Shown here: positions 1 through 64,000 of the stretch, in pieces | Position numbering within the stretch: the first letter of the stretch is position 1 | Layout of the letters: every line of letters starts with the position of its first letter | NCBI GenBank assembly: GCA_038874655.1 | Contig: JAVZBY010000002.1 | Coordinates: 57,335 to 121,334, forward strand | DNA: 64,000 bases | Origin: Candidatus Woesearchaeota archaeon | GTDB taxonomy: Archaea; Nanobdellota; Nanobdellia; Woesearchaeales; GW2011-AR15 | Direction of reading: 5' to 3' | Program-made: the position numbers and the translations under genes | Notes under the pieces: model-generated | Databases searched by the model: none | What the model saw: the letters and a program-made list of their open reading frames with translations, nothing else | Told to the model about the DNA's origin: nothing

Positions 1-1022
1 TTTTTTAATTGAACGGGATTACAAGAAACATAAATAATTACTTCTGGCTCTAATTCTTTTAATCTTATAATTGCCTTTTGCTCCATTCCACTTCTAGGTG
101 GATCTGTTATTACAAATAATGGTTTTTTTAAATTTGCTTTATAAATCTGTTTAGCATCTAAAACTAATGCTTTTATATTTTTCAAATTATTTAACTCAAT
201 ATTCTTGTTAGCAGCATCAATGCTAGCTTTAAAACTCTCAACAATAGTAGTTTCTTTAAATAATTCTGAATTTGTGATTCCAAAAATACCAACACCTCCA
301 TATAAATCTAATAAATAAGAATTTCTAGTCTGCTCTAAGCCGTATTCTTTTAATAAACCATTGACATATTCAACCATTTTTTCAGCCATAACAGAATTAT
401 TTTGAAAAAATCCCTGAATTGAAAACTGAAATTTTTTTCCTAAAAACTTTTCAAATAAAAATTCATTTCCCTTTACCATAAAAAAATTTTCAGAAACACT
501 AACTTCACTCCCAGCAGGAACATAAGTAATAGCAACTTTATCAGCCTGTGTTATTTCAGAAAATTTCTTAATTTTTTCAATTGCTTTATCCAACTTAGTT
601 GAATTTTCATTTAAAACAAAAGAAATGCTTGTTTCTTTTACTGATCTAATTACAACATGCTTAAAAGTTCCTGTTTTCTTTATTAAATCATAAGCATCAA
701 TATCTAAAACATCTATAAAATAATCCCTAACTTCTTTCATTAAAGAATTAATCTTTTCATTAGCAATAACACATTGTTCAACATCAACAATAGCAAACCA
801 TTTATCCTTTTCTCTTAAACCTAAACCCTTTTTATGAAATATAAAGTCCATTCTATTTCTATAATAGTAAGGTTTATCAAAAAAAATCTTTATTTTTTCT
901 ATATCAAAATTAGTTACATGTTTAACCAAATTCTTTTTATTTTCTATTTGAAGATTATAATCAATATGCTGAGCAGAACAACCACCGCATTTTCTAAAAT
1001 AAGGACATAATGGAATAGCCAT
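1..1022 (-). CDS. RNA (uracil-5)-methyltransferase, RumA/TrmA family; C-terminal end cut by window edge
   Basis: Absent from the ORF track because its stop lies outside the window. My reverse-strand translation from the ATG at 1022..1020 gives MAIPLCPYFRKCGGCSAQH (Cys cluster as in RumA-type Fe-S enzymes), then LLDLYGGVGIFG (SAM motif I), ITDPPRSGM and IIYVSCNP. The frame stays open to position 1. Confidence 0.8.
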   Translation of the reverse strand, partial: MAIPLCPYFRKCGGCSAQHIDYNLQIENKKNLVKHVTNFDIEKIKIFFDKPYYYRNRMDFIFHKKGLGLREKDKWFAIVDVEQCVIANEKINSLMKEVRDYFIDVLDIDAYDLIKKTGTFKHVVIRSVKETSISFVLNENSTKLDKAIEKIKKFSEITQADKVAITYVPAGSEVSVSENFFMVKGNEFLFEKFLGKKFQFSIQGFFQNNSVMAEKMVEYVNGLLKEYGLEQTRNSYLLDLYGGVGIFGITNSELFKETTIVESFKASIDAANKNIELNNLKNIKALVLDAKQIYKANLKKPLFVITDPPRSGMEQKAIIRLKELEPEVIIYVSCNPVQLK

Positions 1023-1139
1023 ATTGTATTGAAAAAAAAGATTTTTTATAATCTTATTGAAAAAAGATAAAAATCTCTAATTTTCATTTTATAATACAAA
1101 TAAAATACATTTATAATACAATTATACTACATCAAAACA

Positions 1140-1147
1140 TTTAAATA
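1140..1147 (+). promoter_or_regulatory. Candidate archaeal TATA box (TTTAAATA) upstream of the RHH/surface-protein operon
   Basis: Exact TTTAAATA about 135 nt upstream of the 1283 start. Three TATAATACAA copies lie nearby (about 1090, 1112 and 1167). In AT-rich DNA such matches can arise by chance. Confidence 0.25.
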
Positions 1148-1282
1148 CTACATTTGTAATCTTTTTATAATACAAGTATAATATATGCTGTAAAAACTAA
1201 CTCAGTATACAAAAAAATACAAAAGATATTACAGAAAAATCAAATCCTAATTAAAAATGAAAATAAAAAATTTAGAGCATAA

Positions 1283-1447
1283 ATGAAACAACAATCAAAA
1301 GAAATTTCAATTTTAAATGTTAGATTGCCTGATGAAATTATTTCTTGGATAGATGAACTTGTCAAGAATGAAATTTTTAATTCAAGATCTGAAGCTATTA
1401 GAGAATTTTCCCGAGAATATGTCTTAAAAATGAGAGGTTTGAAATAA
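1283..1447 (+). CDS. Ribbon-helix-helix (CopG/Arc/MetJ-like) DNA-binding protein, 54 aa
   Basis: Too short for the ORF track. My translation is MKQQSKEISILNVRLPDEIISWIDELVKNEIFNSRSEAIREFSREYVLKMRGLK. It shows a beta-strand (LNVRLP), helix A, and the typical SRSEAIR start of helix B. Confidence 0.6.
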   Translation: MKQQSKEISILNVRLPDEIISWIDELVKNEIFNSRSEAIREFSREYVLKMRGLK

Positions 1448-1468
1448 TTAAATAATAAAAAAAACAAA

Positions 1469-1732
1469 ATGCCTGACAAAATTATTTCAGTTAGAATGCC
1501 AAAGTCATTAATAAATGAATTAAAAGAATTAGCAGATAAAAATCATTATTTAGATGTTAGTGAAGAAGTCAGAGCATTACTTAGACAAAAATACTTAGAG
1601 CATCAAGATCCTTATTCAATTAAATTAATGGCTATAAAAGAAAGCATTTCAAAACATGCGGTTCCTGAAAAAATAAAATCCTTGAAAGAAGACCTAAAAA
1701 AACTATTGGAGGAATTAAATGCTTTACAATAA
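1469..1732 (+). CDS. Ribbon-helix-helix protein with C-terminal helical extension
   Basis: IISVRMPKSLINELKELADKNHYLDVSEEVRALLRQ fits the RHH strand-helix-helix pattern. The gene overlaps the next gene by 14 nt. Confidence 0.55.
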   Translation: MPDKIISVRMPKSLINELKELADKNHYLDVSEEVRALLRQKYLEHQDPYSIKLMAIKESISKHAVPEKIKSLKEDLKKLLEELNALQ

Positions 1733-4700
1733 TTTTATTCAAAATAAAGCGAGAATTAAAAAAATTAAAATACATAAATATTCATGGTTATTATTTTTTG
1801 TTATAATCCTAATTAGTAGTTTAACTACAAAATACTTTATTGATGCAAATGCACAAGAAATCAACCAAACAATAATTAATCAATCTATTAATCAAACAAT
1901 TTTAAATTCAACATTAATAGTTTGGCACACTAACAATACTTTTGTTAATGAAACTATAATCTTTTACGCGTTATACAAAAACCAAACAAACCAACACATA
2001 ACAATATTAGATAATGCAACATGTATTATAGAAATTGAAAATCAAAAAAATTTAATGCAATTTGATCAGTCTAATAAAACTTATTTCATAGAAAAAACCT
2101 TTTTTGAAAATAAAACTTATAATTATAATATTAATTGCAATTCAACAAAATATCAATCCAAAGAATTTACAGATATTATTTTAATAAGGTTAAACAATTT
2201 ATCAAATAACTATTTACCAAATAACTCGTTATTGAATTATTCAACAAATTTTTCATCTAATACTACACTATCAAACATAACAAATAATAGTTCTCAAAAT
2301 ATATCTCAAAATTTAACTAATTTAATTGATTTGGATAATGATGGCTTTAATAATTCAATAGATTGTGATGACTTAAATCCAAACATAAACCCAGGAAAAA
2401 AAGAAATTCTTTATAATAATATTGATGATGATTGTAATATTTATACAAATGATTATTTAATTTTAAATTTAAATACAGACAAATCATTATATCAGCCAAA
2501 TGAGGTTGTAAAAATAACTATAAACTCCATAAATTTCTCTGACACATATCTAACAATAAACACACCAACAAATATATCTTATGTTTATATCTTTACAAAT
2601 AAAACATACCCCTTAACTCATAATTTTTCATTAACACAATCTAGCGGAAGATATACTATAGAAGCGATAAACTATCTTGAAAATTATTCTATACAAAATT
2701 CAATTGAATTTAATGTTACCTCAAACTTTAATGTTGATATTTTTGTTAATCAGACAGAAGCATATGAAAATGAAAAAATACACTTTAAAGCAATAATCAC
2801 AGGGAACATAGGAAATGTTAATATGATATGGAAAATGGATGACAATAATGAAGTTTACCAAAGTGAATTTGATTATAATTACACATATGCTAGATTATAT
2901 AATGTTGTTTTAATAGCGACAGATCAAGGTGGAAATCAAATAGTAAAAACAAAGCAAATAGCAATAAACAAAAAATACTTTTTAAGAATAAAAGTTATTG
3001 ATAATTCTACAAATGAAATTATATCTAATGCTACAATTAGACTAGATACAATAACACAAAAAGTAAATTCAACAGGTGAATTTGAATTTTTTATAACAAA
3101 TAAAACCTATAATATAAAAGTATTAGCAGATAACTATTATAGTTATGAAGACGATTTAAAAATTAATAATTCTTTATTATTTACTGTAAAATTAGTTAAG
3201 AACTTAGATTATGTTATTCCAGAAATTTATTTATTAAGCCCACAAAATAATACAGAAATAACCTCAACTAATAATCTTGAAATAAAATTCAAATTTAATG
3301 ATAACTCAAATGCAGATTGTTCATTATTAATTTCAAATGGAGATCAATGGTGGCAAGAATATCAAACATTATATAATTTATCTTCAAATTCAGAATACTT
3401 ATTTAAACTAAATTTATCTGATCTTTCAGATATTAATGATAAATTAATCTATAAACTAAAATGTATTGATGATGATGAAAACATAGCATATACCCAAAAT
3501 TATTTTTTAAATATTTTAAACAATCAAAAGTTAAATCAAGAAAATAATGTAGAAATAACACAAACATCTTCCAATGATACAGAACAAGAAACAACTTATC
3601 AAGTCATAGAAAACATATATAGTGTGATTCCAGATTTTGACACTTATAGTCCAGATGACAAGAAAATAGTTGAATACTTAGACATGGAAACTTTAATTAA
3701 AGATGCAAAAAGAAAACTTGAAATGGCTAACAGAGATCTATTTAATTTAAGATATAAACCTGACACAGAATCAATATTACAAGCAAGAGATGAAATCTAT
3801 CAAAGAATAGAAAAAATAAAAGATGAAACTCCTTTATCTGTAAGCACGAAGAAAAAAGTAAACTTTGTTAAATACGTAGATGAAAACGAAATTGAAAATT
3901 ACTTTGAAGAATATATAAAACTAAAAAACTTAAACATAGATAAAAATCTAAAAAAGAAATTAATAGAACAAAACAAACTTCTGCAGAAAAAATCAACTAT
4001 TGAAACAACAGCATACAATGTAGAAATTAAATATATTTCTGGCAGAATACAAGATATTACTTTATTAGTAAGGAATATTGATTCAGATTTATTATCAAAT
4101 CTAAATTTAGTTGAATTTGTTCCAAAAGATATAGAAGAGACAACTGACAACATGGTTTTTATAACCCAAGCACAAATATTAAATAAAGATCCTGTAATTG
4201 AATATGATTTATCAAAATTAAATGAGATTGTTTATTATTTTAAAGAATCTATTTCATTAGATGATTTACCTAAAATAAAACCTTTATTGATAACAACAAA
4301 ATTAGATGAAACCTCAAACAAAATAACAGGATTTGCTATATTTGATAATCTTGGTTTTTCAGAAACAAACAAAAAAATATTCATAATTGAATTAATAATT
4401 ATTTTTATCTTGTTAGGAATTTATTTATACTTCTATTTCACAAATAGAGAAACAATTGTTATAACAAATAATAATGATAAAAATAGTAATAAAAATCAAA
4501 ACAATGAATTCCAAGCATATACAAAAGATATGTCAAAACATTACTTAAATGTTAGACAATATGAATTTACTAATGAGAGCATATCAAAAGAAAATTCCCA
4601 AATAAATAAATTCTCACAAGCAAAAACTTTTGTAGATAATGAAAAAGTAAATTACATTTTTTCAGTTTTATCAAAAGCAGAGCATGACATCTCTAATAAG

Positions 4701-5036
4701 CAAATAAAAAATGCAGCTTTAAAATATCATGAACTTAAATTTTTATATGAATTATTAAACAAAAAAGACCAAAAAATCATTAAACCCTATTTGATAAACT
4801 TAATTGACAAAATAACACTTTATCATATTAATGAATTGCATGACTTAGCTATTTATGAATTAACTATGGGCAATCTAGAAAATGCTCTAAATTATTATAA
4901 TGAAATAGAACAAGAATATGAAAAACTATCAGAAAAATCAAAAGATAAAATTTTTGGAAAATGCTGCCAATTAGCAATTTTAATAAAAAATAATTCACTA
5001 AATAATTCATTATTTATAAAAAACACTCAAAAATAA
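1719..5036 (+). CDS. Large surface protein: N-terminal signal/TM, sequon-rich ectodomain, TM, ~190-aa cytoplasmic helical tail
   Basis: The ORF is 1105 aa in DNA where stop codons should be frequent. Motifs seen: hydrophobic N-terminus WLLFFVIILISSL; DLDNDGFNNSIDCDDLNPNINPGKKE..DDDCN (DxDxDG/Cys metal-binding-like); a PKD-like segment (IHFKAIITGN..YNVVLIATDQGGN); a CarboxypepD_reg-like segment (LRIKVIDNSTNE..YNIKVLADNYY); an Ig-like repeat (VIPEIYLLSPQNNTE..KCIDDDEN); and a TM IFIIELIIIFILLGIYLYFYF near aa 887. Confidence 0.75.
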   Translation: MLYNNFIQNKARIKKIKIHKYSWLLFFVIILISSLTTKYFIDANAQEINQTIINQSINQTILNSTLIVWHTNNTFVNETIIFYALYKNQTNQHITILDNATCIIEIENQKNLMQFDQSNKTYFIEKTFFENKTYNYNINCNSTKYQSKEFTDIILIRLNNLSNNYLPNNSLLNYSTNFSSNTTLSNITNNSSQNISQNLTNLIDLDNDGFNNSIDCDDLNPNINPGKKEILYNNIDDDCNIYTNDYLILNLNTDKSLYQPNEVVKITINSINFSDTYLTINTPTNISYVYIFTNKTYPLTHNFSLTQSSGRYTIEAINYLENYSIQNSIEFNVTSNFNVDIFVNQTEAYENEKIHFKAIITGNIGNVNMIWKMDDNNEVYQSEFDYNYTYARLYNVVLIATDQGGNQIVKTKQIAINKKYFLRIKVIDNSTNEIISNATIRLDTITQKVNSTGEFEFFITNKTYNIKVLADNYYSYEDDLKINNSLLFTVKLVKNLDYVIPEIYLLSPQNNTEITSTNNLEIKFKFNDNSNADCSLLISNGDQWWQEYQTLYNLSSNSEYLFKLNLSDLSDINDKLIYKLKCIDDDENIAYTQNYFLNILNNQKLNQENNVEITQTSSNDTEQETTYQVIENIYSVIPDFDTYSPDDKKIVEYLDMETLIKDAKRKLEMANRDLFNLRYKPDTESILQARDEIYQRIEKIKDETPLSVSTKKKVNFVKYVDENEIENYFEEYIKLKNLNIDKNLKKKLIEQNKLLQKKSTIETTAYNVEIKYISGRIQDITLLVRNIDSDLLSNLNLVEFVPKDIEETTDNMVFITQAQILNKDPVIEYDLSKLNEIVYYFKESISLDDLPKIKPLLITTKLDETSNKITGFAIFDNLGFSETNKKIFIIELIIIFILLGIYLYFYFTNRETIVITNNNDKNSNKNQNNEFQAYTKDMSKHYLNVRQYEFTNESISKENSQINKFSQAKTFVDNEKVNYIFSVLSKAEHDISNKQIKNAALKYHELKFLYELLNKKDQKIIKPYLINLIDKITLYHINELHDLAIYELTMGNLENALNYYNEIEQEYEKLSEKSKDKIFGKCCQLAILIKNNSLNNSLFIKNTQK

Positions 5037-5037
5037 A

Positions 5038-8000
5038 ATGTTTAAAAAGATAAAAAAAGAACTAAAAAAAGAGGAAAATAATAAAAATAAGGATAAAAAT
5101 AGTGGCATATTTAGATTCATGTATAAATTTAAAAAAATAGATTTTGCTAAACTTAACTTAAATATAGAGATTATTCTTTCAAATTTATTAATTATTTTAC
5201 TAATTGTTATTGCTATAATTTCTTTACTAATTTTAAGAGATTTTATAGGATATGTTCCTGGCTATAATCAAGCTCAAGGTGGTAGAATTACAGAATTAAA
5301 CATATATCAAGTTTATCCTGCAAGTATATGGAATGGTGTATATGGAATTGCATTACAAGCGCCTGTATTTAATACATCTTGGTTTATTTATGCAAATCCA
5401 GCAGGTATGTCTGAAATAAATCCTATTTATCCTTGTTTTGAGCCAGAGATTGAACATGAATTGTATGCAACCACTTTAAGCCCTTCACAAATAGTCTGGG
5501 AAAATATTACAGCAGCAACACCACAAATGTTAGATGATTATGTGGGTATTTCTTATAATGAATCCATGTCAGCAACGAAAAATTTCATTTATACAATGAC
5601 TGTTGATATTGGAACAAGAACAATTCCAAATGTTCCTACAATGTATTTAAGGCAATATGATAATCCAGGTAGCAGAGAATTTCCAGTAGGTATTTTACAA
5701 TATAATGGAAATATTATTATGGTTTCAAAAATAAACCCAAGTTATTTAACAGGCTATAGACCAGATAAAATCTTTAATTTTGAAATGATTGTTCCAGTTC
5801 CAATTAATACAACTAATTTGAAATATAATTTATATGTTGATCCTTTTGATTACTGTCCTCAAGGAGAGGCAGGAGAGAAAAAAATTCCAAGTAATATTCA
5901 AGGTTATGTTAGAGATAATCAAACACAGCAATTATTAGAAAATGCATTGGTTGCAATAGGAACAAGAATTTATATTACTGGGCCAGATGGAATTTACAAT
6001 ATTACTAACATACAACCAGGTAATTATTATATTGTAGCCATAAAAACAGGATTTAATAATTTTGTTTCTAATGTAACTATTCCAGAAAACACAACTATAG
6101 AATATAATATTAGTATGGAACTTTATCAAGAGCCATTAACAGGAACAGGCCCAGGAATTGGAACAGGGATTGGCCCTGGACAAGATGCACCAGGAACACA
6201 AACAAAATCAGGTGAAGGTCCTGGAATTGGTCCAGGTATTGGTCCTGGAATTGGGCCTTTTATTGAAAAACCACAAGAATTTGGAATTGATCACTGGCTT
6301 TCTTTAGATAAATTAAAAAAGAAAATCAAGATTGGATATTTCTTTACAGATAATTTATTAATATTTAGTTTCAGAAAAGAAACAGCAAAAATACAAATAA
6401 AAATTACAGGAAATGCATCAAAAATTTTAGAATTAAGTGATACACAAGCAACAATAGAACAAAATAAATATGCTAATATTACAATTAGAGGGTTTGGTTT
6501 AGAAAAAGGTGTTTATACTGGATTTTTAGAATTATCTGGAGATTTTAATGATACTTTGCCAATAGAAATAACAGTTACAGATGAAGAAAAATTACCTATT
6601 GAAGCAATGTTGATGCAATTAGATGTTTTAACAAAGCATCCATTAATGGGAAATAAGTTTAAATTTAGAGTGAATCTACAGAATTTATTAATAGAAGATT
6701 CTTATAATGTAAGATTAGACTATTATATTAGAGGGGTTGAAGCAGAAACTTCTAATTATTCAATGTATGTTGGCAATGATACTTTAACATTGTTTACTTC
6801 AGAATCAATAATAAAGGAAACATTTATTCCACCAGATTGGTCAAAAGGTGAATACTATTTAATTGTTGAAGCAAATTATTTAGATTTAAATGCAAGAACT
6901 TCTACAATTTTTGAAGTTTATGAACCTATCTATAAATATAAAGTATTAGGTAAATTAGAATTGTGGAAATTATTATTAGCTTTATTGATTTTAGCTTTGT
7001 TAATAATTATTATTTTATTGATTAGGCATAGAATTAATGCAACTAAAAGGTTCCATGCAAAAGTTGAATATAACCTATTGCCAAAAAAAGGTCCAAGATC
7101 TTTGTATGTAGGAAAAATTGCAGAAACAGAAATAGATACTTATTTTGATATGGATAAATTAACTGTTCATACTATTATAGCAGGTTCTACTGGAGGTGGT
7201 AAATCTATTTCAGCACAAGTGATTGTAGAAGAATGTCTATTAAAAGGAGTTGCTGTTGTTGTTTTTGATCCTACAGCACAATGGACAGGAATGCTTAGAA
7301 AATGTACAGATGAAAAAATGCTATCCTTTTACCCAAGATTCCATATGACTAAAAAAGATGCTCGTGCATTTAATGGAAACATCAGAGCAATAAAAAATCC
7401 TAGAGAAAAAATAGATTTAATGAAATATTGGAAACCTGGCGAAATCCAAGTATTCACTACAAGTACATTAGATCCAAAAGATATGGATATTTTTGTAGCT
7501 AATACAGTTAGAGAAGTATTCCATTCAAATTTACAAGAATACAGAGGATTAAGAATGTTAATGGTTTACGATGAAGTTCATAGATTATTGCCCAAATTTG
7601 GTGGCTCAGGTGAAGGTTTTGTCCAAATTGAAAGAGCATGTAGAGAATTTAGAAAATGGGGTATTGGTGTAATGCTAGTTTCACAAGTTTTAGCAGACTT
7701 CGTTGGACAAATTAAAGCTAACATTAACACAGAAATTCAAATGAAAACCAGGGATGAAGGTGATTTGCAAAGAATTGAAACAAAATACGGCAAAAGCTAC
7801 ATTCAAGAGTTAGTTAAAGCACCAGTAGGAAGTGGTATGGTGCAAAATTCTGATTGGAACAGAGGTAAACCCTATTATGTTACATTTAGACCAATTATGC
7901 ACAGTGTAGTAAGATTAACAGATCAAGAATTAGAACAATACAATAAATATAATGAAATTGTTGATGATTTATCATATCAATTAGAACAATTAGAACAAGA

Positions 8001-8697
8001 AGGAAAAGATGTTTTTGATTTAAAATTAGAATTAAAATTAGCATTAGACAAAATAAAATCAGGAAGCTTTAACATGGTTGAAATTTATTTAGAAGGGTTA
8101 AAACCAAGAATAGAAAAAATATGGCAAGAGCTTGGAAAAACACCTAAAAAAAGAGAAATTGAATTGGTTTCAGAAGAAGAGTTAAAATCAGCAATTGAAT
8201 CAGCAAAAAAAGAAAGTGAGCAATTAAAAACAACACAAACAAATTCAGGAACCGAGGAGAAAAAAGTCCTCGGTTTAAATGACGAAGTTCCTCCAAACAA
8301 AATATTGAAATTAGTAAATGGCACATTAGTTGTTAAATTAAAAGCATTGTATGATGAAATAAACGCATTAAAAGATGAAGAATTTAAACAACATGTAAAT
8401 GAAGACAAAAATGACTTTTCAGTGTGGATAAGAGATGCATTAAGCAATGACAAATGGGCTGATATTGCAGACACAATATTAACAAAAGAAGATTATTTAG
8501 CATTTTTAGAAGCATTAGATCAAGGAAAAGAAAAAACCTTCAAAGTAAAAACACCAAGACCAAAACCCTTTTCAAGTAAAAAAGATACAGGGACAAATAC
8601 ACAACAACAAAACACAAATCAAGAAAACACAAAACAACAAACAACAGAAAATCAATCTTCACAGAATTCGCAAACAAATCAACCAAATACAAATTAA
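5038..8697 (+). CDS. Membrane-embedded HerA/FtsK-superfamily (DUF87-like) P-loop ATPase with ~570-aa ectodomain and a C-terminal HVNxxKNDFxxW module
   Basis: TM1 is ILSNLLIILLIVIAIISLLIL. The ectodomain contains a CarboxypepD_reg-like segment (IQGYVRDNQTQQ..GNYYIVAIKTGF) and GPGIG repeats. TM2 is LWKLLLALLILALLIIIILLI (nt ~6961-7023). ATPase motifs are Walker A GSTGGGKS (7183..7206), FDPTAQW, Walker B MLMVYDEVH (7561..7581) and GIGVMLVSQ. The start codon lies 1 nt after the upstream stop. Confidence 0.8.
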   Translation: MFKKIKKELKKEENNKNKDKNSGIFRFMYKFKKIDFAKLNLNIEIILSNLLIILLIVIAIISLLILRDFIGYVPGYNQAQGGRITELNIYQVYPASIWNGVYGIALQAPVFNTSWFIYANPAGMSEINPIYPCFEPEIEHELYATTLSPSQIVWENITAATPQMLDDYVGISYNESMSATKNFIYTMTVDIGTRTIPNVPTMYLRQYDNPGSREFPVGILQYNGNIIMVSKINPSYLTGYRPDKIFNFEMIVPVPINTTNLKYNLYVDPFDYCPQGEAGEKKIPSNIQGYVRDNQTQQLLENALVAIGTRIYITGPDGIYNITNIQPGNYYIVAIKTGFNNFVSNVTIPENTTIEYNISMELYQEPLTGTGPGIGTGIGPGQDAPGTQTKSGEGPGIGPGIGPGIGPFIEKPQEFGIDHWLSLDKLKKKIKIGYFFTDNLLIFSFRKETAKIQIKITGNASKILELSDTQATIEQNKYANITIRGFGLEKGVYTGFLELSGDFNDTLPIEITVTDEEKLPIEAMLMQLDVLTKHPLMGNKFKFRVNLQNLLIEDSYNVRLDYYIRGVEAETSNYSMYVGNDTLTLFTSESIIKETFIPPDWSKGEYYLIVEANYLDLNARTSTIFEVYEPIYKYKVLGKLELWKLLLALLILALLIIIILLIRHRINATKRFHAKVEYNLLPKKGPRSLYVGKIAETEIDTYFDMDKLTVHTIIAGSTGGGKSISAQVIVEECLLKGVAVVVFDPTAQWTGMLRKCTDEKMLSFYPRFHMTKKDARAFNGNIRAIKNPREKIDLMKYWKPGEIQVFTTSTLDPKDMDIFVANTVREVFHSNLQEYRGLRMLMVYDEVHRLLPKFGGSGEGFVQIERACREFRKWGIGVMLVSQVLADFVGQIKANINTEIQMKTRDEGDLQRIETKYGKSYIQELVKAPVGSGMVQNSDWNRGKPYYVTFRPIMHSVVRLTDQELEQYNKYNEIVDDLSYQLEQLEQEGKDVFDLKLELKLALDKIKSGSFNMVEIYLEGLKPRIEKIWQELGKTPKKREIELVSEEELKSAIESAKKESEQLKTTQTNSGTEEKKVLGLNDEVPPNKILKLVNGTLVVKLKALYDEINALKDEEFKQHVNEDKNDFSVWIRDALSNDKWADIADTILTKEDYLAFLEALDQGKEKTFKVKTPRPKPFSSKKDTGTNTQQQNTNQENTKQQTTENQSSQNSQTNQPNTN
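6139..6258 (+). repeat. In-frame elastin-like GPGIG/GTGIG repeat linker in the ATPase ectodomain
   Basis: GTGPGIGTGIGPGQDAPGTQTKSGEGPGIGPGIGPGIGPF. The stretch is locally GC-rich within AT-rich DNA. Confidence 0.9.
8296..8520 (+). other. HVNxxKNDFxxWIxD module, copy 1 (C-terminus of the HerA-like ATPase)
   Basis: KILKLVNGTLVVKLKALYDEINALKDEEFKQHVNEDKNDFSVWIRDALSNDKWADIADTI. Confidence 0.85.
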
Positions 8698-8753
8698 TAA
8701 ATAAATACATAAAAAATTAATAAATCAATATTTAATAATATTATTAATAAAAA

Positions 8754-9650
8754 ATGGCACAAATTGAAACTAAAAGTTCAAATTACTTTTATCTAAAAGA
8801 TGGAAGAATAATAAAAACAATAGAAGAACTTCCAGATATTTTAGAAAATACTAGTGATCAAGTTTTTTATGAACATGTTAATCTTTATAAAAATGATTTT
8901 GCTAAATGGGTTTATGAAGTTTTTAATGAAAATGAACTATCAAAATTATTGGGCAATATAAAATCAAAAGAAGAAACAATTAGAACATTGAGAGCATATC
9001 TTAAAATAAAAGAGCAGAAAAAATTAAAAGAAGAAAAACAAAACAAAAATGAAAACATAAACGAAAATCTTTCTATTCATCAAACAAATGAAACTTTCAT
9101 AAAAAACACAGAAATAAAAATAGAAGACAAAAAAAAAGAAATAAATGAAACCTCACTAAAAAAAGAAATAAATGAAGAAAAAATAAATGAAACTCAAAAC
9201 CAATTTAATAATAATATAAAAAAAGAGATACAAAATAATAATGAAAAAATTTCTGATAAATTAGAAACTACTCTAAAAAGTCAAGAAACAATTTATAATG
9301 AAAATAATACTGAAAACCCAGATGATTTCTTTAAGAAAAATCCAATCATAATTGATAACATCATAGAAGCAAAAAAAGAAAACATAGTTTTAGAACCATT
9401 AACATTTATAGATTATGATAAAAATAATCCCAAAAAAACAATAGAGATTTTCAAAGACACATATGCAAAAGCATACCAAAGAATGAGTTTTCTTAGAAAG
9501 TCAGGATTTGATACTTCTTTAGTAGAAATAATGTTATTTAGGGTTTTGCCAAAAATCAAATTATATGAATCAACAAACGAAGAAAAAGATGCCTTAACAG
9601 TAAAAAGATTAATTAATGAAGTAATAGAAGAGTTAAATAATTTAAAATAA
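8754..9650 (+). CDS. Soluble protein with N-terminal HVNxxKNDFxxW module and Lys/Glu/Asn-rich middle
   Basis: FYLKDGRIIKTIEELPDILENTSDQVFYEHVNLYKNDFAKWVYEVFNENELSKLLGNIKSKEE lies at aa 11-83 (nt ~8784-9002). No TM segment is visible. Confidence 0.7.
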   Translation: MAQIETKSSNYFYLKDGRIIKTIEELPDILENTSDQVFYEHVNLYKNDFAKWVYEVFNENELSKLLGNIKSKEETIRTLRAYLKIKEQKKLKEEKQNKNENINENLSIHQTNETFIKNTEIKIEDKKKEINETSLKKEINEEKINETQNQFNNNIKKEIQNNNEKISDKLETTLKSQETIYNENNTENPDDFFKKNPIIIDNIIEAKKENIVLEPLTFIDYDKNNPKKTIEIFKDTYAKAYQRMSFLRKSGFDTSLVEIMLFRVLPKIKLYESTNEEKDALTVKRLINEVIEELNNLK

Positions 9651-9830
9651 ACTATATTAAACATATATATGAAACAAACTAATAGTAATCATTTATGAAT
9701 AAAAAAATAAAAAAGAAAAAATTATAAAGAAAAAAAATAAAATCTTATACATTAAAATAGCATTCAAATAAAATCAAGAATAATAAAAAAATTACAACCA
9801 AAAAATCAAATTTCACAAAAGAGGAAAAAA

Positions 9831-10886
9831 ATGTTTTTATTTAAACCGAAAGTTCCAAGAATTGAAGATCAAGAAGAAAAAAAAGAGGAACCTCAACAAG
9901 AAGAAAAATCAGAACAAGTTAATAGTTCTGCTGCTGCTTTATCAGCTGAAATTATAAAATTAAAAGCACAGTTTGATCAATTCTCAGAATTAAGAAAAGT
10001 AATTAATGAGCAGATTGGAGAACTTAGAGGAATGATAATGGATACTAATAGATCAATGCAGGATGTTGAAATTAAAACAGTAAAAGCAGTTGATTTAGTT
10101 GAAGCAGTTCATCCAGATAAATTAATGGTAGAAGTTAGAAAACAAGATGCAAAAATAGAAGCACTAAAAGCAGGAATTGAGAGCAATGATTCAATAATGA
10201 AATCTCTTATGGAGCAATTAAAAGATATGAGACATGAAATTTCAACATTCAGAGGTGTTGAGCAAGTAGTAAAATTAAATGAAGAAGTAAAAAAGGAATT
10301 AATGGATATAAAAAAAATAGAAGCAACAGTTGAAAGACATTCTGATAAAATAGAAGGCATATTCATTGAAACACAAAAAAAATTCCAAGAATTTGATTCA
10401 TTAAATGATAAATTCAAAGAATTGCAAAAACAAGTTTCAAGTTTATTAGAAAATTCTGATCAAGTTAAAGTTAAATTAGCAACAACAGCATCTAAAAAAG
10501 AAGTAGAAGACTTAGTAAATAAGTTTAATGACTTTGAAAAACATGTTGGTAATATTATTGATTTATTAACCAAAAGAACAGATGATACATTAAAAGAAAT
10601 AGATGAAAGATTCAAAAAATTAGAAAATAGCATGAATGATGCATTTGAAAAAAGATTAAAAAGAGCTGAATTAATGAACTCATTAATAGAAAAAATAGAA
10701 AAAGATGCACCAAGAATAGCAAAGGAATTACAAATAAGTGAAAAACTAAAAGAAGTTGAAATAAAAAAGATTGAAAGCCAACCAAGTCAAGAAATTAAAG
10801 AAAATGTCCAAAATGTAGAATCAGAGAAAAAGGGATTTTTCGCAAAACTATTTGGTAAAAAAGAAGAAAAAAAAGATACTAAATAA
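9831..10886 (+). CDS. Coiled-coil protein, acidic N-terminus, function unknown
   Basis: The 351-aa ORF shows a heptad-like E/K/L/I pattern throughout and has AAAGAGGA upstream of the ATG. I recognise no enzymatic motif. Confidence 0.6.
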   Translation: MFLFKPKVPRIEDQEEKKEEPQQEEKSEQVNSSAAALSAEIIKLKAQFDQFSELRKVINEQIGELRGMIMDTNRSMQDVEIKTVKAVDLVEAVHPDKLMVEVRKQDAKIEALKAGIESNDSIMKSLMEQLKDMRHEISTFRGVEQVVKLNEEVKKELMDIKKIEATVERHSDKIEGIFIETQKKFQEFDSLNDKFKELQKQVSSLLENSDQVKVKLATTASKKEVEDLVNKFNDFEKHVGNIIDLLTKRTDDTLKEIDERFKKLENSMNDAFEKRLKRAELMNSLIEKIEKDAPRIAKELQISEKLKEVEIKKIESQPSQEIKENVQNVESEKKGFFAKLFGKKEEKKDTK

Positions 10887-10952
10887 CTAAAAAATTAAAA
10901 CTAAAAAACTTTAGAAAACTATTCCAAATAATAAAATAAAAGAGGTGTTCAA

Positions 10953-11492
10953 ATGGAATTTTTAATTTATATAATTTTAACTTTAAATTTTTCAATAACA
11001 CTTATGAGTTTATTTATTTGTTTTTATCTTTTATATCATTATTTTAAAGATAAGCATAAAAATTATACAATTCATTCATTAATCAAAGGGATTTATATTT
11101 TAACATTTTTTCTTTTTATAGATACGTTATATAATACTTTTTTGAGTTTATCTCAATACGGATATATTAATCAAAAAATTTATTTTTTATTATCTTCATT
11201 TAATTTGCAATTATTTCCTAAAATTGGCTTATTTTTTTCAACAACATATTTAGTATATTTTATTATGGAAAAAAGAATTGATGAAATTAAATCAAAAGAA
11301 GACACATTAAAAGAATTAAAGGAATTAAATCAGCAGTTAGAAAAAAAATTAATAGAAACAGAAAAAGCACAAGAGTTATTAGAAAAAAAGACACAGGAAT
11401 TAGAAAAATATAATGAAATAGCAAAACAAAGAGAGCAAAAAATGTTGGAATTAATGAAAAAAATTGAAAAAATAGAGAAAAAAGTAAAATAA
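10953..11492 (+). CDS. Polytopic membrane protein with a C-terminal coiled coil carrying an LEKYxxIAxxREQKMLEL motif
   Basis: About four hydrophobic segments, then ELEKYNEIAKQREQKMLELMKKIEKIEK (nt ~11396-11460). AGAGGTG lies upstream of the ATG. Confidence 0.65.
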   Translation: MEFLIYIILTLNFSITLMSLFICFYLLYHYFKDKHKNYTIHSLIKGIYILTFFLFIDTLYNTFLSLSQYGYINQKIYFLLSSFNLQLFPKIGLFFSTTYLVYFIMEKRIDEIKSKEDTLKELKELNQQLEKKLIETEKAQELLEKKTQELEKYNEIAKQREQKMLELMKKIEKIEKKVK

Positions 11493-11498
11493 TTATTT

Positions 11499-11696
11499 TT
11501 ATTCTATCTTATTATCATTATTAGAAGGTGATTCACCTTTCCCTTTTTCTCTATAAAGCAATCTTACAGCATACTTTATTACATCTGTTCTTGATGTAAA
11601 ATCTCCATTACTTTCTTTAACTAACTCGTCTATCTTTTTTGTTAGTCCTTCTGGAATTTTAATTGTATCATATTTAGTTCCTGTTTTTTTTCTCAT
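11499..11696 (-). CDS. Ribbon-helix-helix DNA-binding protein
   Basis: KYDTIKIPEGLTKKIDELVKESNGDFTSRTDVIKYAVRLL fits the RHH pattern. Confidence 0.6.
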   Translation of the reverse strand: MRKKTGTKYDTIKIPEGLTKKIDELVKESNGDFTSRTDVIKYAVRLLYREKGKGESPSNNDNKIE

Positions 11697-11895
11697 TTTC
11701 TCACCATTACTATTTTTTAATTTTTAGATTTTAAAAAATAAAATCAAAATACTTAAAGATTTATATTAGATTTATATAAATTATATTTATTAAAAAATTA
11801 ATTATCTTAATAAATTTTTCCTAAAATAATACATATTTTCAATAAAAAATTAGTATTTTTAATTTTAATTAAAAAAATTTAAAATAATAAAAATA

Positions 11896-12045
11896 TTAAA
11901 ACTTTAATGTTCTATTATAATTTATAATACAATGGGTAATATATTCACTTTCATTTTCAAATAAATCTCTATTCATTTCTACAATTCTTCTAACTTTCTC
12001 AACTGTGTTTTTAGGCAATTTAACACTAACAAATTCAAGAGACAT
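11896..12045 (-). CDS. Small ribbon-helix-helix-like protein, 49 aa
   Basis: Too short for the ORF track. My translation is MSLEFVSVKLPKNTVEKVRRIVEMNRDLFENESEYITHCIINYNRTLKF. AGAGGTG sits 5 nt upstream of the ATG on the minus strand. Confidence 0.45.
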   Translation of the reverse strand: MSLEFVSVKLPKNTVEKVRRIVEMNRDLFENESEYITHCIINYNRTLKF

Positions 12046-12226
12046 TATATCACCTCTTTTCTGCTAAACATTTAATAAAAGTTTAATTTATTATTAAAAA
12101 ATTATTAATATTTATATTTTTCTTTTTTTAATTTTCTTCCATTGAATTTTTTTATATTTATTCTTGTTAAATTTATCAATTTTATTGATAAAAATATATA
12201 AAAATTTATTTTTTTATAAAAAAATA

Positions 12227-12234
12227 TTTAAATA
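12227..12234 (+). promoter_or_regulatory. Candidate TATA box (AAAAATATTTAAATAT context)
   Basis: TTTAAATA lies ~90 nt upstream of the 12320 start. The same extended box AAAAATATTTAAATAT recurs at 29731-29746. Confidence 0.3.
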
Positions 12235-12319
12235 TCAAAAATATTGTAAAAAATTGATATTTTAATTAAATAGTTAGCTAATTGAAATTAGGAATTAGTA
12301 ATTTTATTGAGTTGATCAT

Positions 12320-12547
12320 ATGGAAAAACCAAAACCAAAAAAAGAGAGAATTTGGCTTTATATAGATAAAGAAATATTAGATTGGGTTTATCAAAAGATG
12401 AAAGAAAAAGTCTATGCAGATGAATCCCATTGCTTTGAAAAACTAGTTATGGATGAAATTAACAGAGAAAAACAATTGAAAGATCAAAAAGAACTTTTAA
12501 ATCAGAGCAATAAAAATCAAAACTCTAAGAATCTTAAAAAAGATTAA
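12320..12547 (+). CDS. Small putative ribbon-helix-helix protein
   Basis: ERIWLYIDKEILDWVYQKMKEKVYADESHCFEKLVMDEI is compatible with strand-helix-helix. It is the first gene of the KaiC-like cassette. Confidence 0.45.
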   Translation: MEKPKPKKERIWLYIDKEILDWVYQKMKEKVYADESHCFEKLVMDEINREKQLKDQKELLNQSNKNQNSKNLKKD

Positions 12548-12573
12548 ATTAAAAATAAAAAAGAGGTTTAAAA

Positions 12574-13410
12574 ATGAATCAAAATTCAAACAATATTCAA
12601 ATTAATGAATTAAAACAGGGTAATGAAAAATTAATTCCAGAAAAATCAAATGAAAAAAATAAAGAAATTTATTTTCTAACTGGAATTCAAGGTTTTGATG
12701 ATTTAGTAGGAAAAGGATTTCCAAAAGGTTCACAAATTTTAGTTTCTGGCGGCCCTGGAACAATGAAAACAACATTTTGTTTACAAATTCTTACAAACCT
12801 ATCAAAAAAAGGACACAAATGTTTATATCTAACCTTTGAAGAGCCAGAAGAAAATCTGATAAGAAATGTTTCTTCATACGGATGGAACATTCAAGATCTT
12901 ATAAAGAACAAAAAACTAATGATAAAAAGTTTAGACCCATTTAAAATGTCTAGAAATGTTGAAACATTATTAGCACAAGCTCGTGGTGAATTACTAATTG
13001 AGATAAATGAAGCAAAAAATTTATTGCCAAATGACTTTGATCCAGAATTTGTAGTTATTGATTCATTGTCAGCAATTTCAGCAGGTTTTTTCGGAAAAAA
13101 AGAAGGTTATAGGGCATATATGTCACAAATTTTTGACACTTTTAGAAAAATGAAAATTAACACTTTCTTAATCACAGAGATTGAGCATAGCACAACAAGA
13201 TATAGTCAAAGTGGTGTTGAAGAGTTCTTAGCAGATGGAGTGATTGCATTATACAATTTTAGACAAGGGAATCAAAGAATAAATGCAATTGAAATAATAA
13301 AATTAAGAGGAGTAGAGCATAAAAAAAGAATCGTTCCTTTTAAAGCAATTGCAAATCAAGGAATTATAGTTTATCCATTAGAAGAATTATTTATACAAGA
13401 TTCACAATAA
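12574..13410 (+). CDS. Single-domain KaiC/RadA-like (RecA-superfamily) ATPase with a deviant Walker A
   Basis: GIQGFDDLVGKGFPKGSQILVSGGPGTMKTTFCLQ (P-loop at 12748..12771, with M where the GK[ST] glycine is expected). Also LYLTFEEP (catalytic Glu region), Walker B FVVIDSLS and IIKLRGVEH. AGAGG lies upstream of the ATG. Confidence 0.8.
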   Translation: MNQNSNNIQINELKQGNEKLIPEKSNEKNKEIYFLTGIQGFDDLVGKGFPKGSQILVSGGPGTMKTTFCLQILTNLSKKGHKCLYLTFEEPEENLIRNVSSYGWNIQDLIKNKKLMIKSLDPFKMSRNVETLLAQARGELLIEINEAKNLLPNDFDPEFVVIDSLSAISAGFFGKKEGYRAYMSQIFDTFRKMKINTFLITEIEHSTTRYSQSGVEEFLADGVIALYNFRQGNQRINAIEIIKLRGVEHKKRIVPFKAIANQGIIVYPLEELFIQDSQ

Positions 13411-13420
13411 AAAAATAAAA

Positions 13421-16400
13421 ATGAAAAAATACTTTAATCAAAATTATAGAAGATTTATCTTTTTATTATTATTTTTTATATTGATAAATATAGTCTCTTC
13501 TTTACCAGGAAACTTATGTTTTGAAAGTCCATGTATTTGTGGTTCAGCATGTAATTATGGATATGAAATAAATAATGGTTTTAATACAATAGATTCTTGT
13601 CAAGATGGACCAGAATACACATATGAGTATGTTCATGATATTAATATATCAAATCTAAACTTTTCTTATTTTAGAGGAGGAGATATTATAAAAATAGATG
13701 CTTATGTTGATTGTGATCCAGATGGAGATGAAATAACATTTGTTTATCATAATGGAAGTTCTTGGGTTCCTTTTTATAATGCAAATTGTAATGTTAATGG
13801 TAAAACACATATCATAACAACAAAAACTCTTGATAATTTTGAAGGTACTCACACAATTAGGATAACTTTGGCATACAATGGTATTTCAAATATGATATGT
13901 GCTTATAATCATGATTCCTTATACTCAGATACAGATGATATTTCTTTTTATGTTTATGATAAAAATAAAGATTTAGAAAAACCGAAAGTAAATATAATCT
14001 CTCCTGAAAATAGTATTACCTATTTCTATGAAAATAATTTAATAATCAACATAAGTGTTAATATTTCAGATAACATTAAAGTACAAAATGCTTCAGCATT
14101 AATTACATGGGGCTCTAAAAACATGACATTAGATTTAATTAATAGTTCAGGAATATTTAAAGCAAATTTTACAAATACAAGTGATTTTGCTAAATATAAT
14201 TTAACAATAATTGCTTATGACAATTCTTCAAATGTTAATAATACAGAATCTATTATCTTTTTTATTAATAAAACAAAAGATATAAAAATTATAACTCCTA
14301 CTGAAAATAAATTATACCCTTATAAAGACTTTAACATAGAATATATTATAGATAACAATGAAACAAATATTTATTATTCTTGGGTAGAATTAAATTCTGG
14401 TTTAGCAAGCTTTGATGGGAACAATAAAAAAATTTCAGTGGAAGAGCAATCAGATGACTCTGTTAATTGTTATGAGATAAATAATATTTCACAATCTTTT
14501 CAATTAGAAAAAGATACTTATTTATCACAGCTAGAAATAATGCTTAAAAAATCTGGAAACCCTGATAATGCAAAACTAGACATAAAATCAGATCTCAATA
14601 ATGAAGTTTTAGCAACAGGGATAATTGATTTAAATTCAGTTAATCAAGAATTTAATTGGGTTGTTATAGATTTAAACGAAAAAATAAAATTAAATAAAAG
14701 TACAAAATATTGGCTTTTTTTAAATACTACAGAATCAAATATAGATAGTGAAAATTACTATGAATGGATGCTTACATCTAATATTTATCAAAATGGTTCC
14801 TATATAAATAATGTTTCAAAAGATTTACTCTTTATAATATATGATTATTATAGCTTTAACTTGACAGCATCACCATTATCATCAGTAATGGATTTAATTG
14901 TATATGCCGAAACAGACCAAGGTCAATTAAGCTCAAACCTTATAACATTTTATCTTGATGATAATTCTCCAGTAATAAATGAATATAATTTTACACCGAA
15001 TAACTATAAAGATATTGATCCAGGAACCACAATAAATTTTACTGTTAATGCAACTGATAATTTAGAAATTTCTAATGTTTATCTTATTTATAGATTGAAT
15101 GATTTTAATTGGATAGAAAAGATAATGGATTATTCTAATGGTATTTATAAAACAAATTTGACATTAAATCAAACAAATTTAACATTCTTTTTTAGAGCTT
15201 TTGATACAAGTAATAATTTAGTTGAAACTTCTGACACAAAAATAGAGTGTGATTATGAAAATAATTGGTACATTGAACCTTCTAAAATTAATACAACCTC
15301 AGGTTTAATAGGAAAAAATAAATCCTTAGGTATGATAAATATTTACTTAGATTCAGATTATGATCTTGATATTAATGTTTCTTATATTTCTAATTTATCA
15401 ATTCTTTTAAATGGAAGTGATTCTCTCTTATTAAAAATACCTTCTAATAAAAATTCTTCTTTTGAACTAGTTATCTTAAGTTCAAACAAAACATCAAGAG
15501 ATAATGTAATCTTAAATTTTAACTCTTTAAATGATTCAAATCCTAAAAACAATCAGTTAAATTTTACATATGTTTCTTTACTTTCAGGACCATATCTTTT
15601 TTTAGAGATAATAGATTATTATCCAGTAGTTTATCAAGGTGAATATCTAGCAAATCTAAAAGCAAAGTTAATAAATCTAGGAAATGAAACAGCTTACAAT
15701 ATAACTATTAATTGGCTTTTACCTGAGGGAATTATTCCAAAAAGAAATTCAACACAAAAATTTTCAGAACTACAGCCAGGCGGAATTTCTTATATCGTAT
15801 CTCAAATTTCAGCTCAAGTTTCTGAAACAGCATCATTAGGTGTTAAAGAATTGAAAGTTATTGCAAATGCTTCTGATTCATTTGGAAATTATTCAGATGA
15901 GACAATAAAATACATAGAAATAAAATCAAATCAACAACCCATCATTAGTTATTCATCAGGACAAGGTTCAAAATCCGCAGACACTTATATTCCAACAATA
16001 ATTAAAAATGAAGACAATCTAAATATAAATTTAAATAAATTAGAAATTAAAAAATTAATCCCTTATACAACAAATATAACTTTCATAAATAATATCTCAA
16101 ACAAAGACTATATTGTAGAAATTGAAATAGAGGGATTGTTTAAGGCATATTATAACCTATCGGATTATTTATTTTATATTCCAAAAAATAAAGAAAAAAA
16201 AATAAATCTAACAATTAATCTACCTTCATACTATGAATTAGGCATAAAAAAATATAAACTAATAGTTAATCTTTATGACATAAATTCTCTTTATGATATA
16301 AATTATTCATATGATTTAATTAATACTAATGAAACTGATGAAATAAAAAACAAATTAAAAACATTTGACAAAAATAAATTTAGTTTATTAAAACAGATAA

Positions 16401-17863
16401 AAAAAGAATTCGACATAATTGTTTTAGATAACGATGAAAAGATATATTGTTTAAACAATGCATCTGAAAAAATAAATCTTTTAGATATAGATAAAACAGA
16501 TATTAATCAAAAATATCATCAAGCAGAAATAAATTTTAAAAATCAAGAATATGATTTAGTCTTAGAATTTTGTGATTATCTAAACAATTTTATTGACAAA
16601 TATGAAAAAACTAGAAATTCATTAGACTATTTAAAAAATGAGATTAGTCAATTAAAAAAAGAAGGATATAAAACAGAAGAAATTGAAAATTACTATTTAT
16701 TAATAAACGAAACTATCTATAAAGGTAATCTAGAAAAAGCAAATGAACTTTTAGAAAAAACAAATCTACTTAAATCTAATTTGGAACAACCTGCACAAAT
16801 AAAAATAACCAATTTTATTATTAAAAATAAAAATTCTTTGATAATAACAGCTATCTTTTTACCTATATTTATTTTATCACTAAGCAGATTAATTTATCTA
16901 ACAAAAACAGAAACTAAACTAAAAAACTTAGAAAAAGAAAAACAAAAATTATTAGAGTTATTAAAAAAAATGCAAGATTATTATTATGATAAACATTTTT
17001 TAAGTTCAGATTTATATAAAATATCAATCCATAAAATAAGATTTAGATTAGGTCAAATAGAAATTTCTTTGCTAAAATTAAGAAATAAATTAAAAAATAC
17101 TAATTTAACTAAAAATGATATTGAAAACTTGATAAAAGAGATTCAAGAAGACTACTATATCAAAAAAATTATCTCAGAGCAAACATATGAAGATTTAATA
17201 AAATATTATTATAAACAATTAAATGATTTAGAACAAAAAAATAAGTTAGAACAAAAAAATAACTTAATAAATAAAACAATAGAAAAAATAGATAATAAAA
17301 AGATTAGACTAAAATTAACTTCTACAAATAATTCTATTTTATATTCAAAAAAATCAAATAAATATGATAATAAAGAACAAATTAAAACAATACATCCAAG
17401 TAAATATGAAAAAAAAGAAGCATCCTTAAATAATAATACAAAAAAAAATGAAATAAACGAAAAAGAAGAAAAGAATCATTTTTTAAATAATACTTTATAT
17501 AATATCAATGAAACAACAAAGCAAAACTCAAAAAATAATAAATCAGAATTAAACTTAGATAATATAAAAGATAATATAGAAGTTAACATAGACTTTTATA
17601 AAAGATGCGAAAAAAATAAAGCTTTTATTTTAAATAATGGATTAAAATTATATTCAATTTTTGATTTATATGAAAAATTAGTTTTTAATTTAATTGATAA
17701 TCAAACTTTTGAATATCATGTAAATCAGTATAAAAATGATTTTTCAACTTGGATATCAGATGTGTATAACTATAATAAACTGGCTAAAGAAGTAAAAAAA
17801 ATTAATTCAAAAGAACAATTAATAGACTTTTTTAAAAAAATAATCGAATATAATAAAAAATAA
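13421..17863 (+). CDS. 1,480-aa surface protein: signal peptide, Cys-rich head, Ig-like repeats, TM, ~340-aa cytoplasmic coiled coil ending in an HVNxxKNDFxxW module
   Basis: FIFLLLFFILINIVSS signal. Head motif CFESPCICGSACNYGYE..DCDPDGDE. Ig-like repeats (LEKPKVNIISPENS.., NSPVINEYNFTPNN..). TM LIITAIFLPIFILSLSRLIYL near aa 1139. The C-terminal module is at nt ~17621-17860. Confidence 0.75.
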   Translation: MKKYFNQNYRRFIFLLLFFILINIVSSLPGNLCFESPCICGSACNYGYEINNGFNTIDSCQDGPEYTYEYVHDINISNLNFSYFRGGDIIKIDAYVDCDPDGDEITFVYHNGSSWVPFYNANCNVNGKTHIITTKTLDNFEGTHTIRITLAYNGISNMICAYNHDSLYSDTDDISFYVYDKNKDLEKPKVNIISPENSITYFYENNLIINISVNISDNIKVQNASALITWGSKNMTLDLINSSGIFKANFTNTSDFAKYNLTIIAYDNSSNVNNTESIIFFINKTKDIKIITPTENKLYPYKDFNIEYIIDNNETNIYYSWVELNSGLASFDGNNKKISVEEQSDDSVNCYEINNISQSFQLEKDTYLSQLEIMLKKSGNPDNAKLDIKSDLNNEVLATGIIDLNSVNQEFNWVVIDLNEKIKLNKSTKYWLFLNTTESNIDSENYYEWMLTSNIYQNGSYINNVSKDLLFIIYDYYSFNLTASPLSSVMDLIVYAETDQGQLSSNLITFYLDDNSPVINEYNFTPNNYKDIDPGTTINFTVNATDNLEISNVYLIYRLNDFNWIEKIMDYSNGIYKTNLTLNQTNLTFFFRAFDTSNNLVETSDTKIECDYENNWYIEPSKINTTSGLIGKNKSLGMINIYLDSDYDLDINVSYISNLSILLNGSDSLLLKIPSNKNSSFELVILSSNKTSRDNVILNFNSLNDSNPKNNQLNFTYVSLLSGPYLFLEIIDYYPVVYQGEYLANLKAKLINLGNETAYNITINWLLPEGIIPKRNSTQKFSELQPGGISYIVSQISAQVSETASLGVKELKVIANASDSFGNYSDETIKYIEIKSNQQPIISYSSGQGSKSADTYIPTIIKNEDNLNINLNKLEIKKLIPYTTNITFINNISNKDYIVEIEIEGLFKAYYNLSDYLFYIPKNKEKKINLTINLPSYYELGIKKYKLIVNLYDINSLYDINYSYDLINTNETDEIKNKLKTFDKNKFSLLKQIKKEFDIIVLDNDEKIYCLNNASEKINLLDIDKTDINQKYHQAEINFKNQEYDLVLEFCDYLNNFIDKYEKTRNSLDYLKNEISQLKKEGYKTEEIENYYLLINETIYKGNLEKANELLEKTNLLKSNLEQPAQIKITNFIIKNKNSLIITAIFLPIFILSLSRLIYLTKTETKLKNLEKEKQKLLELLKKMQDYYYDKHFLSSDLYKISIHKIRFRLGQIEISLLKLRNKLKNTNLTKNDIENLIKEIQEDYYIKKIISEQTYEDLIKYYYKQLNDLEQKNKLEQKNNLINKTIEKIDNKKIRLKLTSTNNSILYSKKSNKYDNKEQIKTIHPSKYEKKEASLNNNTKKNEINEKEEKNHFLNNTLYNINETTKQNSKNNKSELNLDNIKDNIEVNIDFYKRCEKNKAFILNNGLKLYSIFDLYEKLVFNLIDNQTFEYHVNQYKNDFSTWISDVYNYNKLAKEVKKINSKEQLIDFFKKIIEYNKK
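17621..17860 (+). other. HVNxxKNDFxxWIxD module, copy 3
   Basis: AFILNNGLKLYSIFDLYEKLVFNLIDNQTFEYHVNQYKNDFSTWISDVYNYNKLAKEVKKINSKEQ. Confidence 0.85.
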
Positions 17864-17896
17864 AAAAATCAAATTATAAAATAGTGAAAATTAAAA

Positions 17897-19570
17897 ATGA
17901 AAAAAAGAGGTAATTTAATTAATAATTTAATTAATTTTGTTTTAAATATTATTACTTTATTAAATATAAATTTATTTTTTAATCAATCTTTTTTTTATTC
18001 ATTAATAAAAAAAATCTTTAAATTAAATAGATTATTTATTTTTTTAACATTCATAATTTTACATTCTTTTTTAATAAATGCATTTTTGAATCAAAGTACT
18101 ATTTTTAATAATCAAAGTAAAGATATAATCAAAGATTCATTGGAAAATTATATAACTAAAACTAGTTTATTAATTTCTATTAATAATACTATTCAAAAAA
18201 TTAGAAATCTTGGTTATAATGCATATATCTTTAATGATCTTTATAATGAATTATTTTTAATTGATGACTCTGATACTAGTTCTATAAATAATTTATATTT
18301 AATTTATAAAGAAACAGAAACAAATTATAATTATTCAATCAATTTATTAAACATACATAAAAATAATTTAAAATATCTTAAATCAATTCAAAATAATGAA
18401 AATAATCCGTTTTGTGATATAACCCTTTTAAAAAATATTCAAGAATATGAAAATACTATTTATATAGCAGAAAACAAAATAAAAAATTCATTATATTATG
18501 ATGCAATCAACATATTAACCACTTTAAATAATGAATTAAATCCTTTTATTGAAAATTATTTAAATAATCTAACTTCTATATTAAACAAAAACAATATTAA
18601 GGATAATTATGAGGTATTAGAGTTTATAAATGAGTATTATACTTCAGATAAAGAAAAAAATTTCGTTAAAAATTTAATTTTAAAATTAGATAATACAAAT
18701 TCAAATTTTAAAACAAAATATTTTATTTCAGATGAATCTATAGTTATTTTTAATTATATCTTCGGTGAAGAAAAAAATAAAATTCAAAGAATAAAAAATA
18801 ATGATATCTTAAAATACAACATAAAAGAGATTTCAGAAGTTTGTAATGAAATTTCTTATATAAATTATGTTTTATCGAAATATATAGAAATATCTATTTA
18901 TAACGATTATTTATTTAAAAATAATATTTCTAATAATTTATTAAATGATTTAAAAAATGAAATCATATATTATTTACAAAAAAATAGATTAGACAGAATT
19001 GAAACTCTTTTACAAGACACTAATAAAATTATAGAAAAAATAAAATCTTTTGAGATAAGATATAATAATCTTAAAATTGAAATTAATGAATTAAAATCAA
19101 AAAATATAACCGATTTTGATTCGAATAAAGAAATAATTCAACAAACACAAATTTTTTCACAAGAATTAGAAAATATTTATGAAGAATACAAAAAATTTGA
19201 ATTAGATAAAGCTAATAATAAATTAATAGAGTTAGAAAATCAACTTATCTCTTATAAATCAAGATTAATTGAAACAAAGATTAGACAAAAAAATTTTTTA
19301 AAAATAAACTTTAAAATTTTATTTTTAATATTTATCTTATCTATAACTTTGTTTATCATTTCATATCCCACTTTAAAAACTTATTACAAAAAAAAGAGAA
19401 TTACTTATCTTGAATCTAGAAAAAAAGCAATAATAGAGCAAATTAAACAACTTCAAAGAGACTATTTTATAGATAAAAAACTCTCAAGGAAAAGATACAA
19501 ACAACTTTTAAAAATAAATCAAACAAAACTTATTGAGATAATTAGAAATTTAGAGATTTTAAATAAATAA
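17897..19570 (+). CDS. Membrane protein with a long helical/coiled-coil ectodomain, C-terminal TM and a short cytoplasmic DYFxDKKLS motif
   Basis: N-terminal hydrophobic segments are followed by a long helical region. The TM ILFLIFILSITLFIISYPTL is followed by IKQLQRDYFIDKKLSRKRYKQLLK. Confidence 0.55.
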   Translation: MKKRGNLINNLINFVLNIITLLNINLFFNQSFFYSLIKKIFKLNRLFIFLTFIILHSFLINAFLNQSTIFNNQSKDIIKDSLENYITKTSLLISINNTIQKIRNLGYNAYIFNDLYNELFLIDDSDTSSINNLYLIYKETETNYNYSINLLNIHKNNLKYLKSIQNNENNPFCDITLLKNIQEYENTIYIAENKIKNSLYYDAINILTTLNNELNPFIENYLNNLTSILNKNNIKDNYEVLEFINEYYTSDKEKNFVKNLILKLDNTNSNFKTKYFISDESIVIFNYIFGEEKNKIQRIKNNDILKYNIKEISEVCNEISYINYVLSKYIEISIYNDYLFKNNISNNLLNDLKNEIIYYLQKNRLDRIETLLQDTNKIIEKIKSFEIRYNNLKIEINELKSKNITDFDSNKEIIQQTQIFSQELENIYEEYKKFELDKANNKLIELENQLISYKSRLIETKIRQKNFLKINFKILFLIFILSITLFIISYPTLKTYYKKKRITYLESRKKAIIEQIKQLQRDYFIDKKLSRKRYKQLLKINQTKLIEIIRNLEILNK

Positions 19571-19646
19571 TCCAGAACATTATTTTTTGTAAAATTCCAA
19601 AATATAATTAGTTAATATAAATAATAATATAAATTAGTATTTAAAA

Positions 19647-21464
19647 ATGAATAAAGCAAACACATTGAATAAAGAAAAAAAAATAATATTAGATACTTAT
19701 TTTTCATTGCTAGATAATTTTCCAAATCCAATTTGGCTTTCAGATAAAAATGCAAAATTTATTTTTTACAATAAATCTTGGCTTTCTTTTATAGGTGATT
19801 CAGGTAATAAAAATAAGTTCAAATCTTGGTTTAATCATATACACAATAAAGACAAAAAAAAGTTTTTAAAAATTTTCAGATCCAGTTTTAGTAAAAAAAA
19901 TTCATTTATGATAGATCTTAAATTAAGAAACAAAGATAAAACATATCACTTAGTAAGAACTTATGGTTCCCCGATTTATATTGACAATAAATTTTTAGGA
20001 TATATTGGTTATTGTTTTGACATTGATAAATTGAATAAAAACGAAAAAAGACTTATAGAGACAGAAACTAAATTTGAAACCATATTCAAAGAAATAAATG
20101 AAGCTATTTTATTATTGAATGAAAATAAAATCATTGATTGTAATGATAAAGCATTAGAATTATTTAGAGTTTCAAAAAATAGTTTCTTAAAAAAAGATAT
20201 TCTGAAATTTACACCATATAAACAACCAGACAATGCAATCTCTAAACTTAAATTTAAAAAATTGTTAAATCAAAAAATCTTTGAATGGCAATTTAAAAGA
20301 AAAGATTGGACACTATTTTTAGCTGAAGTTAAACTAACAAAAATAAAAATTATTGAAAATAATGGCTTAAAAGAATATTTTTTAATGATAATAAATGATA
20401 TCACAGAAAAAAGGAGAATTCAAGAAGAACTAATAAAAAAAGATCAATTCTTAATAAAACAAAATGAACTATTAAAACAATTAAGTCAATCCTATTCCAA
20501 AGATAGGATAATACAATTTTATAAAAAATCTTTAAAGAGAGTATTAAACTTTCTAAACATAGATAGAATTAGTTTATGGTTAATTAAAGACAAATATATA
20601 AACCTGATTTTGCAATATGATAAAATTAAAAATAAGTATTCTAGTGATAAAAAAATTGAAATAAAAAAATATCCTAAATACTTTAAATCTTTGTTTAAAT
20701 CTCAATTTATAGATGCTTCAGACGCAAGAAATGATAAAAGAACTAAAGAGTTTTTAAATTCTTATTTTAAAAAATACAAAATTTTCTCTACTTTAGATAT
20801 ACCTATAAGAATAAAAAATACAGTCATAGGTGTTTTGTGTTTAGAAAAAATAAATTACAAAAAAAATTGGACTCATTTAGAAAAAAACTTTGCAGTTATA
20901 TTAAGTGAATTTTTTTCAAATATAATAGAAGAACAAATATTGGAAAAAGAAGAAACTTTATTAAGCATACAAGAAAAAAAATATAAACTTATAGTAGAAA
21001 ATTTATTTGATGCTTTATTTATTCATGATAATAAGGGAAATATTTTAGATGTCAATAAAATGGCTTCTAATATTTCTGGCTACACCTATAAAGAATTATT
21101 AAGAAAAAACCTATTTGATCTTATTGTTGATAATAATAAGTTAAAAAAAAATTATCTCTATCTAGGGAATAATAAAAAAATTTCATATGAAACAAGATTA
21201 ATAAAAAAAAATAAAGAATCTATTTATGTAAATATTAGTTCAGTAATTATATCCAGAGATAAAAAAATTTCAATTCAGACTATTATAAGGGATATAAATG
21301 ATAATAAACTAAAAGAATTAAAATTAGAAGAAATTAATGCAAAATTAAAAGAAAAAATTGAGGAATTAGAAAAATTTGAAAAAATTGCCATAAATAGAGA
21401 ATTAAAAATGATAGAATTAAAGAATAAATTAGCAGAGTATGAACAAAATAATCAAAATAATTAA
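19647..21464 (+). CDS. PAS-PAS-GAF-PAS sensor protein with no transmitter domain; ends in the LEKFxKIAINRELKMIELK coiled coil
   Basis: PAS-like: NFPNPIWLSDKNAKFIFYNKSW and FKEINEAILLLNENKIIDCNDKA. GAF-like: LNIDRISLWLIK..STLDIPIRIKNTVIGVLCLE. PAS-like: ENLFDALFIHDNKGNILDVNKMA. No H-box or ATPase motifs are present. Confidence 0.75.
   Translation: MNKANTLNKEKKIILDTYFSLLDNFPNPIWLSDKNAKFIFYNKSWLSFIGDSGNKNKFKSWFNHIHNKDKKKFLKIFRSSFSKKNSFMIDLKLRNKDKTYHLVRTYGSPIYIDNKFLGYIGYCFDIDKLNKNEKRLIETETKFETIFKEINEAILLLNENKIIDCNDKALELFRVSKNSFLKKDILKFTPYKQPDNAISKLKFKKLLNQKIFEWQFKRKDWTLFLAEVKLTKIKIIENNGLKEYFLMIINDITEKRRIQEELIKKDQFLIKQNELLKQLSQSYSKDRIIQFYKKSLKRVLNFLNIDRISLWLIKDKYINLILQYDKIKNKYSSDKKIEIKKYPKYFKSLFKSQFIDASDARNDKRTKEFLNSYFKKYKIFSTLDIPIRIKNTVIGVLCLEKINYKKNWTHLEKNFAVILSEFFSNIIEEQILEKEETLLSIQEKKYKLIVENLFDALFIHDNKGNILDVNKMASNISGYTYKELLRKNLFDLIVDNNKLKKNYLYLGNNKKISYETRLIKKNKESIYVNISSVIISRDKKISIQTIIRDINDNKLKELKLEEINAKLKEKIEELEKFEKIAINRELKMIELKNKLAEYEQNNQNN
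21364..21423 (+). repeat. 60-nt near-identical dispersed repeat, copy A (encodes ELEKFEKIAINRELKMIELK)
   Basis: By my manual alignment about 54 of 60 nt are identical to 23086..23145. Confidence 0.8.
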
Positions 21465-21492
21465 AATAAAATAGATACATCAGATATTTAAA

Positions 21493-22347
21493 ATGAAAAA
21501 AATAAAAAATCTAAATAAATATAGAATTAGATTTAATCATTTTATTAAATCTAGTCAAGTTATTAAATCATATAAAATAAGAGATATAATTAAAATAATA
21601 AATATACTAATAGTTTTATTTCTTATTATATCCTGTACACAATTTTATTCAGAAAAATCAAAAATAAATGAAATAAAAAAAAGAGGAAAATTAATTATAG
21701 GAACAAGTCCACCTTATGGAATAATGGAATTTTATAAAAATAATGAGATAGTTGGTTTAGATATTGATATAGCAAAAGAAATAGCAAAATCCTTAAATGT
21801 GGAATTAGAAATAAAAATAATAGATTTTGATAAATTCTCTGAAGCTTTAAATAATGATGAAATTGATTTAATGATAGCTTCAATAACAATCACTTCAGAT
21901 AGACTCGATGAGATGGAACTTTCAATTCCTTACTTTAATACAGGTCAAGTTATTGTTTCAAAATATAATATAAATAGATATGAAGAATTAGAAAACAAAA
22001 CTATCTTAATAGAAGAAGATGGTTCAGATACGAAAAATCAGATTTTTAAGATTATAAAAAATTTTACACCAATTTACTATTCAGAAAGCCAAGGATTACC
22101 CTATGTTGAAAAAGCAATATTTGAATTAAATCAAAATAAGGTAGATGCATTTGTTATAGATTACATAGCAGCAATAGATATAGTAAAATATCATAAAGAC
22201 TTTCATATACTTGGTCCATTTACTAATGAATTTTATGGAATTGCATCAAAAAAAGGAAACAAAGATTTAATAAATCATGTTAATCAAATCATAAGAAATT
22301 TAAAATACACTGGTGAATTAGATAAGATTAAAGAAAAATGGATTTAG
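21493..22347 (+). CDS. Family-3 solute-binding protein (amino-acid-type SBP), membrane-tethered or secreted
   Basis: RGKLIIGTSPPYGIMEFYKNNEIVGLDIDIAKEIAKSLNVELEIKIIDFDKFSEALNNDEIDLMIASITITSDR..IPYFNTGQVIV. An N-terminal hydrophobic segment is present. Confidence 0.8.
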   Translation: MKKIKNLNKYRIRFNHFIKSSQVIKSYKIRDIIKIINILIVLFLIISCTQFYSEKSKINEIKKRGKLIIGTSPPYGIMEFYKNNEIVGLDIDIAKEIAKSLNVELEIKIIDFDKFSEALNNDEIDLMIASITITSDRLDEMELSIPYFNTGQVIVSKYNINRYEELENKTILIEEDGSDTKNQIFKIIKNFTPIYYSESQGLPYVEKAIFELNQNKVDAFVIDYIAAIDIVKYHKDFHILGPFTNEFYGIASKKGNKDLINHVNQIIRNLKYTGELDKIKEKWI

Positions 22348-22351
22348 AAAA

Positions 22352-23191
22352 ATGCTATCAATAAAAACAAAAATTTTTGCTGCAATTTTTGTAATTATTA
22401 TATTATTTAGTTCTATACTTTTTTATTTAGATTTTTATATTGATAAAAAAAATATGCAAGATTTTTTTTTAGAAAAAGTTAAATCAATTTCAAATAGTTT
22501 TAATGCTAATTTAGATAATAATATCTTATCAAATGAAGATGAATTATTAAATTTAAAAAATAGTTTTATTTATCATCATCCAGAAATAGTAGATTTAAAT
22601 TTAATTATGGATATACAAAATTTACCTTCCACCTTAAATAAAGGTTATACTTATAACATACTTGAAATCAACAAAAAGAAATATCTCAACTATACTTCCT
22701 TAATAATCATTTCAGGTCAAGAGAAGGCAGCTTTAAATATATTATTTGATTTAGATGATATTAGTTCTAGAATATTTAATGAATTAAAGATAGTTATATC
22801 TCTATATATCACTTTTTTGATATTAACTTTTTTTATTCTAAATTATATATATGATCTTATTTTACTTCAACCAATAAATAAATTATTAATTAATATTAAT
22901 GAATTTAGTCAAGGAAAAAGCATTAATCAATATGAATCTACGAATGATGAACTTGGTATTTTAACAAAAAAATTTTTTGAACTATATAAAATAATAATTG
23001 AGTCAAGAAAAAAAATTGAGCAACATGAAAAAGAACTTGAAAAAAAAGTTGAAGAAAAAACTAAAGAACTTCAAACAAAAATAAAAGAATTAGAAAAATT
23101 TCAAAAAATAATCATAAATAGAGAATTAAAAATGATAGAATTGAAAAAACAAATAGAAGAGTTAAAAAAAAATGAAAAAGAACAAAAATAA
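22352..23191 (+). CDS. Two-TM sensor-like protein with a HAMP domain and an LEKFxKIIINRELKMIELK coiled coil, no transmitter
   Basis: TM1 is IFAAIFVIIILFSSILFYL and TM2 is VISLYITFLILTFFILNYIY. HAMP-like: LLQPINKLLININEFSQGKS..NDELGILTKKFFELY. The protein ends shortly after the coiled coil. Confidence 0.7.
   Translation: MLSIKTKIFAAIFVIIILFSSILFYLDFYIDKKNMQDFFLEKVKSISNSFNANLDNNILSNEDELLNLKNSFIYHHPEIVDLNLIMDIQNLPSTLNKGYTYNILEINKKKYLNYTSLIIISGQEKAALNILFDLDDISSRIFNELKIVISLYITFLILTFFILNYIYDLILLQPINKLLININEFSQGKSINQYESTNDELGILTKKFFELYKIIIESRKKIEQHEKELEKKVEEKTKELQTKIKELEKFQKIIINRELKMIELKKQIEELKKNEKEQK
23086..23145 (+). repeat. 60-nt near-identical dispersed repeat, copy B (encodes ELEKFQKIIINRELKMIELK)
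   Basis: See 21364..21423. Confidence 0.8.
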
Positions 23192-26100
23192 AATATTTTT
23201 TAAAATCTATTCGATAAAGAAAAAATCTATTATTAAAAAAAGATTAATCTTTTTGATATTAATATTTATAACTTTTTTTTTATTATCAGTGAGCATAAAA
23301 TCACAGAATACTATAAATGAGAGAATAAATAAACTTAGTGTTGAATACTTAGCAAAAAAAGTAGCATTAGAAATAGAAAATTATCATATTGAAGAAAAGA
23401 CAATATTTGAATTACAGAATAATAGCTTATTTAGGAATATTGCTATTCAAACAGATAATCAAGGAATGTATACCGCAGTAATGGATGCAGAAACAGGATA
23501 TTTTTATTTTCATCCTCAAAAAAAATTAGAAAACACAGATAGCCATTTATTAAAAGAAAAATTACCTGAATGGTGGAAAATTTTTGAAAATATTATTGGT
23601 TCTTGTAATGATTCAGAGGGTTATTATACATGGTTGGAAGAAGATGGTGCTATAACAAAAAAATATATGTATCTTACATGTGTTAAATCAAAGACAAAAG
23701 ATAATAAAAAATTGTTTGTTGCTGCTACAGCATATGAAAATGAGACAATAGCTTCAGATTATCTATTTAAATATTTTCATAGAAAATTAAACTTAGTTGC
23801 GCCAGAGTATCCCCCCTACACAAGTCAGTACTTAAAGAACAATGGTTTTTTTACTGAATTAACTGTTGAGGCATTTAAAACACAGGGTTATGATGTTGAT
23901 GTTAAAATATTATCATGGACTGATGCCTATAATGGAGCAAAAGAAGGAAAATATGATGGTATTATTCATGTTTGGTATACAAAAGAAAGAGAACAATTTT
24001 TTGCTTATTCTGATGAAATGCCACCTACAGAATTTGTATTTTGTACATTACCTAATAAAAATATTAAAGAATTCAAAGATTTTGATAGTTTAAAAAATTA
24101 TAAAATAGGCACTGTCAAAGATTATGGGTATCCTGATGAATTTAGAAACTCTAATTTAACAAAAATTGAATCTACTTATGATTATGAAAATATAAATAAA
24201 TTAATTAATAATGAAGTTGATTTAATAATAATTGATAGAGCACAATTTGAATACTACAAAAATAATTTTTATTCTAATACAACAATATTTTGTTTATCGC
24301 CATTTAAATCAATACCTGCACATATTATTATATCAAAAAAAGTTCCTAATTATGTAAAAATAATCTATGATTTTAATGAAGGTCTAAAAAAAATAAAATA
24401 TGATGGTACTTTTGATAATATATTAAAAAAGCACAACTTGAGCTTTTACATAAAATTAGAAAAAAAAATAAAATCCGCTTCAGAAAAAAATTATCCACCT
24501 TTAGCTATTTTTTATAATCAAAGTAATCAATTAATTGCTGATGGTTTTTCTGTTGAATTATTAAAAGAAGTTTTGAATTCACAAGGTTATGAAGTTGATT
24601 TTTATGTTGATGATTGGTATAAAATAAAAAATGATCTAATAGATCATAGAATTGATGTCCTTTCTTTAGTTGCTATAACACCAGAAAAAGAACCTTATTT
24701 TGATTTTTCAGTGCCATATTTAACATTAAAAGGTGCTGTTTTCACAAAAGATTTTAGTAATATAAATTCATTTGAAAAATTAAAAAATAAAAAAATAATT
24801 GTAATGAAAGGGGATATTGCAGAGGAATACATTCTTAGAAATAAAATAACTGATAAATTAATTACAACAAATACTTATGAAGAAGCATTTTTACTATTAA
24901 GTAAAGGAAATTATGATGCTGTTATTCTTCAAGAAATTATAGGCAATTCTATATTAAATAAATTAAATTTAAATAATATAAAAAAGGCATTTGTTTTAGA
25001 TGATTTTAAACAGGATTTTGCATTTGCAGTTAAAAAAGGAAATAAAGAATTATTATCAGTTTTAAATGAAGGTTTATCAAAAAAAATTGCAGATGGAACT
25101 TATGAAAAATTATATGATAAATGGCTAAAAAAAGATCTTTTCTATAATAAAATAAATTTATCTTTTTACATAAAAATTTTGTTAATTGTTGTTGTTTTAG
25201 TTATAATAATATATCTTTTTAAACCTAATTTTTTCTTTTATCTAACACTTATTTTTGCTTTAATTGTAATTGTTGCCCTTATCTATAACACATATGAACA
25301 AACTAAAAAAATAGAAGAAAATGCTCTTAAATTTTCTTATAATGAACTTAAAACTATTTCAGAAATAGAGAAAACTTATATAGAAAATATAGTAAAAGAT
25401 TATCATATTTTACTTAAATCCTTATCAACACAAGATTCTTTAACTGATGAAGAATTAGAATTGATAAAAAATACAGATAATAATATTAATTCAATTTTTA
25501 TAACTAATATTTCTAATTATAATAAAACAATAGAAATAGATAAAAATAGTTATATAGTAATAACAGAGAAGTATAAAAATAATACATTAGTTCTTTTTTT
25601 AAATCCAAAAAAATTTAACCAAATAATTGAATTAACTAATAAAGTGTCTTTTTATATTAAAAGAAACATTATTTTTTATAATAATGGCAAAATTTTTACA
25701 ACAAATTACATTTCAGATTTAAATATCATAAATGATTTATTGTACGAAAGTAATAATAACTTTGATACTTTTGATATAATTTCTAATGAAGATGAAAATA
25801 ATCTACTAATATTAACTTTTGTTAAAGAATTAGATTTAATTTTATATCACAAAATAGAAAAAAAAGAAATAATTAACAATATAAGACCCATTATAACTAA
25901 ACTTTGGATAAATACATTTCTTATAATCTTCTTTATAATTCTAATGTTATTAATTATGAATGTTTTAAATACGAAAAAATTAAGATATATAATACAAGAA
26001 AAAACTAAAGAACTAATATTGTTGAATCAAGAGTTAGAAAAAAAAGTTAAAGTAAGAACAAAAGAATTACATAAATTAAACCAAAACCTAGAAGATGAGG

Positions 26101-26987
26101 TAAAAAAAAGAACTAGAGAATTAGAAGAAAAAGTTAATGAATTGGAAAATACAAAAAAAGCAATATTAAATATCTTAGAAGATATTGATGAAAACAATAA
26201 GCAGTTAGAAGAAGCAAAACAAAAATTAAATGAAACAATAGAAAAATTAAAAGAAATAGATAAGAAAAAAGATGAATTTTTATCAATAACAGCACATGAA
26301 TTAAAAACACCTTTAACAAGCATAAAAGGATTTGTTGAATTACTGAAAAATCCAAAAGTTCAAGAAAACAAACAATTAAGAGAACAATATTTTAACATTA
26401 TAATCCAAGATACAGAAAGATTAGGAAAATTAATTACTGATATCTTGGATTTATCTAGATTAGATCAAGGAACAATGAAATTTTATTATGAAAAAACAAC
26501 AGCAGAAGAAATTTTAAATCAAATAAAAAATCTTTGTGATTTACAAATTAAATCAAAAGGTTTAAAATCTTACTATATAATTAAAAATAAAATTCCAGAG
26601 TTCTATACAGATAAATCAAGATTAATTCAAGTAATCTCTAATTTAGTTAATAATTCAATAAAATATACTGAAAAAGGTTTCATAAAAGTAGAAGCATATA
26701 TAGATAATAAAAATGAATTTATACATTTTAAAGTTATTGATACTGGTGTTGGAATTCCAAAAAATGAGCATAAAAACTTATTTCAAAGATTTTATCAAGT
26801 TGATTCTTCTTATACTAGGAAAGTCGGAGGTAGTGGTCTAGGGTTATCTATATGTAAGGGAATAGTTGAAGCATTACATGGGGAAATTTGGTTTTCAAGT
26901 CAAGTTGGTAAAGGTTCGACATTTGAATTTAAGATCAAATTTTTAAATAAACAACCAGAAAATTTAGAACAAAACAAAAAAATATAA
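23172..26987 (+). CDS. Sensor histidine kinase with Cache-like + two family-3 SBP ectodomains, a second ectodomain, and HisKA + HATPase_c
   Basis: Cache-like: YTAVMDAETGYFYFHPQ. SBP copies: LVAPEYPPYTSQ..WTDAYNGAKEGKYDG and NYPPLAIFYNQSN..DWYKIKNDLIDHRIDV. Four TM segments. H-box SITAHELKTPLTSIKGF, N-box NLVNNSIKYT, G1 DTGVGIP, G2 GGSGLGLSICKGIV. It overlaps the upstream gene by 20 nt. Confidence 0.9.
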   Translation: MKKNKNKIFFKIYSIKKKSIIKKRLIFLILIFITFFLLSVSIKSQNTINERINKLSVEYLAKKVALEIENYHIEEKTIFELQNNSLFRNIAIQTDNQGMYTAVMDAETGYFYFHPQKKLENTDSHLLKEKLPEWWKIFENIIGSCNDSEGYYTWLEEDGAITKKYMYLTCVKSKTKDNKKLFVAATAYENETIASDYLFKYFHRKLNLVAPEYPPYTSQYLKNNGFFTELTVEAFKTQGYDVDVKILSWTDAYNGAKEGKYDGIIHVWYTKEREQFFAYSDEMPPTEFVFCTLPNKNIKEFKDFDSLKNYKIGTVKDYGYPDEFRNSNLTKIESTYDYENINKLINNEVDLIIIDRAQFEYYKNNFYSNTTIFCLSPFKSIPAHIIISKKVPNYVKIIYDFNEGLKKIKYDGTFDNILKKHNLSFYIKLEKKIKSASEKNYPPLAIFYNQSNQLIADGFSVELLKEVLNSQGYEVDFYVDDWYKIKNDLIDHRIDVLSLVAITPEKEPYFDFSVPYLTLKGAVFTKDFSNINSFEKLKNKKIIVMKGDIAEEYILRNKITDKLITTNTYEEAFLLLSKGNYDAVILQEIIGNSILNKLNLNNIKKAFVLDDFKQDFAFAVKKGNKELLSVLNEGLSKKIADGTYEKLYDKWLKKDLFYNKINLSFYIKILLIVVVLVIIIYLFKPNFFFYLTLIFALIVIVALIYNTYEQTKKIEENALKFSYNELKTISEIEKTYIENIVKDYHILLKSLSTQDSLTDEELELIKNTDNNINSIFITNISNYNKTIEIDKNSYIVITEKYKNNTLVLFLNPKKFNQIIELTNKVSFYIKRNIIFYNNGKIFTTNYISDLNIINDLLYESNNNFDTFDIISNEDENNLLILTFVKELDLILYHKIEKKEIINNIRPIITKLWINTFLIIFFIILMLLIMNVLNTKKLRYIIQEKTKELILLNQELEKKVKVRTKELHKLNQNLEDEVKKRTRELEEKVNELENTKKAILNILEDIDENNKQLEEAKQKLNETIEKLKEIDKKKDEFLSITAHELKTPLTSIKGFVELLKNPKVQENKQLREQYFNIIIQDTERLGKLITDILDLSRLDQGTMKFYYEKTTAEEILNQIKNLCDLQIKSKGLKSYYIIKNKIPEFYTDKSRLIQVISNLVNNSIKYTEKGFIKVEAYIDNKNEFIHFKVIDTGVGIPKNEHKNLFQRFYQVDSSYTRKVGGSGLGLSICKGIVEALHGEIWFSSQVGKGSTFEFKIKFLNKQPENLEQNKKI

Positions 26988-27122
26988 AAAAAGAAAAAAC
27001 TTTGGAATGTATTTAGGTATATATCAGAGATATAACAAAATTTTATAGATATGCTTAAAATAATTATTATAATCTTATATTATTAGTTTTTTAATACTAT
27101 AGAATTTTAAGATGTGGTAAAA

Positions 27123-27524
27123 ATGATAAAAAAAGACTCTAAAAAATCAGAAAAAAAAATAATCCTCGTAGTTGATGATGAGCCTAATATTTTAGAATTA
27201 GAAAAAGCAATATTAGAGGTAGAAAATTATAATGTAATTACAGCACAATCAGGGCAAGAAGCATTAGATCTATTAAAAAAAATAAAACCAGATTTAATTT
27301 TATTAGATATGATGATGCCAAACATGTCTGGTAGAGAAGTTTGTGAAAGAATAAGAAAAGATCCAAAAACAAAAAAACTAAAAGTAATTTTTGTAACAGT
27401 AGCAAGGTTTTCAGAATTAGGTAAAGATCAATTAAAGGGGATGAATGTTTCTGATTATATAACAAAACCCTTTGAAAACTCTGATTTTATTAATAGAATA
27501 AAAAAAGTACTAGATGAAAAATAG
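27123..27524 (+). CDS. Stand-alone CheY-like response-regulator receiver
   Basis: ILVVDDEPNILE, LILLDMMMPNMSG (acceptor Asp), VIFVTV and YITKPF. The track starts at GTG 27114; I prefer the in-frame ATG at 27123. Confidence 0.9.
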   Translation: MIKKDSKKSEKKIILVVDDEPNILELEKAILEVENYNVITAQSGQEALDLLKKIKPDLILLDMMMPNMSGREVCERIRKDPKTKKLKVIFVTVARFSELGKDQLKGMNVSDYITKPFENSDFINRIKKVLDEK

Positions 27525-27659
27525 ATATAATATAAAAAATTATATGCATAAGGATATACATAATATACATATAGATAATATAAATCAGATGGAAATAAAA
27601 ATCAAATTATCTAATAAATAACCTAAAACTTTTAAATTTGTGAGAAAAAGGAAGATAAA

Positions 27660-28190
27660 ATGGTTGTAAATCTTAAAGAAGAGATAAAAAATTCAGATAT
27701 TAATCTTATTATAGGTTCAAAATCTAATTATATAGAAAATATTAATTTTATATTAAAAGAAATTAATTTTATTTCAAATAAGATAGGTTATATAACTTTA
27801 AACAAACCATATACAAAAATACTTTCAGATATACAAAAACTAAACTTAGATAAGAATAAATTTTTCTTTGTGGATGCAATCACAGCAACAGTTTCCTCAC
27901 CCCCTATTGTAGATAATTGTGTTTTTGTTAGCTCACCTAGTGCATTAACAGAAATAAGCGTTAGTTTTTCAACATTAGTTCAAGAGAAAAATGCTGATTT
28001 GATTTTTTTTGATACAATATCTACTTTAATTATTTATCAAGATATAGGGCAAGTTATAAAATTTGCACATAATATAATTACAAAAGCAAGAGTTTTAGGA
28101 AAAAAAGCAATATTCCTAACATTAAAAGAAGATTCAGAAACCTTAATTAAAGATTTAAATATGTTTGTAGATAAAATTATTGAACTTTAA
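27660..28190 (+). CDS. Putative RecA/KaiC-fold protein lacking a P-loop
   Basis: ADLIFFDTISTLIIY resembles a KaiC Walker-B strand and GKKAIFLTLKED resembles the following strand. No GxxxxGK[ST] occurs anywhere in the protein. This assignment is weak. Confidence 0.35.
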   Translation: MVVNLKEEIKNSDINLIIGSKSNYIENINFILKEINFISNKIGYITLNKPYTKILSDIQKLNLDKNKFFFVDAITATVSSPPIVDNCVFVSSPSALTEISVSFSTLVQEKNADLIFFDTISTLIIYQDIGQVIKFAHNIITKARVLGKKAIFLTLKEDSETLIKDLNMFVDKIIEL

Positions 28191-28245
28191 ATTATTTTTA
28201 AATTTATAAAAAAATAAAAACCTTGAAAAAAATTTTAAAAAACTT

Positions 28246-29031
28246 TTACTTTTTTACATCAGATTTTTTCAAATTCTTTTTTAAAAATTCTATAGATTCT
28301 TTTGCAGTTTTTCTTAAACAATATAAACCCAAAGCAAAAAATAAATAAGCATAATACCATGTTAAATCAACTATAGATCCTTTAGTATAGGTATTATAAT
28401 TTATAGCATATAAACTATCACCAATAATAAACAAACATACACCAATTAAAATAAATATCCAGCTTTGTTTATATTTTCCACTCCAAACACTTAATATTAG
28501 AGCAATACAAGGTATTAATATAAATAAATCTGCAAAAACATAGCCAATAGTAACTAAATTTTCTAAAAGTGAAAATCCTTTACTCCAATTTACAGGGATA
28601 ATACTAAAATATAAATAACTTATTAAACCTATACTTAATAATAAAATAACTAGATTCTTTTTACTTTTAAAAAAATCAGAATTAACTAAATTTAATCCTA
28701 AAAATAAGGCAATTGTCATAAAAAAATAACCACTCATATAAAAAAAATCTGCAATTGAAACAACAGCATTTTCATTTATTTGCCAAATTATTTCACCAAT
28801 AAACCATGTAATTATGCTCGCAGTTATAAAAAAACTAACCTTTCCTTGATGAGTATTAATTTTAAAATAATTAAAAGCCCTTATTCCAAAAAATATTGCA
28901 ATAATATGTGTTGAAAAATTTATTATGTTTAAAATTATAGGAAAAAAACTTCCACCTATCTTTAAATCGACAACTAGAAATAAGAATATTGCAAAAATAA
29001 AAAACAACATAAATACATATTTTTTTTCCAT
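28246..29031 (-). CDS. Integral membrane protein, about seven TM segments
   Basis: The 261-aa ORF has repeated hydrophobic segments and no soluble domain. Confidence 0.6.
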   Translation of the reverse strand: MEKKYVFMLFFIFAIFLFLVVDLKIGGSFFPIILNIINFSTHIIAIFFGIRAFNYFKINTHQGKVSFFITASIITWFIGEIIWQINENAVVSIADFFYMSGYFFMTIALFLGLNLVNSDFFKSKKNLVILLLSIGLISYLYFSIIPVNWSKGFSLLENLVTIGYVFADLFILIPCIALILSVWSGKYKQSWIFILIGVCLFIIGDSLYAINYNTYTKGSIVDLTWYYAYLFFALGLYCLRKTAKESIEFLKKNLKKSDVKK

Positions 29032-29109
29032 TTCAATAACCTTTTTTTATTTATGAAACTTTACATATACTAAAATCAGTATTAATATATTTTTAATTAA
29101 TTTAAATTT

Positions 29110-29340
29110 TTAGTTTAACTTTTTTAAGTCCTTTTCACTAATAATATTTTCTTTCAACAATAAGTTAATAGCATTTTCTTTACCCATATAGCCTACTAGC
29201 ATATGATAAGCTAATTCAATTAACTCTTTTTCATCATTATAATTTTCATCTACAATTTTTTTTACACTATCACCAAATATAGATTGTAAAATTTTCACAA
29301 TTTTATCTTTAAGTGTTATAGAAACATATTTAACAATCAT
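29110..29340 (-). CDS. Small hypothetical protein
   Basis: The 76-aa ORF has no recognisable motif. On the minus strand a TTTAAATA box at 29423..29430 lies ~85 nt upstream. Confidence 0.4.
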   Translation of the reverse strand: MIVKYVSITLKDKIVKILQSIFGDSVKKIVDENYNDEKELIELAYHMLVGYMGKENAINLLLKENIISEKDLKKLN

Positions 29341-29735
29341 TTATATATAGAATATTTATTTATTTTTATACTTTTTTTGTAACTTTTTAGTTATTAAATA
29401 TTTTTTATACAAATTCAAAAAATATTTAAACAAATAAAATCTCACAAATTTGGGGGTGTTAGTTTGTATTTTACTAGTGTTTATTTTAAATTAATTTTTA
29501 TAATTTTTTATAACCTTAGTAAAATTAATATAAACAATTATAGTTATTTTGTTAAAAGATTATTTCACATTTTTTCTTCATATTCTTTTTTTTCTTTATT
29601 TATTGCTTTTATTTATATTATAAATTATATATAATAAAATTTAAATTATACTATTTTTAATATAATTTTATATTTTTTTAAATATATAATAATACTTTTT
29701 TAAGTTTAATAAAATTTTTTTTATAGAGAAAAATA

Positions 29736-29743
29736 TTTAAATA
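29736..29743 (+). promoter_or_regulatory. Candidate TATA box upstream of the wHTH/giant-gene operon
   Basis: GAAAAATATTTAAATATA lies ~105 nt upstream of the TTG start at 29846, inside a 505-bp non-coding AT-rich spacer. Confidence 0.3.
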
Positions 29744-29845
29744 TATTATATTTTATATAGTATAAAATTTGAGTTTAATTATTTTAATACACTAACTACT
29801 CTTAAACACTCTCAATATTCGTTATCAATATAATAAGGCAAAAAA

Positions 29846-30430
29846 TTGGTAGGAAGTAAATTAGAGAAAGAAATAATATCTATTTTTAATAGAGATATCT
29901 CTACACTTCTTAGCATAAATCAGATTTCAAAAAAACTTAAAAAATCCTATCCAAATATTAACAATAAAGTCAATTCTTTAATCAAGGAGGGAATTCTGAC
30001 AAAATTAGAAACAGGAAGAAGTTATTTATGCACTATAAATCTAGAAAATGAAAAAGCAATAGCACTTCTTACAATAAATGAAGCAGATAAGAAAAAACAA
30101 TATGAAAAAAAAATTAATTTAATAAAAGAAGAAATAAATGATATAAAAAATAAATTCAAAGTTTATACTATTTTGCTTCATAATACAACATTAATTTTTG
30201 TTTTAGATTACTTGAATGATAAAGAAGCAATAAAAAATCTTTATGAAAATATAAAAAAATTTGATTTAATCTTTTTTGATAAAACTTCTTTTCAACAATA
30301 TCTAATTAAAAATCCAAACCTCTTAAATGAATTTATAATTATTTATTCGTATGAGAAGTATTATGAACTAGTTAATGAAATAAAAAACAATCTTATCTTG
30401 AATAATAAAAAAGTAAAAAACAAGGATTAA
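29846..30430 (+). CDS. Putative winged-helix DNA-binding protein preceding the giant gene
   Basis: LSINQISKKLKKSYPNINNKVNSLIKEGILTKLETGRSYLCTINL looks like an HTH plus wing. The start codon is TTG according to the track. Confidence 0.5.
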   Translation: MVGSKLEKEIISIFNRDISTLLSINQISKKLKKSYPNINNKVNSLIKEGILTKLETGRSYLCTINLENEKAIALLTINEADKKKQYEKKINLIKEEINDIKNKFKVYTILLHNTTLIFVLDYLNDKEAIKNLYENIKKFDLIFFDKTSFQQYLIKNPNLLNEFIIIYSYEKYYELVNEIKNNLILNNKKVKNKD

Positions 30431-30469
30431 AAAATAAAACAAATAACTAAAAAAATAAAAAACTAAAAA

Positions 30470-33400
30470 ATGAATTCAGAAAAAAATTATCCGAAATTTG
30501 TATCATTGTTTTTAATTATATTAATTATAGTAATAAGTATAGTAATAATCAATGCACAAAATCTTTTAGAAAACAATTATATAAAAATTAATAAAAAAGA
30601 ATTCTTCTTAGGTGAAACAGTTGAAATAGAGCTTTTAATAAATGACCTAAATAATATTAACATTGATTTATATACACCAAACGCAATATATAAATATCCT
30701 TTTCCTTCAAAAATTATAAAATATAAACCAATATTAGAGGGTAATTATAGATTAGTGGTTTTAAAAAATAAAGAAATATTAACAACAACAACTTTTTTTG
30801 TTAAAAAAAATGAATATAATTTGATTGAAGAAATATTAAATCAGTCAACTATTAAAAATAACGAAGAAACTGAAAACCTCTTAGATATTAATAAACCTAA
30901 TTTAATTACAGATAAAGAAACATATCTTCTCAATCAAGAGGTTATAATTAGCATTAATAACCTATCCATAGATGATTTATCTAACTATAATTTAATTATA
31001 AATAGTTCTAATACTATTATTAATTATATAGATTTAAAATCAAACACAATAAAATTTTTTCCAAAAAAACAAGGTATTTATACATTAATATTAATAAGCA
31101 AAAAATCAAATGAAGAGATAGCAAAAAAAGAAATTTCAGTTAATTCATTTAATCAACAGTTTAATAATGAAATCTCTTTAAACTATGATAATAAAACTAA
31201 TTCTATTAATAATAACATAGACAATCAAAAAGAAATTATGATAAATCAATCAATAGAATATTCAGATAATTTATTTAATAATTCAAAAAATATTGAACAG
31301 CTTAACAGACAATATAATAATTTACCTTTTAAAATTAAGAATAGTAAAAATTATTTCTTAATAGCAAACATCACAATATCAAATAAAAGATTAAAAAACC
31401 TCTCATTAGACACATTTTCATTTATTAACTTATCAGATGACCTTTATGATATAGAAATTCAACCAAATATTAGACAAATAAGAAAAATAAAATTACATAA
31501 TGTATCATTTAAAGGCAATTTTGATTTAGGTCTGGAAGAAATTGATTCTCAAGCAACAAAATTTAAAGATATTAAAAAAGCAATTGCTATTGATCCAAGC
31601 AAAATTAATTTCACAAATGGTTTTATTGAAATAAATGCTACTTCAGATGTATTGTTAAAATGTAAAGATTGGAACTTTACAGAGCAGAAATGCTTTGGAA
31701 AATTTGAATTAATAAAAACATTAAATAAGGGACAAACCTATTTTATTGATATAAATAGCACAGATCCTGCATACTATGAGTTGGGGTTAGCATCTATAAA
31801 TACAAATAAATCCTTATACAAAGAAAATGAAACAGCACAAATATGGATTGTTGCACTAGATTATACAGGACATTTAATATCTAATGCAAATATAACTTTA
31901 CAAATAATTTCACCCAATAATGAGATTTTTATATTTTCTACAGATTCAAATATTTCCCAAATAGAATTAGGAATTTATGAATTAAATTTCACAACAAAAG
32001 AACAAGGTAATTACACTATATTTGCAAATGTTTATAGTAATTTAATTAATACAACTTTATTTAGTTTTTTCTCTGTAGTTGATTATTATGAATTTGAAAT
32101 AATAAGAAAAAGTCCATTAACCACAGATCCTTGGCGTGATACTTTTACAACAAAATTAAAAATAATTTCAAACAACCATAATGGCTTATTTAATTTAACA
32201 GAAAAAATACCAATCGGCTTTGAGATTATTGAAACAGATGCTATTATAACAAATGATTCAAATTATTATTATCTAACTTGGAATAATTTACAAAACAATT
32301 CAGAAGTTAATTACACAGCATTAGCTCCTTTTATTACTCCTGCAGTATACGAATTTAAATCCTTTGTTTCTTATGAAATGAATAATCAATCTTTAATATT
32401 TAACGAAGCAAAACCATGGTTCTTAGCAGTAGATCCTATTATGTACACACAAGTTTGTCAAGCACAAATTAACTCAGTAGGTCAAAATACATTTGGAAGT
32501 GCATGTGATGGTGTTTATCCAAGCTCATGTAGCGCTACTGGAGATTTATTAACTTGTAATGATAATTTTTTTGAAACCCATACAGGCACCAACACAAACA
32601 GATGGGCAGGTGTTAGAATTTCAGCATATGATTCAACAATAAGAGATTGTGTTTCAATAACTAGAGTTGAATTATGTTATGAATGGTGGCGTGATATAGG
32701 ATTTAGCAATGCAAGAATTGCAGTTGATAGAAATAATTGGGCTTCACCAACAACAGTAACAACAACATTACCTGGAACAACTGCAAACCCAGGAGTTACT
32801 TGTGCAGATGTTACTTCTTTAGAAGCATGGACATGTGATAATTTTGACGGAACAGGACAAGCAGCACAGGCAGTAGCACAAGCACAAAGAGATAATTCTG
32901 GCTCAACAAGAACTCTTTACATTGATGTTTTGTTTTTTAATGTGACTTATTTAAGAGATTACCCTCCAAACATAACACAAAATAGACCACCTTCATATTA
33001 TTATAACGATACTTTCAGCCCAATAAATATTACATTTAATTGCTCTGCTGTTGATGATATCAGAGTTAGTAATATCTCATTATATATAACAAATCTAAAT
33101 AATAATTCATTTGCATTAAATCAAAGCTGTAATATCTTAGCAACATCTGGAAGTTGTCAATGGACTTTATTATTGCCAAGTGGAAATTACACATGGAATT
33201 GTTTAGCTTATGACAATAGAACACAAGGAACATGGGGCACAAATAGAACAATAATTATTAATTACACTATGCCACCAACACCAAAGATTAATTCTTATAG
33301 TTGTGAAATAAATACACTAAATAATTGGCAGCCATGTAATACAATAGCATATGGCAATACTATATTAAGGGTTAGAGCAAATTGTACAACAGACTCAGGA

Positions 33401-36400
33401 TTAATAACAAACACAACCTTCTTGTTATATAATCTTCCTGATAACATTTATTTATTAAATGGCACATCTACAACACAAACATCAGGATATTATATTTATG
33501 ATAATCCTGATTTACAAATAACTGACTCAGGATACTTTAATTTAAGTGTCCAATGTTTCAATTCATTTAATAAAAACCAAACAAATACTACAGCATGGAA
33601 TTTAGCTTGGGGTACTTTAAGTTCTCAATTAATTTATCCATTTGAGCCTATATCTGTTCCTCAAAATTCAACTTTTAATTTTACTTCAAGATTAACTTGT
33701 TTAGGTGGTGAATGTGGTGATGTAAATGCAACATTGGATCCGATTTATATTGTTTTATTTAATCATACCTTTGAAACAGGATTAGAAGATTTTATTTGGT
33801 TAGATGACATTTATGGCACAAATCAACCAACACAATCAGAGGGTTATGTTACAAACAGAATTTTTTGTCCTAATGGTTTTTGTTTATTTGGTGATTTGCA
33901 TACTGTAAATAATAGCAATACAGGTCCTTGGAGTGGTGGCTTTAACAAAACATTTAATTTAACATCTTATACCTATGGATTAAAAGCAAACATTACAGTT
34001 AATATAACTTTTGATTATAACTTAATAATAGATCAGACAACAGAAGCAGGAGAATATGTTTATCTTTATTATAGAAATATCACCTCAAAAACATCTGTAC
34101 AAGGTCCTAACATACAAGGTTCAGGAGCAGGCGGAACTGATGAGGTATTTGAAAATGTCTCAGGTAGAATTTCTTTAATATTTTATAATGTCTCTGATGT
34201 TTTTTCATTTGATGTTGGTTGTTATATGACTGACACAAATGCCAATGACGAAGACGGTGGTTGTTTTATTGATAATATTTTAATTCAAGCAACTGTTGAA
34301 TTAAATAAAGGAAAAATTTCTAATATCCCCGGAACAAAACCCTTCTGGACATTGTCACCTAATCCTTATACAGAAGCGAATTTAGCATGTTTAAGAAATA
34401 TGATAGCTGGCCAAAGTTGTAACACTACTTGGGTTGTTAATGCAACAGGTCCTTTATACACGACATGGGACTTTTTTGTTTTATATGAGCCTACAGAATA
34501 TTCAAGTTATCTTTCATTTAATAAATCTAAATCAGTTAATATAACAATAACCGATATGGTTAGACCTGTTATTACTTTTGTACAATGTCAAAGAAATTCA
34601 ACTTCTTGGGTTTCATGTGATTCTATAAAATACAATGAATACATCTCAGGTGTTAGAGGCACTTGCACATATACAGAAGGCATTATAACAAGTATGAGTT
34701 TTAATTTAAAAAACCAATTTTACAATAGGACTTATTTTGATGTTTCAACCACAGACAATTCAACTAACTATTGGACATCAACCTTTAGTCCAATTAGAGT
34801 TAATAACTCAGGTAATTTTGCTTTGTATTCAAGGTGTTATGCAAACTCTCTATTTGGTGATTATTCATTAAATTGGTCTTTACCTTATGGAACAATCTAT
34901 ATTTCATGGATAAATTTATCTAGTGAAGTAAATGTAACGCAAAATAAATTTTCTAATTTTTCTGTTTTATTAACATGTCAAGGAGGAGAATGTATAAACA
35001 TAAGTGCATTTATTGATCCAGAAATAGGCCAACAATTTGCATTAATGACCTTTGATGGTTCAACTAATTTTCCATTAAGGGATGGTCTATGTAACACAGC
35101 AACAGATACATGCGCATTAAGTAATCCTTGGGATGATTTTGACAATTGTATTGCAGGAAATGGTCAATATGGAATATGTGCATCAAGATATGCTGGCTCT
35201 GGTGGAACAGAAAGAGGTTTATTATGCCAAGGATGTGATAGAAATAATGCAGGAAACACAGGCGGCTTATATATTTCATTAAACTCAACACCATGTGGTG
35301 GCTATCCTTGTCAATATATTTTTATTTCATATTATCAAGCAGTACAAAGCATGGATGCAGCAAATGAAGGCAGTGTTGTTTTAGTTAGGGATAATGATGG
35401 TATTTGGCGAGAAGTTTCAAGATGTATTGATAATGACTTATGCGATTGTGATAGAATAGCAGGATGTACTTTAGCCACAATCGGACAATATGCACAATAT
35501 GTAAATGTAAATTTATGTGATATCCCAGGAATTGATTGTACTCAACCATTAGATATATTTTTCACTTCTTACGCAACTAATGTAAATCAAGGAACTGGAG
35601 ATTACTTTATGTGGGATCAAATTAATATAACAGGCTATTTACCAAAAGGGATTATATCTTATGGAAGTGGCTCTCCTTTTTATACTACCTATGCTAATCC
35701 TGTTTATAGACAAAATAATTCATGTTTAGCTTATTTAGATGTAGGCCAATCTTGTATAATTACCTGGCCAGTAAATGCAACAGGAAACTTAAATTCTCTA
35801 CACGAATTTTATGTAAATGCCACAACCTTTAATAATCAAACAACTCAAAGTTCAATAATTGATGTAAGAATAACAGATAATAAACTGCCTTATGTTTCTT
35901 TTATAACTTTGAATCCAATTAATCCAACTTCTTATGATAATTTAAATTGCTCATTTATAATAAATGATGCTAATTATTTTGATAAATTATATGCAAACAT
36001 AACATGGTATAGAAATGATATTGTTTATTCAAATCAAATGATATCCATTAATAATAATCAATTAACTTCAGTAATTTTATCAAGCTCCAATACAAATAAC
36101 GGAGAAGTTTGGCATTGTGGTATAACACCTTATGACGAAACTGTTTATGGAAATCAATTAAATTCAACAAAAGTCAATATCCTAATTAGTCAGCCACCAA
36201 TAATCTCTAATGTACAATGCCAAAGAAACTCAACTTCCTGGGTATCATGTTCAGATATTAAGTTTAATGATATTTTAACAATGGTTAGAGCACAATGCAT
36301 AGATTTAGATGGTTATGTAATGAATGTTACTTTTAATTTAACAAATTTTGAAGACAAATATTTATTTTTTAAAAATACAACCTATATGCCAGAATCAGGA

Positions 36401-39400
36401 TATTACTACTTTAATAATACAGATATCCTAATAAGAGATTCTGGTAATTTTAATTTATCTGTTTCTTGTATTGATGATACTAATGTAGAAACAGTTTATT
36501 ATTTAACTTGGCTTGTTCCATTTGGAAAATTAAAAGGGCAATGGTTAAATCCCCCAAATATTAATGTAAATGTTACTAGGTATAAATTATCTAACTTCTC
36601 AGTTAGAATTATATGCGAGGGTGGTGAATGCGGAAATATTACTGCGGTTTTAGATCCCTTAATATTATATCCACAAGCGAACATGGATTTTGAATCTCCA
36701 ACTAATTTTCCATTAGCCACTGGACAATGTGGCACTGGCGCAGGTTGGCAATGTGCAGATTCTTCTCCTTGGGATGATTTTGACAATTGTATAGGCGGAA
36801 ATGGTGTTTATGGTATTTGTGCATCAACAGAAGCAAACTCAGGAGAAACAGGCATTAGAGGTTTAGAATGTAGGGGTTGTGATAGAGCAGATGCATTAAA
36901 CCAAGGTGGATTATACATAAACATTCCAGCAAGATCTTGCAATGACTATGTTTGTGAGCAAATCAATATTTCTTTTTACCAAATTGTTCAAAGTATGGAT
37001 AATGCAAATGAAGGAAGCGCTGTCTTAGTAAGAGATGAAGATGGAATTTGGCGTAATTTAACAACTTGTATGGATAATCAACCAAGATGTGATTGTGATG
37101 TCATTCCTGGCTGTACTAGAGCAGAAATGGGTGCTTATGCTCAATTTTTCAAAAAAGATTTATGTCAAGTTCCAGGAATAAATTGCAGTCAAAATATAAG
37201 TATTTTATTTACTTCTTATAATCTAATAAATCATGGAACAGACGATTATTTCGCATGGGATAAAATTTTAGTTGAGAAATATGGACAAAAAGGCATTATT
37301 CCAGTTGGTAGTGGTTTTCCATTTTATGTAATTGAAAACAATCCTAGAACATGGAATGATTTTTCATGTTTATATAATATGACCTCTGGAGACTCATGTG
37401 AAATTACATGGCAAGTAAATGCAACTGGAAACTATAATAAAACACATGAGTTTTTTGCTTATTTTAATTCAACATATTCAGCTATCGAATTAAATGAAAC
37501 AAAACATATTTATGTAACAATTACAGATAACTTTCCACCGAGAGTTACTTATGTCGAAATTGGTCCAGAAGTTGCGCTTAATGATACAGATATCTATTGT
37601 AGCTTTATTATAACAGATCCAAATTACTTTGATAGTTTATGGGCTAATATAACATGGTATAGAAATAAAACTTTCTACTTTAATCAACAAGTTCCTATAT
37701 CCATAAATACACTAACACAAGTTTATTTATTGGCAAATAATACAGAGCCAGGTGAATATTGGCACTGTGGTGTAACACCTTTTGATGGTTCTATTTATGG
37801 AAATCAAGTTAATTCAACAAATTTAACAATTTATTTATATCCACCCCCAAGCATAAATTCAATACAATGTAATGTGAATGGATTATGGAAAGATTGTAAA
37901 AATATTTTGTATTTTACTAATTTTTCAGCAATAAGAACTAATTGTTCCTCAAATGAAGGAATGGTTAATGCAACATTTAACTTCACAAATATTCCTGATA
38001 ATAAAGTATTCTTTAACAATTTAACAACAACCTACTCAAATGGCTATTTTATTTTTGATTTTGAAGACATAAACATTACAGATTCAGGTGAAATGGAAAT
38101 TTATGCAAAATGTATAGATAATGTTAATCAAGTTGTTTATGGAAAAGTAAATTGGACAATTCTTTGGGGAACACTAACAGCATCCTTAGTTTATCCAGAC
38201 TCAGATACAAGTGTTCAAAGAAATAACTTCTTTACTTTCCAAGCAAGAGTAACTTGCTCGGGGGGTGAATGTGGAAACATAAATGCAACATTAGATCCTT
38301 ATACAAATTCAACTATTTATGATTTTAAGCAAGGATATAATATTGATAAATTCGCTTGGGTCATAGATAGTAATAATAATCCACCAGAGTCATTGCCAAA
38401 TTCAAGAACAGCATTAACTTTAGCACAAGTTGCACTGATAAATGTTTCAGATAATAATAGATATACAATGCCAGATCCAGGAGCGGGTGATTGGATTTCA
38501 TTGGATATGATAATGAATATAAAAGAAAAAAGAGAAGACATAACAAAAATGCAATTTTATTTTGAGGGTTATCCTAATATAGCATCAACATTACAAATAT
38601 ATGCATGGAATTTTAATACAAATACATGGAACTCATTAGGAACACAGTCTTTTTCAACAGGTTCTGACCAAATAATGACAGTAAATATAACATCAAATAT
38701 ATTAAATTACATAAATGCTTCAAACAATAATATAAGATGGCTTTTATTAAATACATTAACTAGTGAATACATATTAGTTGATTATGTTTATGTAAATATA
38801 ACTTATAATGCGTATAAAGGAATTATCCCAAGACAAGAAGGTGCAATTCCTTTTTATACAAGAGACTATAACCCAAAAGATTATACAAATCAATCCTGTT
38901 TGGGCAATATGATATCCGGCCAATCATGTATTGCATCATGGTTAGTTAATGCCACAGGACCTTTAGGTTCAACACATGAATTTTTTGTTTATTTCAATGC
39001 AACAAATTATTCACAATATATTATGCCTAAAGAAACAACCCATATCTTTATTACAATAACAGATTCAACATTAGTACCGCCAATTGTTATTTTAAATGAT
39101 CCTCAAGATAATTTATACACAAATAATCAAAATATTATATTTAATTGTTCAGTTACAGATAATTTTAATTTAAAAAATATTAGTTTAGTAGCTGATTTCA
39201 ACGGAATTTTTGATATAAATGAAACTTATCAAATAACTGGAACATCAAACACATCTTTATTTTACAAATATTTAGATGATGGAAAATACATATGGAATTG
39301 TTTGGCTTATGATTCAGATAATAATTTAGATTGGGGAAATTCAAATAGAACTTTAACAATTGATACAAAAGAGCCAACAATAATCTTAAATAATCCTTTA

Positions 39401-42400
39401 AATGAGTCCTCTTTTACTACAACAAACCTTGCTTTAAACTTTACAGTAATTGATGCATTAGATAAAATACTAAATTGTGATTTATACTTAAATGGATTTT
39501 TATATCAGCAAAATATTAATGCAAACAATAATTCTAATACAATAATTAATTTAATAAATTTAACACCTAATACTTACAAATGGTTTATTACTTGTATAGA
39601 TGATGCAACAAATATGAATGTTAGTGAAGAATATATATTTTATATATCAGATTTACCTCCAAGTGTCAGCTTATTAACACCTAACAATATTTATTTTAGA
39701 ACACCAAACATTTCATTATTTTATTTTGCTACAGATAATTTAAATATTAATCTATCAACTTTGATATTAAATGGTTATCCTTTTGCATATCAATATAATT
39801 TAGGAACATCAGTAATATCAAGTTTTAATTTAACTTATATGCCAGAGGGATTATATAATTGGACTGTTAATGTTTCTGATTCTAGTAATTTAACAGATCA
39901 AGCCCCATATAGATATTTCACGATAGATTATACAGAACCAATAATTTACATTTATGCTCCAGATAATAATTTGACAATTAATGAAACACAAACAAGAATC
40001 AACTTTACAGTTGTAGATAATTTAGATTTCATGATAATGTGTAATCTCACTATAAATAATCAAATTGCTCAAACAAACATACCAGCAATTAATAATTCTT
40101 TTGTTTCATATTTAATTACAAATTTCTATGATGGTTTAAATTATTGGAATTTAACATGTTTTGATGATGCAGGTAATTATATCACTTCTGAAACGAGGAT
40201 ACTAAATGTTAGTGCTCCTCCAAATGTTGTTTTAAATTATCCCTTTAATAATCATTTCCAAAACCAACAAAATATAACTTTATATTATACACCACAAGAT
40301 AATGTTAATTTATCTGTCTGTGAATTATTTATTAATGGTCAATATAATCAATCAAACATTGAAATAACAAATGGAGTACAAAATACATTTGAATTAACAT
40401 CCTTAAGTGAAAACATATACTCTTGGTCTGTAAGATGTAATGATACTTCTAATCTTTCAACAATGTCAGAAACAAGAATATTTACAATAGATTTGACAAA
40501 GCCAACAATTTATTTATTATATCCAAATAATGGTGATACTATTTATGGAAAATGGACCAATTTTAATTTTAGTGTTATTGATAACTTTGATATAAACTTA
40601 TCTTGTAATATTACAGTTGACGGATTAATAAGAAAATCTAATTTACCTGTTTTGAATAACACACCAACTAATTTTACAATAAATGTAAGTGATGAAGGTC
40701 CTCACACATGGTATATAACCTGTATAGATGATGCAACTAATTTTAATGTCAGTGAAACAAGAAATTATTTCACAACAAATCCGCCAGAAGTGCAATTAGT
40801 TTTCCCTAATAATGGAGCAATTATTAATTATAACTTAATTAATTTCACTTATATACCGATTGATGATAATTTAGCAAGTGCAACCTTAATTTTAAATGGA
40901 CTAAGAAATGAAACAAATACTACTTTATACAATGAACTAGAGAATTATTTCAGAATTTATTTAACAGATGGAATTTATAATTGGACTGTCAATGTAACAG
41001 ACGCAACAAATCTTTATACAATGCCTGATGTATTAACTTTTACAATAGATTCAACACCTCCATTAATAACAATACATCATCCTGCTGGTTTTGAAATATT
41101 AGATTGGAATAATATCACCTTCAACTTTACTGTGAGTGATAATTTATTTCAACCAATTTATTGTAATATAAGTATTAATTCAGTTCCACAATTTACTAAT
41201 ATTCCAGTAAATAATAATTCCAATGTAATTAGATATTATTCTCTAAATGATGGTACTCATTCATGGCAAGTTAGATGTATTGATTTAACAAATAATACTG
41301 CAATACAAACACAGAATTTCATAGTAGAAGCACCACCAAGAGTAAATCTAATAAATCCAGTAAATCAAACAAGAACAACACAACAATCTTTTAATTTCCA
41401 ATATTTACCCTATGATGTCTTTGGTCTTTATAATTGTACTTTAATATTAGATAATAAATTAAATGAATCTAGTTCCTCTATATTGAATAACCAAATTAAC
41501 ACTTTATTTGTTTCATATATACCAGAAGGTTTACATAATTGGACAGTAAGATGTATTGATAATCCTCCAGATTATAATTCATATCAGCCAGAACCTTGGC
41601 AATTTAGAATTGACTTAACAGGACCAACAATAATTCTAAAATATCCTATGCAAGACCAAACATTTAATTTAAACAATATTACTTTTAATTACACGGCAAT
41701 TGATTCTGATAATATTATAATTGATTGTAATATATCTGTGTCAGACCCATATGGAAATAGATTAAATGCAACTTCAATGCCTGCAGGATATGATCATATA
41801 ATAACTATAACAAATCTTGCAGATGGAGATCATTATTGGAATGTTACTTGTGTAGATGATCTAGGAAATGTTAATACAAGTGAAACAAGAAGATTTATTA
41901 TTAATCAACCAGATTTATTTACAAATAATAATCTTGTTTTCCTAAACAACATAAATCCAGATTTATATGAAAACATTACAATTTCCATAAATGTATCAAA
42001 TATAGGTGGACAACCAGCAAACAATGTTTTAGTAAACTTCTATGATGGAAATCCGAATTTAGGTGGCTTATTTATAGGTAATGATACTAACTCAGTTGCA
42101 ATAAACCAAACTATTGCATTTACAACATCATGGCTAATAACACCAGGTTATCATACAATTTACATTAGTGTAGATCCATATAATCAGATTTCTGAATTAG
42201 ATGAAACTAATAATAATGCAACAATTAATATAAGTGTATTATGGGCTAACATTACAAATCCAAAAAATCAATCCTGGTTTAATACATTAATAGTTCCAAT
42301 AAACTTTACTGCATATGATTACACAGGAAATTCAATTACTTATATTGTTTTAATTGATAATACTCCTAATGGTCAAAATGGTTATGTAATTGATAGCATA

Positions 42401-44860
42401 AATAATGAATTAAATGTTTCATTTACACAAGGCATACATACAATAAAAATTAGAGTTAATGACACTTATTATTACTTAGGAAACACATTACAAAGAATAA
42501 AAGATTCATTGCCCATAATTTTATACATTGATACAACTCCACCAACAATTACATTTAATACATTTAATTTAACATGGTTTAATTCAGAGCCAATAATAAA
42601 CTTCACTATAACAGATAATTTAGATAATTTAATTAATTATATAATTTATATAAATAATAATCCAGTTACATCTGGATCAGCAAATTCAAGCCCACAAAAC
42701 ATAACAATATATAATTTACAAAATGGAACTTATGAAATCTATATAGAAGCATTTGACGAAGCACTTAATTATAGAAATTCCTCTGTATTAACAATTTATC
42801 TAGATACTGTAAAGCCAACAATCTACTTATTGGCACCTCAAAATGGAATCTCTTTATTAGCTAATTATACAACCTTTAATTTTTCAGTAATTGATAATTT
42901 AGACACATTATTACAATGTAATTTAACAATTGATGCTAAAGTGAATGTTTCAAACATATATGCTTATAATAATTCTATAAATAGCACAGCTGTTTATAAT
43001 TTAAGAGAAGGCACTCATTATTGGAATGTTAGTTGTTGGGATGGCAACTTAATAACACCTGTAAGTTTAATAAACACTTCAGAAACATATTACTTCAATG
43101 TATATAATCCACCTATAATAAAGCTAATACAACCAGAAAACAACAATTGGACAAATAACCCAGAAGTTATTTTCTTCTTTAATGTTAGTGAGGAAACAGG
43201 ATTGCAAAACTGCTCTATTTTATTAAATGGAATTATTCAAAATACAAAACAAGGTAATTTACTTAATAAAAATGGTTTAAATAATATAACTTTAACAAAC
43301 TTAAATGGCACATATTCTTGGCAAATTGAGTGTTATGATAATACAACAATTTATAATTATGCAATCTCAGAATCAAGAACTTTAAATGTTGATTTAGATG
43401 CACCGATTCCTTATATAGAAACATTAAATAATACTTGGTTTAATTATAATAATCCCTTAATCTATTTTAATATATCTGATAACATGGCTTCAATAATTAA
43501 TTATACTTTTTATGTGAATTCAACACAAAACAGACAAGGCAGTGTAAATAATGCAACATCCACATCTATTAATTTAAATCCAATTCAAGATGGTTATTAT
43601 TTATTAACATTAGAGGCATTTGACTATGCTTACAATAGAAGAAATAGTTCCTCTATAACAATTTTTGTTGATACAACTAAACCAACAATAAGTTTATTAT
43701 CTCCAATTAATGGATTCAGCACATCAGATACAAATATATTGTTTAACTTTACATCATTAGATAATTTAGCAAAAACAATGATATGTAATTTAACAGTTGA
43801 CAATCAAATTATTAAATCATTCAACACGACATCAGGGTTATCTAATTACACTTATTTAAATATGGCAGCAGGTATTCATTATTGGAATGTATCCTGTTCA
43901 GATTTAGTTGGTAATTTCAATACAAGTGAAACATATTACTTTATAATCCCATTGCCTGATTTATATGTATCAGCAGATTATATCCTCTTTAATACAACAG
44001 CACCAGAAGAAAATACAAATATAACTATAAATGCAACAATCTTTAATATAGGAAACACAACTGCATACAATGTTACAATACAATTCTGGGATGGTCACTA
44101 TTTAAATGGAACACAAATTAATGGAAATTTTACATATAATATTTCAGCAGGCCAAAACATAACTATTAATTTATCATGGAAAGTAAGTTCTGTAGGAGAC
44201 CACTTTATCTATGTTATAGCTGATCCACCCTTACAAACAAATGGAACGATTAAAGAATCTAATGAAACAAATAATTATGCATATAAACTTATAATTGTTG
44301 GTAGTTATACATATATTTATGGTAATTTCTCAGGATTCCTAAATTTAAAGGACTTAAACAATATAACTGTCTATCAATGGGATATTAATGATTTAAACGG
44401 TTCAAAAATATTTGCTGTTGATTATGATAGTATTATAGATTGGCAGAAATTACAAGCAATCTCTAGAGATATTTATAATAACTATGTGTCTAATGACTTT
44501 TATGAAATAGATTTAGCATTAAGAATGGAAAATAACTCTGATTCTATAAATAAAACATGGATCTATAATAATAATCCTTATTACACAAAAAATTATAATG
44601 TTTTCCTCAATAATATACAAAATATTCCTTTTATTAACTCAACAAATACTACAAATTTCCAAACAGGTATTTTATGGGATTACTCTGATGGAAACACGCA
44701 ATATAATGGGACACAGGATTTAGTATTTTTTACAATTGTTAATATAAATCAAACAGGAATACATGGAAAATATGACTACGAATTAAGAGTTCCAGCAAAC
44801 TTAAGATATTATAAACAACCAAATATAGCTACAATTGCATTATATACAGAATTAAAATAA
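30470..44860 (+). CDS. Giant (4,796 aa) secreted, sequon-rich, multi-repeat adhesin-like surface protein
   Basis: A single uninterrupted 14.4-kb ORF. N-terminal signal FVSLFLIILIIVISIVIINAQN. Four macro-repeats ending in C.GGECG(D/N).NA.LDP. About 15 Ig-like ~95-aa repeats. Two CARDB-like domains (ITISINVSNIGGQPANNVLVNFYDG..ETNNNATINISV and ITINATIFNIGNTTAYNVTIQFWDG..ETNNYAYKLIIV). I see no C-terminal TM. Confidence 0.9.
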   Translation: MNSEKNYPKFVSLFLIILIIVISIVIINAQNLLENNYIKINKKEFFLGETVEIELLINDLNNINIDLYTPNAIYKYPFPSKIIKYKPILEGNYRLVVLKNKEILTTTTFFVKKNEYNLIEEILNQSTIKNNEETENLLDINKPNLITDKETYLLNQEVIISINNLSIDDLSNYNLIINSSNTIINYIDLKSNTIKFFPKKQGIYTLILISKKSNEEIAKKEISVNSFNQQFNNEISLNYDNKTNSINNNIDNQKEIMINQSIEYSDNLFNNSKNIEQLNRQYNNLPFKIKNSKNYFLIANITISNKRLKNLSLDTFSFINLSDDLYDIEIQPNIRQIRKIKLHNVSFKGNFDLGLEEIDSQATKFKDIKKAIAIDPSKINFTNGFIEINATSDVLLKCKDWNFTEQKCFGKFELIKTLNKGQTYFIDINSTDPAYYELGLASINTNKSLYKENETAQIWIVALDYTGHLISNANITLQIISPNNEIFIFSTDSNISQIELGIYELNFTTKEQGNYTIFANVYSNLINTTLFSFFSVVDYYEFEIIRKSPLTTDPWRDTFTTKLKIISNNHNGLFNLTEKIPIGFEIIETDAIITNDSNYYYLTWNNLQNNSEVNYTALAPFITPAVYEFKSFVSYEMNNQSLIFNEAKPWFLAVDPIMYTQVCQAQINSVGQNTFGSACDGVYPSSCSATGDLLTCNDNFFETHTGTNTNRWAGVRISAYDSTIRDCVSITRVELCYEWWRDIGFSNARIAVDRNNWASPTTVTTTLPGTTANPGVTCADVTSLEAWTCDNFDGTGQAAQAVAQAQRDNSGSTRTLYIDVLFFNVTYLRDYPPNITQNRPPSYYYNDTFSPINITFNCSAVDDIRVSNISLYITNLNNNSFALNQSCNILATSGSCQWTLLLPSGNYTWNCLAYDNRTQGTWGTNRTIIINYTMPPTPKINSYSCEINTLNNWQPCNTIAYGNTILRVRANCTTDSGLITNTTFLLYNLPDNIYLLNGTSTTQTSGYYIYDNPDLQITDSGYFNLSVQCFNSFNKNQTNTTAWNLAWGTLSSQLIYPFEPISVPQNSTFNFTSRLTCLGGECGDVNATLDPIYIVLFNHTFETGLEDFIWLDDIYGTNQPTQSEGYVTNRIFCPNGFCLFGDLHTVNNSNTGPWSGGFNKTFNLTSYTYGLKANITVNITFDYNLIIDQTTEAGEYVYLYYRNITSKTSVQGPNIQGSGAGGTDEVFENVSGRISLIFYNVSDVFSFDVGCYMTDTNANDEDGGCFIDNILIQATVELNKGKISNIPGTKPFWTLSPNPYTEANLACLRNMIAGQSCNTTWVVNATGPLYTTWDFFVLYEPTEYSSYLSFNKSKSVNITITDMVRPVITFVQCQRNSTSWVSCDSIKYNEYISGVRGTCTYTEGIITSMSFNLKNQFYNRTYFDVSTTDNSTNYWTSTFSPIRVNNSGNFALYSRCYANSLFGDYSLNWSLPYGTIYISWINLSSEVNVTQNKFSNFSVLLTCQGGECINISAFIDPEIGQQFALMTFDGSTNFPLRDGLCNTATDTCALSNPWDDFDNCIAGNGQYGICASRYAGSGGTERGLLCQGCDRNNAGNTGGLYISLNSTPCGGYPCQYIFISYYQAVQSMDAANEGSVVLVRDNDGIWREVSRCIDNDLCDCDRIAGCTLATIGQYAQYVNVNLCDIPGIDCTQPLDIFFTSYATNVNQGTGDYFMWDQINITGYLPKGIISYGSGSPFYTTYANPVYRQNNSCLAYLDVGQSCIITWPVNATGNLNSLHEFYVNATTFNNQTTQSSIIDVRITDNKLPYVSFITLNPINPTSYDNLNCSFIINDANYFDKLYANITWYRNDIVYSNQMISINNNQLTSVILSSSNTNNGEVWHCGITPYDETVYGNQLNSTKVNILISQPPIISNVQCQRNSTSWVSCSDIKFNDILTMVRAQCIDLDGYVMNVTFNLTNFEDKYLFFKNTTYMPESGYYYFNNTDILIRDSGNFNLSVSCIDDTNVETVYYLTWLVPFGKLKGQWLNPPNINVNVTRYKLSNFSVRIICEGGECGNITAVLDPLILYPQANMDFESPTNFPLATGQCGTGAGWQCADSSPWDDFDNCIGGNGVYGICASTEANSGETGIRGLECRGCDRADALNQGGLYINIPARSCNDYVCEQINISFYQIVQSMDNANEGSAVLVRDEDGIWRNLTTCMDNQPRCDCDVIPGCTRAEMGAYAQFFKKDLCQVPGINCSQNISILFTSYNLINHGTDDYFAWDKILVEKYGQKGIIPVGSGFPFYVIENNPRTWNDFSCLYNMTSGDSCEITWQVNATGNYNKTHEFFAYFNSTYSAIELNETKHIYVTITDNFPPRVTYVEIGPEVALNDTDIYCSFIITDPNYFDSLWANITWYRNKTFYFNQQVPISINTLTQVYLLANNTEPGEYWHCGVTPFDGSIYGNQVNSTNLTIYLYPPPSINSIQCNVNGLWKDCKNILYFTNFSAIRTNCSSNEGMVNATFNFTNIPDNKVFFNNLTTTYSNGYFIFDFEDINITDSGEMEIYAKCIDNVNQVVYGKVNWTILWGTLTASLVYPDSDTSVQRNNFFTFQARVTCSGGECGNINATLDPYTNSTIYDFKQGYNIDKFAWVIDSNNNPPESLPNSRTALTLAQVALINVSDNNRYTMPDPGAGDWISLDMIMNIKEKREDITKMQFYFEGYPNIASTLQIYAWNFNTNTWNSLGTQSFSTGSDQIMTVNITSNILNYINASNNNIRWLLLNTLTSEYILVDYVYVNITYNAYKGIIPRQEGAIPFYTRDYNPKDYTNQSCLGNMISGQSCIASWLVNATGPLGSTHEFFVYFNATNYSQYIMPKETTHIFITITDSTLVPPIVILNDPQDNLYTNNQNIIFNCSVTDNFNLKNISLVADFNGIFDINETYQITGTSNTSLFYKYLDDGKYIWNCLAYDSDNNLDWGNSNRTLTIDTKEPTIILNNPLNESSFTTTNLALNFTVIDALDKILNCDLYLNGFLYQQNINANNNSNTIINLINLTPNTYKWFITCIDDATNMNVSEEYIFYISDLPPSVSLLTPNNIYFRTPNISLFYFATDNLNINLSTLILNGYPFAYQYNLGTSVISSFNLTYMPEGLYNWTVNVSDSSNLTDQAPYRYFTIDYTEPIIYIYAPDNNLTINETQTRINFTVVDNLDFMIMCNLTINNQIAQTNIPAINNSFVSYLITNFYDGLNYWNLTCFDDAGNYITSETRILNVSAPPNVVLNYPFNNHFQNQQNITLYYTPQDNVNLSVCELFINGQYNQSNIEITNGVQNTFELTSLSENIYSWSVRCNDTSNLSTMSETRIFTIDLTKPTIYLLYPNNGDTIYGKWTNFNFSVIDNFDINLSCNITVDGLIRKSNLPVLNNTPTNFTINVSDEGPHTWYITCIDDATNFNVSETRNYFTTNPPEVQLVFPNNGAIINYNLINFTYIPIDDNLASATLILNGLRNETNTTLYNELENYFRIYLTDGIYNWTVNVTDATNLYTMPDVLTFTIDSTPPLITIHHPAGFEILDWNNITFNFTVSDNLFQPIYCNISINSVPQFTNIPVNNNSNVIRYYSLNDGTHSWQVRCIDLTNNTAIQTQNFIVEAPPRVNLINPVNQTRTTQQSFNFQYLPYDVFGLYNCTLILDNKLNESSSSILNNQINTLFVSYIPEGLHNWTVRCIDNPPDYNSYQPEPWQFRIDLTGPTIILKYPMQDQTFNLNNITFNYTAIDSDNIIIDCNISVSDPYGNRLNATSMPAGYDHIITITNLADGDHYWNVTCVDDLGNVNTSETRRFIINQPDLFTNNNLVFLNNINPDLYENITISINVSNIGGQPANNVLVNFYDGNPNLGGLFIGNDTNSVAINQTIAFTTSWLITPGYHTIYISVDPYNQISELDETNNNATINISVLWANITNPKNQSWFNTLIVPINFTAYDYTGNSITYIVLIDNTPNGQNGYVIDSINNELNVSFTQGIHTIKIRVNDTYYYLGNTLQRIKDSLPIILYIDTTPPTITFNTFNLTWFNSEPIINFTITDNLDNLINYIIYINNNPVTSGSANSSPQNITIYNLQNGTYEIYIEAFDEALNYRNSSVLTIYLDTVKPTIYLLAPQNGISLLANYTTFNFSVIDNLDTLLQCNLTIDAKVNVSNIYAYNNSINSTAVYNLREGTHYWNVSCWDGNLITPVSLINTSETYYFNVYNPPIIKLIQPENNNWTNNPEVIFFFNVSEETGLQNCSILLNGIIQNTKQGNLLNKNGLNNITLTNLNGTYSWQIECYDNTTIYNYAISESRTLNVDLDAPIPYIETLNNTWFNYNNPLIYFNISDNMASIINYTFYVNSTQNRQGSVNNATSTSINLNPIQDGYYLLTLEAFDYAYNRRNSSSITIFVDTTKPTISLLSPINGFSTSDTNILFNFTSLDNLAKTMICNLTVDNQIIKSFNTTSGLSNYTYLNMAAGIHYWNVSCSDLVGNFNTSETYYFIIPLPDLYVSADYILFNTTAPEENTNITINATIFNIGNTTAYNVTIQFWDGHYLNGTQINGNFTYNISAGQNITINLSWKVSSVGDHFIYVIADPPLQTNGTIKESNETNNYAYKLIIVGSYTYIYGNFSGFLNLKDLNNITVYQWDINDLNGSKIFAVDYDSIIDWQKLQAISRDIYNNYVSNDFYEIDLALRMENNSDSINKTWIYNNNPYYTKNYNVFLNNIQNIPFINSTNTTNFQTGILWDYSDGNTQYNGTQDLVFFTIVNINQTGIHGKYDYELRVPANLRYYKQPNIATIALYTELK
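33704..38272 (+). repeat. In-frame macro-repeat region of the giant gene, delimited by four GGEC anchors
   Basis: GG(T/A/G)GG(T/A)GAATG(T/C) occurs at 33704, 34982, 36619 and 38261, giving spacings of 1278, 1637 and 1642 nt. Units 2 and 3 are collinear paralogues and share a 27-nt perfect match (35125..35151 = 36766..36792). Confidence 0.9.
39070..43950 (+). repeat. Array of about 15 Ig-like coding repeats (~280-290 nt each), largely alternating between two types
   Basis: Type A: PP.V.L..P.N...(F/Y)..(D)N..L..C.L.(L/I)NG...Y.W.V.C.D.SN. Type B: (K/E)PTI.L..P.NG......NF.V.DNLD....CN(L/I)T(V/I)(D/N)...H.W.(V/I)(T/S)C.D.A.N. Approximate starts are 39070, 39369, 39655, 39936, 40213, 40497, 40780, 41052, 41330, 41620, 42241, 42534, 42808, 43105, 43390 and 43675. 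Confidence 0.85.
44300..44857 (+). other. C-terminal tail module of the giant protein, homologous to the small secreted proteins at 52654 and 53556
   Basis: YIYGNFSGFLNLKD..VYQWD..IIDWQKLQAI..DSINKTW..FQTGILWD..LVFFT..KYDYELRVPANL..IALYTELK. Confidence 0.8.
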
Positions 44861-44881
44861 AAATTTAAAATAAAAACTAAA

Positions 44882-46744
44882 ATGAAAAATAAAAACATAA
44901 TAAGAATTACTTTATTTTTATTTGTTTTAATATTATTTAGTTTTATTATTGTTATTTATATTGCAAAAGCACAATGTCAATTAAAAGAAATTCCGTTTTT
45001 TGAATTAAATGAAGGGGACATTTTTAATTATACTTTAAATTTTGTAAATCAAAACATTTCTGAAAAAGGATTATCAGAAATTAAAATTTCACTTATAAAG
45101 ATAAATTCTTCAATAAATCCTGTGATTAAAAATAATCTAATTAATTTTAAAGCAGATCAAAACTCAGGAAACAAAAATTCGTTTTTAATTGTTTCAACAA
45201 TGGAAAATGGGTGCTATGATGTTAAGAAATTTGATTTTTTTGTTTATTTAAAACCTAAAATTATGGAAAAAAACCCAATAGAGGATTATTTAGAAATTTA
45301 TGAGACACAATCAATAAAATTTTATGCTTCAGCATATTCTTTTTATGATACTGATGTAAAAACAGAGTGGTATTTAAATGGAATTAAACAAAAAGAGAGT
45401 TCTAATTCTTATATCTTTTTCACAAATTATAGTTCAAAAGGATTATTCACATTAGAATATGTTGCAAAAGATAAAAGGCAAAACACAACAATAAAATGGT
45501 TAATAAATGTAAAAGATAAAAATAGAAAACCTATTTTAAGATTTAATATTCCTGACTTTGTTTTAACAAATTATACAAGAGGAAGATTATTGAATTTAAA
45601 TGATTACTTTCAAGATCCAGATTTAGACAAATTAAAATTTGAATTAGTTTATTTTGATAAAATTAATAATTCTATTAAAGAAAAGTCCTATGAAATTTTT
45701 AATTTTAGTATTAAAGATAATGGTGATTTTGAAGTTTATCCAATTAAAAACATTTATTTAACAGAATATCTTAAAGTAATTGCTTATGATTTTCAAGGAG
45801 AAAAAGCAGAAAGCAATATTTTCTTTATGAAATTAGTTAATTCAGATAATATAAGTTATATCTTTCTAAATACTTCAAAAAAAGAACAATGTAAACCAAA
45901 TATACAATGTACAGAATGGAGTCCATGTTTGATTACAAACATTAGAACAAGAGAATGTTTTGATGTAAATAATTGTAATTCAGAGAACACTACAATTACA
46001 GAAACAATGCATTGTGATTATAATGCTACTTGTAATGATGGAATTTTGAATCAAGGTGAAGAAAAAGTTGATTGTGGTGGCCCATGTGAACCCTGTCCAA
46101 CTTGTGATGATGGTATTTTAAATCAAGGTGAAGAAAAGGTTGATTGCGGCGGTCCTTGTCAAGCTTGCGAAAATTGTTATGATGGTATAAAAAATCAAAA
46201 TGAAATATTTACCGATTGCGGTGGTCTATGTAAAAGTTGTTTATTATTAGATATTATTAACTTCATAAAAAGTTATTATTATTTAGCATTTATATTTATA
46301 TTTTTATTAATTATAAAAATCTATTCAAAAAACATTAGTAGTTCTGATAAAATAAAAAATTATATCTTTTATTCAAAACTATTTAATTTTTTACCTAAAA
46401 AAATTCCAGAAAATTATAAAGAGATTTTTACTCAAACAATTTCAGATTTAACAAGCATAAAAAATGATATTTTAAATCTTGAAGATAAAGAAAAAATAAA
46501 AGAGAAATTTTATAATATTATAGATAACTTTTACAAAAATTTTTTAGAATTAGATCTTGTAAATAATATTACTGTAAAAAATTCTTCAAAAAAAATAATA
46601 AATCCCTTTTTAAGAGAATTAATCTTGTTATTGTATTATGATACAAGAGATATTTCAGTTGAATCACCTTTTTATAGAATTGAGTTAAATGAAAAAATAG
46701 ATCAAACAATTGCAATATTAAATAAGATTAGGGATTTATTATGA
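44882..46744 (+). CDS. Surface protein: signal, Ig/cadherin-like region, TSR-like Cys motif, 3x CxDGxxNQxExxxDCGGxC mini-domains, TM, cytoplasmic tail
   Basis: LNLNDYFQDPDLDKLKFEL (cadherin-like). QCTEWSPCLITNIRTRECFDVNNC. CNDGILNQGEEKVDCGGPCEPC, CDDGILNQGEEKVDCGGPCQAC and CYDGIKNQNEIFTDCGGLCKSC. TM YYLAFIFIFLLIIKIY. Confidence 0.75.
   Translation: MKNKNIIRITLFLFVLILFSFIIVIYIAKAQCQLKEIPFFELNEGDIFNYTLNFVNQNISEKGLSEIKISLIKINSSINPVIKNNLINFKADQNSGNKNSFLIVSTMENGCYDVKKFDFFVYLKPKIMEKNPIEDYLEIYETQSIKFYASAYSFYDTDVKTEWYLNGIKQKESSNSYIFFTNYSSKGLFTLEYVAKDKRQNTTIKWLINVKDKNRKPILRFNIPDFVLTNYTRGRLLNLNDYFQDPDLDKLKFELVYFDKINNSIKEKSYEIFNFSIKDNGDFEVYPIKNIYLTEYLKVIAYDFQGEKAESNIFFMKLVNSDNISYIFLNTSKKEQCKPNIQCTEWSPCLITNIRTRECFDVNNCNSENTTITETMHCDYNATCNDGILNQGEEKVDCGGPCEPCPTCDDGILNQGEEKVDCGGPCQACENCYDGIKNQNEIFTDCGGLCKSCLLLDIINFIKSYYYLAFIFIFLLIIKIYSKNISSSDKIKNYIFYSKLFNFLPKKIPENYKEIFTQTISDLTSIKNDILNLEDKEKIKEKFYNIIDNFYKNFLELDLVNNITVKNSSKKIINPFLRELILLLYYDTRDISVESPFYRIELNEKIDQTIAILNKIRDLL
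46031..46240 (+). repeat. Three tandem in-frame copies (72, 72 and 66 nt) of the CxDGxxNQxExxxDCGGxCxxC mini-domain
   Basis: Copies start at the TGT codons at 46031, 46103 and 46175. Copies 1 and 2 are nearly identical at the protein level. Confidence 0.9.
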
Positions 46745-49494
46745 AAAAATATAATGACATTACTAATAAAATTAAAATAAAAATATTAAAAAAAATATTG
46801 CAATTAATTTTTAGGTTATACTTTAGATTATACTTATTTATTTCATGTTTTATATTATTTATATTATTTTTTAATCCTGTCTTTTCACAAGAATTAAATT
46901 TTTCACTAGAATTAAATAAAGTCAATTTTTTTCTTAATGAACCTGTAATTATAAATTTAGAAGAGGATTATTATAAATTAAATAACACAAATTCATTTGA
47001 TAATTTAACATTAAAAATAATATCCCCAAACCATTATTATAATTATTTAGGAGGTCTAGATAAAAGATTAATTTTTCAACCAAATGAAATTGGTAAGCAT
47101 TATATAGAATTATATTTTAATAATGAGCTGGTAAAAAAATTAGAATTTATTGTTTTTGAAACCAATTCTCAAGTTTCTGAGAATTCTTCTGTTTTAAATA
47201 ACTTAAATATATCGCGAAACAATATATATAATAATGTTTCTGAAAATCAAACAGAAATTATGATTATTCAAAATTCAAATTTTTCAACAAAACAATCGAA
47301 TATAAAATTATTAGATATCATAAAAATTAATGTAAAACAAAATTATTCTTTAGATGAAAATGTTTTTATCACACTAACAAAAAATGAACAAACTCTTTAT
47401 GCAATAAATCCAAGAGAAGACATCAATTTTTCAAAATTAATAATACATTCAAATAAAGATTATGTTTATGAAAATCCAAAAAATAAAATAATTTTTAAAC
47501 CTTCTGAACTTGGTAAACATGAAATTATTTTATATGATACTTTTGATAATGAAGTAGCAAGAGCATCATTTAATGTTATAGAAAATAAAAAATTTATTAT
47601 TAAAGATAGTAAGGGGAAAAAAATAGATGCAACATTTCAATACAAAGATAAAATAAAAAAAAATATTTCTGAATTAATTTCTGAAATTAAAAATGAAAAA
47701 AATCAAAAAATAGAATTAACAGTTTTACCTAATCTAAAAAATATAAAAAAAATTACTTTTAAAGATATAAACCTAGAAAATAGTTTTGATTTTTATCTAG
47801 AAGATCTTGATACATTTAATTTAGAAAGAAGTTTCATAAAAGCATATGCAATTAATCCTGAAAATTTAGATTTCTCAGAAGCAATTTTAACAAGCATAAG
47901 TCAAGGAAAAACACTTTATAAGTGTGCAGAATGGAATTTTCAAGAACAAAAATGTTATGGTATTTGGAAAAAAATAATGTCTTTAGTTCCTGGACAAGAA
48001 TATAATGTTATTATAACAAAAAATGACCCTGCATATGCAGAAAGTAATGAACTTATTGAACCTAAACCTGTAAGTGGTTTTGTTTTTATGTCAGATAATA
48101 CAAGAGCAAATAATGGTATTCCAGTAAGAATTTTTAATAAAGCAAATGGTGAAAGTGTTTTAACACAGGTTTATGCACCACCAATTCCAATATATAAAGG
48201 AGCTTATTCTGCTAATATTTATGGAATAACTGGAGATTCTATTGTTGTAAGAGCATGGAATTCTACACATTATGGCGAAACAAATGCAACTTTATTAGCA
48301 ACAACAACTTATGTTAATATAACAATTCAATATTTTAAAGGAAGTGAACCCAATGTTTCAATAATTTATCCATTAAATAATTCAATTTTTTATTTAGGTC
48401 AAAATTTTAATATAACTGCAAAAGTTCAAATATTAAATAACAATGCAGAAAAGTGTTATGCTTCTTTTATTAGCACATTAGCTGAACCAATAACAGGGCA
48501 AAGTAATACAATTTTTTTAGGAGACATAATGCAAAATAATGAAATTACTTTTATGTTTAATTTAACTGCAATAAAAGGCGGCTATGAAAAATTAATTGTT
48601 AATGTTTCTTGTTCAACAGATACAATTCTAGATGGCTTAAATATAGCAAGAGTAAATTTAACTTTTATTGATAATGTTAAACCAGAGATAACAATATTTA
48701 AACCTCTAAATAATGAAGAATCATTAAATCCTATTAAGTTTATATTTAATGTTTCAGATCATACGGGCATAAAAAACTGCTCATTAATTTTTAATGGTAA
48801 TTTAAATCAGACAATTTTTAATCCACAAATGTATATTTTACATTCTTTTAATTTAACCTTGCAAGCAGGAACATATAATTATAACATTGATTGTTATGAT
48901 AATTCAACTTTATTTAATTATAATATTACTGAAACCATAAACTTTTTTCTACCCTCATGGCATTTTTATTATGGTAATATAAGCTCAAAAATATTTTTAG
49001 GCTCTGGGGAAATTGAAAAATATTCTTGGGAAACCTATTCAGAGGCATATCTTTATGTGATTGAAACAAATACAGTTGTAGATTGGAATAATTTACAAGC
49101 ATTAGGTAGAGATAAATTTAATAATTCAGAATTTAATGATTTTAACGAAGCAGATATCAATTTATCGATGCAAAATTTTGTTGATTCAATTAATAATACT
49201 TTTACTCAAAATTATCAACCAAAAAAATTAGTTAATTTAACCATTTTCGGAAAAAGAATAAATAACATTCCAGTAATAAACTCAACAAATAACTCTAATT
49301 TTATTACAGGCATTCTCTGGGAAATGACTGGCAATAATTATAATGGTAGCCAAAATTTAATATTCTTTACAAATAAAAGTATTGCAAAACAAGGCAAATT
49401 TGGTTTATATGAATATGAAATAAGAATCCCTGCTAATTTGAAAAATTATAAATTAAATTCTGGGACTATCACTTTTTATACTGAGATAATATAA
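46741..49494 (+). CDS. 917-aa secreted surface protein, head-and-tail paralogue of the giant protein
   Basis: ATGA start/stop overlap with the upstream gene. The N-terminal ~450 aa are collinear with the giant (for example KCAEWNFQEQKCYGIWKKI..NDPAYAE versus KCKDWNFTEQKCFGKFELI..TDPAYYE). Ig-like repeats are present (VKPEITIFKPLNNEE..). The C-terminal tail module is at nt ~48952-49491. Confidence 0.85.
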   Translation: MKKYNDITNKIKIKILKKILQLIFRLYFRLYLFISCFILFILFFNPVFSQELNFSLELNKVNFFLNEPVIINLEEDYYKLNNTNSFDNLTLKIISPNHYYNYLGGLDKRLIFQPNEIGKHYIELYFNNELVKKLEFIVFETNSQVSENSSVLNNLNISRNNIYNNVSENQTEIMIIQNSNFSTKQSNIKLLDIIKINVKQNYSLDENVFITLTKNEQTLYAINPREDINFSKLIIHSNKDYVYENPKNKIIFKPSELGKHEIILYDTFDNEVARASFNVIENKKFIIKDSKGKKIDATFQYKDKIKKNISELISEIKNEKNQKIELTVLPNLKNIKKITFKDINLENSFDFYLEDLDTFNLERSFIKAYAINPENLDFSEAILTSISQGKTLYKCAEWNFQEQKCYGIWKKIMSLVPGQEYNVIITKNDPAYAESNELIEPKPVSGFVFMSDNTRANNGIPVRIFNKANGESVLTQVYAPPIPIYKGAYSANIYGITGDSIVVRAWNSTHYGETNATLLATTTYVNITIQYFKGSEPNVSIIYPLNNSIFYLGQNFNITAKVQILNNNAEKCYASFISTLAEPITGQSNTIFLGDIMQNNEITFMFNLTAIKGGYEKLIVNVSCSTDTILDGLNIARVNLTFIDNVKPEITIFKPLNNEESLNPIKFIFNVSDHTGIKNCSLIFNGNLNQTIFNPQMYILHSFNLTLQAGTYNYNIDCYDNSTLFNYNITETINFFLPSWHFYYGNISSKIFLGSGEIEKYSWETYSEAYLYVIETNTVVDWNNLQALGRDKFNNSEFNDFNEADINLSMQNFVDSINNTFTQNYQPKKLVNLTIFGKRINNIPVINSTNNSNFITGILWEMTGNNYNGSQNLIFFTNKSIAKQGKFGLYEYEIRIPANLKNYKLNSGTITFYTEII
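48952..49491 (+). other. C-terminal tail module of the 917-aa protein
   Basis: FYYGNISSKIFLGS..KYSWE..VVDWNNLQAL..DSINNTF..FITGILWE..LIFFT..LYEYEIRIPANL..ITFYTEII. Confidence 0.8.
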
Positions 49495-49526
49495 TATTTA
49501 TAAGGTTTTATTTTTTTATTATTTAT

Positions 49527-50036
49527 ATGAAAAGCCAAACCCATATATTACTAAATCTAATAATTTTACTTCCTTTATTATATTTAATTTATGGTCTGTC
49601 ATTTTTTCAATTAAATTTTTTACATCTATTTATAGCGATATATATTTTTAGTAATTTGCCTGATATTGATAATTCAAAATCAAAAATCAGCAAAACCTTT
49701 TTTGTTTTTTATTTAATCCTTGGTTTTATAGGAATAAATAATCTTTTAAAATACACATTAGAATCAATCTTAATTGGATTAGTTCAAATAACAATTGCAA
49801 TTATCCTAGCATCCTATCATTTTATAATAGCAGATAACTCAAAAAAACATAGAAAATTTCCTCACTCGTTTACCTTTGGAATAATCTCCTCAATTATTTT
49901 TGGTATTTTCACTTCAATTGAAATGGCTTTAATTGCTTTTTTTTGTTTTTTCTTGCATTTACTTTTTGATAATTACCTAATTCAAGCATTACAAAATGAT
50001 TTAAGATTTTGGAGAAAGATTTTTTTCTTTTTTTAG
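49527..50036 (+). CDS. YdjM/DUF457-like membrane-bound metal-dependent hydrolase (putative)
   Basis: MKSQTHILLN, FSNLPDIDNSKS and KKHRKFPHSFTFG occur in the order typical of that family, with four to five TM segments. Confidence 0.5.
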   Translation: MKSQTHILLNLIILLPLLYLIYGLSFFQLNFLHLFIAIYIFSNLPDIDNSKSKISKTFFVFYLILGFIGINNLLKYTLESILIGLVQITIAIILASYHFIIADNSKKHRKFPHSFTFGIISSIIFGIFTSIEMALIAFFCFFLHLLFDNYLIQALQNDLRFWRKIFFFF

Positions 50037-50933
50037 ATTAATATTTTTTTCATTATTTTTCTGTTCATTAATTCTTTTTTTTAAATAATTTAGATTTAAT
50101 CTATCTCTTATTTTTATAAATAAAAAAATAATTATAAAAAACAAAAGAAATATAACAACCAAATCCCACAAATTTTTCAAACTAAAATTTTTTAAATAAT
50201 CTAAAATAATTTCATAAATCTTTTTTTTTATTATTCTTTCTTCTTTTCTTGTTTCCATAAATGTCTTATTTTCTTTTACAAAAATATATTCAGTTTTTTT
50301 TCTGCATTCTTCTATTTTTGGTTCAATTATTGTTCCAATTGCCCAATAATTTGTATTTTTATCAATCTTTTGTGTTGGTTTATCAACTAAAATAGTTTCC
50401 ATAGGACCAATAACAATATCATAATTCTCACTATAAAAATCAGCATCATTGACAGAGATCTTTTTTTCTTCAAAAGCTTTTTTTAAATTTTCTCCACCAT
50501 AAACACCATAGGGAAATTTGCTTTCATTAATATATGAAAAATTAACTTTAAATAAACCCCATTGATTTTCTAAATTAGTAATCTGTAAATTAGGATAAAC
50601 ATTATTCCCTATTGTTATAACATTCCCACCAAAAGTAGAAAACCTAAAACTTCTGTTTTCACAAATTGTTTTCTCATAAGGAATGCTTTTATTTACTTCT
50701 CTAATAACATAATAAGGAATATTTATGTAATCAATTCCATAATTAACCTCCAAATTTAAAAAAATAAAAAATAAAATTGAAATAATAATAAAAAAAACTA
50801 AAAAAAAAGGAAATTTTCTTTTAATTAGTATTTCTGATTTACAATTTTCACAAAGAATCTTCTTTTTAAATAAGAAACTTAATCTACTATAATTATTATG
50901 ACAATTACAATTTGGACATTTTATCTTTGCCAC
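50001..50933 (-). CDS. Membrane protein with an N-terminal cytoplasmic zinc ribbon, ectodomain and second TM
   Basis: KCPNCNCHNN..CENCKSE, then TM FPFFLVFFIIISILFFIFL, a ~200-aa ectodomain and TM LWDLVVIFLLFFIIIFLFI. Its 3' end overlaps the convergent gene by 36 nt. Confidence 0.6.
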   Translation of the reverse strand: MAKIKCPNCNCHNNYSRLSFLFKKKILCENCKSEILIKRKFPFFLVFFIIISILFFIFLNLEVNYGIDYINIPYYVIREVNKSIPYEKTICENRSFRFSTFGGNVITIGNNVYPNLQITNLENQWGLFKVNFSYINESKFPYGVYGGENLKKAFEEKKISVNDADFYSENYDIVIGPMETILVDKPTQKIDKNTNYWAIGTIIEPKIEECRKKTEYIFVKENKTFMETRKEERIIKKKIYEIILDYLKNFSLKNLWDLVVIFLLFFIIIFLFIKIRDRLNLNYLKKRINEQKNNEKNINLKKEKNLSPKS

Positions 50934-51060
50934 AAAATATCACAATAATTTTATTATAATTCTTTTTTAAAAAATTTTTCTTAAATTTTTCAATTAAAAA
51001 AATCTTATAGAAAACTATATAAACTTAAAATATTCTATATAAATAGAGGGAAAGGGGAAA

Positions 51061-52134
51061 ATGGCTCTTTTTAAAAACTTATATTTGGATTTAAGTTATT
51101 TAAACCCTTTTTCATATTTTAAAAAAAACAATAAAAGTGATAAAATCCAATATAATGATGTATCCAAAAATCAGGTTTATTCTTCAGAAGCATATTCAAA
51201 TAATTTTAACAATCTAAAATTAGATGATAATATGTTAATTGATTCTCAAATCAATACAATCTCTAATGAAGAAAATGAAAAAACAGAAAACCTGGAATTG
51301 CCTGATGTTTCCAAAAAACTTCTTTCTGAAAAAAATGAAACAGAAAAAAAGCTTCCAAAAATAAATATTGTTATGCCTCCTCCTTTGATTAATAATTCTG
51401 ACTCACAAACACCAATTAAAAATTCGGATGAAAAAAATATTTTATTGCACAATAAATTCAGTATAGAATCATCACAGCAATTACAAAATTCAAGTTATTT
51501 AAATCAAATAGATAAAAAGAATGAAGAATCATTTATAGAAAATACATCTTTTTCACACTCTTATTTTAACGATATCTATCATCAATTAAATACAAATCAG
51601 ATAAACAAATCTTTGTCAAATAAAATTTATAATCCTAATTTATTAGAAGAAATGCAAACTTTTTGGAAACTTAAAAAAGAAGAGATAAATCAAATCAAAT
51701 TTAATTCAACAGTCAAAACAGAATTATTAAAAAAATTAACAGAATTACAAAAATTAGAAACAGAGTGGCAGAATCTTCAATTACAAAGCGAAAAAATCAA
51801 TGATTTACTCTTTTCAAAGGAGATTCTTATAGAAAATCAAGTAAAACAAATAAAAAAATTGTTTAAAAAACTACATTTAACTGTAAATGCACCATTAAAT
51901 CAAGAATTTATATTATCAAATGGTAATAGAATTTATAATCTTAATGAATTAATTAATATTCTAAAGAATATAGAGGATAATATCTTTTTTTATCATGTTA
52001 ATGACAATAAAAATGATTTTTATAACTGGATAAGAGACGTTTTTGGCTTTAATGAGTTAGCAGATCAAATAAAAAATATAAAAGATAAAAATCAAATGGC
52101 AGATATAATAGAAAAATGGGCTAATCATATTTAA
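51061..52134 (+). CDS. Soluble Asn/Ser/Lys-rich protein with a C-terminal HVNxxKNDFxxW module
   Basis: GGGAAAGGGGA lies upstream of the ATG. The C-terminus reads EFILSNGNRIYNLNELINILKNIEDNIFFYHVNDNKNDFYNWIRDVFGFNELADQIKNIKDKNQ (nt ~51904-52131). Confidence 0.7.
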   Translation: MALFKNLYLDLSYLNPFSYFKKNNKSDKIQYNDVSKNQVYSSEAYSNNFNNLKLDDNMLIDSQINTISNEENEKTENLELPDVSKKLLSEKNETEKKLPKINIVMPPPLINNSDSQTPIKNSDEKNILLHNKFSIESSQQLQNSSYLNQIDKKNEESFIENTSFSHSYFNDIYHQLNTNQINKSLSNKIYNPNLLEEMQTFWKLKKEEINQIKFNSTVKTELLKKLTELQKLETEWQNLQLQSEKINDLLFSKEILIENQVKQIKKLFKKLHLTVNAPLNQEFILSNGNRIYNLNELINILKNIEDNIFFYHVNDNKNDFYNWIRDVFGFNELADQIKNIKDKNQMADIIEKWANHI

Positions 52135-52258
52135 GTTAATTCTATTTTTTGATTTATACTTAATTTTTTTATATTTATGACAAATAGGTTCTCTAATTTT
52201 TTCCTTTTTTATACTTTTTTAATTCTTTTTTATAGATTTCTTAATCAAAATCGAAAGA

Positions 52259-52266
52259 TTTAAATA
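52259..52266 (+). promoter_or_regulatory. Candidate BRE/TATA (CGAAAGATTTAAATATA) for the secreted-protein operon
   Basis: TTTAAATA is preceded by a purine-rich GAAAGA and lies ~200 nt upstream of the 52464 ATG. Confidence 0.3.
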
Positions 52267-52309
52267 TATGTTAGTATACTAATTTGTATATTAATACATA
52301 AAAATAGTA

Positions 52310-52333
52310 TTTTTGTATGCTAAAATACAAAAA
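52310..52333. promoter_or_regulatory. Perfect 9-bp inverted repeat TTTTTGTAT-N6-ATACAAAAA in the leader region
   Basis: Read directly from the sequence: 52310..52318 and 52325..52333. It is a possible operator, but chance occurrence is plausible at this AT content. Confidence 0.25.
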
Positions 52334-52463
52334 TAAATAAAAAGTATATCAAAATATATTTTACAATATTAAAATACTATTTTATTGTAAATTTGTTGCA
52401 AAAAAACAAAACAAGCAAGCATATCCTTAGCTTTTTAAAAAAAAGCTAGCAAGCAGGTGTAAA

Positions 52464-52673
52464 ATGAAACCAACTGAATGGGTTAAATTAGTTTATAGTG
52501 AAACCCCTGATAAAGCAAATGTAAAACAGGGTTTTCTTTATGATGAGGGAGATTTCTATAGAATTGTTGGTTCTAATTCTGAAACACTTGTAAGAAAAGT
52601 CAATGTCATCTCTATTACTAAAAAAATTAATTTTGAAAAAAAGGTGAGAAACTATGAAAGAATTAGGCTATAA
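52464..52673 (+). CDS. Small hypothetical protein, 69 aa, first gene of the secreted-protein operon
   Basis: AGCAGGTG lies upstream of the ATG. It overlaps the next gene by 20 nt. No motif is recognised. Confidence 0.45.
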   Translation: MKPTEWVKLVYSETPDKANVKQGFLYDEGDFYRIVGSNSETLVRKVNVISITKKINFEKKVRNYERIRL

Positions 52674-53451
52674 ATTATTAACTTATTTATCAGTTGTTTT
52701 TGTTTTTTTAATTGCATTTTTTTATGCAAATGCAATTGAAGTCCCAATGGGAGCACAAACAGTAACAGAAGGATATGAATCCACAATTAACAATAGTAAT
52801 TATCCTCCAGCATCAATTCAAGCATATGCTGGTAATATCTCACAATTGACAATCTTTGGTAGATCACAAACAAAACACTGGCAAGGTTATTATGGTGAAG
52901 TTTCAGGTGTAATTGTTTTGGATGATGCACAAAACTGGACAATGTATGACTGGCCAAACCCAGAACCAAAAGGTGAAATATATGCAACAGTTAGTGCAAC
53001 AACACCTATCTGGAATACAATAAGATGCTTTAATTACTCTGGAACAGAGGCAGGCAGCACAAATAACACCTTTTACTGGGAATCATTTTACAACATGACC
53101 TTTAATGATGTTGACGGAATTGATGAAACTTTCAATATTACACAGCATCCAACTTTTGATGTAGGTGAATTTACAATCACAGAAAACACATGTCCAAGTA
53201 CATTCACACATGTTAATGACCAATGGCAAGAACAAAGATTTGTAGAAATTTTATTACAAGATGCAAACGGTCTTTTAATCTTTACAACAATAATAGAAAA
53301 TAAAGATGAAGGTATTAATGATGATGTTGTTGGTTATAATGGAGTTACTCATGACTTTCAATTATTAGTTGCAGAAGATGGTACAAGTAGATCAGGTGGA
53401 GCTAGAAACCAAGACACAACAACATATTACTTTTACTTAGATTTAGAATAA
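52654..53451 (+). CDS. Small secreted protein consisting almost entirely of the tail module (candidate fibre/surface subunit)
   Basis: AGGTGAG RBS. Signal LLTYLSVVFVFLIAFFYANA. Module blocks: HWQGYYGEVSGVIVLDD..MYDWP..DGIDETF..FVEILLQD..LIFTT..THDFQLLVAEDG..YYFYLDLE. Its composition is less Asn/Lys/Ile-biased than its neighbours. Confidence 0.75.
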   Translation: MKELGYKLLTYLSVVFVFLIAFFYANAIEVPMGAQTVTEGYESTINNSNYPPASIQAYAGNISQLTIFGRSQTKHWQGYYGEVSGVIVLDDAQNWTMYDWPNPEPKGEIYATVSATTPIWNTIRCFNYSGTEAGSTNNTFYWESFYNMTFNDVDGIDETFNITQHPTFDVGEFTITENTCPSTFTHVNDQWQEQRFVEILLQDANGLLIFTTIIENKDEGINDDVVGYNGVTHDFQLLVAEDGTSRSGGARNQDTTTYYFYLDLE

Positions 53452-53457
53452 AAGTAC

Positions 53458-53469
53458 TTTTATTTTTTT
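53458..53469 (+). terminator. Oligo-T tract after the first secreted-protein gene
   Basis: TTTTATTTTTTT begins 7 nt after the stop codon. Archaeal terminators are typically oligo-T. Confidence 0.3.
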
Positions 53470-53555
53470 AATAAAATTATAATAAAAAATTATGATAAAA
53501 AGCAAAGTAGGTTTAAGATAAGGAAAAAAGGTAAGAAGGCTAGGAGGCAAAAATC

Positions 53556-54329
53556 ATGAAAAATTTCCAAGAAAGCAAAGGAAAAGAAATGACAAAAGTA
53601 GTCATTTCTATCATGATTTTTGCCTCTCTATTATTTTCCTTAATAATAGCACAATTGATAATAGTTAAAGCAGACCCTGATGGTGCGGATGTTGTTTATA
53701 TAACTAATTCAAGTAAAGTTGCAAAAACCCCTGATAATAGAACAGATGCAAAAGGAACTATAACAACTATTTTTTTAAATACAGTTCAGCAAAACATAAG
53801 ATGGAAAGCATATGTAGGAAATGTATCAGGTAAATTAGTTTTAAGGGATGCAGAACAATACAGCATTTATGAATGGCCAGCAATGGCAAACCCAGATGGT
53901 GTTATTTTTATAACAATGAATCAAAGTATAGATTGGACTACTATTCAATGTGCAAACACAAGTGATATACAAAACTTTCAATTATCATTAGGTCATAGTA
54001 ATTCAGCTCTTGATAATGTTAATAATACCTTTAATACAAAAATTCATCAAAGTTTTGATGTAGGTGTAAAGCCATTTTCAAGTAATCAATGTTGGTCAGC
54101 ATTTCCTTGGGTAAATAACTCAGCACAAACACCTAGTACAAATGCTTTATTTCAAGAAGTTTTACTTATGGATGCAAACAGAAGAATTATTTTTGCTTCA
54201 TTAATTGATCAAGATACTCAAAGTTATAGAAATGATGGTACAACAAAATATGATTTTCAAGCTTTAGTTCCTGATTACACTAGTGCAGAAAATGCACTTT
54301 ATTATTTTTATGTTGAAATATCTGGATAA
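53556..54329 (+). CDS. Small secreted protein, paralogue of 52654..53451 (tail-module family)
   Basis: AGGAGG RBS. Hydrophobic VVISIMIFASLLFSLIIAQLII. Module blocks: RWKAYVGNVSGKLVLRD..IYEWP..SIDWTTIQCA..DNVNNTF..FQEVLLMD..IIFAS..KYDFQALVPDYT..YYFYVEISG. Confidence 0.75.
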   Translation: MKNFQESKGKEMTKVVISIMIFASLLFSLIIAQLIIVKADPDGADVVYITNSSKVAKTPDNRTDAKGTITTIFLNTVQQNIRWKAYVGNVSGKLVLRDAEQYSIYEWPAMANPDGVIFITMNQSIDWTTIQCANTSDIQNFQLSLGHSNSALDNVNNTFNTKIHQSFDVGVKPFSSNQCWSAFPWVNNSAQTPSTNALFQEVLLMDANRRIIFASLIDQDTQSYRNDGTTKYDFQALVPDYTSAENALYYFYVEISG

Positions 54330-54373
54330 AAATAAATTAAATTATTGACTATAATAAAAAGGAAAAGATAAAA

Positions 54374-55297
54374 ATGGAAAATGTAATGCCAAGCAAAACA
54401 GAGCAAAACCTTATTTTAATAGGTTTATCTCTATTATTTGTAGCTTGGCTTCTATTATTGATTGAACCCTTGATAAATAGTCAACCTTATAATTCAACAG
54501 CATTAGTTAACACAACAGTTAATATAACAAATTCAGCTCCAATGGTTTATAATGTTTTTTTAGATACACCAATTAATTTAATAGCTTATGGTAATAAAAC
54601 AGTATATTGTAATGCTACAATTTTTGATTTTGATAATCAAACTATTGCAGTTAATGCTACTCTATACATTGTTGGTATAACAGATGAAAATTCACCAGAT
54701 GATGGCAATGATCATTATACAAATACAAGTTGTACAAGAGTAAGTCCACAAGATAGAGAAATGCAATACAGATGTGCATTTTCAGTAAGATATTATGCTA
54801 ATAATAATACTAATTGGCGTTGTAATGTTACAGCTATAGATACAGGTAATGCAATTAACTCAAATATTTCAAATTTAGCAACAATAAATCCTTTAGTTGC
54901 TATAAAATTACCCCCTTTAATTGATTATGGTGATTTAGCAGTTTGGGATATTTCACAAGATATAGATGCTAATGTAACAAACGCAGGAAACAGAGACGCA
55001 AATATCTCTGTAGAAGGATGGGGCTCAACCCCTGGAGATGGCTTAGCATTTGTTTGTGATTTTGGGTCAATAGCAATATCTTATGAAAGATATGACATTA
55101 CAACAGGAACAAACTATAATTTAATGTCTCAATTAAGTACTACAACAACAATGATTCAAAACTTTTATGTTCCTCAAAGAACAAGCGAAATATATGATTC
55201 AATTAACTCAACATGGTGGAAAGTACAAATTCCAATAGGCGCAGGTGGTGTTTGTAATGGAACAATCTTATTTACAGCAACAGATAGAGGGAATTAA
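54374..55297 (+). CDS. Secreted beta-rich protein, third gene of the operon, function unknown
   Basis: Hydrophobic LILIGLSLLFVAWLLLLI. DANVTNAGNRDANISVEGWG. The C-terminus WWKVQIPIGAGGVCNGTILFTATD only loosely resembles the tail-module end. Confidence 0.6.
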   Translation: MENVMPSKTEQNLILIGLSLLFVAWLLLLIEPLINSQPYNSTALVNTTVNITNSAPMVYNVFLDTPINLIAYGNKTVYCNATIFDFDNQTIAVNATLYIVGITDENSPDDGNDHYTNTSCTRVSPQDREMQYRCAFSVRYYANNNTNWRCNVTAIDTGNAINSNISNLATINPLVAIKLPPLIDYGDLAVWDISQDIDANVTNAGNRDANISVEGWGSTPGDGLAFVCDFGSIAISYERYDITTGTNYNLMSQLSTTTTMIQNFYVPQRTSEIYDSINSTWWKVQIPIGAGGVCNGTILFTATDRGN

Positions 55298-55304
55298 TTT
55301 TTTT
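55298..55304 (+). terminator. T7 tract in the 11-nt gap between convergent genes
   Basis: TTTTTTT immediately follows the TAA at 55295..55297. Confidence 0.3.
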
Positions 55305-55308
55305 CTTC

Positions 55309-57216
55309 TTATTCTTTGTTAATATTTTCTTTATCTTGCTTTTCATCTTGTGTATTTTTTTTAGTATCTATTTGACTATTTTCTTTGTTATCTTTAAACT
55401 CATTATTAAGCTCTTCTTCCACTTCTTTTTCTTCTCTCAATTTTTTATATTGCAGTAATATATCTTTATGAGTTTTTTGTATTAATAATAAACTTCTTTT
55501 TAAATTATTCAATTTCTTATTTTCATCAGAATCATCATTAAATTGGTAATTATTTATTTCTTCTATAGTGTTAATTAAATAATCTTGGCTTTCAATAGGA
55601 TATTTGCTTTTATTATTATGAAGTTCCATTATTGAAAATCGTATATCTTTTAAACAAACAGCTAAATTTTTATCAATATTTTTATAATTAATATAATTCA
55701 ATATATTTAATGCTTTAATCTCTTCTTTTCTTATTTCTTCAAATTCAATTTTTATTAATTTTTCTAAATAATCTTCATGTTCCAATATTGTTTTCCTTAA
55801 TTTATTTTTTTTCCTTTTTTCATCATAAACATAATTTTTTATAATTACATAAATAATTAAAGGAATTATAATTAAAATCATCAAAAATATCCAAACCTCA
55901 ATTTCACAAAAATAATATAAATACATAGAAACAGCAATTTCTAATAATATAATAATCAAAATAAAAACTTTTAGATTTCTGTTTAAATCATATATTTTTA
56001 TTAATTGTTCTATTTTTCTTAATTTTTTAAACTCCTTGCTGTTTTTAATTTTTAATGTATATGCTTTTCCTATTAAATATATTAATAAACTAAAAACAGA
56101 TGCTAATAAAACAAATAGCCATGGGAAATCACCACAACCCTTTGCTAAAAAAATAGCAATAGTACTAGGTTTTTCTAAGCTAGGTTTTTCACATGGCTGA
56201 CAAGGGCCTCCGCAATCTATTTGCTCTTCTCCTTGATTTTTAAAACCATCATTACAAGTAGGCTCTTCACAAATATTTTTAGTTGGATTACAAAAACCAG
56301 ATTTACAATCATAATCAAATAAGCATTTTTTACCTAAATCACATGGCTTGCATTTTAGACCTCCACAATCAACATCAGTTTCATCTTGGTTTCTTAAAAG
56401 ATCAAAACAGGTTCCTAAATAAATACAGGTTCTATTTAATTCAGGTTTTAAAAATTCTGTTGTACAATTATTTCTATCAAAACATTCTCTATTTTGAATT
56501 TCAGTTATAGGACATTCTTCAGGAAACCATTCACTACAAAGCCAATCTTCTTGACAATATGCAGATGTTAAATTTTGATTTCCTAAACCTTCTGCACTTC
56601 CAGTAGCATAACCCCCTGTGCCACCACCAGTACCACCTCCAGCACTAGCTCCACCACCTCCTGCAGAAGCACTTCCTTCTGTACTTCCAGTAGCATTGCC
56701 ACTTCCAGACCCTGTTCCAGATTGATTACTAGGACATTTACCACAATCTTCTTGACAAACAATACAATTTTCTGTAATTTCACAATGTCCATTTCCACAT
56801 CTAGGGTTAGGTGTTATATTAACCATTTGATAATTCAATCCATAAAAATCACTATACCAAACCGTATCTCCTATAGTTAATGCAGTTTCATTATTTATCT
56901 TAAAAATAATATTTTGTCCAAACACAGCACCTTCTATTTTGTTAGTATAATTGTCATCACCTAAACATGTTAAAACACCATAATAACCAGGATTTATAAT
57001 AGAAAAAGAACCACAACTTATATTTCCTGCATAAACATCAATCTTTGTTCCAACACTTAAAGGACTATTATTTAGATCAAGCCATGTTGCAGTTCCATAA
57101 AACTCAGTAGGAATAGGAGGAATAGCCGTAGAAATATATAATAAACAAATAAACAATACACTTAAAAAAATTTTAATAAACTCTTTCTTACTTATTTTTT
57201 TAATAATTCTTTTCAT
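55309..57216 (-). CDS. Surface protein: signal, beta-sandwich head, Cys motifs, Gly/Ser/Ala/Thr linker, TSR-like motif, CxDGxxNQ mini-domains, TMs, cytoplasmic coiled coil
   Basis: PIPTEFYGTATWLDLNNSPLSVGTKIDVYAG..GAVFGQNIIFKINNE. CGNGHCEITENCIVCQEDCGKCP. GTGSGSGNATGSTEGSASAGGGGASAGGGTGGGTGG. LCSEWFPEECPITEIQNRECFDRNNC. CFDLLRNQDETDVDCGGLKCKPC. CNDGFKNQGEEQIDCGGPCQPC. Confidence 0.75.
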   Translation of the reverse strand: MKRIIKKISKKEFIKIFLSVLFICLLYISTAIPPIPTEFYGTATWLDLNNSPLSVGTKIDVYAGNISCGSFSIINPGYYGVLTCLGDDNYTNKIEGAVFGQNIIFKINNETALTIGDTVWYSDFYGLNYQMVNITPNPRCGNGHCEITENCIVCQEDCGKCPSNQSGTGSGSGNATGSTEGSASAGGGGASAGGGTGGGTGGYATGSAEGLGNQNLTSAYCQEDWLCSEWFPEECPITEIQNRECFDRNNCTTEFLKPELNRTCIYLGTCFDLLRNQDETDVDCGGLKCKPCDLGKKCLFDYDCKSGFCNPTKNICEEPTCNDGFKNQGEEQIDCGGPCQPCEKPSLEKPSTIAIFLAKGCGDFPWLFVLLASVFSLLIYLIGKAYTLKIKNSKEFKKLRKIEQLIKIYDLNRNLKVFILIIILLEIAVSMYLYYFCEIEVWIFLMILIIIPLIIYVIIKNYVYDEKRKKNKLRKTILEHEDYLEKLIKIEFEEIRKEEIKALNILNYINYKNIDKNLAVCLKDIRFSIMELHNNKSKYPIESQDYLINTIEEINNYQFNDDSDENKKLNNLKRSLLLIQKTHKDILLQYKKLREEKEVEEELNNEFKDNKENSQIDTKKNTQDEKQDKENINKE

Positions 57217-57242
57217 CTTTTTTTATTATTTTGTTTTTTTTA

Positions 57243-58019
57243 TTAATTTATGATAAATTCTTGAGAGTTTATCATAAAAATCCAATAACCATAATTTACA
57301 TAAGTGTAATTAAAATTATTTTTACTAGGTAAACTTGTATTCCAAGTATATTCTTTCCACTTTTCTAAACCCTCTGATGCATTATACATATAAACATAAT
57401 CAAAATTTGGAATTAATCTTTCAAAAGTTTCATTAAAAGCTTTATTATTTAAACTAGGAAAACCAATTAAATTCCAACCAGGCACTAATCTAATTAAAGT
57501 TGGTGTAGCTAAACTTCCATTTATTTCTAGTTGTGTTTTATTTTCAACATAAAGCCAATATCCTTCTCTTCTTGAAATAAAACGCAAATCTTGAACTGTC
57601 CAATTTGGTAAATTAGGGTTATAACTTTTCCAAGGGTCGTTTAAATCATTAGGATCATAAGCAATTAAAGTTTCAAAACTTTTATTTTCTCCAAAAAATA
57701 AATTTAAACTCATATCATCACCCAAACAATTGAAAGAAATTAAATTCCAGCCTTTTTCTAAAGTTAAATTACAAAAATTTCCAACTTTTGTTAGAATTAT
57801 TAATCTAGTACCCAAAATTTGAAAACCTGTTATTCCTTTATACCCATAATTAAAATAAAATATAATATAACTTAAACTACCCAGCAAAAATACTAAAAAA
57901 AAGATAAAACTAAAGAATCTTTTATTTTCTTTTAAATTTATTATATTTCTTTTTATATTTTTAAATCTATTTTCAATCAATAATTTTCTATATTTTTCTT
58001 TTAATTTATTTTGCTTCAT
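57243..58019 (-). CDS. Membrane-anchored ectodomain protein with an internally duplicated GWNLI...GYW motif
   Basis: TM FFSFIFFLVFLLGSLSYIIFYF. LEKGWNLISFN..EGYWLYVEN and LVPGWNLIGFPS..YGYWIFMIN. Confidence 0.6.
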   Translation of the reverse strand: MKQNKLKEKYRKLLIENRFKNIKRNIINLKENKRFFSFIFFLVFLLGSLSYIIFYFNYGYKGITGFQILGTRLIILTKVGNFCNLTLEKGWNLISFNCLGDDMSLNLFFGENKSFETLIAYDPNDLNDPWKSYNPNLPNWTVQDLRFISRREGYWLYVENKTQLEINGSLATPTLIRLVPGWNLIGFPSLNNKAFNETFERLIPNFDYVYMYNASEGLEKWKEYTWNTSLPSKNNFNYTYVNYGYWIFMINSQEFIIN

Positions 58020-58028
58020 TTTTAATAT

Positions 58029-58292
58029 TTACTTTTTGTCAAATAATAATTTCAATTTTTTTGTTTTTTCATTCTCTTTTAACTTATAAATCTTAAATTT
58101 TGATATATATTTAATTTCTAAAAAATCATTTTTTACTAACTTATTAATAATTCTAAATGTAGTACTCAAAGGTACTTTTGATTCAATAGAAACTTTGTTA
58201 ATATGATAAAATTCATTAGGGTTTTTTAAAAAAATATTGATTATTTTTTCTGTTTTTTTATCAATTAAACCAGATAAAAAATTCATAACCAA
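58029..58292 (-). CDS. Small winged-helix DNA-binding protein
   Basis: FYHINKVSIESKVPLSTTFRIINKLVKNDFLEIKYISKFKIYKL looks like an HTH plus wing. Confidence 0.5.
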   Translation of the reverse strand: MVMNFLSGLIDKKTEKIINIFLKNPNEFYHINKVSIESKVPLSTTFRIINKLVKNDFLEIKYISKFKIYKLKENEKTKKLKLLFDKK

Positions 58293-58451
58293 ATAATTGT
58301 TTTTTTAATATATAAATATTTTCTTTTTTAAAATAAATTTTTTATTTTTAAAAAAATATTTTCATTTTTGAAAAATAATTTTTTAATAGATTAATTTTTA
58401 ATCTTATTAATACTAATTCACAAAATTAGAAAAAGTTTTATTATATATTCT

Positions 58452-60251
58452 TTAAATCTCACTACCACATTTTTTGCAATGCTTTGCTCTTAATTTATTA
58501 ATTTCTCCACATTTAGGACATTTCTTTTTCATTCCAAGTATCAATAGTATTAATATTATAATTATAATTAATGGGAAATAAACAATTATTTCTTTTAATA
58601 GTTCACCTGTCATAAATCCTATTCCTGTAAAGTTATAAGAAAATTCACCTTCTAAAATATTTACTAATGCCCTTTCTCTTTCTCCGTAATAAGCCCTTAC
58701 ATTAATAGTAGGATTATTTGCTAAATCTTGCTCACTCATCTCAACTTTTATTTCAATAAATACAGATTGCCCCTTTTTTATAAAAACAACCTTTTCACTG
58801 CCAACAGTTATTAATTCGTCATTTACATTTAAATCAAAAATTTCTAAACTTACAAAAACATCTGTATTTCCGGTATTTTTAATCTCTATTAAAAATTTGC
58901 CACTTCTTTTATCATACATTACTTTTCCAAATTCAATTTTACTAGAATCAGAAACTTCACTTGTTTCAACTGTAATTGTTTTTCTTAATGTGTATTCTAA
59001 TGATTTTTTTGATTCACCATAAATAGTGAAAACATCAGCAGTTATAGTTCCTTGCATTCTATCCAGAGGAGAACCGTCAGATTTTTTTGTGTAAATAATT
59101 GTTTTATATTGACCTTTATCAATAAATAATGCCTCCTCATCACCTAATATTTGAGTGTTTTCTCCATTATTACCATATTTTAATGTTATAGTTCCTTTGA
59201 AATATGCTGATAAATCAACTTTATTTTGATAAGTTAATTCGATTCTATTTTGTATTCTATTATAAACAATTTTAAAAATATCCAAATCTAGCATATATCT
59301 TGGCAAATAAAATCTGTCTAAATCTTCTACAGGTGAAATTGTAGAAGTTGGTTGTCTTGCTGATTGTGCAAATTTAACAAAAACACTAATGCCTAATTCT
59401 CTTCTAATAAATGTAGCACTTCCAATTAATTCATTTCCAATTAAAATTCCTATGCTGATATCACTTTTTTTTATATAATCTTTAACTTGGTCAGGCACAT
59501 TACCTCTTCCAATAAAAACAACTGGCTCTACACCAGACATAATCTCTTGTTCTATAAACTCACCATTAGTTAAAATTGCTTGTTTTTTAGGTTCACCAAA
59601 TAATTTTTTATGTACTTCTTGATATTTATCAACTATTTTTTGATTATTCAGAAATCTGTCTTGCTCATTTATAATTTCTGGTTTAAACTCATTTAGCTTT
59701 TCTTTAACTTCTCTATCAACTTGTCCATAAATTATCAATGAATTTACTGTTCTTGATTTTAAAAAATCATAAACACTATTAATATTTCTTTTGTTTGCAA
59801 ACAAAACATAAGATTTTGTTAAAGCTGCATATGGAGCTACAGAAATTGCATTATATCCATAAGAATCATCTACAACAATATAATCAATAACATTGTTAGG
59901 CAATCTTCTTCCTAACTCTAAATTAACATTATTTAATTTTAATTCTTCGACATAATTAAATCCCTTTGATTCTAAAACTGGTTTATAACCCACTACAAAA
60001 GGTTTTTGATTTGAACTAACTATTACGATATTATTATTTTTATTTAATTGGTTTATTAATAGTGTTGAATGTCTTGTAGATACTAAAAAAAAGGAATTTC
60101 CTCCATTTAAATTTGCGAACTGCATTGTTGAATATACATCTTGCCAATTAGCAGAATTACTAACAAAAGTTGTGGCTCTTTGTGAATAAACATCTGGCAT
60201 TATGAAACCTAAAATAAATAAAAACAATATTAAAAAAAATTTTTTTTTCAT
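58452..60251 (-). CDS. Surface protein with cell-wall-binding-repeat-2-like N-terminal region, Ig-like C-terminal region, TM and cytoplasmic zinc ribbon
   Basis: The preferred start is the ATG at 60251, with AGGTGG 5 nt upstream; the track lists a GTG start at 60284. SNSANWQDVYSTMQFANLNGGNSFFLV and DDSYGYNAISVAPYAALTKSYVLFA resemble CWB2 repeats. TM IIVYFPLIIIIILILLILG. CPKCGEINKLRAKHCKKCGSEI. Confidence 0.55.
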   Translation of the reverse strand: MKKKFFLILFLFILGFIMPDVYSQRATTFVSNSANWQDVYSTMQFANLNGGNSFFLVSTRHSTLLINQLNKNNNIVIVSSNQKPFVVGYKPVLESKGFNYVEELKLNNVNLELGRRLPNNVIDYIVVDDSYGYNAISVAPYAALTKSYVLFANKRNINSVYDFLKSRTVNSLIIYGQVDREVKEKLNEFKPEIINEQDRFLNNQKIVDKYQEVHKKLFGEPKKQAILTNGEFIEQEIMSGVEPVVFIGRGNVPDQVKDYIKKSDISIGILIGNELIGSATFIRRELGISVFVKFAQSARQPTSTISPVEDLDRFYLPRYMLDLDIFKIVYNRIQNRIELTYQNKVDLSAYFKGTITLKYGNNGENTQILGDEEALFIDKGQYKTIIYTKKSDGSPLDRMQGTITADVFTIYGESKKSLEYTLRKTITVETSEVSDSSKIEFGKVMYDKRSGKFLIEIKNTGNTDVFVSLEIFDLNVNDELITVGSEKVVFIKKGQSVFIEIKVEMSEQDLANNPTINVRAYYGERERALVNILEGEFSYNFTGIGFMTGELLKEIIVYFPLIIIIILILLILGMKKKCPKCGEINKLRAKHCKKCGSEI

Positions 60252-60337
60252 AAAGCCACCTTTTTTCATAAATACTAAAAACACGAACCAATTTTAAATT
60301 TTTCTATGCACATTGACTATCTAAAATTATTTTTTAT

Positions 60338-60739
60338 TTAATAACACTTGCATCTGCATGAATTACACTTATTAAGCTCTTCTTTAAATTCGTAGTTTAA
60401 AAGATTTTTTTCTTTAGACTGACAATAACTATAACATGCATTATTACACATATCTTCAGACGCTATTGTGTGTGTTAATCCATTTCCACCTGGCATTATT
60501 CCACATTCATCTATATAATCAAAGCTAATAATTCTAGGTTTTAAAAAAACAAAAAACACATATGTAATAAAAATCAATACACAAAGTATAATTAAAGCAA
60601 TTTGAATTCTCTTTTTATTTTTTATACTATTTTCATAATCCCCACTTATTTTTGAAAAACTTTCATGATTTTTATATATTTTTTTCTCCTTTAGCATATG
60701 ATCTTTTAGTAAATTATTTTCTTTATTTTTTTTTGCCAT
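60338..60739 (-). CDS. Small single-TM protein with a Cys-rich ectodomain
   Basis: TM IALIILCVLIFITYVFFVFL. The C-terminal 60 aa contain 10 Cys (..CNNACYSYCQ..CNSCRCKCY). Confidence 0.5.
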   Translation of the reverse strand: MAKKNKENNLLKDHMLKEKKIYKNHESFSKISGDYENSIKNKKRIQIALIILCVLIFITYVFFVFLKPRIISFDYIDECGIMPGGNGLTHTIASEDMCNNACYSYCQSKEKNLLNYEFKEELNKCNSCRCKCY

Positions 60740-60774
60740 TTTTTGTACTTAATAAATTATTTTTTATTAATTTA

Positions 60775-61068
60775 TTATTTTTTATCCTTTTTTAAACTTT
60801 CTATTATATTATTTATTATATTACTAAAAGGATTAAAAATTTTATTTTTAATTTTAGATAAGTTATAATTAAAAAAGAACCATTTTAAATTTTTTTTTAT
60901 GTTTTTATTCATAATATATTCATATTTTTTATGTAATTCATCTAATTCTTTTTTAAATTCTTTTTCTGTTTTTTCTTTGTTTTTTGATTTTTCAATTAAA
61001 ATTTTATATTTTTCAGTTAATTTTTCTTTTTCTTCATCATACCAATTTTCTATTTCATCATCTTCCAT
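60775..61068 (-). CDS. Small Lys/Glu-rich helical protein
   Basis: The 97-aa minus-strand reading is charged and helical. The plus-strand alternative (60899..61090) is a low-complexity Phe/Ser string. Confidence 0.4.
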   Translation of the reverse strand: MEDDEIENWYDEEKEKLTEKYKILIEKSKNKEKTEKEFKKELDELHKKYEYIMNKNIKKNLKWFFFNYNLSKIKNKIFNPFSNIINNIIESLKKDKK

Positions 61069-61113
61069 TTTATCTAAAATTTTTGATTAAGTTTTCAAAA
61101 TTTTTCTATATCT

Positions 61114-61962
61114 TTACATTGGGTCAATATGAATAAAAGCTCTATCTACATAAGGTAATCTTTCTAATTTATATTGAACTTCTTTTCCAATTCTATGAGA
61201 TTCTCTTGTAGAAAGATTCTCATTAACAACAATATGTATTTCTAAATGTAAAAAATTTCCAACATAATGAGCTCTTAAATCATGTATACTAATAACACCT
61301 TTTACTTTTTTTGCAATTCTTTCTATTTCTTTTATATTTTCAATGGGAGCACTTTTCCCCATTAAATAGTCAATATTCTCTTTTGCGATTTTATATCCAG
61401 AATAAAAGATATATAAACTTATTATTAAAGCAGAAATACTATCTAAAACATTTATTTTTATTATAGTTCCCAATACACCGATTAATGCAATAAAGCTAAC
61501 TAAAACATCATTTCTAGAATCTACTGAACCAGCTCTCAATGCAGGGCTATTTTCTTTTTCACCAACTTTTTTATAATAATATGACATAAAACCTTTAACT
61601 ATTATAGTAAAAACCAAAACTAGAATAGCATAAATCTCATAGGAATAAGTTTTTTTAATAAAAAATGAAATTATTGCATTTCTAAAAATTTCAAAGGCTA
61701 ATAAGAATGTAAATATAGATACAACAAAACCTGCAATTGGCTCTGCTCTTGAATGTCCAAAAGGATGATCTTCATCAGCTTTTTTATGCCCTATTTTAAC
61801 AGCAATAAAGATCCCTGTATAAGATATAATATCTCCTAATGAATTAAAAGCATCAGAAAGAACTGCTAGGCTATTAGACAATAAACCAACAATTATTTTA
61901 GCTATAAATAAGATTATATTTAAAAATACACCAATGATTGTTGTTTTTTCAGATGTTTTCAC
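61114..61962 (-). CDS. Cation diffusion facilitator (CDF) family divalent-metal efflux transporter, FieF/MntE-like
   Basis: LAVLSDAFNSLGD (TM2), ADEDHPFGHSRAEPIAG loop, GSVDSRNDVLVS (TM5) and a C-terminal cytoplasmic domain with IHDLRAH..LHLEIHIVV. Confidence 0.85.
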   Translation of the reverse strand: MKTSEKTTIIGVFLNIILFIAKIIVGLLSNSLAVLSDAFNSLGDIISYTGIFIAVKIGHKKADEDHPFGHSRAEPIAGFVVSIFTFLLAFEIFRNAIISFFIKKTYSYEIYAILVLVFTIIVKGFMSYYYKKVGEKENSPALRAGSVDSRNDVLVSFIALIGVLGTIIKINVLDSISALIISLYIFYSGYKIAKENIDYLMGKSAPIENIKEIERIAKKVKGVISIHDLRAHYVGNFLHLEIHIVVNENLSTRESHRIGKEVQYKLERLPYVDRAFIHIDPM

Positions 61963-62010
61963 AATTATTTGGAAAATTAATAACTATATATTATTTTTGC
62001 ATACTCAAAA

Positions 62011-62511
62011 TTAAGTATACAAAACCCCAACAACAAAATGGGTTATTTTACTCTTTTCAATAATTTCTCCTTCTTTTAATGAATCTCCTTGGACATAAAC
62101 TTTATCACCATAATCAGCTCTAACTCTATGGATTACTGCTTGTCCATTATCTCTCACAAATCTTACGATTTGTCCTGGTTTTATTTTTTCACCATTATAT
62201 TTTTTTTCAATTAGAGTATTTCCGTCAAAAATAGTTGGTTGCATACTTGGGCCATTAAAAATGCCATAATCATTAGCTAAAACATAAAACCCTTGTGGAT
62301 TCAAATAATACTCCAAATCATAATGACTTCCTTCGATAAAATTAAAATTTTGATTATCTTCAATTTTTTTTAATGTCTCATTAATATATCTAAATTTTTC
62401 TTTCATTTCATTAAAATTTTTTGCATAATTTATATTCAAAAATATTAAAGAGAGTAATATTAATAAAAATAAAACATTAAAAGTAAATTGATTTTTATCA
62501 TATATTACCAT
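62011..62511 (-). CDS. S26-family signal peptidase I-like protein, Ser/His (Sec11/SipW) type
   Basis: TM FNVLFLLILLSLIFLNI, GPSMQPTIFDGNTLI (catalytic Ser box), GQIVRF, AVIHRV (His box) and VYVQGDS. Confidence 0.6.
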   Translation of the reverse strand: MVIYDKNQFTFNVLFLLILLSLIFLNINYAKNFNEMKEKFRYINETLKKIEDNQNFNFIEGSHYDLEYYLNPQGFYVLANDYGIFNGPSMQPTIFDGNTLIEKKYNGEKIKPGQIVRFVRDNGQAVIHRVRADYGDKVYVQGDSLKEGEIIEKSKITHFVVGVLYT

Positions 62512-62536
62512 TTTGTTTCACTCTTTTAACTTATCT

Positions 62537-64000
62537 TTATTTTTTATTTTTTTCTTTACTAACTTTTTCTTTTATTGCATCATTGTATTCTTTTAGTATT
62601 TTATCATTTCTAAGCATAAATATTAAAACTATAATTAAAATAAAAATAACTATAATAGTGATTAATATACCTTTTTTATTTGCATTTATGTTTATCCCAT
62701 TTGAATTTATATCTTCTTTTATAACATCTTTATCATTACTTAAGTTATTTTTTAAACTAGAATTGCTTAATGTAATATTATTTTCAATAACACCAATATT
62801 AATGTTGTTTTCATTAAAAATAGTATCATTAATTTCTGCAATTACAAAATAACTAAATCCAGCTGTTTCTGATTCATAGTAAGTGTAATTATTATCTTTA
62901 TTAATTAAGGATGTTTTTAATTTCTCCCATTCATTATTTTTATATCTCATTAAATAAATATTTTTTTCATTTATCTTATTATCAATTAACCATTTTTTTT
63001 CTATCTTAAATTTAAGATTAACTTTTTCAATTTTCTCATCAGCTAAATTTTCTTTTTCTATTTTAATATATTTGTAAATTTTACCCTTGATTTCTTTAAA
63101 TTCTTTTGTTTGATTATCAACTTTCTCAACTATTATTCTTACATTATTAGCAGGATTCTTTACATTTATAGAAATTTCTGTTAAAGCAATTTCATTACTA
63201 TTTAATTTCATTATTGAAGGTTTTAATGGCATCATGACTTGCCATGTTTGAGATATCTTTGATTTTTCTTCATTTGAAATAAAATTTCCAGGGCTTCCAG
63301 AGCTTCCTCCGCTTGAATGAGAACCACCAGAGCTTCCAGAACTTGAGCTACAGCTTAATGTCTCTTCTAATAAAATCCCATAACAATATTTTTTTCTTAC
63401 TTTTTGATTATTAATACATTCACTATACTCAGACCAATCACTAAAACAATTTTCTAATTTTTCACTTAATCCATTAGTTCCACCATAATCATAAACAGAT
63501 AGATTATAACTATCAATAACTAAATCATTTATTAATGTTGCATTACAAATTAAAGTTTGTTTATTATCTAGTCCATAAACACAAGTTAAATTATCAAAAT
63601 TATAATCAAAATAACTAGAATTTGAATATAACCTTAAATTGATTCTGTTTAAATCTATCTCAGTTCCAGTTCCATTAAATGAAACATTCATTTCAAAAAT
63701 ATTGCTTTTTTGGTTATTTATGCTATAAGAAATAATCTTCGGTTTTTCATTATCTACAATATTATATCCAGAAAAACCACTAACTATAAAAGTTAGATTT
63801 CCTGTTCCATCTTCATTTGAATTAAACTTTGCATATAAAACACTATCTTCTTCATCATCAGGGAAAATATCATTAACCTCTATAAAAGAAAATGGAAGAT
63901 TATATAATGTAATTTCTGTTTGTGTATTAAACGCAGAAAATATATTTGTATTAATAAAAATTCTAGAACCCCCATAATAGCCTTGTTTTGCATTTTTTAT
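62537..64000 (-). CDS. Surface protein with a PGF-pre-PGF-like domain and C-terminal TM; N-terminus lies beyond the window edge
   Basis: The track starts at an internal Met (63691), but my translation shows the frame stays open to 64000. Motifs: CFSDWSEYSECINNQKVRKKYC; SSSSGSSGGSHSSGGSSGSPG linker; ISINVKNPANNVRIIVEKV..IYKYIKIE..VNLKFKIEKKWL..IYLMRYKNNEWEKLKT..YYESETAGFSYFVIAE; TM GILITIIVIFILIIVLIFML. Confidence 0.7.
   Translation of the reverse strand: MKNAKQGYYGGSRIFINTNIFSAFNTQTEITLYNLPFSFIEVNDIFPDDEEDSVLYAKFNSNEDGTGNLTFIVSGFSGYNIVDNEKPKIISYSINNQKSNIFEMNVSFNGTGTEIDLNRINLRLYSNSSYFDYNFDNLTCVYGLDNKQTLICNATLINDLVIDSYNLSVYDYGGTNGLSEKLENCFSDWSEYSECINNQKVRKKYCYGILLEETLSCSSSSGSSGGSHSSGGSSGSPGNFISNEEKSKISQTWQVMMPLKPSIMKLNSNEIALTEISINVKNPANNVRIIVEKVDNQTKEFKEIKGKIYKYIKIEKENLADEKIEKVNLKFKIEKKWLIDNKINEKNIYLMRYKNNEWEKLKTSLINKDNNYTYYESETAGFSYFVIAEINDTIFNENNINIGVIENNITLSNSSLKNNLSNDKDVIKEDINSNGININANKKGILITIIVIFILIIVLIFMLRNDKILKEYNDAIKEKVSKEKNKK

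Follow-up and report, generated by a model that had tools for sequence, protein, structure and literature searches.

Do small regulators, ATPases and very large membrane proteins that stand side by side in the genome of an archaeon make up one machine? The question is raised by a stretch of 64,000 nucleotides (the window) from a Woesearchaeote, a tiny symbiotic-type archaeon of the DPANN whose best relatives are Woesearchaeota/Nanoarchaeota MAGs. A preliminary description of this DNA saw two consecutive cassettes of the same logic and a third unit following a regulator-then-giants pattern, together a trans-envelope apparatus that matched no described system. Every ORF it listed was recovered at its position, and the spacing (-14 to 180 nt) and the HVN module agreed with our ORF calls and motif positions. 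We lean, by a small preference, towards a different arrangement of three linked but distinct modules, A (1283-11492), B (12320-28190) and C (29846-49494).

A conserved operon around a membrane-anchored ATPase

The features of module A (cassette 1) and its flanks are:

1088..1175, +, three exact copies of TTTATAATACAA (at 1088, 1110 and 1164) 5' of the operon, a candidate operator/promoter element
1283..1447, +, RHH1, 54-aa ribbon-helix-helix protein (Pfam RHH_1, 27.3 bits; cutoff 20.5)
1469..1732, +, RHH2, 87-aa ribbon-helix-helix protein with a helical tail (Pfam RHH_1, 21.3 bits; cutoff 20.5)
1719..5036, +, S1105, surface protein with two TM segments (Pfam, hydropathy, sequon bias)
5038..8697, +, SPEARE-type membrane ATPase, 1219 aa (Pfam DUF87/HerA, E 4.6e-12)
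8754..9650, +, HVN298, soluble; HVN/DUF5752-like module at the N terminus, conserved domain at the C terminus (Pfam, motif)
9831..10886, +, CC351, soluble coiled-coil protein (synteny)
10953..11492, +, TMCC179, N-terminal TM segment and coiled coil (hydropathy)
11499..11696, -, third RHH protein, 65 aa, convergent with the operon (Pfam RHH_1, E 0.0039)

Module A is a real and strongly conserved operon, its genes being separated by 21, -14, 1, 56, 180 and 66 nt. Synteny was determined in 79 species-level Woesearchaeota/Nanoarchaeota loci, with denominators of 54 for upstream features, 61 for downstream features and 43 for features within 9 kb. RHH1 was found 5' of the ATPase gene in 49/54 loci, RHH2 in 48/54 and an S1105 orthologue, directly 5', in 49/54; all three were upstream in 46/54. 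Within 3.5 kb downstream, an HVN-module gene and CC351 were each found in 46/61 loci. The order was still kept where the identity of the ATPase falls to 42-47%, and the syntenic, chromosomal set of ATPase and operon was found in at least 543 species-level genomes. An arrangement kept across dozens of species-level genomes is beyond chance; a literature search found no description of the conserved seven-gene ATPase operon. Of all partners of the ATPase, CC351 is the most constant; it also lies directly 3' of fused giant ATPases (L090, L091). TMCC179, present in only 6/84 loci, is a lineage-specific accessory and has a C-terminal helix motif in common with p279 and the PAS-GAF protein of module B. 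The third RHH protein is 93-96% identical to its counterparts in L001 and L007. The element TTTATAATACAA, a pattern picked post hoc, occurs in four exact copies in the window vs 0.30 expected, and its 9-mer core was found 5' of RHH1 orthologues in 10/57 loci, often as the sole copy in the locus.

S1105 is composed of a TM segment (23-41), an ectodomain that is predicted to be glycosylated and contains PKD/Ig domains besides a metal motif of the MopE type, a second TM segment (887-905) and a cytoplasmic tail of 200 aa; this topology was retained in 37/41 orthologues. A TM-ectodomain-TM-tail layout had been proposed for the large proteins of both cassettes. By hydropathy, each of the 1105-, 1219-, 1480- and 557-aa proteins has one N-terminal TM segment and one that is C-proximal; K and R are enriched both at the N terminus and after TM2, and N-glycosylation sequons per Asn amounted to ~0.32-0.33 in predicted ectodomains vs 0.10-0.18 in tails. 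The layout is thereby supported for the 1105-, 1219- and 1480-aa proteins, but the topology of S557 is unsure because its middle part has a cytoplasmic/helical-looking composition.

The ATPase and its family

The ATPase has a TM segment (45-63), a 580-aa ectodomain with a CarboxypepD_reg Ig-like domain and a Gly/Pro linker, a second TM segment (644-662), the FtsK/HerA-family ATPase domain (~664-1010) and a helical hairpin, followed by the HVN module (~1090-1165). The Walker A (GSTGGGKS) and Walker B (VYDEVH) motifs are invariant. An exhaustive profile search with the ATPase domain gave 397 clusters at E≤1e-30, and all of the best 150 of these matched the complete 347-aa domain. Family members have lengths of 452 to 6,253 aa with a single ATPase domain each, a TM segment just N-terminal of this domain in 87%, and an ectodomain of <100 to >5,600 aa with adhesin-type repeats; in some lineages an adhesin-like ectodomain and the ATPase are present in one polypeptide. 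Named members come from Woesearchaeota and Hadarchaeales and include a 4,079-aa protein of Candidatus Nanosalina (P0225; Pfam matches DUF87 and ResIII), whose C-terminal domain is 51% identical to the ATPase domain over 362 aa. Given a family of such a span (452-6,253 aa) in which a TM helix immediately precedes the ATPase, the window ATPase appears to be a short, split version of the architecture of the nanohaloarchaeal SPEARE giants (Hamm et al. 2019; PMC6642349). The ectodomains of the fused giants and the giant of the window have only generic Ig modules in common (11/50, local matches) and, therefore, the fused-versus-split argument is architectural and not based on orthology.

The best Foldseek matches were the hexameric translocases HerA, FtsK, VirB4 and TcpA, with HerA first (E 1e-9, TM 0.51). 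Such matches would suit a machine for conjugation or DNA exchange (T4SS-, Ced- or FtsK/SpoIIIE/TraB-like), in which the ATPase pumps DNA and the RHH proteins are DNA-processing accessory factors; weak NCBIfam matches of the ATPase to TraD/TraC/CedD and of RHH2 to the conjugation factor TprA point the same way, as do a T4SS-like role (PMC10266531) and DNA uptake/degradation (PMC6642349) proposed for SPEARE. We consider this unlikely, since the NCBIfam scores are far under the cutoffs (CedD 23 bits vs 600; TraD 26 vs 366) and relaxases, integrases, pilins and polytopic membrane proteins of the VirB6/CedA kind were all missing from the Pfam scans of the window. Moreover, hundreds of species-level genomes carry the cluster in a syntenic, chromosomal position, no relatives were found in viral contigs (IMG/VR), and plasmids contained DUF87 proteins only at ≤26% identity. 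From the viral and plasmid searches, the cluster is not a mobile element.

A device for cell division or chromosome segregation, in which an FtsK-like membrane translocase would work with an RHH regulator resembling CdrS and a coiled-coil partner resembling SMC, is very improbable. Its distribution does make the operon look like part of the lineage's core genes, and weak matches connect RHH1 and RHH2 with CdrS and CC351 with the coiled coils of SMC, ASRP and Rad50, but these are generic (~17-20 bits vs cutoffs of 100-700), and neither an ectodomain of such variable length and adhesin-type repeats nor an association with giant adhesins and with surface proteins of the PKD/Ig type would be expected for a division protein.

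The HVN module

The HVN..KNDF..W module is present in the ATPase (residue 1119), in HVN298 (residue 41) and in the 1480-aa protein (residue 1433); the protein encoded at 51061-52134 (HVN357) has one more copy, at residue 312, which is missing from the preliminary description. HVN357 matches DUF5752 (PF19027) with 26.8 bits vs a cutoff of 23, and many relatives of the HVN proteins are already annotated as PF19027, a family without assigned function on which our literature search found no publication. The module comprises ~75 aa; its AF2 model (pLDDT 93) had no structural match in the PDB. It is fused to two kinds of ATPase, FtsK/HerA and, in L089, KaiC, and to the receptor-like tail of S1480, and is common as a stand-alone protein of ~100 aa, including in Altiarchaeales and one Patescibacteria record.

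A putative KaiC-centred signalling cluster

Module B comprises:

12320..12547, +, s75, RHH-fold small protein, 75 aa, heading the KaiC cluster (hhalign)
12574..13410, +, single-domain KaiC-like ATPase (Pfam KaiC, E 1.1e-49; Walker A GGPGTMKT, catalytic EE)
13421..17863, +, S1480, large membrane protein (hydropathy, motif, sequon bias)
17897..19570, +, S557, helical protein with two TM segments (hydropathy, synteny)
19647-21464, +, PAS/GAF sensor (Pfam)
21493-22347, +, SBP_bac_3 protein (Pfam)
22352-23191, +, p279, TM coiled-coil protein
23172-26987, +, SBP-histidine kinase (HK; Pfam)
27114-27524, +, REC-only response regulator (RR; Pfam)
27660-28190, +, Walker-A-less KaiC-like/DUF7504 protein (iKaiC; Pfam)

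Judged by its domains, module B appears to be a KaiC-centred signalling cluster (12320-28190) and not a second adhesion-ATPase machine. The end at 19570 assigned to cassette 2 before was too short, as the conserved form runs on through PAS sensor, HK, RR and iKaiC to 28190. In the window it runs as RHH-KaiC-large TM protein-TM protein-PAS-HK-RR-inactive KaiC; the order of module B was kept in L087, L088 and L089, and after the S1480 homologue L087 and L088 encode HK (61-63% identity), RR (67%) and iKaiC (28-60%). Comparison of gene neighbourhoods, the check suggested in the preliminary description, thus found both cassettes to be conserved gene clusters and does not refute it on this count. 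The first four genes are separated by 26, 10 and 33 nt. No GK[ST] motif was found in iKaiC. KaiC orthologues (50-76% identity) adjoin homologues of S1480, of which 12 were found, and KaiC precedes the homologue in 3/3 loci with called neighbours. S1480 has an N-terminal TM/signal segment, a 1100-aa ectodomain predicted to be glycosylated, a TM segment at 1140-1158 and a helical tail of 320 aa with the HVN module at its end. S557 is weakly conserved in sequence and conserved in position (448-496 aa in relatives).

The 75-aa ORF at 12320-12547 itself had no match in Pfam, but RHH_1 was matched by 3/12 members of its family, and the s75 and RHH1 families matched each other with an hhalign probability of 94.6%. 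A small RHH protein ahead of an ATPase, as described previously, is thus found in both cassettes. s75 was kept 5' of KaiC in five loci (L001, L011, L017, L087, L088), and homologues were found 5' of ATPase paralogues in four others (L020, L022, L035, L071).

Module C and the giant protein

Module C and the accessory genes behind it are:

29846..30430, +, wHTH194, winged-helix protein and putative regulator of the giant gene (Pfam HTH_24 and HVO_A0114, weak matches)
30470..44860, +, giant, 4796-aa Ig-repeat protein, predicted to be secreted (CARDB, Big_13)
44882..49494, +, S620 and S917, further surface proteins
51061..55297, +, HVN357 (Pfam DUF5752, above cutoff) and p265, p257 and p307, three paralogous secreted proteins

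The third unit, also noted before, is genuinely linked to the ATPase, as a homologue of the giant was found ≤9 kb 3' of the ATPase gene in 24/43 loci. wHTH194 was found in 22 loci, with the giant homologue directly next in 20 of them; the other two loci end there. The HVN357/p265-type accessory module recurs near the ATPase operon in L050, L062, L065 and L074, and in L004 and L084 a p265 homologue separates S1105 from the ATPase. The N terminus of the giant carries a signal/TM segment and its C terminus no TM segment. The domains at both ends of the giant recur in S917; the C-terminal domain of ~180 aa is conserved in both proteins, and neither has a C-terminal membrane anchor.

This domain could dock on a membrane complex, and together with the frequent position of the giant gene after the operon and the EssC-like ATPase chains among the fold matches it would fit a machine for export, anchoring or assembly of the neighbouring giant adhesins, with an ATPase as in type VII secretion (EssC/EccC). 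Such a role seems rather improbable to us: the signal-like segment of the giant is of an ordinary kind that fits Sec export, so that a special exporter is unneeded, the family has a single ATPase domain vs the tandem domains of EssC/EccC, small WXG100-like substrates were not found, and the N-terminal fusion of the ectodomain to the ATPase in many lineages is at odds with an exporter and its cargo.

Coupling of the modules

In relatives, module A usually abuts the wHTH and giant unit (24/43 loci) and not cassette 2: a KaiC gene was found ≤9 kb downstream of module A in 5/43 loci, a close orthologue in 2/43. The adjacency of the cassettes, described as consecutive, is therefore not conserved, and L087 contains cassette 2 without cassette 1 upstream. 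Nor do they repeat the same logic. Their ATPases belong to different superfamilies (FtsK/HerA vs RecA/KaiC), and the S1105 and S1480 families showed no homology by BLASTP or profile-profile comparison (best hhalign probability 17.5%). Of the Ig-like repeats said to be shared, the motif is indeed present, once each in S1105 and S1480 and 11 times in the giant, but without homology of the two proteins. The cassettes thus appear to be analogous and not duplicated, with only the ~75-aa module and the RHH fold in common.

Since cassettes 1 and 2 are rarely adjacent, the case for their coupling is built on the one 75-aa module that both contain, on the RHH family and on a handful of fusions or insertions. 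It is possible, if doubtful, that the units are functionally independent neighbours, with cassette 1 and the giant as a surface/ATPase system, an unrelated KaiC/two-component cassette 2 that by chance landed between them in this genome, and no single apparatus. The rarity of KaiC near the ATPase operon, the gene order in L087 and the missing homology of S1105 and S1480 would agree with this, and the HVN module, widespread on its own, could be a generic adaptor. However, the units are linked by the HVN module, as the preliminary description had it, on the ATPase, HVN298 and S1480 and even on KaiC (L089); ATPase paralogues of other lineages are preceded by RHH proteins of the s75 type; in L071, three KaiC genes are embedded between tandem ATPase paralogues; a wHTH194 homologue comes next after module B in L087; and L089 encodes, further 3' of module B, an 8,252-aa giant and an HTH_38 protein.

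A putative apparatus for host contact

From the observed genes and their order, and from the topologies, families and domain fusions of their proteins, we propose how three linked modules would work. The core of module A would be the membrane-anchored FtsK/HerA-superfamily ATPase with its extracellular domain, from the family of the SPEARE cytoplasmic domain. By analogy to all solved relatives, it most likely forms a hexameric ring beneath the membrane, with twelve TM helices and six ectodomains above. It would be co-produced with the PKD/Ig surface protein, at least one small cytoplasmic HVN protein and the coiled-coil partner, with which we infer that it forms a complex, and RHH1 and RHH2 at the operon head probably confer autoregulation. 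Module C would provide a winged-helix regulator and a giant Ig-repeat adhesin. The adhesins may bind a partner cell or surface, and the complex may spend ATP, where contact is made, on carrying a DNA or protein polymer through the membrane of the symbiont or on mechanical work across it; no nuclease, relaxase, pilin or polytopic channel protein was found in the operon. Module B probably senses surface or contact signals and would control A and/or C. All units could belong to one trans-envelope apparatus, whose likely function would be host or surface contact and translocation with a sensory arm. The locus is, thus, a good candidate for machinery by which these cells would engage a host.

Comparison with known systems

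The ATPase has the P-loop fold and the Walker A and B motifs of the FtsK-HerA superfamily (HerA, FtsK/SpoIIIE, VirB4/VirD4, TcpA, EssC; Ced ATPase) and is membrane-anchored like FtsK, SpoIIIE, TraB, EssC and CedB. It belongs to none of the curated subfamilies (NCBIfam 15-34 bits vs cutoffs of 366-970), is without HAS-barrel/NurA context, VirB4 N-domain, tandem ATPase domains or CedA-like channel, and differs by the large extracellular domain between two TM helices.

KaiC-like ATPases were proposed as an archaeal signalling hub (Makarova, Galperin & Koonin 2017, cited in PMC5847659 and PMC6393860). As far as relayed by the citing papers, module B resembles these hubs in combining a single-domain KaiC, an inactivated KaiC-like protein, PAS sensors, HK and REC-only RR in one conserved cluster and differs in being joined to two very large TM-ectodomain-TM proteins, RHH and the HVN module. 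The HVN..KNDF..W module matches Pfam DUF5752 (PF19027); unlike there, it is here a ~75-aa unit fused to ATPases and a receptor-like tail.

The preliminary description had found no matching system, but the ATPase is of the family at the C-terminus of the nanohaloarchaeal SPEARE giants (PMC6642349, PMC10266531). Hamm et al. already noted similar cytoplasmic regions in Woesearchaeota, and Reva et al. 2023 re-annotated SPEARE as a VirB4/TraG-like ATPase with a coiled coil (PMC10266531); the host-contact role of SPEARE is itself a proposal. SPEARE and the window ATPase have the same layout of extracytoplasmic adhesin-type part, TM helix, conserved cytoplasmic P-loop ATPase and helical/coiled-coil end, and the window ATPase domain falls into a single tight family together with that of P0225, a nanohaloarchaeal giant that has SPEARE features and lies outside the published SPEARE sequences. 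In contrast to SPEARE, the window ectodomain has only 580 aa and is without laminin-G, protease-like and toxin-like parts, and a second VirB4/TraG-type ATPase, reported 3' of the nanohaloarchaeal genes, is missing in the window. The giant adhesin is encoded by a separate gene, the ATPase has an additional TM segment at the N terminus and, towards the C terminus, an HVN/DUF5752-like module found in no giant member, and its gene is part of a conserved seven-gene operon together with two RHH proteins, a PKD protein, HVN proteins and a coiled-coil partner.

Organization of the locus

The preliminary description had divided the stretch into cassettes of small regulators, ATPases and large surface proteins; ORF calls, Pfam searches, hydropathy profiles and alignment of the shared module agreed with the genes, the layout and the module reported there. 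The G+C content of the window is ~17–30%, and tRNA and Rfam scans of it gave no match. The following features are considered (related loci in other genomes carry L numbers):

1283-11492 (+): cassette 1, seven ORFs encoding RHH1, RHH2, the 1105-aa surface protein S1105, the 1219-aa ATPase, HVN298 (8754-9650), the coiled-coil protein CC351 and the membrane coiled-coil protein TMCC179 (10953-11492); gaps of 21, -14, 1, 56, 180 and 66 nt
11499-11696 (-): third RHH gene, convergent with cassette 1
12320-28190 (+): ten ORFs starting with s75, KaiC, S1480 and S557 (cassette 2), followed by sensory genes; gaps of 26, 10, 33, 76, 28, 4, -20, 126 and 135 nt
28246-29031: gene between the sensory genes and the giant unit
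29846-49494: giant unit, encoding wHTH194, a 4796-aa giant (30470-44860), S620 (44882-46744) and S917 (46741-49494)
51061-55297: HVN357 (51061-52134) and three paralogous secreted proteins
55309-57216 (-): 635-aa polytopic membrane protein

Within the cassettes, Pfam identified two RHH_1 proteins, a DUF87/HerA ATPase within the 1219-aa protein and a KaiC ATPase (E 1e-49). RHH1 and RHH2 scored 27.3 and 21.3 bits against the RHH_1 cutoff of 20.5 and are predicted ribbon-helix-helix proteins. The 75-aa ORF heading cassette 2 (s75) gave no Pfam match itself; its family, compared with the RHH1 family, reached an hhalign probability of 94.6%, and three of its 12 members matched RHH_1. Downstream of cassette 2 as first delimited, Pfam found PAS/GAF, SBP_bac_3, an SBP-histidine kinase (HK), a REC-only response regulator (RR) and a KaiC-like/DUF7504 protein (iKaiC), in which the Walker A motif is absent.

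Hydropathy revealed the TM-ectodomain-TM layout of the 1105-, 1219-, 1480- and 557-aa proteins. The N-in/C-in topology proposed for them is supported for three of the four by K/R-rich N termini and post-TM2 segments and by N-glycosylation sequons, which amounted to 0.32–0.33 per Asn in the predicted ectodomains versus 0.10–0.18 in the tails (~three-fold); the 557-aa protein was ambiguous. Ig-like repeats had been described as common to the large proteins and, indeed, the motif occurs once in each of the 1105- and 1480-aa proteins, but their families have no detectable homology by BLASTP or profile-profile comparison, and paralogy of S1105 and S1480 was ruled out by BLASTP and hhalign.

Several further features of these proteins were observed. 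The ATPase ectodomain contains a Gly/Pro-rich low-complexity linker (residues ~379–425, window 6170-6310; TGTGPGIGTGIGPG...GPGIGPGIGPGIGP) with a local G+C content of up to ~30%. The 4796-aa giant and the 917-aa protein have an N-terminal region of ~430 aa and a C-terminal domain of ~180 aa (43% identity) in common, and both lack a C-terminal TM anchor. The 620-aa protein and the 635-aa polytopic membrane protein share ~190 aa (37% identity, E 1e-23). TMCC179, the PAS-GAF protein (19647-21464) and p279 (22352-23191) are otherwise unrelated and carry the same ~35-aa C-terminal helix, ELEK(F/Y)..I...RE.KM.EL.K; the kinase encoded at 23172-26987 has a related coiled coil ahead of its HisKA domain. 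This helix may be a shared signalling-helix interface.

Conservation of cassette 1

Full-length homologues of the 1219-aa protein (42–73% identity) were found in MAGs of Woesearchaeota, Pacearchaeota and Nanoarchaeota, and when each GTDB species was scanned through a single genome, a relative was detected in at least 543 genomes, the best 79 of which are DPANN MAGs with ATPase domains 65–95% identical. For the synteny counts, the 79 species-level loci were searched by tblastn with every window protein. In 46 of the 54 loci with enough flank, the ATPase is preceded on its own strand by RHH1, RHH2 and an S1105 orthologue, in this order. Downstream, an HVN-module gene was found within 3.5 kb in 46/61 loci, the CC351 gene likewise in 46/61, and a homologue of the 4796-aa giant within 9 kb in 24/43. 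wHTH194 occurs in 22 loci; the giant homologue is directly next in 20 and the remaining two loci stop there. In five loci obtained by exact-protein look-up, the order of cassette 1 is kept down to 42–47% ATPase identity. The view of cassette 1 as an operon-like unit therefore holds across relatives and, based on the locus counts and the five looked-up loci, the conserved unit is RHH-RHH-S1105-ATPase-HVN (one to three genes)-CC351, usually followed by wHTH and giant. TMCC179 is confined to the closest relatives (6/84 loci).

The third RHH gene, which was not part of the preliminary description, is the best-conserved gene of the locus, with 93–96% amino acid identity in L001 and L007 (neighbours 44–78%). 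In several genomes the ATPase is present as tandem paralogues (L023, L025, L027, L034, L035). The operon was also encountered in many TPA MAG records titled 'uncultured Methanosarcinales archaeon' (L007, L011-L014 and others; one 'Saccharibacteria'), with ATPases 65–93% identical. These sequences are close to named Woesearchaeota and Nanoarchaeota records; the titles were disregarded, and their taxonomy is probably wrong (bin mislabels).

The ATPase and its family

Residues 664–1010, which follow TM2, align across the family free of indels, with an invariant Walker A (GSTGGGKS), a nearly invariant Walker B (VYDEVH) and the further (nearly) invariant motifs FDPTAQW, LLPKFGGSG, NINTEIQM and TRDEGDL. 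Pfam assigned DUF87 (E 4.6e-12). The best Foldseek match of an AF2 model (pLDDT 72) was HerA (E 1e-9, TM 0.51), followed by defence-type HerAs, FtsK, VirB4 and TcpA, which are without exception hexameric translocases of this superfamily (FtsK-HerA); a sequence search of the PDB gave weak HerA matches only. With a P-loop fold, both Walker motifs and the superfamily core, the ATPase belongs to the FtsK-HerA superfamily, and none of the curated NCBIfam subfamily models came near its cutoff.

An exhaustive profile search with the ATPase domain against 1.8 billion representatives yielded 2,854 clusters at E≤1e-3, of which 397 reached E≤1e-30. The complete domain was matched in each of the best 150 clusters; it is usually located near the C-terminus (median of 165 residues following). 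Each of the 183 family members examined has a single ATPase domain. Protein length varies from 452 to 6,253 aa, reaching at least 2,000 aa in 44 of 162 complete members, and in 141 of the 162 (87%) a TM-like segment begins or ends no more than 60 aa before the domain. Named members include proteins of Woesearchaeota, of Hadarchaeales and of a nanohaloarchaeon, the last being a 4,079-aa Candidatus Nanosalina protein (P0225). To the family layout, the window ATPase adds a TM segment at the N-terminus and an HVN module at the C-terminus; 31% of family members have an HVN tail, but no giant does.

CC351 lies downstream of the ATPase in the split operons, and also directly after giants in L090 (E 5e-27), where the giant is a fused Woesearchaeal protein of 4,862 aa, and in L091 (E 1e-22), where it has 7,818 aa and its cluster includes Hadarchaeales sequences. 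In L092, a 4,126-aa member is followed by a gene for a 337-aa coiled-coil protein that is similar to CC351 but has no BLAST link to it. On the Nanosalina contig, no CC351-like gene was found downstream of the giant. A Rosetta-stone test for orthology of the fused-giant ectodomains to the window giant gave generic Ig-repeat similarity only (11/50).

The KaiC-centred cluster

The KaiC protein is a KaiC-like ATPase of the archaeal single-domain type: it matched PF06745 with 169 bits (cutoff 26.6) and has the Walker A motif GGPGTMKT and the catalytic glutamates (FEEPEE). A circadian KaiC or an ArlH was rejected: the 278-aa protein has a single and not a double domain, scored 146 bits against a cutoff of 408 for NCBIfam KaiC and 58 against 215 for ArlH, and neither kaiA/kaiB nor arl genes were found in the window. 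A metagenome scan anchored on KaiC returned only two loci and was uninformative; the S1480 ectodomain was taken as anchor instead, which gave 12 homologues besides that of the window, and three neighbourhoods were examined. In L087, s75 (79% identity), KaiC (76%), an S1480 homologue, a 448-aa protein, PAS, HK (63%), RR (67%) and DUF7504/iKaiC (60%) are followed by two homologues of the 28246-29031 gene on the minus strand and by wHTH194 (62%). This is the order of window 12320-30430, and housekeeping genes, not cassette 1, lie upstream. In L088, which is on the same contig as L017, cassette 1 is followed by two metabolic genes and then by s75-KaiC-S1480-455 aa-141 aa-HK-RR-PAS/GAF. L089 has a KaiC fused to an N-terminal HVN module (L089 6485-7777), then an S1480 homologue, a 496-aa protein, iKaiC, CARDB proteins, an HTH protein and an 8,252-aa giant. 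The three neighbourhoods show that the boundary at 19570 drawn earlier cuts a conserved cluster mid-way, which runs to 28190. From their gene order, cassette 2 is a sensory cluster that is centred on KaiC and fused with a two-component system. A function in archaeal signalling has been proposed for KaiC-like ATPases and for inactivated KaiC domains (as cited in PMC5847659), and cassette 2 fits this role as far as it is cited there.

At L001 22390-23407, S1480 is a 213-aa N-terminal remnant with an iKaiC homologue immediately next to it; ~14 kb of the window, comprising the remainder of S1480 together with S557, the PAS protein, SBP, HK and RR, have no counterpart there. The difference would be due to a deletion in L001 or, alternatively, to an expansion in the window.

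The HVN module and the links between the units

The HVN..KNDF..W motif had been proposed as a module shared by the cassettes. It proved to be a real module of ~75 aa in four window proteins, including one (HVN357) not listed before, and also in many proteins of related loci. HVN357 matched DUF5752 (PF19027) with 26.8 bits, above the cutoff of 23, and HVN298 stayed below it with 18 bits; the copies in the tails of the ATPase and S1480 were recognised only by alignment with other copies. Several ATPase orthologues already carry a PF19027 annotation, and HVN proteins of ~100 aa that stand alone are frequent in DPANN, with further occurrences in Altiarchaeales. The modelled module (pLDDT 93) consists of two short strands and five helices; a fold search against the PDB gave no match better than E ~1 and its function is, therefore, not derivable from the structure. 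We infer that it is a protein-protein adaptor. HVN357 and the three secreted paralogues (265, 257 and 307 aa, without a family match) form a fourth recurrent module, which adjoins the ATPase operon in L050, L062, L065 and L074; in L004 and L084, one secreted paralogue lies between S1105 and the ATPase.

The two cassettes had been described as following one shared logic, but only the HVN module and the RHH family are common to both. A comparison of gene neighbourhoods in relatives, suggested at the time, showed that each is conserved, but their adjacency is rare: a KaiC gene lies within 9 kb downstream of the ATPase in only 5/43 loci, and a close orthologue of the window KaiC in 2/43. Because of this rarity, it is quite possible that cassette 2 is independent of cassette 1. 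Further links between the units were found. One is the fusion of HVN and KaiC in L089. L071 has three tandem KaiC genes (12007-14151) and two s75 genes between tandem ATPase paralogues, and three KaiC genes directly follow the ATPase in L081 (5198-6998). In L020, L022 and L035, genes of the s75 type immediately precede ATPase paralogues, and two-component genes homologous to those of the window follow cassette 1 in L018, L072 and L082. Cassette 1 tends to adjoin the unit of wHTH and giant, and in L087 it is the cassette-2 cluster that leads straight into a wHTH194 homologue.

A candidate cis element

The exact 12-mer TTTATAATACAA occurs four times in the window (0.30 expected). Three copies are located at 1088-1175, 108–195 nt upstream of RHH1, with spacings of 22 and 54 nt, and the fourth is intergenic before cassette 2 (11921-11932). 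L006 has the same three-copy layout, and a 9-mer core was found upstream of RHH1 orthologues in 10/57 loci, often as the sole copy in the locus. The core is not conserved upstream of s75 orthologues, so that co-regulation of both cassettes through TTTATAATACAA is unsupported. TTTATAATACAA is a possible RHH operator or promoter element.

Proposed function

The locus may bear on host attachment of DPANN archaea and on their exchange of material with the host. Cryo-ET has revealed symbiont-side envelope complexes, e.g. a barrel-shaped docking platform in ARM-1 (bioRxiv 10.1101/2024.05.20.594898), and discussion of genomic candidates has so far been confined to the SPEARE proteins, host-contact-type giants of nanohaloarchaea whose function is disputed (PMC6642349 vs PMC10266531). 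As a tentative proposal, which we consider possible rather than probable, the ATPase, CC351, the S1105-type protein and the HVN adaptors could constitute a hitherto unrecognised class of translocation machine that spans the archaeal envelope and has an FtsK/HerA-type motor, existing in fused (SPEARE-like) and split forms in DPANN and Hadarchaeales and serving symbiont-side host docking and transfer of DNA, protein or other cargo, with the KaiC/two-component cluster as contact sensor. In the working model that we favour, the ATPase would form a hexamer under the membrane, by analogy with all solved relatives; its ectodomains and S1105 would face the outside, CC351 and the HVN proteins the inside. 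Contact would be provided by the adhesins, and at the site of contact ATP hydrolysis would either move a polymer or perform mechanical work. The operon would be autoregulated by the RHH pair, and sensory control would come from the KaiC/HK/RR cluster.

A conjugation-like DNA machine, a machine for export or anchoring of adhesins and a division device were considered as alternatives, but for each of them the defining partners are absent or the fit to a variable adhesin ectodomain is poor. The ATPase family, its occurrence in Woesearchaeota and KaiC hubs are already known. In the literature searched, there was no account of a conserved multi-gene operon with coiled-coil partner, DUF5752 adaptors, PKD protein and RHH pair, of a split/fused relationship over 452–6,253 aa, or of a repeatedly occurring association with a KaiC/two-component cluster and with giant adhesins. 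If the proposed translocation machine exists, the conserved part of SPEARE proteins would act as motor in a wider multi-gene system, whose defined partners are a coiled-coil protein that is encoded even behind fused giants, a PKD surface protein, DUF5752-type adaptors and RHH regulators. The genes of this system occur in hundreds of Woesearchaeal species, in physical linkage with giant adhesins and with a KaiC/two-component sensor cluster. The locus would be the first functional context for DUF5752 and would give a parts list for multimer modelling, enrichment proteomics and tomogram fitting.

Comparison with known systems

A HerA-NurA repair helicase was rejected, since NCBIfam HerA models gave 27–34 bits against cutoffs of 800–970 and matched a partial region, without HAS barrel or full-length match; NurA, Mre11 and Rad50 were not found in Pfam scans of the window. 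The same applies to type IV secretion/conjugation and Ced (TraD 26 bits vs 366, TraC 22 vs 567, CedD 23 vs 600); Pfam scans found no VirB6/VirB8-like or CedA channel, relaxase or pilin partner anywhere in the window. Type VII EssC/EccC proteins have two or three tandem FtsK-like domains, the present family has one, and Pfam scans gave no match to WXG100-type substrates. HerA anti-phage systems (SIR2-HerA, DUF4297-HerA) do not fit either: PADLOC reported generic HerA only (best E 7.7e-15, partial) and no SIR2 or DUF4297 nuclease effector in the genes adjoining the ATPase, which is membrane-anchored and not soluble. An origin from a mobile element or virus was not supported. The "novel secretion system" of arCOG01314 (Makarova et al. 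2015) has another composition (MoxR ATPase, vWA) and is not the system of the window.

The closest resemblance is to the SPEARE proteins, for which similar cytoplasmic regions in Woesearchaeota have been stated (PMC6642349); the region was later re-interpreted as comprising a VirB4/TraG-like ATPase and, behind it, a coiled coil, with a proposed role in secretion (PMC10266531). The window-domain profile matched P0225 over the full domain (E 6e-134; BLASTP 51% identity over 362 aa). P0225 is not a published SPEARE accession and is linked to SPEARE by taxon and architecture; it has DUF87 and ResIII Pfam matches, the latter being of the type from which the original SPEARE label 'restriction enzyme' came. 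As in SPEARE proteins, a TM segment (644–662) directly precedes the window ATPase domain (start ~664) and the part before it is predicted to lie outside the cell; this ectodomain is sequon-rich. Unlike SPEARE ectodomains, which comprise thousands of amino acids and bear laminin-G among other adhesion domains as well as protease- or toxin-like regions, that of the window ATPase has 580 aa with CarboxypepD_reg as sole Pfam match, and the adhesin-like giant is encoded by a separate gene (30470-44860). From the published SPEARE architecture and the identity to P0225, the window ATPase is thus classified, at the level of sequence, as a SPEARE-type family member with a short ectodomain.

Follow-up and report, generated by a model that had tools for sequence, protein, structure and literature searches.

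What role a HerA-type ATPase might play when it is built into the cell envelope is the question raised by a 1,219-aa protein encoded in the window, i.e. the whole 64,000-nucleotide stretch of Candidatus Woesearchaeota DNA analysed here. A sequence-only reading had described this protein as a HerA/FtsK-superfamily ATPase in the form of a membrane protein whose two TMs enclose a large extracellular loop, a description on which Pfam, hydropathy and sequon frequencies agree, and had proposed it as the motor of a cell-contact or transfer apparatus.

Architecture and membrane topology of the ATPase protein

From N- to C-terminus, a K/R-rich segment leads into TM1, behind which lies the ectodomain (574 aa, beta-rich and enriched in sequons); TM2 then connects to the HerA-clade ATPase, and a helical extension and a DUF5752-like module complete the protein.

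5038..8697, + strand: two-TM HerA-clade ATPase membrane protein, 1,219 aa, ATG start
5038..5160, + strand: K/R-rich, predicted cytoplasmic N-terminus, aa 1-41 (14 K/R within the first 40 aa)
5161..5235, + strand: TM1, aa 42-66 (Kyte-Doolittle peak 3.14)
5236..6957, + strand: predicted ectodomain, aa 67-640 (Pfam, AF2, sequon enrichment)
Within the ectodomain: N-domain, beta-rich, with Cys C133 and C273 invariant (alignment of homologues)
5896-6120, + strand: CarboxypepD_reg, aa 287-361 (Pfam)
6124-6267, + strand: GPGIG-rich/GPG linker, aa 363-410 (disordered in AF2, pLDDT about 30)
Ectodomain, about aa 419-514 and 524-628: two Ig-like sandwiches (AF2 model)
6958..7023, + strand: TM2, aa 641-662 (Kyte-Doolittle peak 3.41), then RHRINATKRFHAK
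7024..7917, + strand: HerA-clade P-loop ATPase core, aa 663-960 (Pfam DUF87 and HerA_C, PDB search, AF2/Foldseek)
7183-7206, + strand: Walker A GSTGGGKS, aa 716-723
7264-7284, + strand: FDPTAQW, aa 743-749
7555-7581, + strand: Walker B MLMVYDEVH, aa 840-848
7642-7662, + strand: REFRKWG, HerA-type motif
7669-7686, + strand: VMLVSQ, of GVMLVSQ, which ends at aa 883
7918..8247, + strand: conserved helical extension, aa 961-1070 (long helices in AF2, model residues 300-407)
8293..8517, + strand: DUF5752-like module with HVNEDKNDFSVW, aa 1086-1160 (motif scan; AF2 pLDDT about 85-90)
About 8392-8430, + strand: HVNEDKNDFSVW (HVNxxKNDFxxW motif), aa 1119-1130 (motif scan)

All the motifs quoted previously (GSTGGGKS, FDPTAQW, MLMVYDEVH, GVMLVSQ and HVNxxKNDFxxW) are present in this ORF. 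Pfam gathering thresholds are exceeded for DUF87/HerA central (47 bits vs 23.2), HerA_C (26.2 vs 22) and CarboxypepD_reg (aa 287-361; 35.9 vs 32.3), the last bearing out the CarboxypepD_reg-like domain noticed earlier; the GPGIG linker (aa 363-410) is likewise real. A single nucleotide separates the stop of the upstream 1,105-aa ORF (1719..5036) from the start of the ATPase ORF, which forms one unbroken 3.66-kb frame in a genome of 23% GC. The ORF is not mis-joined, since its whole architecture recurs in >80 Woesearchaeota/Nanoarchaeota genomes; coverage exceeds 90% in about 30 of 38 homologues (identity 42-73%). Translation may in fact begin at Met28 and not at Met1, as the first ~30 residues are absent from homologues, and this choice would not affect the topology.

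The 574-aa loop is bounded by two strongly hydrophobic segments (aa 42-66 and 641-662). With 14 K/R among the first 40 aa and RHRINATKRFHAK behind TM2, the positive-inside rule predicts the loop to be outside and the ATPase inside. Nearly all of 25 aligned homologues have the N-terminal TM segment and the two-TM layout, and both TMs were found in 94 of 168 family members by a crude hydropathy scan in which many of the remainder are fragments. N-X-S/T sequons are 2.7-fold enriched in the loop (14 observed vs 5.0 ± 2.1 expected from shuffles), with 2 observed vs 2.1 expected in the cytoplasmic part, and the same distribution is seen in totals from 26 family members (loop, 401 observed vs 150 expected; cytoplasmic, 35 vs 48). 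Charge distribution and sequon enrichment thus both argue against a cytoplasmic location of the ectodomain, which had been named as fatal to the proposed function. The predicted extracellular Ig-like stalk is probably N-glycosylated. Foldseek searches with the ectodomain model (AF2 model mc7cb83910ef9, pLDDT 77.8) returned nothing beyond generic tandem Ig/FN3 folds.

Affinities of the ATPase core

By sequence and fold, the ATPase protein is nearest to HerA, followed by FtsK, coupling proteins and EccC. HerA chains lead the PDB sequence search, and the best Foldseek match of the ATPase model (AF2, pLDDT 83.6) is S. solfataricus HerA 4d2i (E = 2.6e-11), followed by SIR2-HerA and HerA-NurA, FtsK (3e-8) and then TcpA, B204 and EccC (about 1.5e-7). 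Matches in a viral library are to HerA-like, membrane-virus packaging and FtsK ATPases. Mean identity among orthologues is 74% in the core vs about 40% in the ectodomain; conservation of the core is very high, including segments outside the nucleotide-binding motifs, and the first 80 residues of the helical extension retain a mean identity of 70%. PF19027 is precomputed on the ATPase homologues P0017 and P0019-P0022, and many orthologues carry extra C-terminal TPR repeats, which are protein-binding.

Archaeal HerA (Saccharolobus solfataricus 4d2i; T. kodakarensis HerA-NurA 9x1l) aligns over the DUF87 signature (GxTGxGKS, DPxxxW/Y, DExH, R-E-x-R-K-x-G then SQ) and shares a helical region after the RecA-like core. 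However, identity is only 12-18%, and the present ATPase lacks the N-terminal HAS barrel and a NurA partner, has a TM hairpin around the 574-aa ectodomain as its membrane anchor, with Walker A about 50 residues beyond TM2, and ends in a DUF5752-like module. NCBIfam HerA equivalogs score 27-34 bits vs cut-offs of 800-970. The NurA, Mre11 and Rad50 families had no match in the scanned ORFs (most of those of at least 150 aa in the window) and are not among the frequent neighbour families of 80 related loci, and the earlier judgement that this is not the HerA-NurA housekeeping helicase therefore stands.

FtsK/SpoIIIE and Streptomyces TraB, of the same superfamily, also have TMs ahead of a C-terminal ring-ATPase motor, and their working principle is the DNA pumping at a membrane proposed below; FtsK motor domains (6t8b, 2iut, 2ius) match the ATPase model at E about 3e-8 (Foldseek). 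In contrast to these proteins, with their four or five TMs and short loops, the present ATPase has two TMs and a huge extracellular loop; Pfam FtsK_SpoIIIE is not matched, no gamma/winged-helix domain was detected, and the operon lies outside a cell-division or conjugation context. The T4CP (VirD4/TrwB/TraD/TcpA) share the order of cytoplasmic N-terminus, TM, external loop, TM and cytoplasmic NBD, with a fold match to TcpA 6o1x (1.3e-7) and weak TrwB_AAD_bind matches in family members P0049 and P0116, but their loop measures tens of residues vs 570-5,600 aa in the present family, NCBIfam TraD scores 26 bits vs a cut-off of 366, and relaxase, VirB4 and VirB6 genes are absent nearby. EccC/EssC similarly have two N-terminal TM helices followed by an FtsK/HerA-superfamily ATPase, as well as membrane partners with large ectodomains (EccC 4nh0 fold match, 1.6e-7), but EccC has three or four ATPase domains rather than one, WXG100/LXG substrates were not detected here, and the present lineage is archaeal.

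The archaeal DNA-import systems Ced/Ted consist of a CedB/TedB ATPase, a CedA/TedA channel and a CedA1/TedC pilin (PMC9905601) and are believed to transfer DNA between cells in contact. They resemble the present system in being archaeal, chromosomal and built round a membrane-associated VirB4/HerA-type ATPase, and in the movement of DNA between touching cells, which is a proposal here. A specific kinship to CedB or VirB4/TraC, which the sequence-only reading had named as membrane-anchored examples, was not upheld, with scores of 22-26 bits vs cut-offs of 366-600; CedD, the only NCBIfam Ced ATPase model to match, reaches 23 bits vs 600. VirB4 is a far poorer match than HerA, reaching no better than E = 0.57 against PDB sequences and missing from the top 50 fold matches, and the operon has neither a 6-7-TM (VirB6/CedA-like) channel gene nor a 2-TM (VirB2/CedA1-like) pilin gene. 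The ATPase protein was placed by every test outside canonical HerA-NurA, Ced/Ted, T4CP, FtsK and T7SS.

A conserved surface-protein operon

The neighbouring genes show strong synteny across related genomes, in the order RHH, RHH, ~1,000-aa bitopic surface protein, ATPase, DUF5752 protein, coiled-coil protein and often a giant adhesin-like protein.

1283..1447, + strand: RHH1, 54-aa CopG-type ribbon-helix-helix protein, first gene of the operon (Pfam RHH_1, 27.3 bits vs 20.5)
1469..1732, + strand: RHH2, 87-aa ribbon-helix-helix protein (Pfam RHH_1, 21.3 bits vs 20.5)
1719..5036, + strand: 1,105-aa bitopic surface protein (domain and TM evidence)
8754..9650, + strand: 298-aa soluble protein with N-terminal module HVNLYKNDFAKW at nt 8874-8912 (weak DUF5752 match)
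9831..10886, + strand: 351-aa conserved coiled-coil/helical protein (orthologues L001-L003 at 42-44% identity)
10953..11492, + strand: 179-aa membrane protein with about 3-4 hydrophobic segments and a C-terminal coiled coil
13421..17863, + strand: 1,480-aa bitopic surface protein, cytoplasmic C-terminus with a third module copy, HVNQYKNDFSTW, at nt 17717-17755
30470..44860, + strand: 4,796-aa secreted adhesin-like giant (CARDB, Big_13; Pfam; Sec-like signal peptide)

The ATPase is probably co-transcribed with the two RHH, bitopic surface, DUF5752-module and coiled-coil proteins. RHH1 orthologues lie upstream in 42 related loci, and a same-strand RHH gene in 53 of the 57 loci having enough flank; the RHH proteins may be plain regulators. 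The end of RHH2 overlaps by 14 nt the start of the gene for the 1,105-aa protein. This protein carries a signal/anchor at its N-terminus along with MopE-like and PKD-like domains; its TM (aa ~887-905) leads into a helical tail of ~200 aa in the cytoplasm. In 60 of 66 loci an orthologue of it (21-25% identity) is encoded directly upstream of the ATPase in the same orientation, confirming that the gene pair is conserved. Relatives of the 298-aa protein gene come after the ATPase in 57 loci, and in 50 of 65 loci the 351-aa coiled-coil gene is found downstream in the same orientation, no more than 3 kb away; profile searches with the 351-aa protein against PDB and Pfam gave nothing significant and no known family. 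The 179-aa protein gene, which ends the co-directional block, is kept only in the closest genomes (6 loci).

The HVN/DUF5752 module is common to three proteins of the island, namely the ATPase, the 298-aa protein and the 1,480-aa surface protein (DUF5752 score of 19 bits, under threshold). The 4,796-aa giant is a homologue of the giant gene directly 3' of the operon in other genomes, its N-terminal ~650 aa being 29-32% identical to the L002 and L003 giants, and 25 of 48 loci have a giant-type gene of the same orientation within 7.5 kb downstream. As the giant and partner surface proteins bear ordinary Sec-type signal sequences, they need no dedicated exporter. The operon contains no polytopic channel protein, pilin, relaxase, nuclease or ssDNA-binding protein. 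In subsets of genomes it is flanked by the housekeeping genes adk or truD, and there it is therefore part of the core chromosome rather than a mobile element.

The ATPase family comprises 430 or more clusters (50% identity) at E <= 1e-30, and at least 582 stretches carrying it were found in GTDB species genomes. The best 79 of these are essentially all from Woesearchaeota/Nanoarchaeota, with some record titles giving other taxa that are probably mislabelled, and the family thus appears to be limited to this group of DPANN archaea, which are tiny symbionts. In essentially every listed protein the ATPase module is at the C-terminal end, behind ectodomains ranging from roughly 100-200 to about 5,600 aa. 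Fusions of the ATPase to giant ectodomains (P0081, 4,862 aa; P0091, 6,253 aa) connect the motor with adhesin-like surface proteins by the Rosetta-stone principle. Covalent ectodomains of up to 5,600 aa would be hard to square with a pure conduit, and a force-transmitting or anchoring role would fit at least equally well.

Candidate functions at the cell surface

A role of the ATPase protein as a motor within a surface complex is well supported, and we infer its substrate, oligomeric state and direction of transport. The motor for a cell-contact or transfer apparatus envisaged earlier fits both the synteny and the giant-ectodomain fusions. We tentatively prefer the view that the ATPase is the motor subunit of an envelope complex that is conserved in, and specific to, Woesearchaeota/Nanoarchaeota, and that it acts as a ring translocase at cell contacts, most likely for DNA. 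By analogy with HerA, FtsK and the packaging ATPases of membrane-containing viruses, from which ring and pore are assumed by homology, the ATPase would assemble as a ring flush with the cytoplasmic face of the membrane; a hexamer would place 12 TM helices round the pore axis and six ectodomains on the surface. ATP hydrolysis would thread a polymer through ring and membrane where the ectodomain and its partner surface proteins grip another cell, and shared cytoplasmic DUF5752 modules and the coiled-coil protein would link the motor with several surface proteins in a single patch. The polymer would most probably be DNA, as all nearest relatives of the ATPase are dsDNA translocases. The superfamily members EccC and VirB4 act on proteins, not DNA. 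Host contact by carriers of the operon is an assumption taken over from other DPANN.

A less probable, though serious, alternative is a mechanical or anchoring device, in which ATP would be used to pull, reorganise or cluster surface adhesins with no polymer translocated across the membrane. The target of such a device could be its own ectodomain, reached in cis via the TM hairpin, or, in trans, the cytoplasmic tails of those partner surface proteins that DUF5752/TPR modules and the coiled-coil protein recruit; attachment to a partner cell would in this way be tightened or released, by analogy with MacB/FtsEX mechanotransmission. An ectodomain of about 200 to 5,560 aa with adhesin-like Ig folds, held covalently between two TM helices beside the motor, is consistent with this, as are the cytoplasmic module that several bitopic island surface proteins share with the ATPase tail, the extra TPR repeats of many orthologues, the operon's lack of a channel or DNA-processing gene and the reliance of partner proteins on Sec signals. 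However, we know of no characterised FtsK-HerA member that works in this way, the nearest structural relatives are all DNA pumps, and the fact that the ATPase core is so highly conserved, even beyond its nucleotide-binding motifs, suits a conserved substrate.

It is doubtful that the protein is a protein-export motor, functionally analogous to the type VII ATPase EccC/EssC, which would export or assemble island surface or effector proteins, with DUF5752-module proteins or the coiled-coil protein as possible cargo. The two-TM-then-ATPase topology of EccC and coupling proteins and the Foldseek matches to EccC 4nh0 and TcpA 6o1x (about 1.5e-7) point in this direction, and the downstream 298-aa and 351-aa soluble helical proteins, which lack signal peptides, would be possible substrates comparable to WXG100/LXG in T7SS. 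Yet the single ATPase domain contrasts with the three or four of EccC, no WXG100-like family was detected, HerA and FtsK outscore EccC in Foldseek, and the occurrence of the DUF5752 module on cytoplasmic tails of membrane proteins, the ATPase included, suits docking over a secretion signal.

Very improbable is a membrane-sensor version of the SIR2-HerA/DUF4297-HerA anti-phage systems, whose ectodomain would sense viral attachment: although the best PADLOC matches are HerA and mad8 models (about 52 bits) and several top PDB matches are HerA proteins of defence systems, the operon has no effector (SIR2, DUF4297, nuclease), its conserved partners are surface and coiled-coil proteins, and gene order and partners are fixed in about 80 species, with an adk/truD core-chromosome setting in subsets, whereas defence islands are patchy in distribution. 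A canonical HerA repair helicase mis-joined to the upstream surface gene, which has the DUF87/HerA domain assignment as its sole point in favour, has a negligible probability and is already refuted by the conserved full-length architecture in homologues and in the 79 GTDB loci; also against it are the unbroken ORF at 23% GC, the absent HAS barrel, the short TM2-Walker A spacing, the low equivalog scores and the lack of NurA/Mre11/Rad50 in the scanned ORFs.

No description of the ATPase family was found in the searchable literature, and the surface-protein operon centred on it appears to be an undescribed, conserved one. As the conserved centre of this operon, the ATPase is a good candidate for the motor of the DPANN cell-contact machinery.

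Architecture and predicted topology of the ATPase

In the very AT-rich window (GC ~23%), positions 5038–8697 of the forward strand form one unbroken frame of 1,219 codons, which opens 1 nt past the stop of a 1,105-aa ORF. All motifs quoted in the sequence-only reading, which had described a HerA/FtsK-type ATPase joined to an ectodomain, were recovered at their reported positions. DUF87/HerA-central matches aa 690–788 (47 bits; Pfam threshold 23.2) and HerA_C also matches (26.2 bits; threshold 22), both above the gathering score, a combination that together with the motif set is that of the HerA clade of the FtsK-HerA superfamily, while CarboxypepD_reg is found at aa 287–361 (35.9 bits; threshold 32.3). 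Two strong hydrophobic stretches (TM1, aa 42–66; TM2, aa 641–662) enclose a 574-aa loop, and the K/R-rich N-terminus (14 K/R among the first 40 residues) and the RHRINATKRFHAK directly after TM2 predict, by the positive-inside rule, that this loop lies outside the cell and the ATPase inside. The excess of N-X-S/T sequons, being limited to the loop, agrees independently with this topology, both in the protein itself (loop, 14 observed vs 5.0 ± 2.1 expected from shuffles; cytoplasmic part, 2 vs 2.1) and when summed over 26 family members (loop, 401 vs 150 expected; cytoplasmic part, 35 vs 48). The combination of ATPase and ectodomain is thus upheld by the ORF, the motifs, the Pfam matches, the two TMs and the sequon test.

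Among 5.8 billion proteins searched, 38 homologues were found (42–73% identity), ~30 of them with >90% query coverage; those bearing names are 'DUF87 domain-containing proteins' of Woesearchaeota, Pacearchaeota or Nanoarchaeota. The two-TM layout was found again in nearly all aligned homologues, and two cysteines of the loop (C133 and C273) are invariant in the family alignment. Constraint on the ATPase is much stronger than on the ectodomain, with mean identities of 74% in the ATPase core (aa 663–960), 70% in the first 80 residues of the helical extension and ~40% in the ectodomain. The AlphaFold2 (AF2) model of the ectodomain (pLDDT 77.8) comprises a beta-rich N-terminal domain, the CarboxypepD_reg sandwich, a disordered GPG-rich linker (aa ~365–416) and two Ig-like sandwiches next to TM2, its low pTM reflecting domains joined by flexible linkers. 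Foldseek returned only generic tandem Ig/FN3-like matches with low TM-scores (RbmA, Vpr fibril, S-layer SbsC, macroglobulins and ciliary proteins), among which no enzyme, receptor or ligand-binding fold was recognised. Judged from the predicted model, the ectodomain is an adhesin- or stalk-like module.

When a profile of the cytoplasmic half was searched against 1.84 billion cluster representatives, 430 clusters matched with E ≤ 1e-30. The ATPase module forms the C-terminal end of essentially every family protein listed and the part preceding it is hugely variable, the longest protein reaching 6,253 aa. A crude hydropathy scan detected one TM at the N-terminus and another immediately ahead of the ATPase in 94 of 168 members (many of the others being fragments), the segment between them ranging from roughly 100–200 to 5,560 aa (median ~554). 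One giant member (P0081, 4,862 aa), Woesearchaeota by annotation, has DUF87 as its sole strong domain. The gene for this giant fused ATPase (locus L004) lacks an upstream surface-protein partner and is set among housekeeping genes (prepilin peptidase A24, gyrB and SRP54), its immediate downstream neighbour being just a short coiled-coil-like gene.

Position within the FtsK-HerA superfamily

Significant PDB sequence matches to the ATPase region were to HerA-type chains only (9x1l, 9c1m, 4d2i, 8wiv, 8xau and 8ziq), with the alignment to HerA taking in GxTGxGKS, DPxxx(Y/W), DExH and R-E-x-R-K-x-G...SQ. A confident AlphaFold2 model of aa 663–1160 (pLDDT 83.6, pTM 0.73) gave S. solfataricus HerA (4d2i) as the first-ranked Foldseek match in the PDB (E = 2.6e-11, ~380–390 aligned columns), followed by SIR2-HerA, HerA-NurA and then FtsK (3e-8), with TcpA, the STIV2 packaging ATPase B204 and EccC at ~1.5e-7. 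Matches in the viral library were to a HerA-like protein from a phage, to FtsK-like proteins and to the packaging ATPase of PH1, a virus that contains a membrane. On profile scores and predicted fold matches, ranked in lieu of a phylogeny, the ATPase is a HerA-clade member of the superfamily with 12–18% identity to solved HerA proteins, HerA being the closest in lineage of the known systems compared.

Canonical HerA carries an N-terminal HAS barrel and its gene adjoins nurA, often with mre11 and rad50. No HAS barrel precedes the ATPase core, the AF2 model having only a short beta-hairpin ahead of the P-loop strand, and the ~50 residues between the end of TM2 (aa 662) and the start of Walker A (aa 716) are too few for one. 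Scores against the NCBIfam HerA equivalogs were 34 bits for HerA_Thermprot (cut-off 800) and 27 for helicase_HerA (cut-off 970). The sequence-only reading had seen no partner for DNA end resection, and indeed the NurA, Mre11 and Rad50 families had no match in the scanned ORFs of the window or among the frequent neighbour families of 80 related loci. By these scores and the structural model, the ATPase is not orthologous to canonical HerA; a HerA-NurA end-resection helicase is rejected given the missing HAS barrel and nurA neighbour and scores so far under the equivalog cut-offs.

FtsK/SpoIIIE proteins, to which the ATPase is alike in principle, have an FtsK_SpoIIIE motor domain and a C-terminal gamma DNA-recognition domain. 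FtsK_SpoIIIE had no Pfam match in the ATPase protein at E ≤ 0.01, and the C-terminus consists of the helical extension and then a DUF5752-like module, not a gamma domain. The type IV coupling proteins (VirD4/TraD/TrwB), known for their genomic link to relaxase and T4SS genes, share with the ATPase a hairpin of two TMs ahead of the NBD (N-in, then TM1, loop, TM2 and ATPase), which is a likeness of layout only. TrwB_AAD_bind and T4SS-DNA_transf had no Pfam match in the window protein, TraD scored 26 against an NCBIfam cut-off of 366, and no relaxase, VirB4 or VirB6 was present among the neighbours in the 80 loci. The kinship with CedB and VirB4 that the sequence-only reading had suggested is not borne out by the scores for TraC (22 vs 567) and CedD (23 vs 600), or by VirB4 in the PDB sequence search (just E = 0.57). 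The operon does recall the biological setting of Ced/Ted DNA import, which comprises a VirB4-like CedB/TedB ATPase, a 6–7-TM CedA/TedA channel and a CedA1/TedC pilin (PMC9905601). No 6–7-TM protein was found at the locus, where the only small membrane protein (179 aa) is poorly conserved and has ~3–4 hydrophobic segments and a coiled coil.

The operon, its distribution and the surrounding island

The ATPase is the fourth gene of a tightly spaced, co-directional block in the window:

1283–1447, + strand, RHH protein, 54 aa
1469–1732, + strand, RHH protein, 87 aa
1719–5036, + strand, bitopic surface protein, 1,105 aa
5038–8697, + strand, the ATPase
8754–9650, + strand, soluble protein, 298 aa, with an N-terminal HVNLYKNDFAKW module as in the ATPase
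9831–10886, + strand, coiled-coil protein, 351 aa
10953–11492, + strand, membrane protein, 179 aa, with a coiled-coil tail

Synteny was counted by calling ORFs in the 80 related loci and searching them with the window proteins, only loci with enough flank being included. The pairing of surface gene and ATPase to which the sequence-only reading had drawn attention proved to be conserved, with the surface gene directly upstream on the same strand in 60/66 loci; an RHH gene is upstream in 53/57 loci, a coiled-coil gene ≤3 kb downstream in 50/65 and a giant CARDB/Big-type gene ≤7.5 kb downstream in 25/48, the window's homologue of the giant (4,796 aa, 30470–44860) lying ~19 kb farther along. The surface and giant proteins carry ordinary Sec-type signal sequences. 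The coiled-coil protein is well conserved (26 invariant positions), but neither the PDB (best E = 0.12) nor Pfam had a significant match to a profile built from 21 orthologues. When every ORF of the 80 loci was clustered without bias, no gene for a channel, pilin, nuclease or relaxase came to light; the frequent families were RHH, surface, ATPase/DUF5752 and coiled-coil, and otherwise only housekeeping flanks such as adk and truD, which place the operon in the core chromosome in the genome subsets concerned. Two small genes flank boundaries between surface-protein gene blocks, an RHH-like gene at 11499–11696 (−) (RHH_1 17.5 bits, under threshold) and a 75-aa gene without a family match at 12320–12547 (+), and such small DNA-binding genes may recurrently stand at the head of operons.

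Across GTDB species genomes, at least 582 stretches encode relatives of the ATPase, and the titles of the best 79 of these loci are Woesearchaeota, Nanoarchaeota or plain 'archaeon', with some exceptions. Many third-party GTDB assemblies with the operon are titled 'uncultured Methanosarcinales' (L006, L009, L011, L012, L017, L019 and others) and one (L043) 'Candidatus Saccharibacteria'. These titles are probably taxonomic mislabels or the result of mis-binning, since L043 has the same gene set, with the same gene lengths, as the Woesearchaeota locus L047. A short paralogue of the ATPase (~770–812 aa, ectodomain ~200 aa) is encoded in L067, L080 and L083 and also in L032, L046, L078 and L079, where it pairs with a longer surface protein (~1,350–1,410 aa); in three of these loci, three tandem KaiC-like genes come next. 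One MAG, DPANNHV_H2.bin.75, encodes both forms, long (L027) and short (L032).

The window contains three copies of the HVNxxKNDFxxW module, matching part of Pfam DUF5752: in the tail of the ATPase, at the N-terminus of the 298-aa protein and at the cytoplasmic C-terminus of a 1,480-aa surface protein (13421–17863). These copies score 18–19 bits, near or below the DUF5752 threshold of 23, and a PF19027 match is recorded on some ATPase homologues. To our knowledge DUF5752 is a family without known function, so the name adds no mechanism. The island is unusually rich in this uncharacterised module, a further DUF5752 protein (51061–52134, 357 aa, 26.8 bits vs 23) matching the model elsewhere than the HVN motif does.

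Other parts of the island also carry surface-protein genes. A second sub-cluster (12320–19570) consists of the 75-aa gene, a KaiC-like ATPase (12574–13410, 169 bits), the 1,480-aa bitopic protein with its C-terminal HVN/DUF5752 module and a 557-aa protein with two TMs; GC falls to 17% at 16001–20000, which takes in the 557-aa gene and the last part of the 1,480-aa one, vs ~23% window-wide. KaiC-like genes are also found downstream of the ATPase operon in L006, L008, L009, L015, L017 and L055. Between the surface-protein clusters, positions 19647–26987 hold a sensory module that is unexpected for a reduced DPANN genome, with a PAS/GAF protein, an SBP_bac_3 binding protein and a 1,271-aa SBP_bac_3-HisKA-HATPase_c histidine kinase. 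The secreted 4,796-aa giant and a 917-aa secreted protein (46741–49494) both lack a C-terminal TM and have in common an N-terminal region and a distinctive C-terminal domain of ~80 aa (...GILW..YNG[TS]Q[DN]L[VI]FFT...Y[DE]YE[LI]R[VI]PANL...Y.TE..), which may serve to sort or anchor surface proteins in these archaea.

Possible functions and significance

At the inner side of the membrane is an intact ATPase of HerA type, which a TM hairpin joins covalently to a surface stalk that is probably glycosylated. The ATPase is encoded in a fixed operon with surface proteins, and in many lineages is fused to giant adhesin-like ectodomains, a Rosetta-stone link. The motor for a cell-contact or transfer apparatus that the sequence-only reading proposed is a reasonable hypothesis, to which the synteny and the fusions add weight; that the ATPase is the motor of a conserved Woesearchaeota surface complex we consider very likely.

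The nearest relatives of the ATPase (HerA, FtsK and the packaging ATPases of membrane-containing viruses) all pump dsDNA, the last two at or through a membrane, and characterised FtsK-HerA members are ring (hexameric) translocases, so that a ring would be expected here by analogy. The conserved REFRKWG, which aligns with REGRKFG of HerA, is compatible with a ring without proving one. A hexamer would place 12 TM helices round the pore axis with six stalks projecting outward. Such a ring would pump a polymer through the membrane, DNA being the most probable one, at places where another cell is gripped by the stalks and partner adhesins. On the cytoplasmic side, the components would be held together by the DUF5752 modules that they share, the coiled-coil protein and the TPR tails of many ATPase orthologues. 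This specific translocation mechanism, drawn from analogy with relatives, is put forward tentatively. It is possible, if doubtful, that the operon as a whole (RHH, RHH, surface protein, ATPase, DUF5752 protein, coiled-coil protein and giant adhesin) represents an unrecognised contact-dependent translocation apparatus of Woesearchaeota and Nanoarchaeota, in which a stalk-bearing, membrane-embedded HerA-type ring would move DNA or another polymer between symbiont and partner cell.

The main rival, a mechanical or anchoring role for the ATPase, would account at least as well for an ectodomain that is covalently attached and highly variable, for the tail modules held in common and for the missing channel and DNA-processing genes. 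It has no known precedent in the superfamily, and we regard it as unlikely. A T7SS-like protein exporter is improbable: EccC has a similar layout of an N-in two-TM hairpin and then the ATPase, but EccC/EssC proteins contain three or four tandem FtsK-like ATPase domains with WXG100-type substrates encoded nearby, vs a single Walker A/B set in the ATPase protein and no WXG100 family found among its neighbours. Anti-phage HerA adjoins a SIR2 or DUF4297/nuclease effector, and a defence reading, for which PADLOC gave just generic HerA and mad8 matches with no effector among the neighbours, is rejected as very improbable. The recurrent full-length architecture across homologues and loci rules out a canonical housekeeping HerA mis-joined to another gene, the chance of which is negligible.

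The ATPase is a distinct subfamily in a distinct operon, without the defining features of HerA-NurA, coupling proteins, EccC, FtsK or Ced/Ted, and no description of either family or operon was found in the searchable literature, where absence is no proof of absence. It widens the architectural range of the FtsK-HerA superfamily, as a large extracellular domain between the membrane anchors is absent from the characterised members compared. A large part of archaeal diversity belongs to the DPANN, which are thought to make their living attached to other cells, from which they take material. Recent cryo-ET of other DPANN has revealed tubes and barrel-shaped complexes, though without naming the proteins that make up the contact structures (PMC11329633). 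As a highly constrained ATPase of pump type, fused to surface domains of 200–5,600 aa and encoded in a fixed operon with adhesin-like proteins in at least 80 species, the ATPase is a concrete, conserved and testable candidate for the machine at such contact sites. If the motor moves DNA, archaea would have one more DNA-transfer system, separate from conjugative plasmids and Ced/Ted; if the motor pulls on adhesins, this would represent a new use for a ring ATPase; and if the contact-dependent reading is true, the operon would in effect be a new archaeal secretion or uptake system.

Follow-up and report, generated by a model that had tools for sequence, protein, structure and literature searches.

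A 75-residue DUF5752/OrfY repeat shared by an ATPase, a surface protein and two further proteins of an archaeal locus

What does a HerA/FtsK-type membrane ATPase have in common with a large surface protein encoded downstream of it, and with two other proteins of the same locus? Within the stretch of 64,000 nucleotides analyzed here (hereafter called the window), four proteins, the products of ORFs A, B, C and D, share one cytoplasmic domain of about 75 residues, hereafter called the module (Table 1). The window is very AT-rich archaeal (DPANN-like) DNA. Four copies of the module had been listed in an earlier note on this DNA, and the intervals given there translate in frame to the sequences quoted, placing the module at about aa 1087-1161 of ORF A and aa 11-83 of ORF B.

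Table 1 Features of the 64,000-nucleotide window discussed in the text.
Feature	Coordinates	Strand	Description
ORF A	5038..8697	+	1219 aa; HerA/FtsK-type ATPase with module copy 1
Module copy 1	8281..8535	+	near the C-terminus of ORF A, aa ~1082-1166
ORF B	8754..9650	+	298 aa; starts 56 nt past the end of ORF A
Module copy 2	8772..9017	+	N-terminus of ORF B, aa ~7-88
Coiled-coil protein	9831..10886	+	351 aa; conserved beside A-like ATPases
KaiC-like (RecA-superfamily) ATPase	12574..13410	+	immediately upstream of ORF C
ORF C	13421..17863	+	1480 aa; surface protein with module copy 3
Module copy 3	17612..17860	+	extreme C-terminus of ORF C (final ~80 aa), predicted cytoplasmic tail
ORF D	51061..52134	+	357 aa; soluble, module copy 4
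Module copy 4	51892..52131	+	extreme C-terminus of ORF D (final ~76 aa)

Alignment of the four copies with MAFFT gave identities of 26-33% between copy 1 and copies 2 to 4, with L, G, L, F, H-V-N, K-N-D-F, W, I and K invariant. The module is a discrete, strongly constrained and cytoplasmic domain, in line with the earlier description. A strict motif regular expression applied to all six frames of the window produced four matches, which were these copies only. For an exhaustive search, a 20-sequence profile HMM was run with --max against all stop-to-stop segments in six frames. The four copies were recovered with E values of 6.6e-31 (D), 1.6e-28 (B), 8.1e-26 (C) and 1.2e-24 (A), and no further degenerate copy was found in the window at E values up to 10, the next best segment having an E value of 0.62. 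With all four at or below 1.2e-24, an artefact of chance or low complexity was ruled out. The count of four is thus exact and far beyond chance, and the set listed earlier is complete. Pairwise BLASTP comparison of the host proteins aligned nothing outside the module region (E values from 2e-11 to 4e-4). The best explanation for the four segments is that they are ancient paralogous copies of one autonomously folding cytoplasmic domain.

The host proteins place this domain in several settings. In ORF A, an N-terminal transmembrane (TM) segment is followed by an ectodomain with a CarboxypepD_reg-like domain and a Gly-Pro-rich stalk, then by a second segment (TM2, aa 644-662, with a positive-inside flank), a cytoplasmic HerA/FtsK-type P-loop ATPase, a coiled coil and the module, after which a 58-aa low-complexity Gln/Asn/Thr-rich tail runs to the end of the protein. 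Pfam matches of ORF A were DUF87 (E 4.6e-12; 47 bits, cut-off 23.2), HerA_C (26.2 bits, cut-off 22) and CarboxypepD_reg, and PADLOC HerA was matched at E 7.7e-15. Matches to NCBIfam HerA models fell below the equivalog cut-offs, and assignment of ORF A as a canonical HerA, CedD or TraD was rejected because the NCBIfam equivalog cut-offs were not reached. Membership of a known defence system was also rejected, since PADLOC yielded only generic HerA or coiled-coil matches. ORF B, which has no predicted TM segment, consists of its module, an Asn/Lys/Glu-rich linker and a conserved C-terminal helical domain (aa ~229-297). ORF C contains a signal/TM segment, a sequon-rich ectodomain of about 1100 aa, a single C-terminal TM segment (aa 1140-1158) and a cytoplasmic coiled-coil tail of about 320 aa that ends in the module. 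ORF D has a low-complexity N-terminal half, a coiled coil and the C-terminal module, with no predicted TM segment. The cytoplasmic location proposed earlier for the module in the two membrane proteins, A and C, holds by inference from TM topology: it lies beyond TM2 and the P-loop ATPase in ORF A, and beyond the C-terminal TM segment in ORF C. Sequons (N-glycosylation) were denser in the predicted ectodomains than in the parts predicted to be cytoplasmic.

Orthologues of these genes were found in related loci (designated L with a number). ORF A orthologues keep the module, and their modules are the nearest relatives of copy 1; the orthologue in L041 is 66% identical, and the orthologous protein P0020 and the orthologue in L053 carry two modules in cis. 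An ORF B orthologue directly follows the ORF A orthologue in L041, and in L028 the B-type C-terminal domain is encoded as a separate module-less ORF of 160 aa after the A-like gene. Orthologues of the coiled-coil gene downstream of ORF B adjoin the A-like gene in L041, L053 and L080 and lie two genes downstream of it in L028; the protein had no Pfam or PDB match and only weak matches to SMC/Rad50 coiled coils. The gene preceding ORF C was matched by Pfam KaiC (E 1.1e-49) and by a KaiC/ArlH-like NCBIfam model. Its orthologue in L002 (55% identity) carries a module at its N-terminus, and KaiC proteins with two or three modules exist elsewhere. A module-KaiC gene lies between the orthologues of the coiled-coil and KaiC genes in L041, and no remnant of such a gene was detected in the window with tblastn. 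The L002 homologue of ORF C (33% identical across the N-terminal 500 aa) is laid out in the same way but has no module. Around the L003 orthologue of ORF D, synteny is conserved with 50001-50933(-), 52654, 53556 and 54374, and relatives such as P0017 and P0021 contain two modules each.

The module belongs to a family that is already catalogued. DUF5752 (PF19027), which the earlier note had tentatively and rightly suggested, was the best Pfam match of all four isolated modules, at 31.5 (D), 23.9 (B), 20.5 (C) and 13.2 bits (A). D and B alone pass the gathering score of 23 bits, and C and A are tied in through the shared profile. The profile comparison with Pfam suggested in that note led to an uncharacterised family and not to a domain of known, unrelated function. 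The window copies cover PF19027 positions ~51-93 or ~125-190, never both, and the tandem-module protein P0021 spans positions 13-190 in one stretch. A profile of the four copies matched the structure of the family's type member, Thermoproteus tenax OrfY (PDB 4CSO), at E 1.7e-6 in two stretches, around its two NDF..W motifs. The 20-sequence module profile aligned by hhalign with repeat 2 of P0197, a full-length OrfY homologue that itself matches 4CSO at E 4.8e-28, with a probability of 96.4% (E 1.3e-9, 72 columns). The module is the single-repeat unit of DUF5752/OrfY, and DUF5752 is itself a tandem pair of the module. The H...NDF..W signature is common to OrfY and the window modules. OrfY/DUF5752 is a stand-alone protein of about 210 aa with two repeats and a longer loop ahead of NDF, whereas the window copies are single repeats on the termini of large unrelated proteins; with one repeat each, fused to other regions, the window proteins do not have the two-repeat architecture. 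OrfY is reportedly co-encoded with the GT4 enzyme TreT (treT) in T. tenax, and a GT4 glycosyltransferase neighbourhood is seen in relatives. The window modules themselves, unlike OrfY, have no nearby glycosyltransferase or GH57 genes.

Structure prediction, as had been suggested, gave a confident fold for the single module: the AlphaFold model of copy 4 (pLDDT 95.3, pTM 0.84) has a beta-hairpin and five helices. Foldseek found no fold relatives of this model in the PDB (best E 2.7) or BFVD (best E 1.7). The polar residues conserved across the family (H, N, K/R, N and D) lie in the loop between helices 2 and 3, where they would also fit a ligand-binding site. For the tandem protein P0023 the only significant PDB matches were 4cso_B and 4cso_D (E 3.5e-4, probability 1.00), with poor superposition overall (global TM score 0.36, rmsd 18 A) and an alignment covering repeat 2 only. 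The pTM of the P0023 model, 0.68, was judged to be above what two freely tethered 80-aa domains usually give.

The family comprises about 4,600 clusters at 50% identity. In proteins of at least 200 aa the module is nearly always terminal (104 of 109), and in the window proteins it comes after low-complexity or coiled-coil stretches. As the earlier note had advised, fusions in other genomes were inspected; the module was joined to HerA/FtsK membrane ATPases, to KaiC-like ATPases, to GH57 enzymes or to a membrane anchor at the C-terminus. Many small members begin with the module and are tail-anchored by a C-terminal TM segment, and many others are proteins of about 90 aa made up of the module alone, which is unusual for a pure docking domain. 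Context was surveyed in 80 related loci selected by their similarity to copy 4 and by a single peptide pattern, a biased sample for context frequencies, in which GH57 was present in 54 loci and GT4 in 52. In 54 of the 80 the module belongs to a conserved operon with the order PAS–GT4 (glycogen-synthase-like)–GH57–module–module(+TM), with GDE, GalT-like and GH15 genes also present, and the modules of this glycogen-type operon are small stand-alone or tail-anchored proteins. A module gene lies directly 3' of GH57 in 41 loci; L012, L018, L025 and L066 contain GH57-module fusions. In the fusion loci with usable flanks (L012 and L066) no second module gene was found near the fusion, which counts against obligatory pairing. 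Neither GT4 nor GH57 was detected among the window ORFs of at least 100 aa.

Modules tend to come in pairs. Exactly two were present in 71 of the 197 collected proteins, and 42 of the 80 loci contained adjacent co-directional module genes (52 pairs, median gap 4 nt). A first tandem module had another first one as its nearest neighbour in 39 of 64 cases, and a second module had another second one in 44 of 64. Judging from these sequence relationships, the two tandem positions appear to be non-equivalent and conserved, although orthology of the host proteins alone would also yield positional orthology of the modules, and average-linkage clustering of the 424 modules did not separate first from second types cleanly. 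In the window and in L041 one module is on A and another is supplied by the adjacent B, where P0020 and the L053 orthologue have two in cis. The module moves between the products of adjacent genes. In L028 and L080 the A-like ATPases lack a module and are flanked by small module genes, and with GH57 the module is fused in some loci and encoded by the next gene in others. In L002 the module is on the KaiC-like ATPase, beside a module-less C-like protein, and in the window it is on C.

These observations suggest, at somewhat less than an even chance in our judgement, that the module is a pair-forming adaptor or regulatory module. A copy at a protein terminus, often past a low-complexity or coiled-coil stretch, would associate with another, non-identical copy. 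The partner could be supplied in cis, as in OrfY and many tandem proteins, or in trans by the product of a neighbouring gene, for example ATPase A with B in the window. Such an association would gather the carriers at the membrane's cytoplasmic face: HerA/FtsK-type membrane ATPases, KaiC-like ATPases, surface proteins by way of their cytoplasmic tails, GH57 enzymes and tail-anchored proteins. Binding of module to module is what we infer from these patterns, as is its effect, which may be recruitment or ligand-gated regulation. The earlier proposal of a shared docking module tying the ATPase to the surface proteins fared unevenly. The link to ATPases recurs, with HerA/FtsK fusions in 8 and KaiC fusions in 5 of the 104 long proteins surveyed, and in L002. 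The module is, however, not specific to an ATPase and surface-protein system, the dominant sampled context being the glycogen-type operon. Its distribution is non-random rather than scattered, and docking of ATPase to surface protein is a plausible prediction.

The main rival, which we consider rather unlikely, is a ligand-sensing module that allosterically controls the attached protein. Its ligand would be a metabolite or a second messenger; a sugar nucleotide, glucose-1-phosphate, an oligosaccharide derived from alpha-glucan and a cyclic nucleotide are examples. By analogy with ACT or PilZ/MshEN, the ligand may sit at the interface of a module pair. The near-invariant H..N..[K/R]-N-D in the helix 2-3 loop/beta-bridge, beside conserved F and W, is consistent with such a site, as are the occurrence of the module both alone and on the termini of unrelated folds (GH57, HerA/FtsK, KaiC-like) and its tight embedding in a metabolic operon, GT4-GH57 with GDE, GalT-like and GH15. 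KaiC-like ATPases are also said to be archaeal signalling hubs. Fold searches with the single and tandem models, however, revealed no resemblance to a known ligand-binding fold; OrfY keeps only the H and NDF..W, which could be a helix N-cap and core residues; and copies on the ORF C tail or on tail-anchored proteins, where no output domain is visible, would have no obvious role. The same operon could be read in another way, with the module binding the alpha-glucan (glycogen) polymer of GT4 and GH57, and tail-anchored copies tethering the granule to the membrane. The frequency of GH57 and GT4, the module genes after GH57 and the four loci with GH57 fusions agree with this, as do conserved aromatic (F, W) and polar (H, N, D) residues of the kind that bind sugars, and the reported co-encoding of OrfY with TreT. 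It is nevertheless highly improbable: the window, lacking both enzymes, still has copies on ATPase A, on the partner B, on the tail of surface protein C and on the coiled-coil protein D, and fusions to KaiC and HerA ATPases would be left unexplained. Familiar starch-binding modules are beta-sandwiches, and the module is small and mostly helical with no fold match to them.

The least probable of these readings takes its lead from the molecule name given by the depositors of 4CSO, "ORFY protein, transcription factor", and makes the module a DNA-binding domain. Small operon-internal proteins are often autoregulators, and in the small proteins encoded after GH57 the N-terminal tail is often very basic (mean +10 over ~42 aa, n=15). 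The core itself is mildly acidic (median net charge -2, pI 5.9; B -2, C +1 and D -4 in the window), which does not fit a DNA-binding domain, and no helix-turn-helix or other DNA-binding fold was present among the Foldseek matches of the single or tandem model. Many copies are tethered to the membrane, as tail-anchored proteins or on the tails of membrane proteins, and the canonical operon already has a PAS protein with a C-terminal part that is winged-helix-like by eye. A literature search found no publication on the function of DUF5752/OrfY or on 4CSO, and none backing the label; one T. tenax trehalose paper does not mention OrfY. ORF A does resemble FtsK in its order of membrane anchor, FtsK/HerA-superfamily P-loop ATPase, linker and small C-terminal domain, the last being, in FtsK, the winged-helix DNA-recognition domain gamma. 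The module differs from gamma in its acidic charge (net -6 in A); fold searches gave it no winged-helix match, and it is also present on many non-ATPase proteins.

In logic alone, the proposed pair-forming adaptor or regulatory module can be compared with small modules known from other systems. Like the ACT domain, the module is about 70-80 aa long and occurs alone, in tandem or at the terminus of an enzyme; ACT usually functions as a pair of domains, and ACT domains often have links to metabolic operons. The beta-hairpin and five helices differ from the beta-alpha-beta-beta-alpha-beta order of ACT, and there is no sequence or fold match. PilZ and MshEN offer a second analogy, being small modules of the cytoplasm that have a short, invariant polar motif and stand alone or are fused to polysaccharide synthases and secretion-type ATPases. 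Homology to these was likewise absent in Pfam and fold searches, and no sign of a cyclic-dinucleotide system or of any ligand was found here.

A broader and quite doubtful extension would make the module the connector of a previously unrecognised cytoplasmic network in DPANN archaea, in which specific pairing of non-identical copies, possibly gated by a metabolite, would physically couple alpha-glucan storage (GT4-GH57) to KaiC-like and MinD-like ATPases and membrane machines. The latter would be the HerA/FtsK-type ATPase with its large ectodomain and the giant surface proteins, possible mediators of contact with host cells. DUF5752/OrfY had already been catalogued and its structure solved; what changes is the evolutionary unit, which is the module of about 75 aa and not the 208-column Pfam domain. 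In DPANN-type archaea this unit follows a regular genomic grammar, a glycogen-type operon together with fusion or adjacency to three classes of P-loop ATPase, and it provides an annotation handle for thousands of "hypothetical" proteins. Insofar as carbon storage and surface machinery of these symbionts belong to a little-explored area of DPANN cell biology, a shared module offers testable protein-protein and protein-ligand hypotheses.

Translation of the four intervals quoted in the earlier note reproduced its four module peptides, which align over about 80 columns with L, G, L, F, H-V-N, K-N-D-F, W, I and K invariant. A regular-expression search for the motif in six frames returned these four copies only, and a profile HMM applied without filters to every stop-to-stop segment of the window recovered the same four (E = 1e-24 to 7e-31; next best match, E = 0.62). 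When the host proteins A-D were compared with each other by BLASTP, the module region was the sole alignment. The set of four is thus right and complete, and far exceeds what chance would give. The proposed cytoplasmic location in the membrane proteins was borne out by inference from TM positions: in ORF A both TM2 (aa 644-662) and the P-loop ATPase precede the module, as does the C-terminal TM (aa 1140-1158) in ORF C. No TM segment was predicted in B or D. The window has a G+C content of 23.7% and contains no tRNA gene. The GTG-initiated antisense ORF is probably spurious, lying in AT-rich sequence.

Features of the window, with positions in nucleotides; (-) denotes the reverse strand
Feature	Position	Length	Description
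ORF A	5038-8697	1219 aa	HerA/FtsK-type ATPase; one module copy
Repeat in A	6140-6260	aa ~368-408	Gly-Pro-rich; ectodomain
Antisense ORF	8085-8474 (-)	129 aa	antisense to module-coding part of A
ORF B	8754-9650	298 aa	one module copy
Coiled-coil gene	9831-10886		
KaiC-like gene	12574-13410		upstream of C
ORF C	13421-17863	1480 aa	surface protein; one module copy
Sensory cluster	19647-28190		
Giant protein	30470-44860	4796 aa	CARDB, Big_13 domains
Unannotated protein	44882-46744	~620 aa	
917-aa protein	46741-49494	917 aa	
Neighbour of D	50001-50933 (-)		
ORF D	51061-52134	357 aa	soluble coiled-coil protein; one module copy
Paralogous neighbours of D	52654-53451; 53556-54329	~260 aa	secreted or membrane; downstream of D
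Neighbour of D	54374		
Unannotated protein	55309-57216 (-)	~620 aa	

The suspected membership of DUF5752 proved right, as Pfam PF19027 topped the hits of all four isolated modules (31.5, 23.9, 20.5 and 13.2 bits; Pfam cut-off 23). The copies map to separate parts of the 208-column profile (~51-93 or ~125-190) and P0021, a collected protein with two tandem modules, matches positions 13-190 in a single stretch; it follows that DUF5752 is the module duplicated in tandem. Against solved structures, the four-copy profile had one match, 4CSO (E = 1.7e-6), in stretches around two NDF..W motifs; this Thermoproteus tenax entry bears the name "ORFY protein, transcription factor". A 20-sequence module profile aligned over 72 columns with repeat 2 of P0197, a full-length OrfY homologue (E = 4.8e-28), at an hhalign probability of 96.4%. 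The very confident AlphaFold model of copy 4 (pLDDT 95.3, pTM 0.84) consists of a beta-hairpin, two helices, a tight loop with a beta-bridge, in which H-V-N-x-x-K-N is located, and three helices. Foldseek returned no neighbours of this single-module model in PDB or BFVD; for a two-module protein model, 4CSO was the sole match (E = 3.5e-4, probability 1.0). The global TM-score of 0.36 indicates that the tandem model and 4CSO have the module fold in common and that the inter-module arrangement is not reproduced. A literature search found no paper mentioning DUF5752, OrfY or 4CSO as a structure. By sequence the window copies belong to the OrfY/DUF5752 superfamily, but both the two-repeat stand-alone architecture that defines the family and its glycosyltransferase neighbourhood are absent from them. 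As variants with one repeat each, they are fused to a membrane ATPase of HerA/FtsK type, to the partner of that ATPase, to the tail of a surface protein and to a coiled-coil protein. Since the family is catalogued and a structure solved, they are not categorically new.

An exhaustive HMM search over 1.84 billion representative proteins yielded 4,597 clusters with E <= 1e-3; at the stricter E <= 1e-10 there were 2,540. One module was present in 123 of 197 collected proteins, two in 71 and three in 3, and the module was terminal in 104 of the 109 collected proteins of at least 200 aa. In a survey of 104 long proteins the partners were HerA/DUF87 (8), KaiC-like ATPase (5), FtsK (5), CarboxypepD_reg (5), FlaC-type coiled coil (4) and TPR (2); individual examples have two or three modules ahead of a KaiC-like ATPase, or modules on a HerA/FtsK protein. 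Many of the small members have a tail anchor, the module being N-terminal and the TM C-terminal. A mildly acidic core characterises the module (net charge, median -2; pI, median 5.9; n = 419); the four window copies have net charges of -6, -2, +1 and -4.

The window copies are mutually 26-41% identical and each has its own orthologues, which identifies them as ancient paralogues, not products of recent local spread. The Woesearchaeota MAG locus L041 is collinear with the window, beginning with A (66% identity), B and the coiled-coil gene, after which come a module-KaiC-like gene and KaiC (65% identity), and then a C-like gene begins. An A-like gene accompanies the coiled-coil gene at four loci; they are direct neighbours in L041, L053 and L080 and lie two genes apart in L028. 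Two modules occur in cis on the A-orthologues P0020, P0043, P0048, P0055, P0058, P0085 and that of L053; the A-like ATPases of L028 and L080 lack a module and have small module genes beside them, and in L028 the C-terminal domain of B is encoded on its own, in an ORF that has no module. L002 shows the reverse of the window: an N-terminal module is on its KaiC-like ATPase (55% identity to the window's KaiC-like protein), and the C-like surface protein of 1386 aa that follows has none. L003 is collinear with D and its tabulated neighbours.

The paralogous neighbours of D (mutual E 1e-25) share a similarity cluster with the ectodomain at the N-terminus of A-like ATPases (one match is at L080 1383-5624), and their family adjoins module genes in L003, L009 and L028. 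The Gly-Pro-rich repeat of A, TGTGPGIGTGIGPG...GPGIGPGIGPGIGP, is conserved in P0020 and P0022, orthologues of A, and may serve as an elastic stalk; in P0022 a CarboxypepD_reg-like domain is expanded to about ten copies. Over its last ~180 aa the giant protein matches the end of the 917-aa protein at 43% identity, and two further segments are similar, suggesting a common C-terminal anchoring or sorting region. The two unannotated proteins have a 123-aa segment in common (43% identity, E 4e-23). The sensory cluster encodes a PAS/GAF protein and a periplasmic SBP_bac_3 protein, together with an SBP-containing histidine kinase of 1271 aa and a stand-alone receiver; it also encodes a short KaiC/DUF835-like protein, a homologue of which lies beside module and KaiC genes in L073.

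A one-genome-per-species scan gave 220 confirmed matches, of which the best 80 loci were analysed; neighbour ORFs were clustered with the module masked, and cluster representatives scanned with Pfam and NCBIfam. Nearly all 80 were from DPANN-type MAGs (Woesearchaeota, Nanoarchaeia, Altiarchaeales), with many "uncultured Methanosarcinales" records, a few Chloroflexi/Dehalococcoidia and one Acidobacteriota. Near the module were GH57 (54 loci), a GT4/GT5 glycogen-synthase-like glycosyltransferase (52), PAS (25), amylo-1,6-glucosidase (GDE_C; 20), GalT-like (14), archaeal MinD-like ATPase (9) and GH15 (8), frequencies valid for this sample only, as loci were chosen by one peptide pattern and similarity to copy 4. 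The canonical order is PAS, GT4, GH57, a soluble module protein (90-140 aa) and a module protein often with a C-terminal TM. A module gene lies directly downstream of GH57 in 41 loci (median gap 17 nt), co-directional module genes stand side by side in 42 (52 pairs, median gap 4 nt), and four have GH57-module fusions. The GT4 neighbourhood echoes that of T. tenax OrfY, which is reported to adjoin the GT4 enzyme TreT (Kouril et al. 2008).

This DPANN operon, conserved among L002-L081 (for example, L076:2426-6564 and L029:3245-11146), includes between one and three genes for small OrfY-module proteins, of which the final one often has a tail anchor; a wHTH is also probable in its PAS protein. 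Frequent downstream are a second GT4 with GalT-like and amylo-1,6-glucosidase genes, or the MinD-like ATPase (9 loci). Of the small module proteins, the one that comes first behind GH57 is often extended at its N-terminus by a tail very rich in Lys and Arg (mean net charge +10 over ~42 aa, n = 15; examples are P0001, P0006, P0007, L036:5610-5969 and L076:5274-5642). Several of the loci have a MinD-like ATPase in the vicinity, and the tails call to mind the basic peptides found at the N-termini of ParA/MinD partners. The operon and close homologues of window proteins occur in L003, L015, L024, L028 and about 20 further loci titled "uncultured Methanosarcinales archaeon", and likewise in Woesearchaeota/Nanoarchaeia MAGs; the taxonomic labels of the former may be unreliable.

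Our preferred reading, with chances a little short of even, is that the module works as a pair, and that paired modules would link their carriers at the cytoplasmic face of the membrane. This reading draws on the recurrence of two non-equivalent modules together, in cis or in adjacent genes, on their positional conservation in nearest-neighbour analysis (39/64 first and 44/64 second modules), on module swaps between products of neighbouring genes, on the terminal position, in window proteins after low-complexity or coiled-coil stretches, and on the frequency of membrane-anchored carriers. The tandem AlphaFold model (pTM 0.68) is only suggestive, and its geometry differs from that of 4CSO. The main rival, possible though unlikely, is a ligand-sensing module, perhaps with ligand-gated pairing as in ACT domains, to which the invariant polar loop and the metabolic operon point. 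Glucan binding would account for the GH57 context but leaves the window unexplained, and is very improbable. DNA binding is about as improbable: the PDB label of 4CSO and the basic tails of one subgroup speak for it, but the module core is acidic, many copies are tethered to membranes and Foldseek found no DNA-binding fold match. The docking role first proposed, tying the ATPase to surface proteins, gains partial support: ATPase linkage does recur, but the module is not specific to such systems.

The unit-module view of DUF5752/OrfY, the grammar of the module in the DPANN glycogen operon, and its fusions or adjacency to three ATPase classes (HerA/FtsK, KaiC-like and MinD-like) appear to be undescribed. 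The module is a genuine orphan domain, strongly conserved and widespread, for which comparative genomics is informative.
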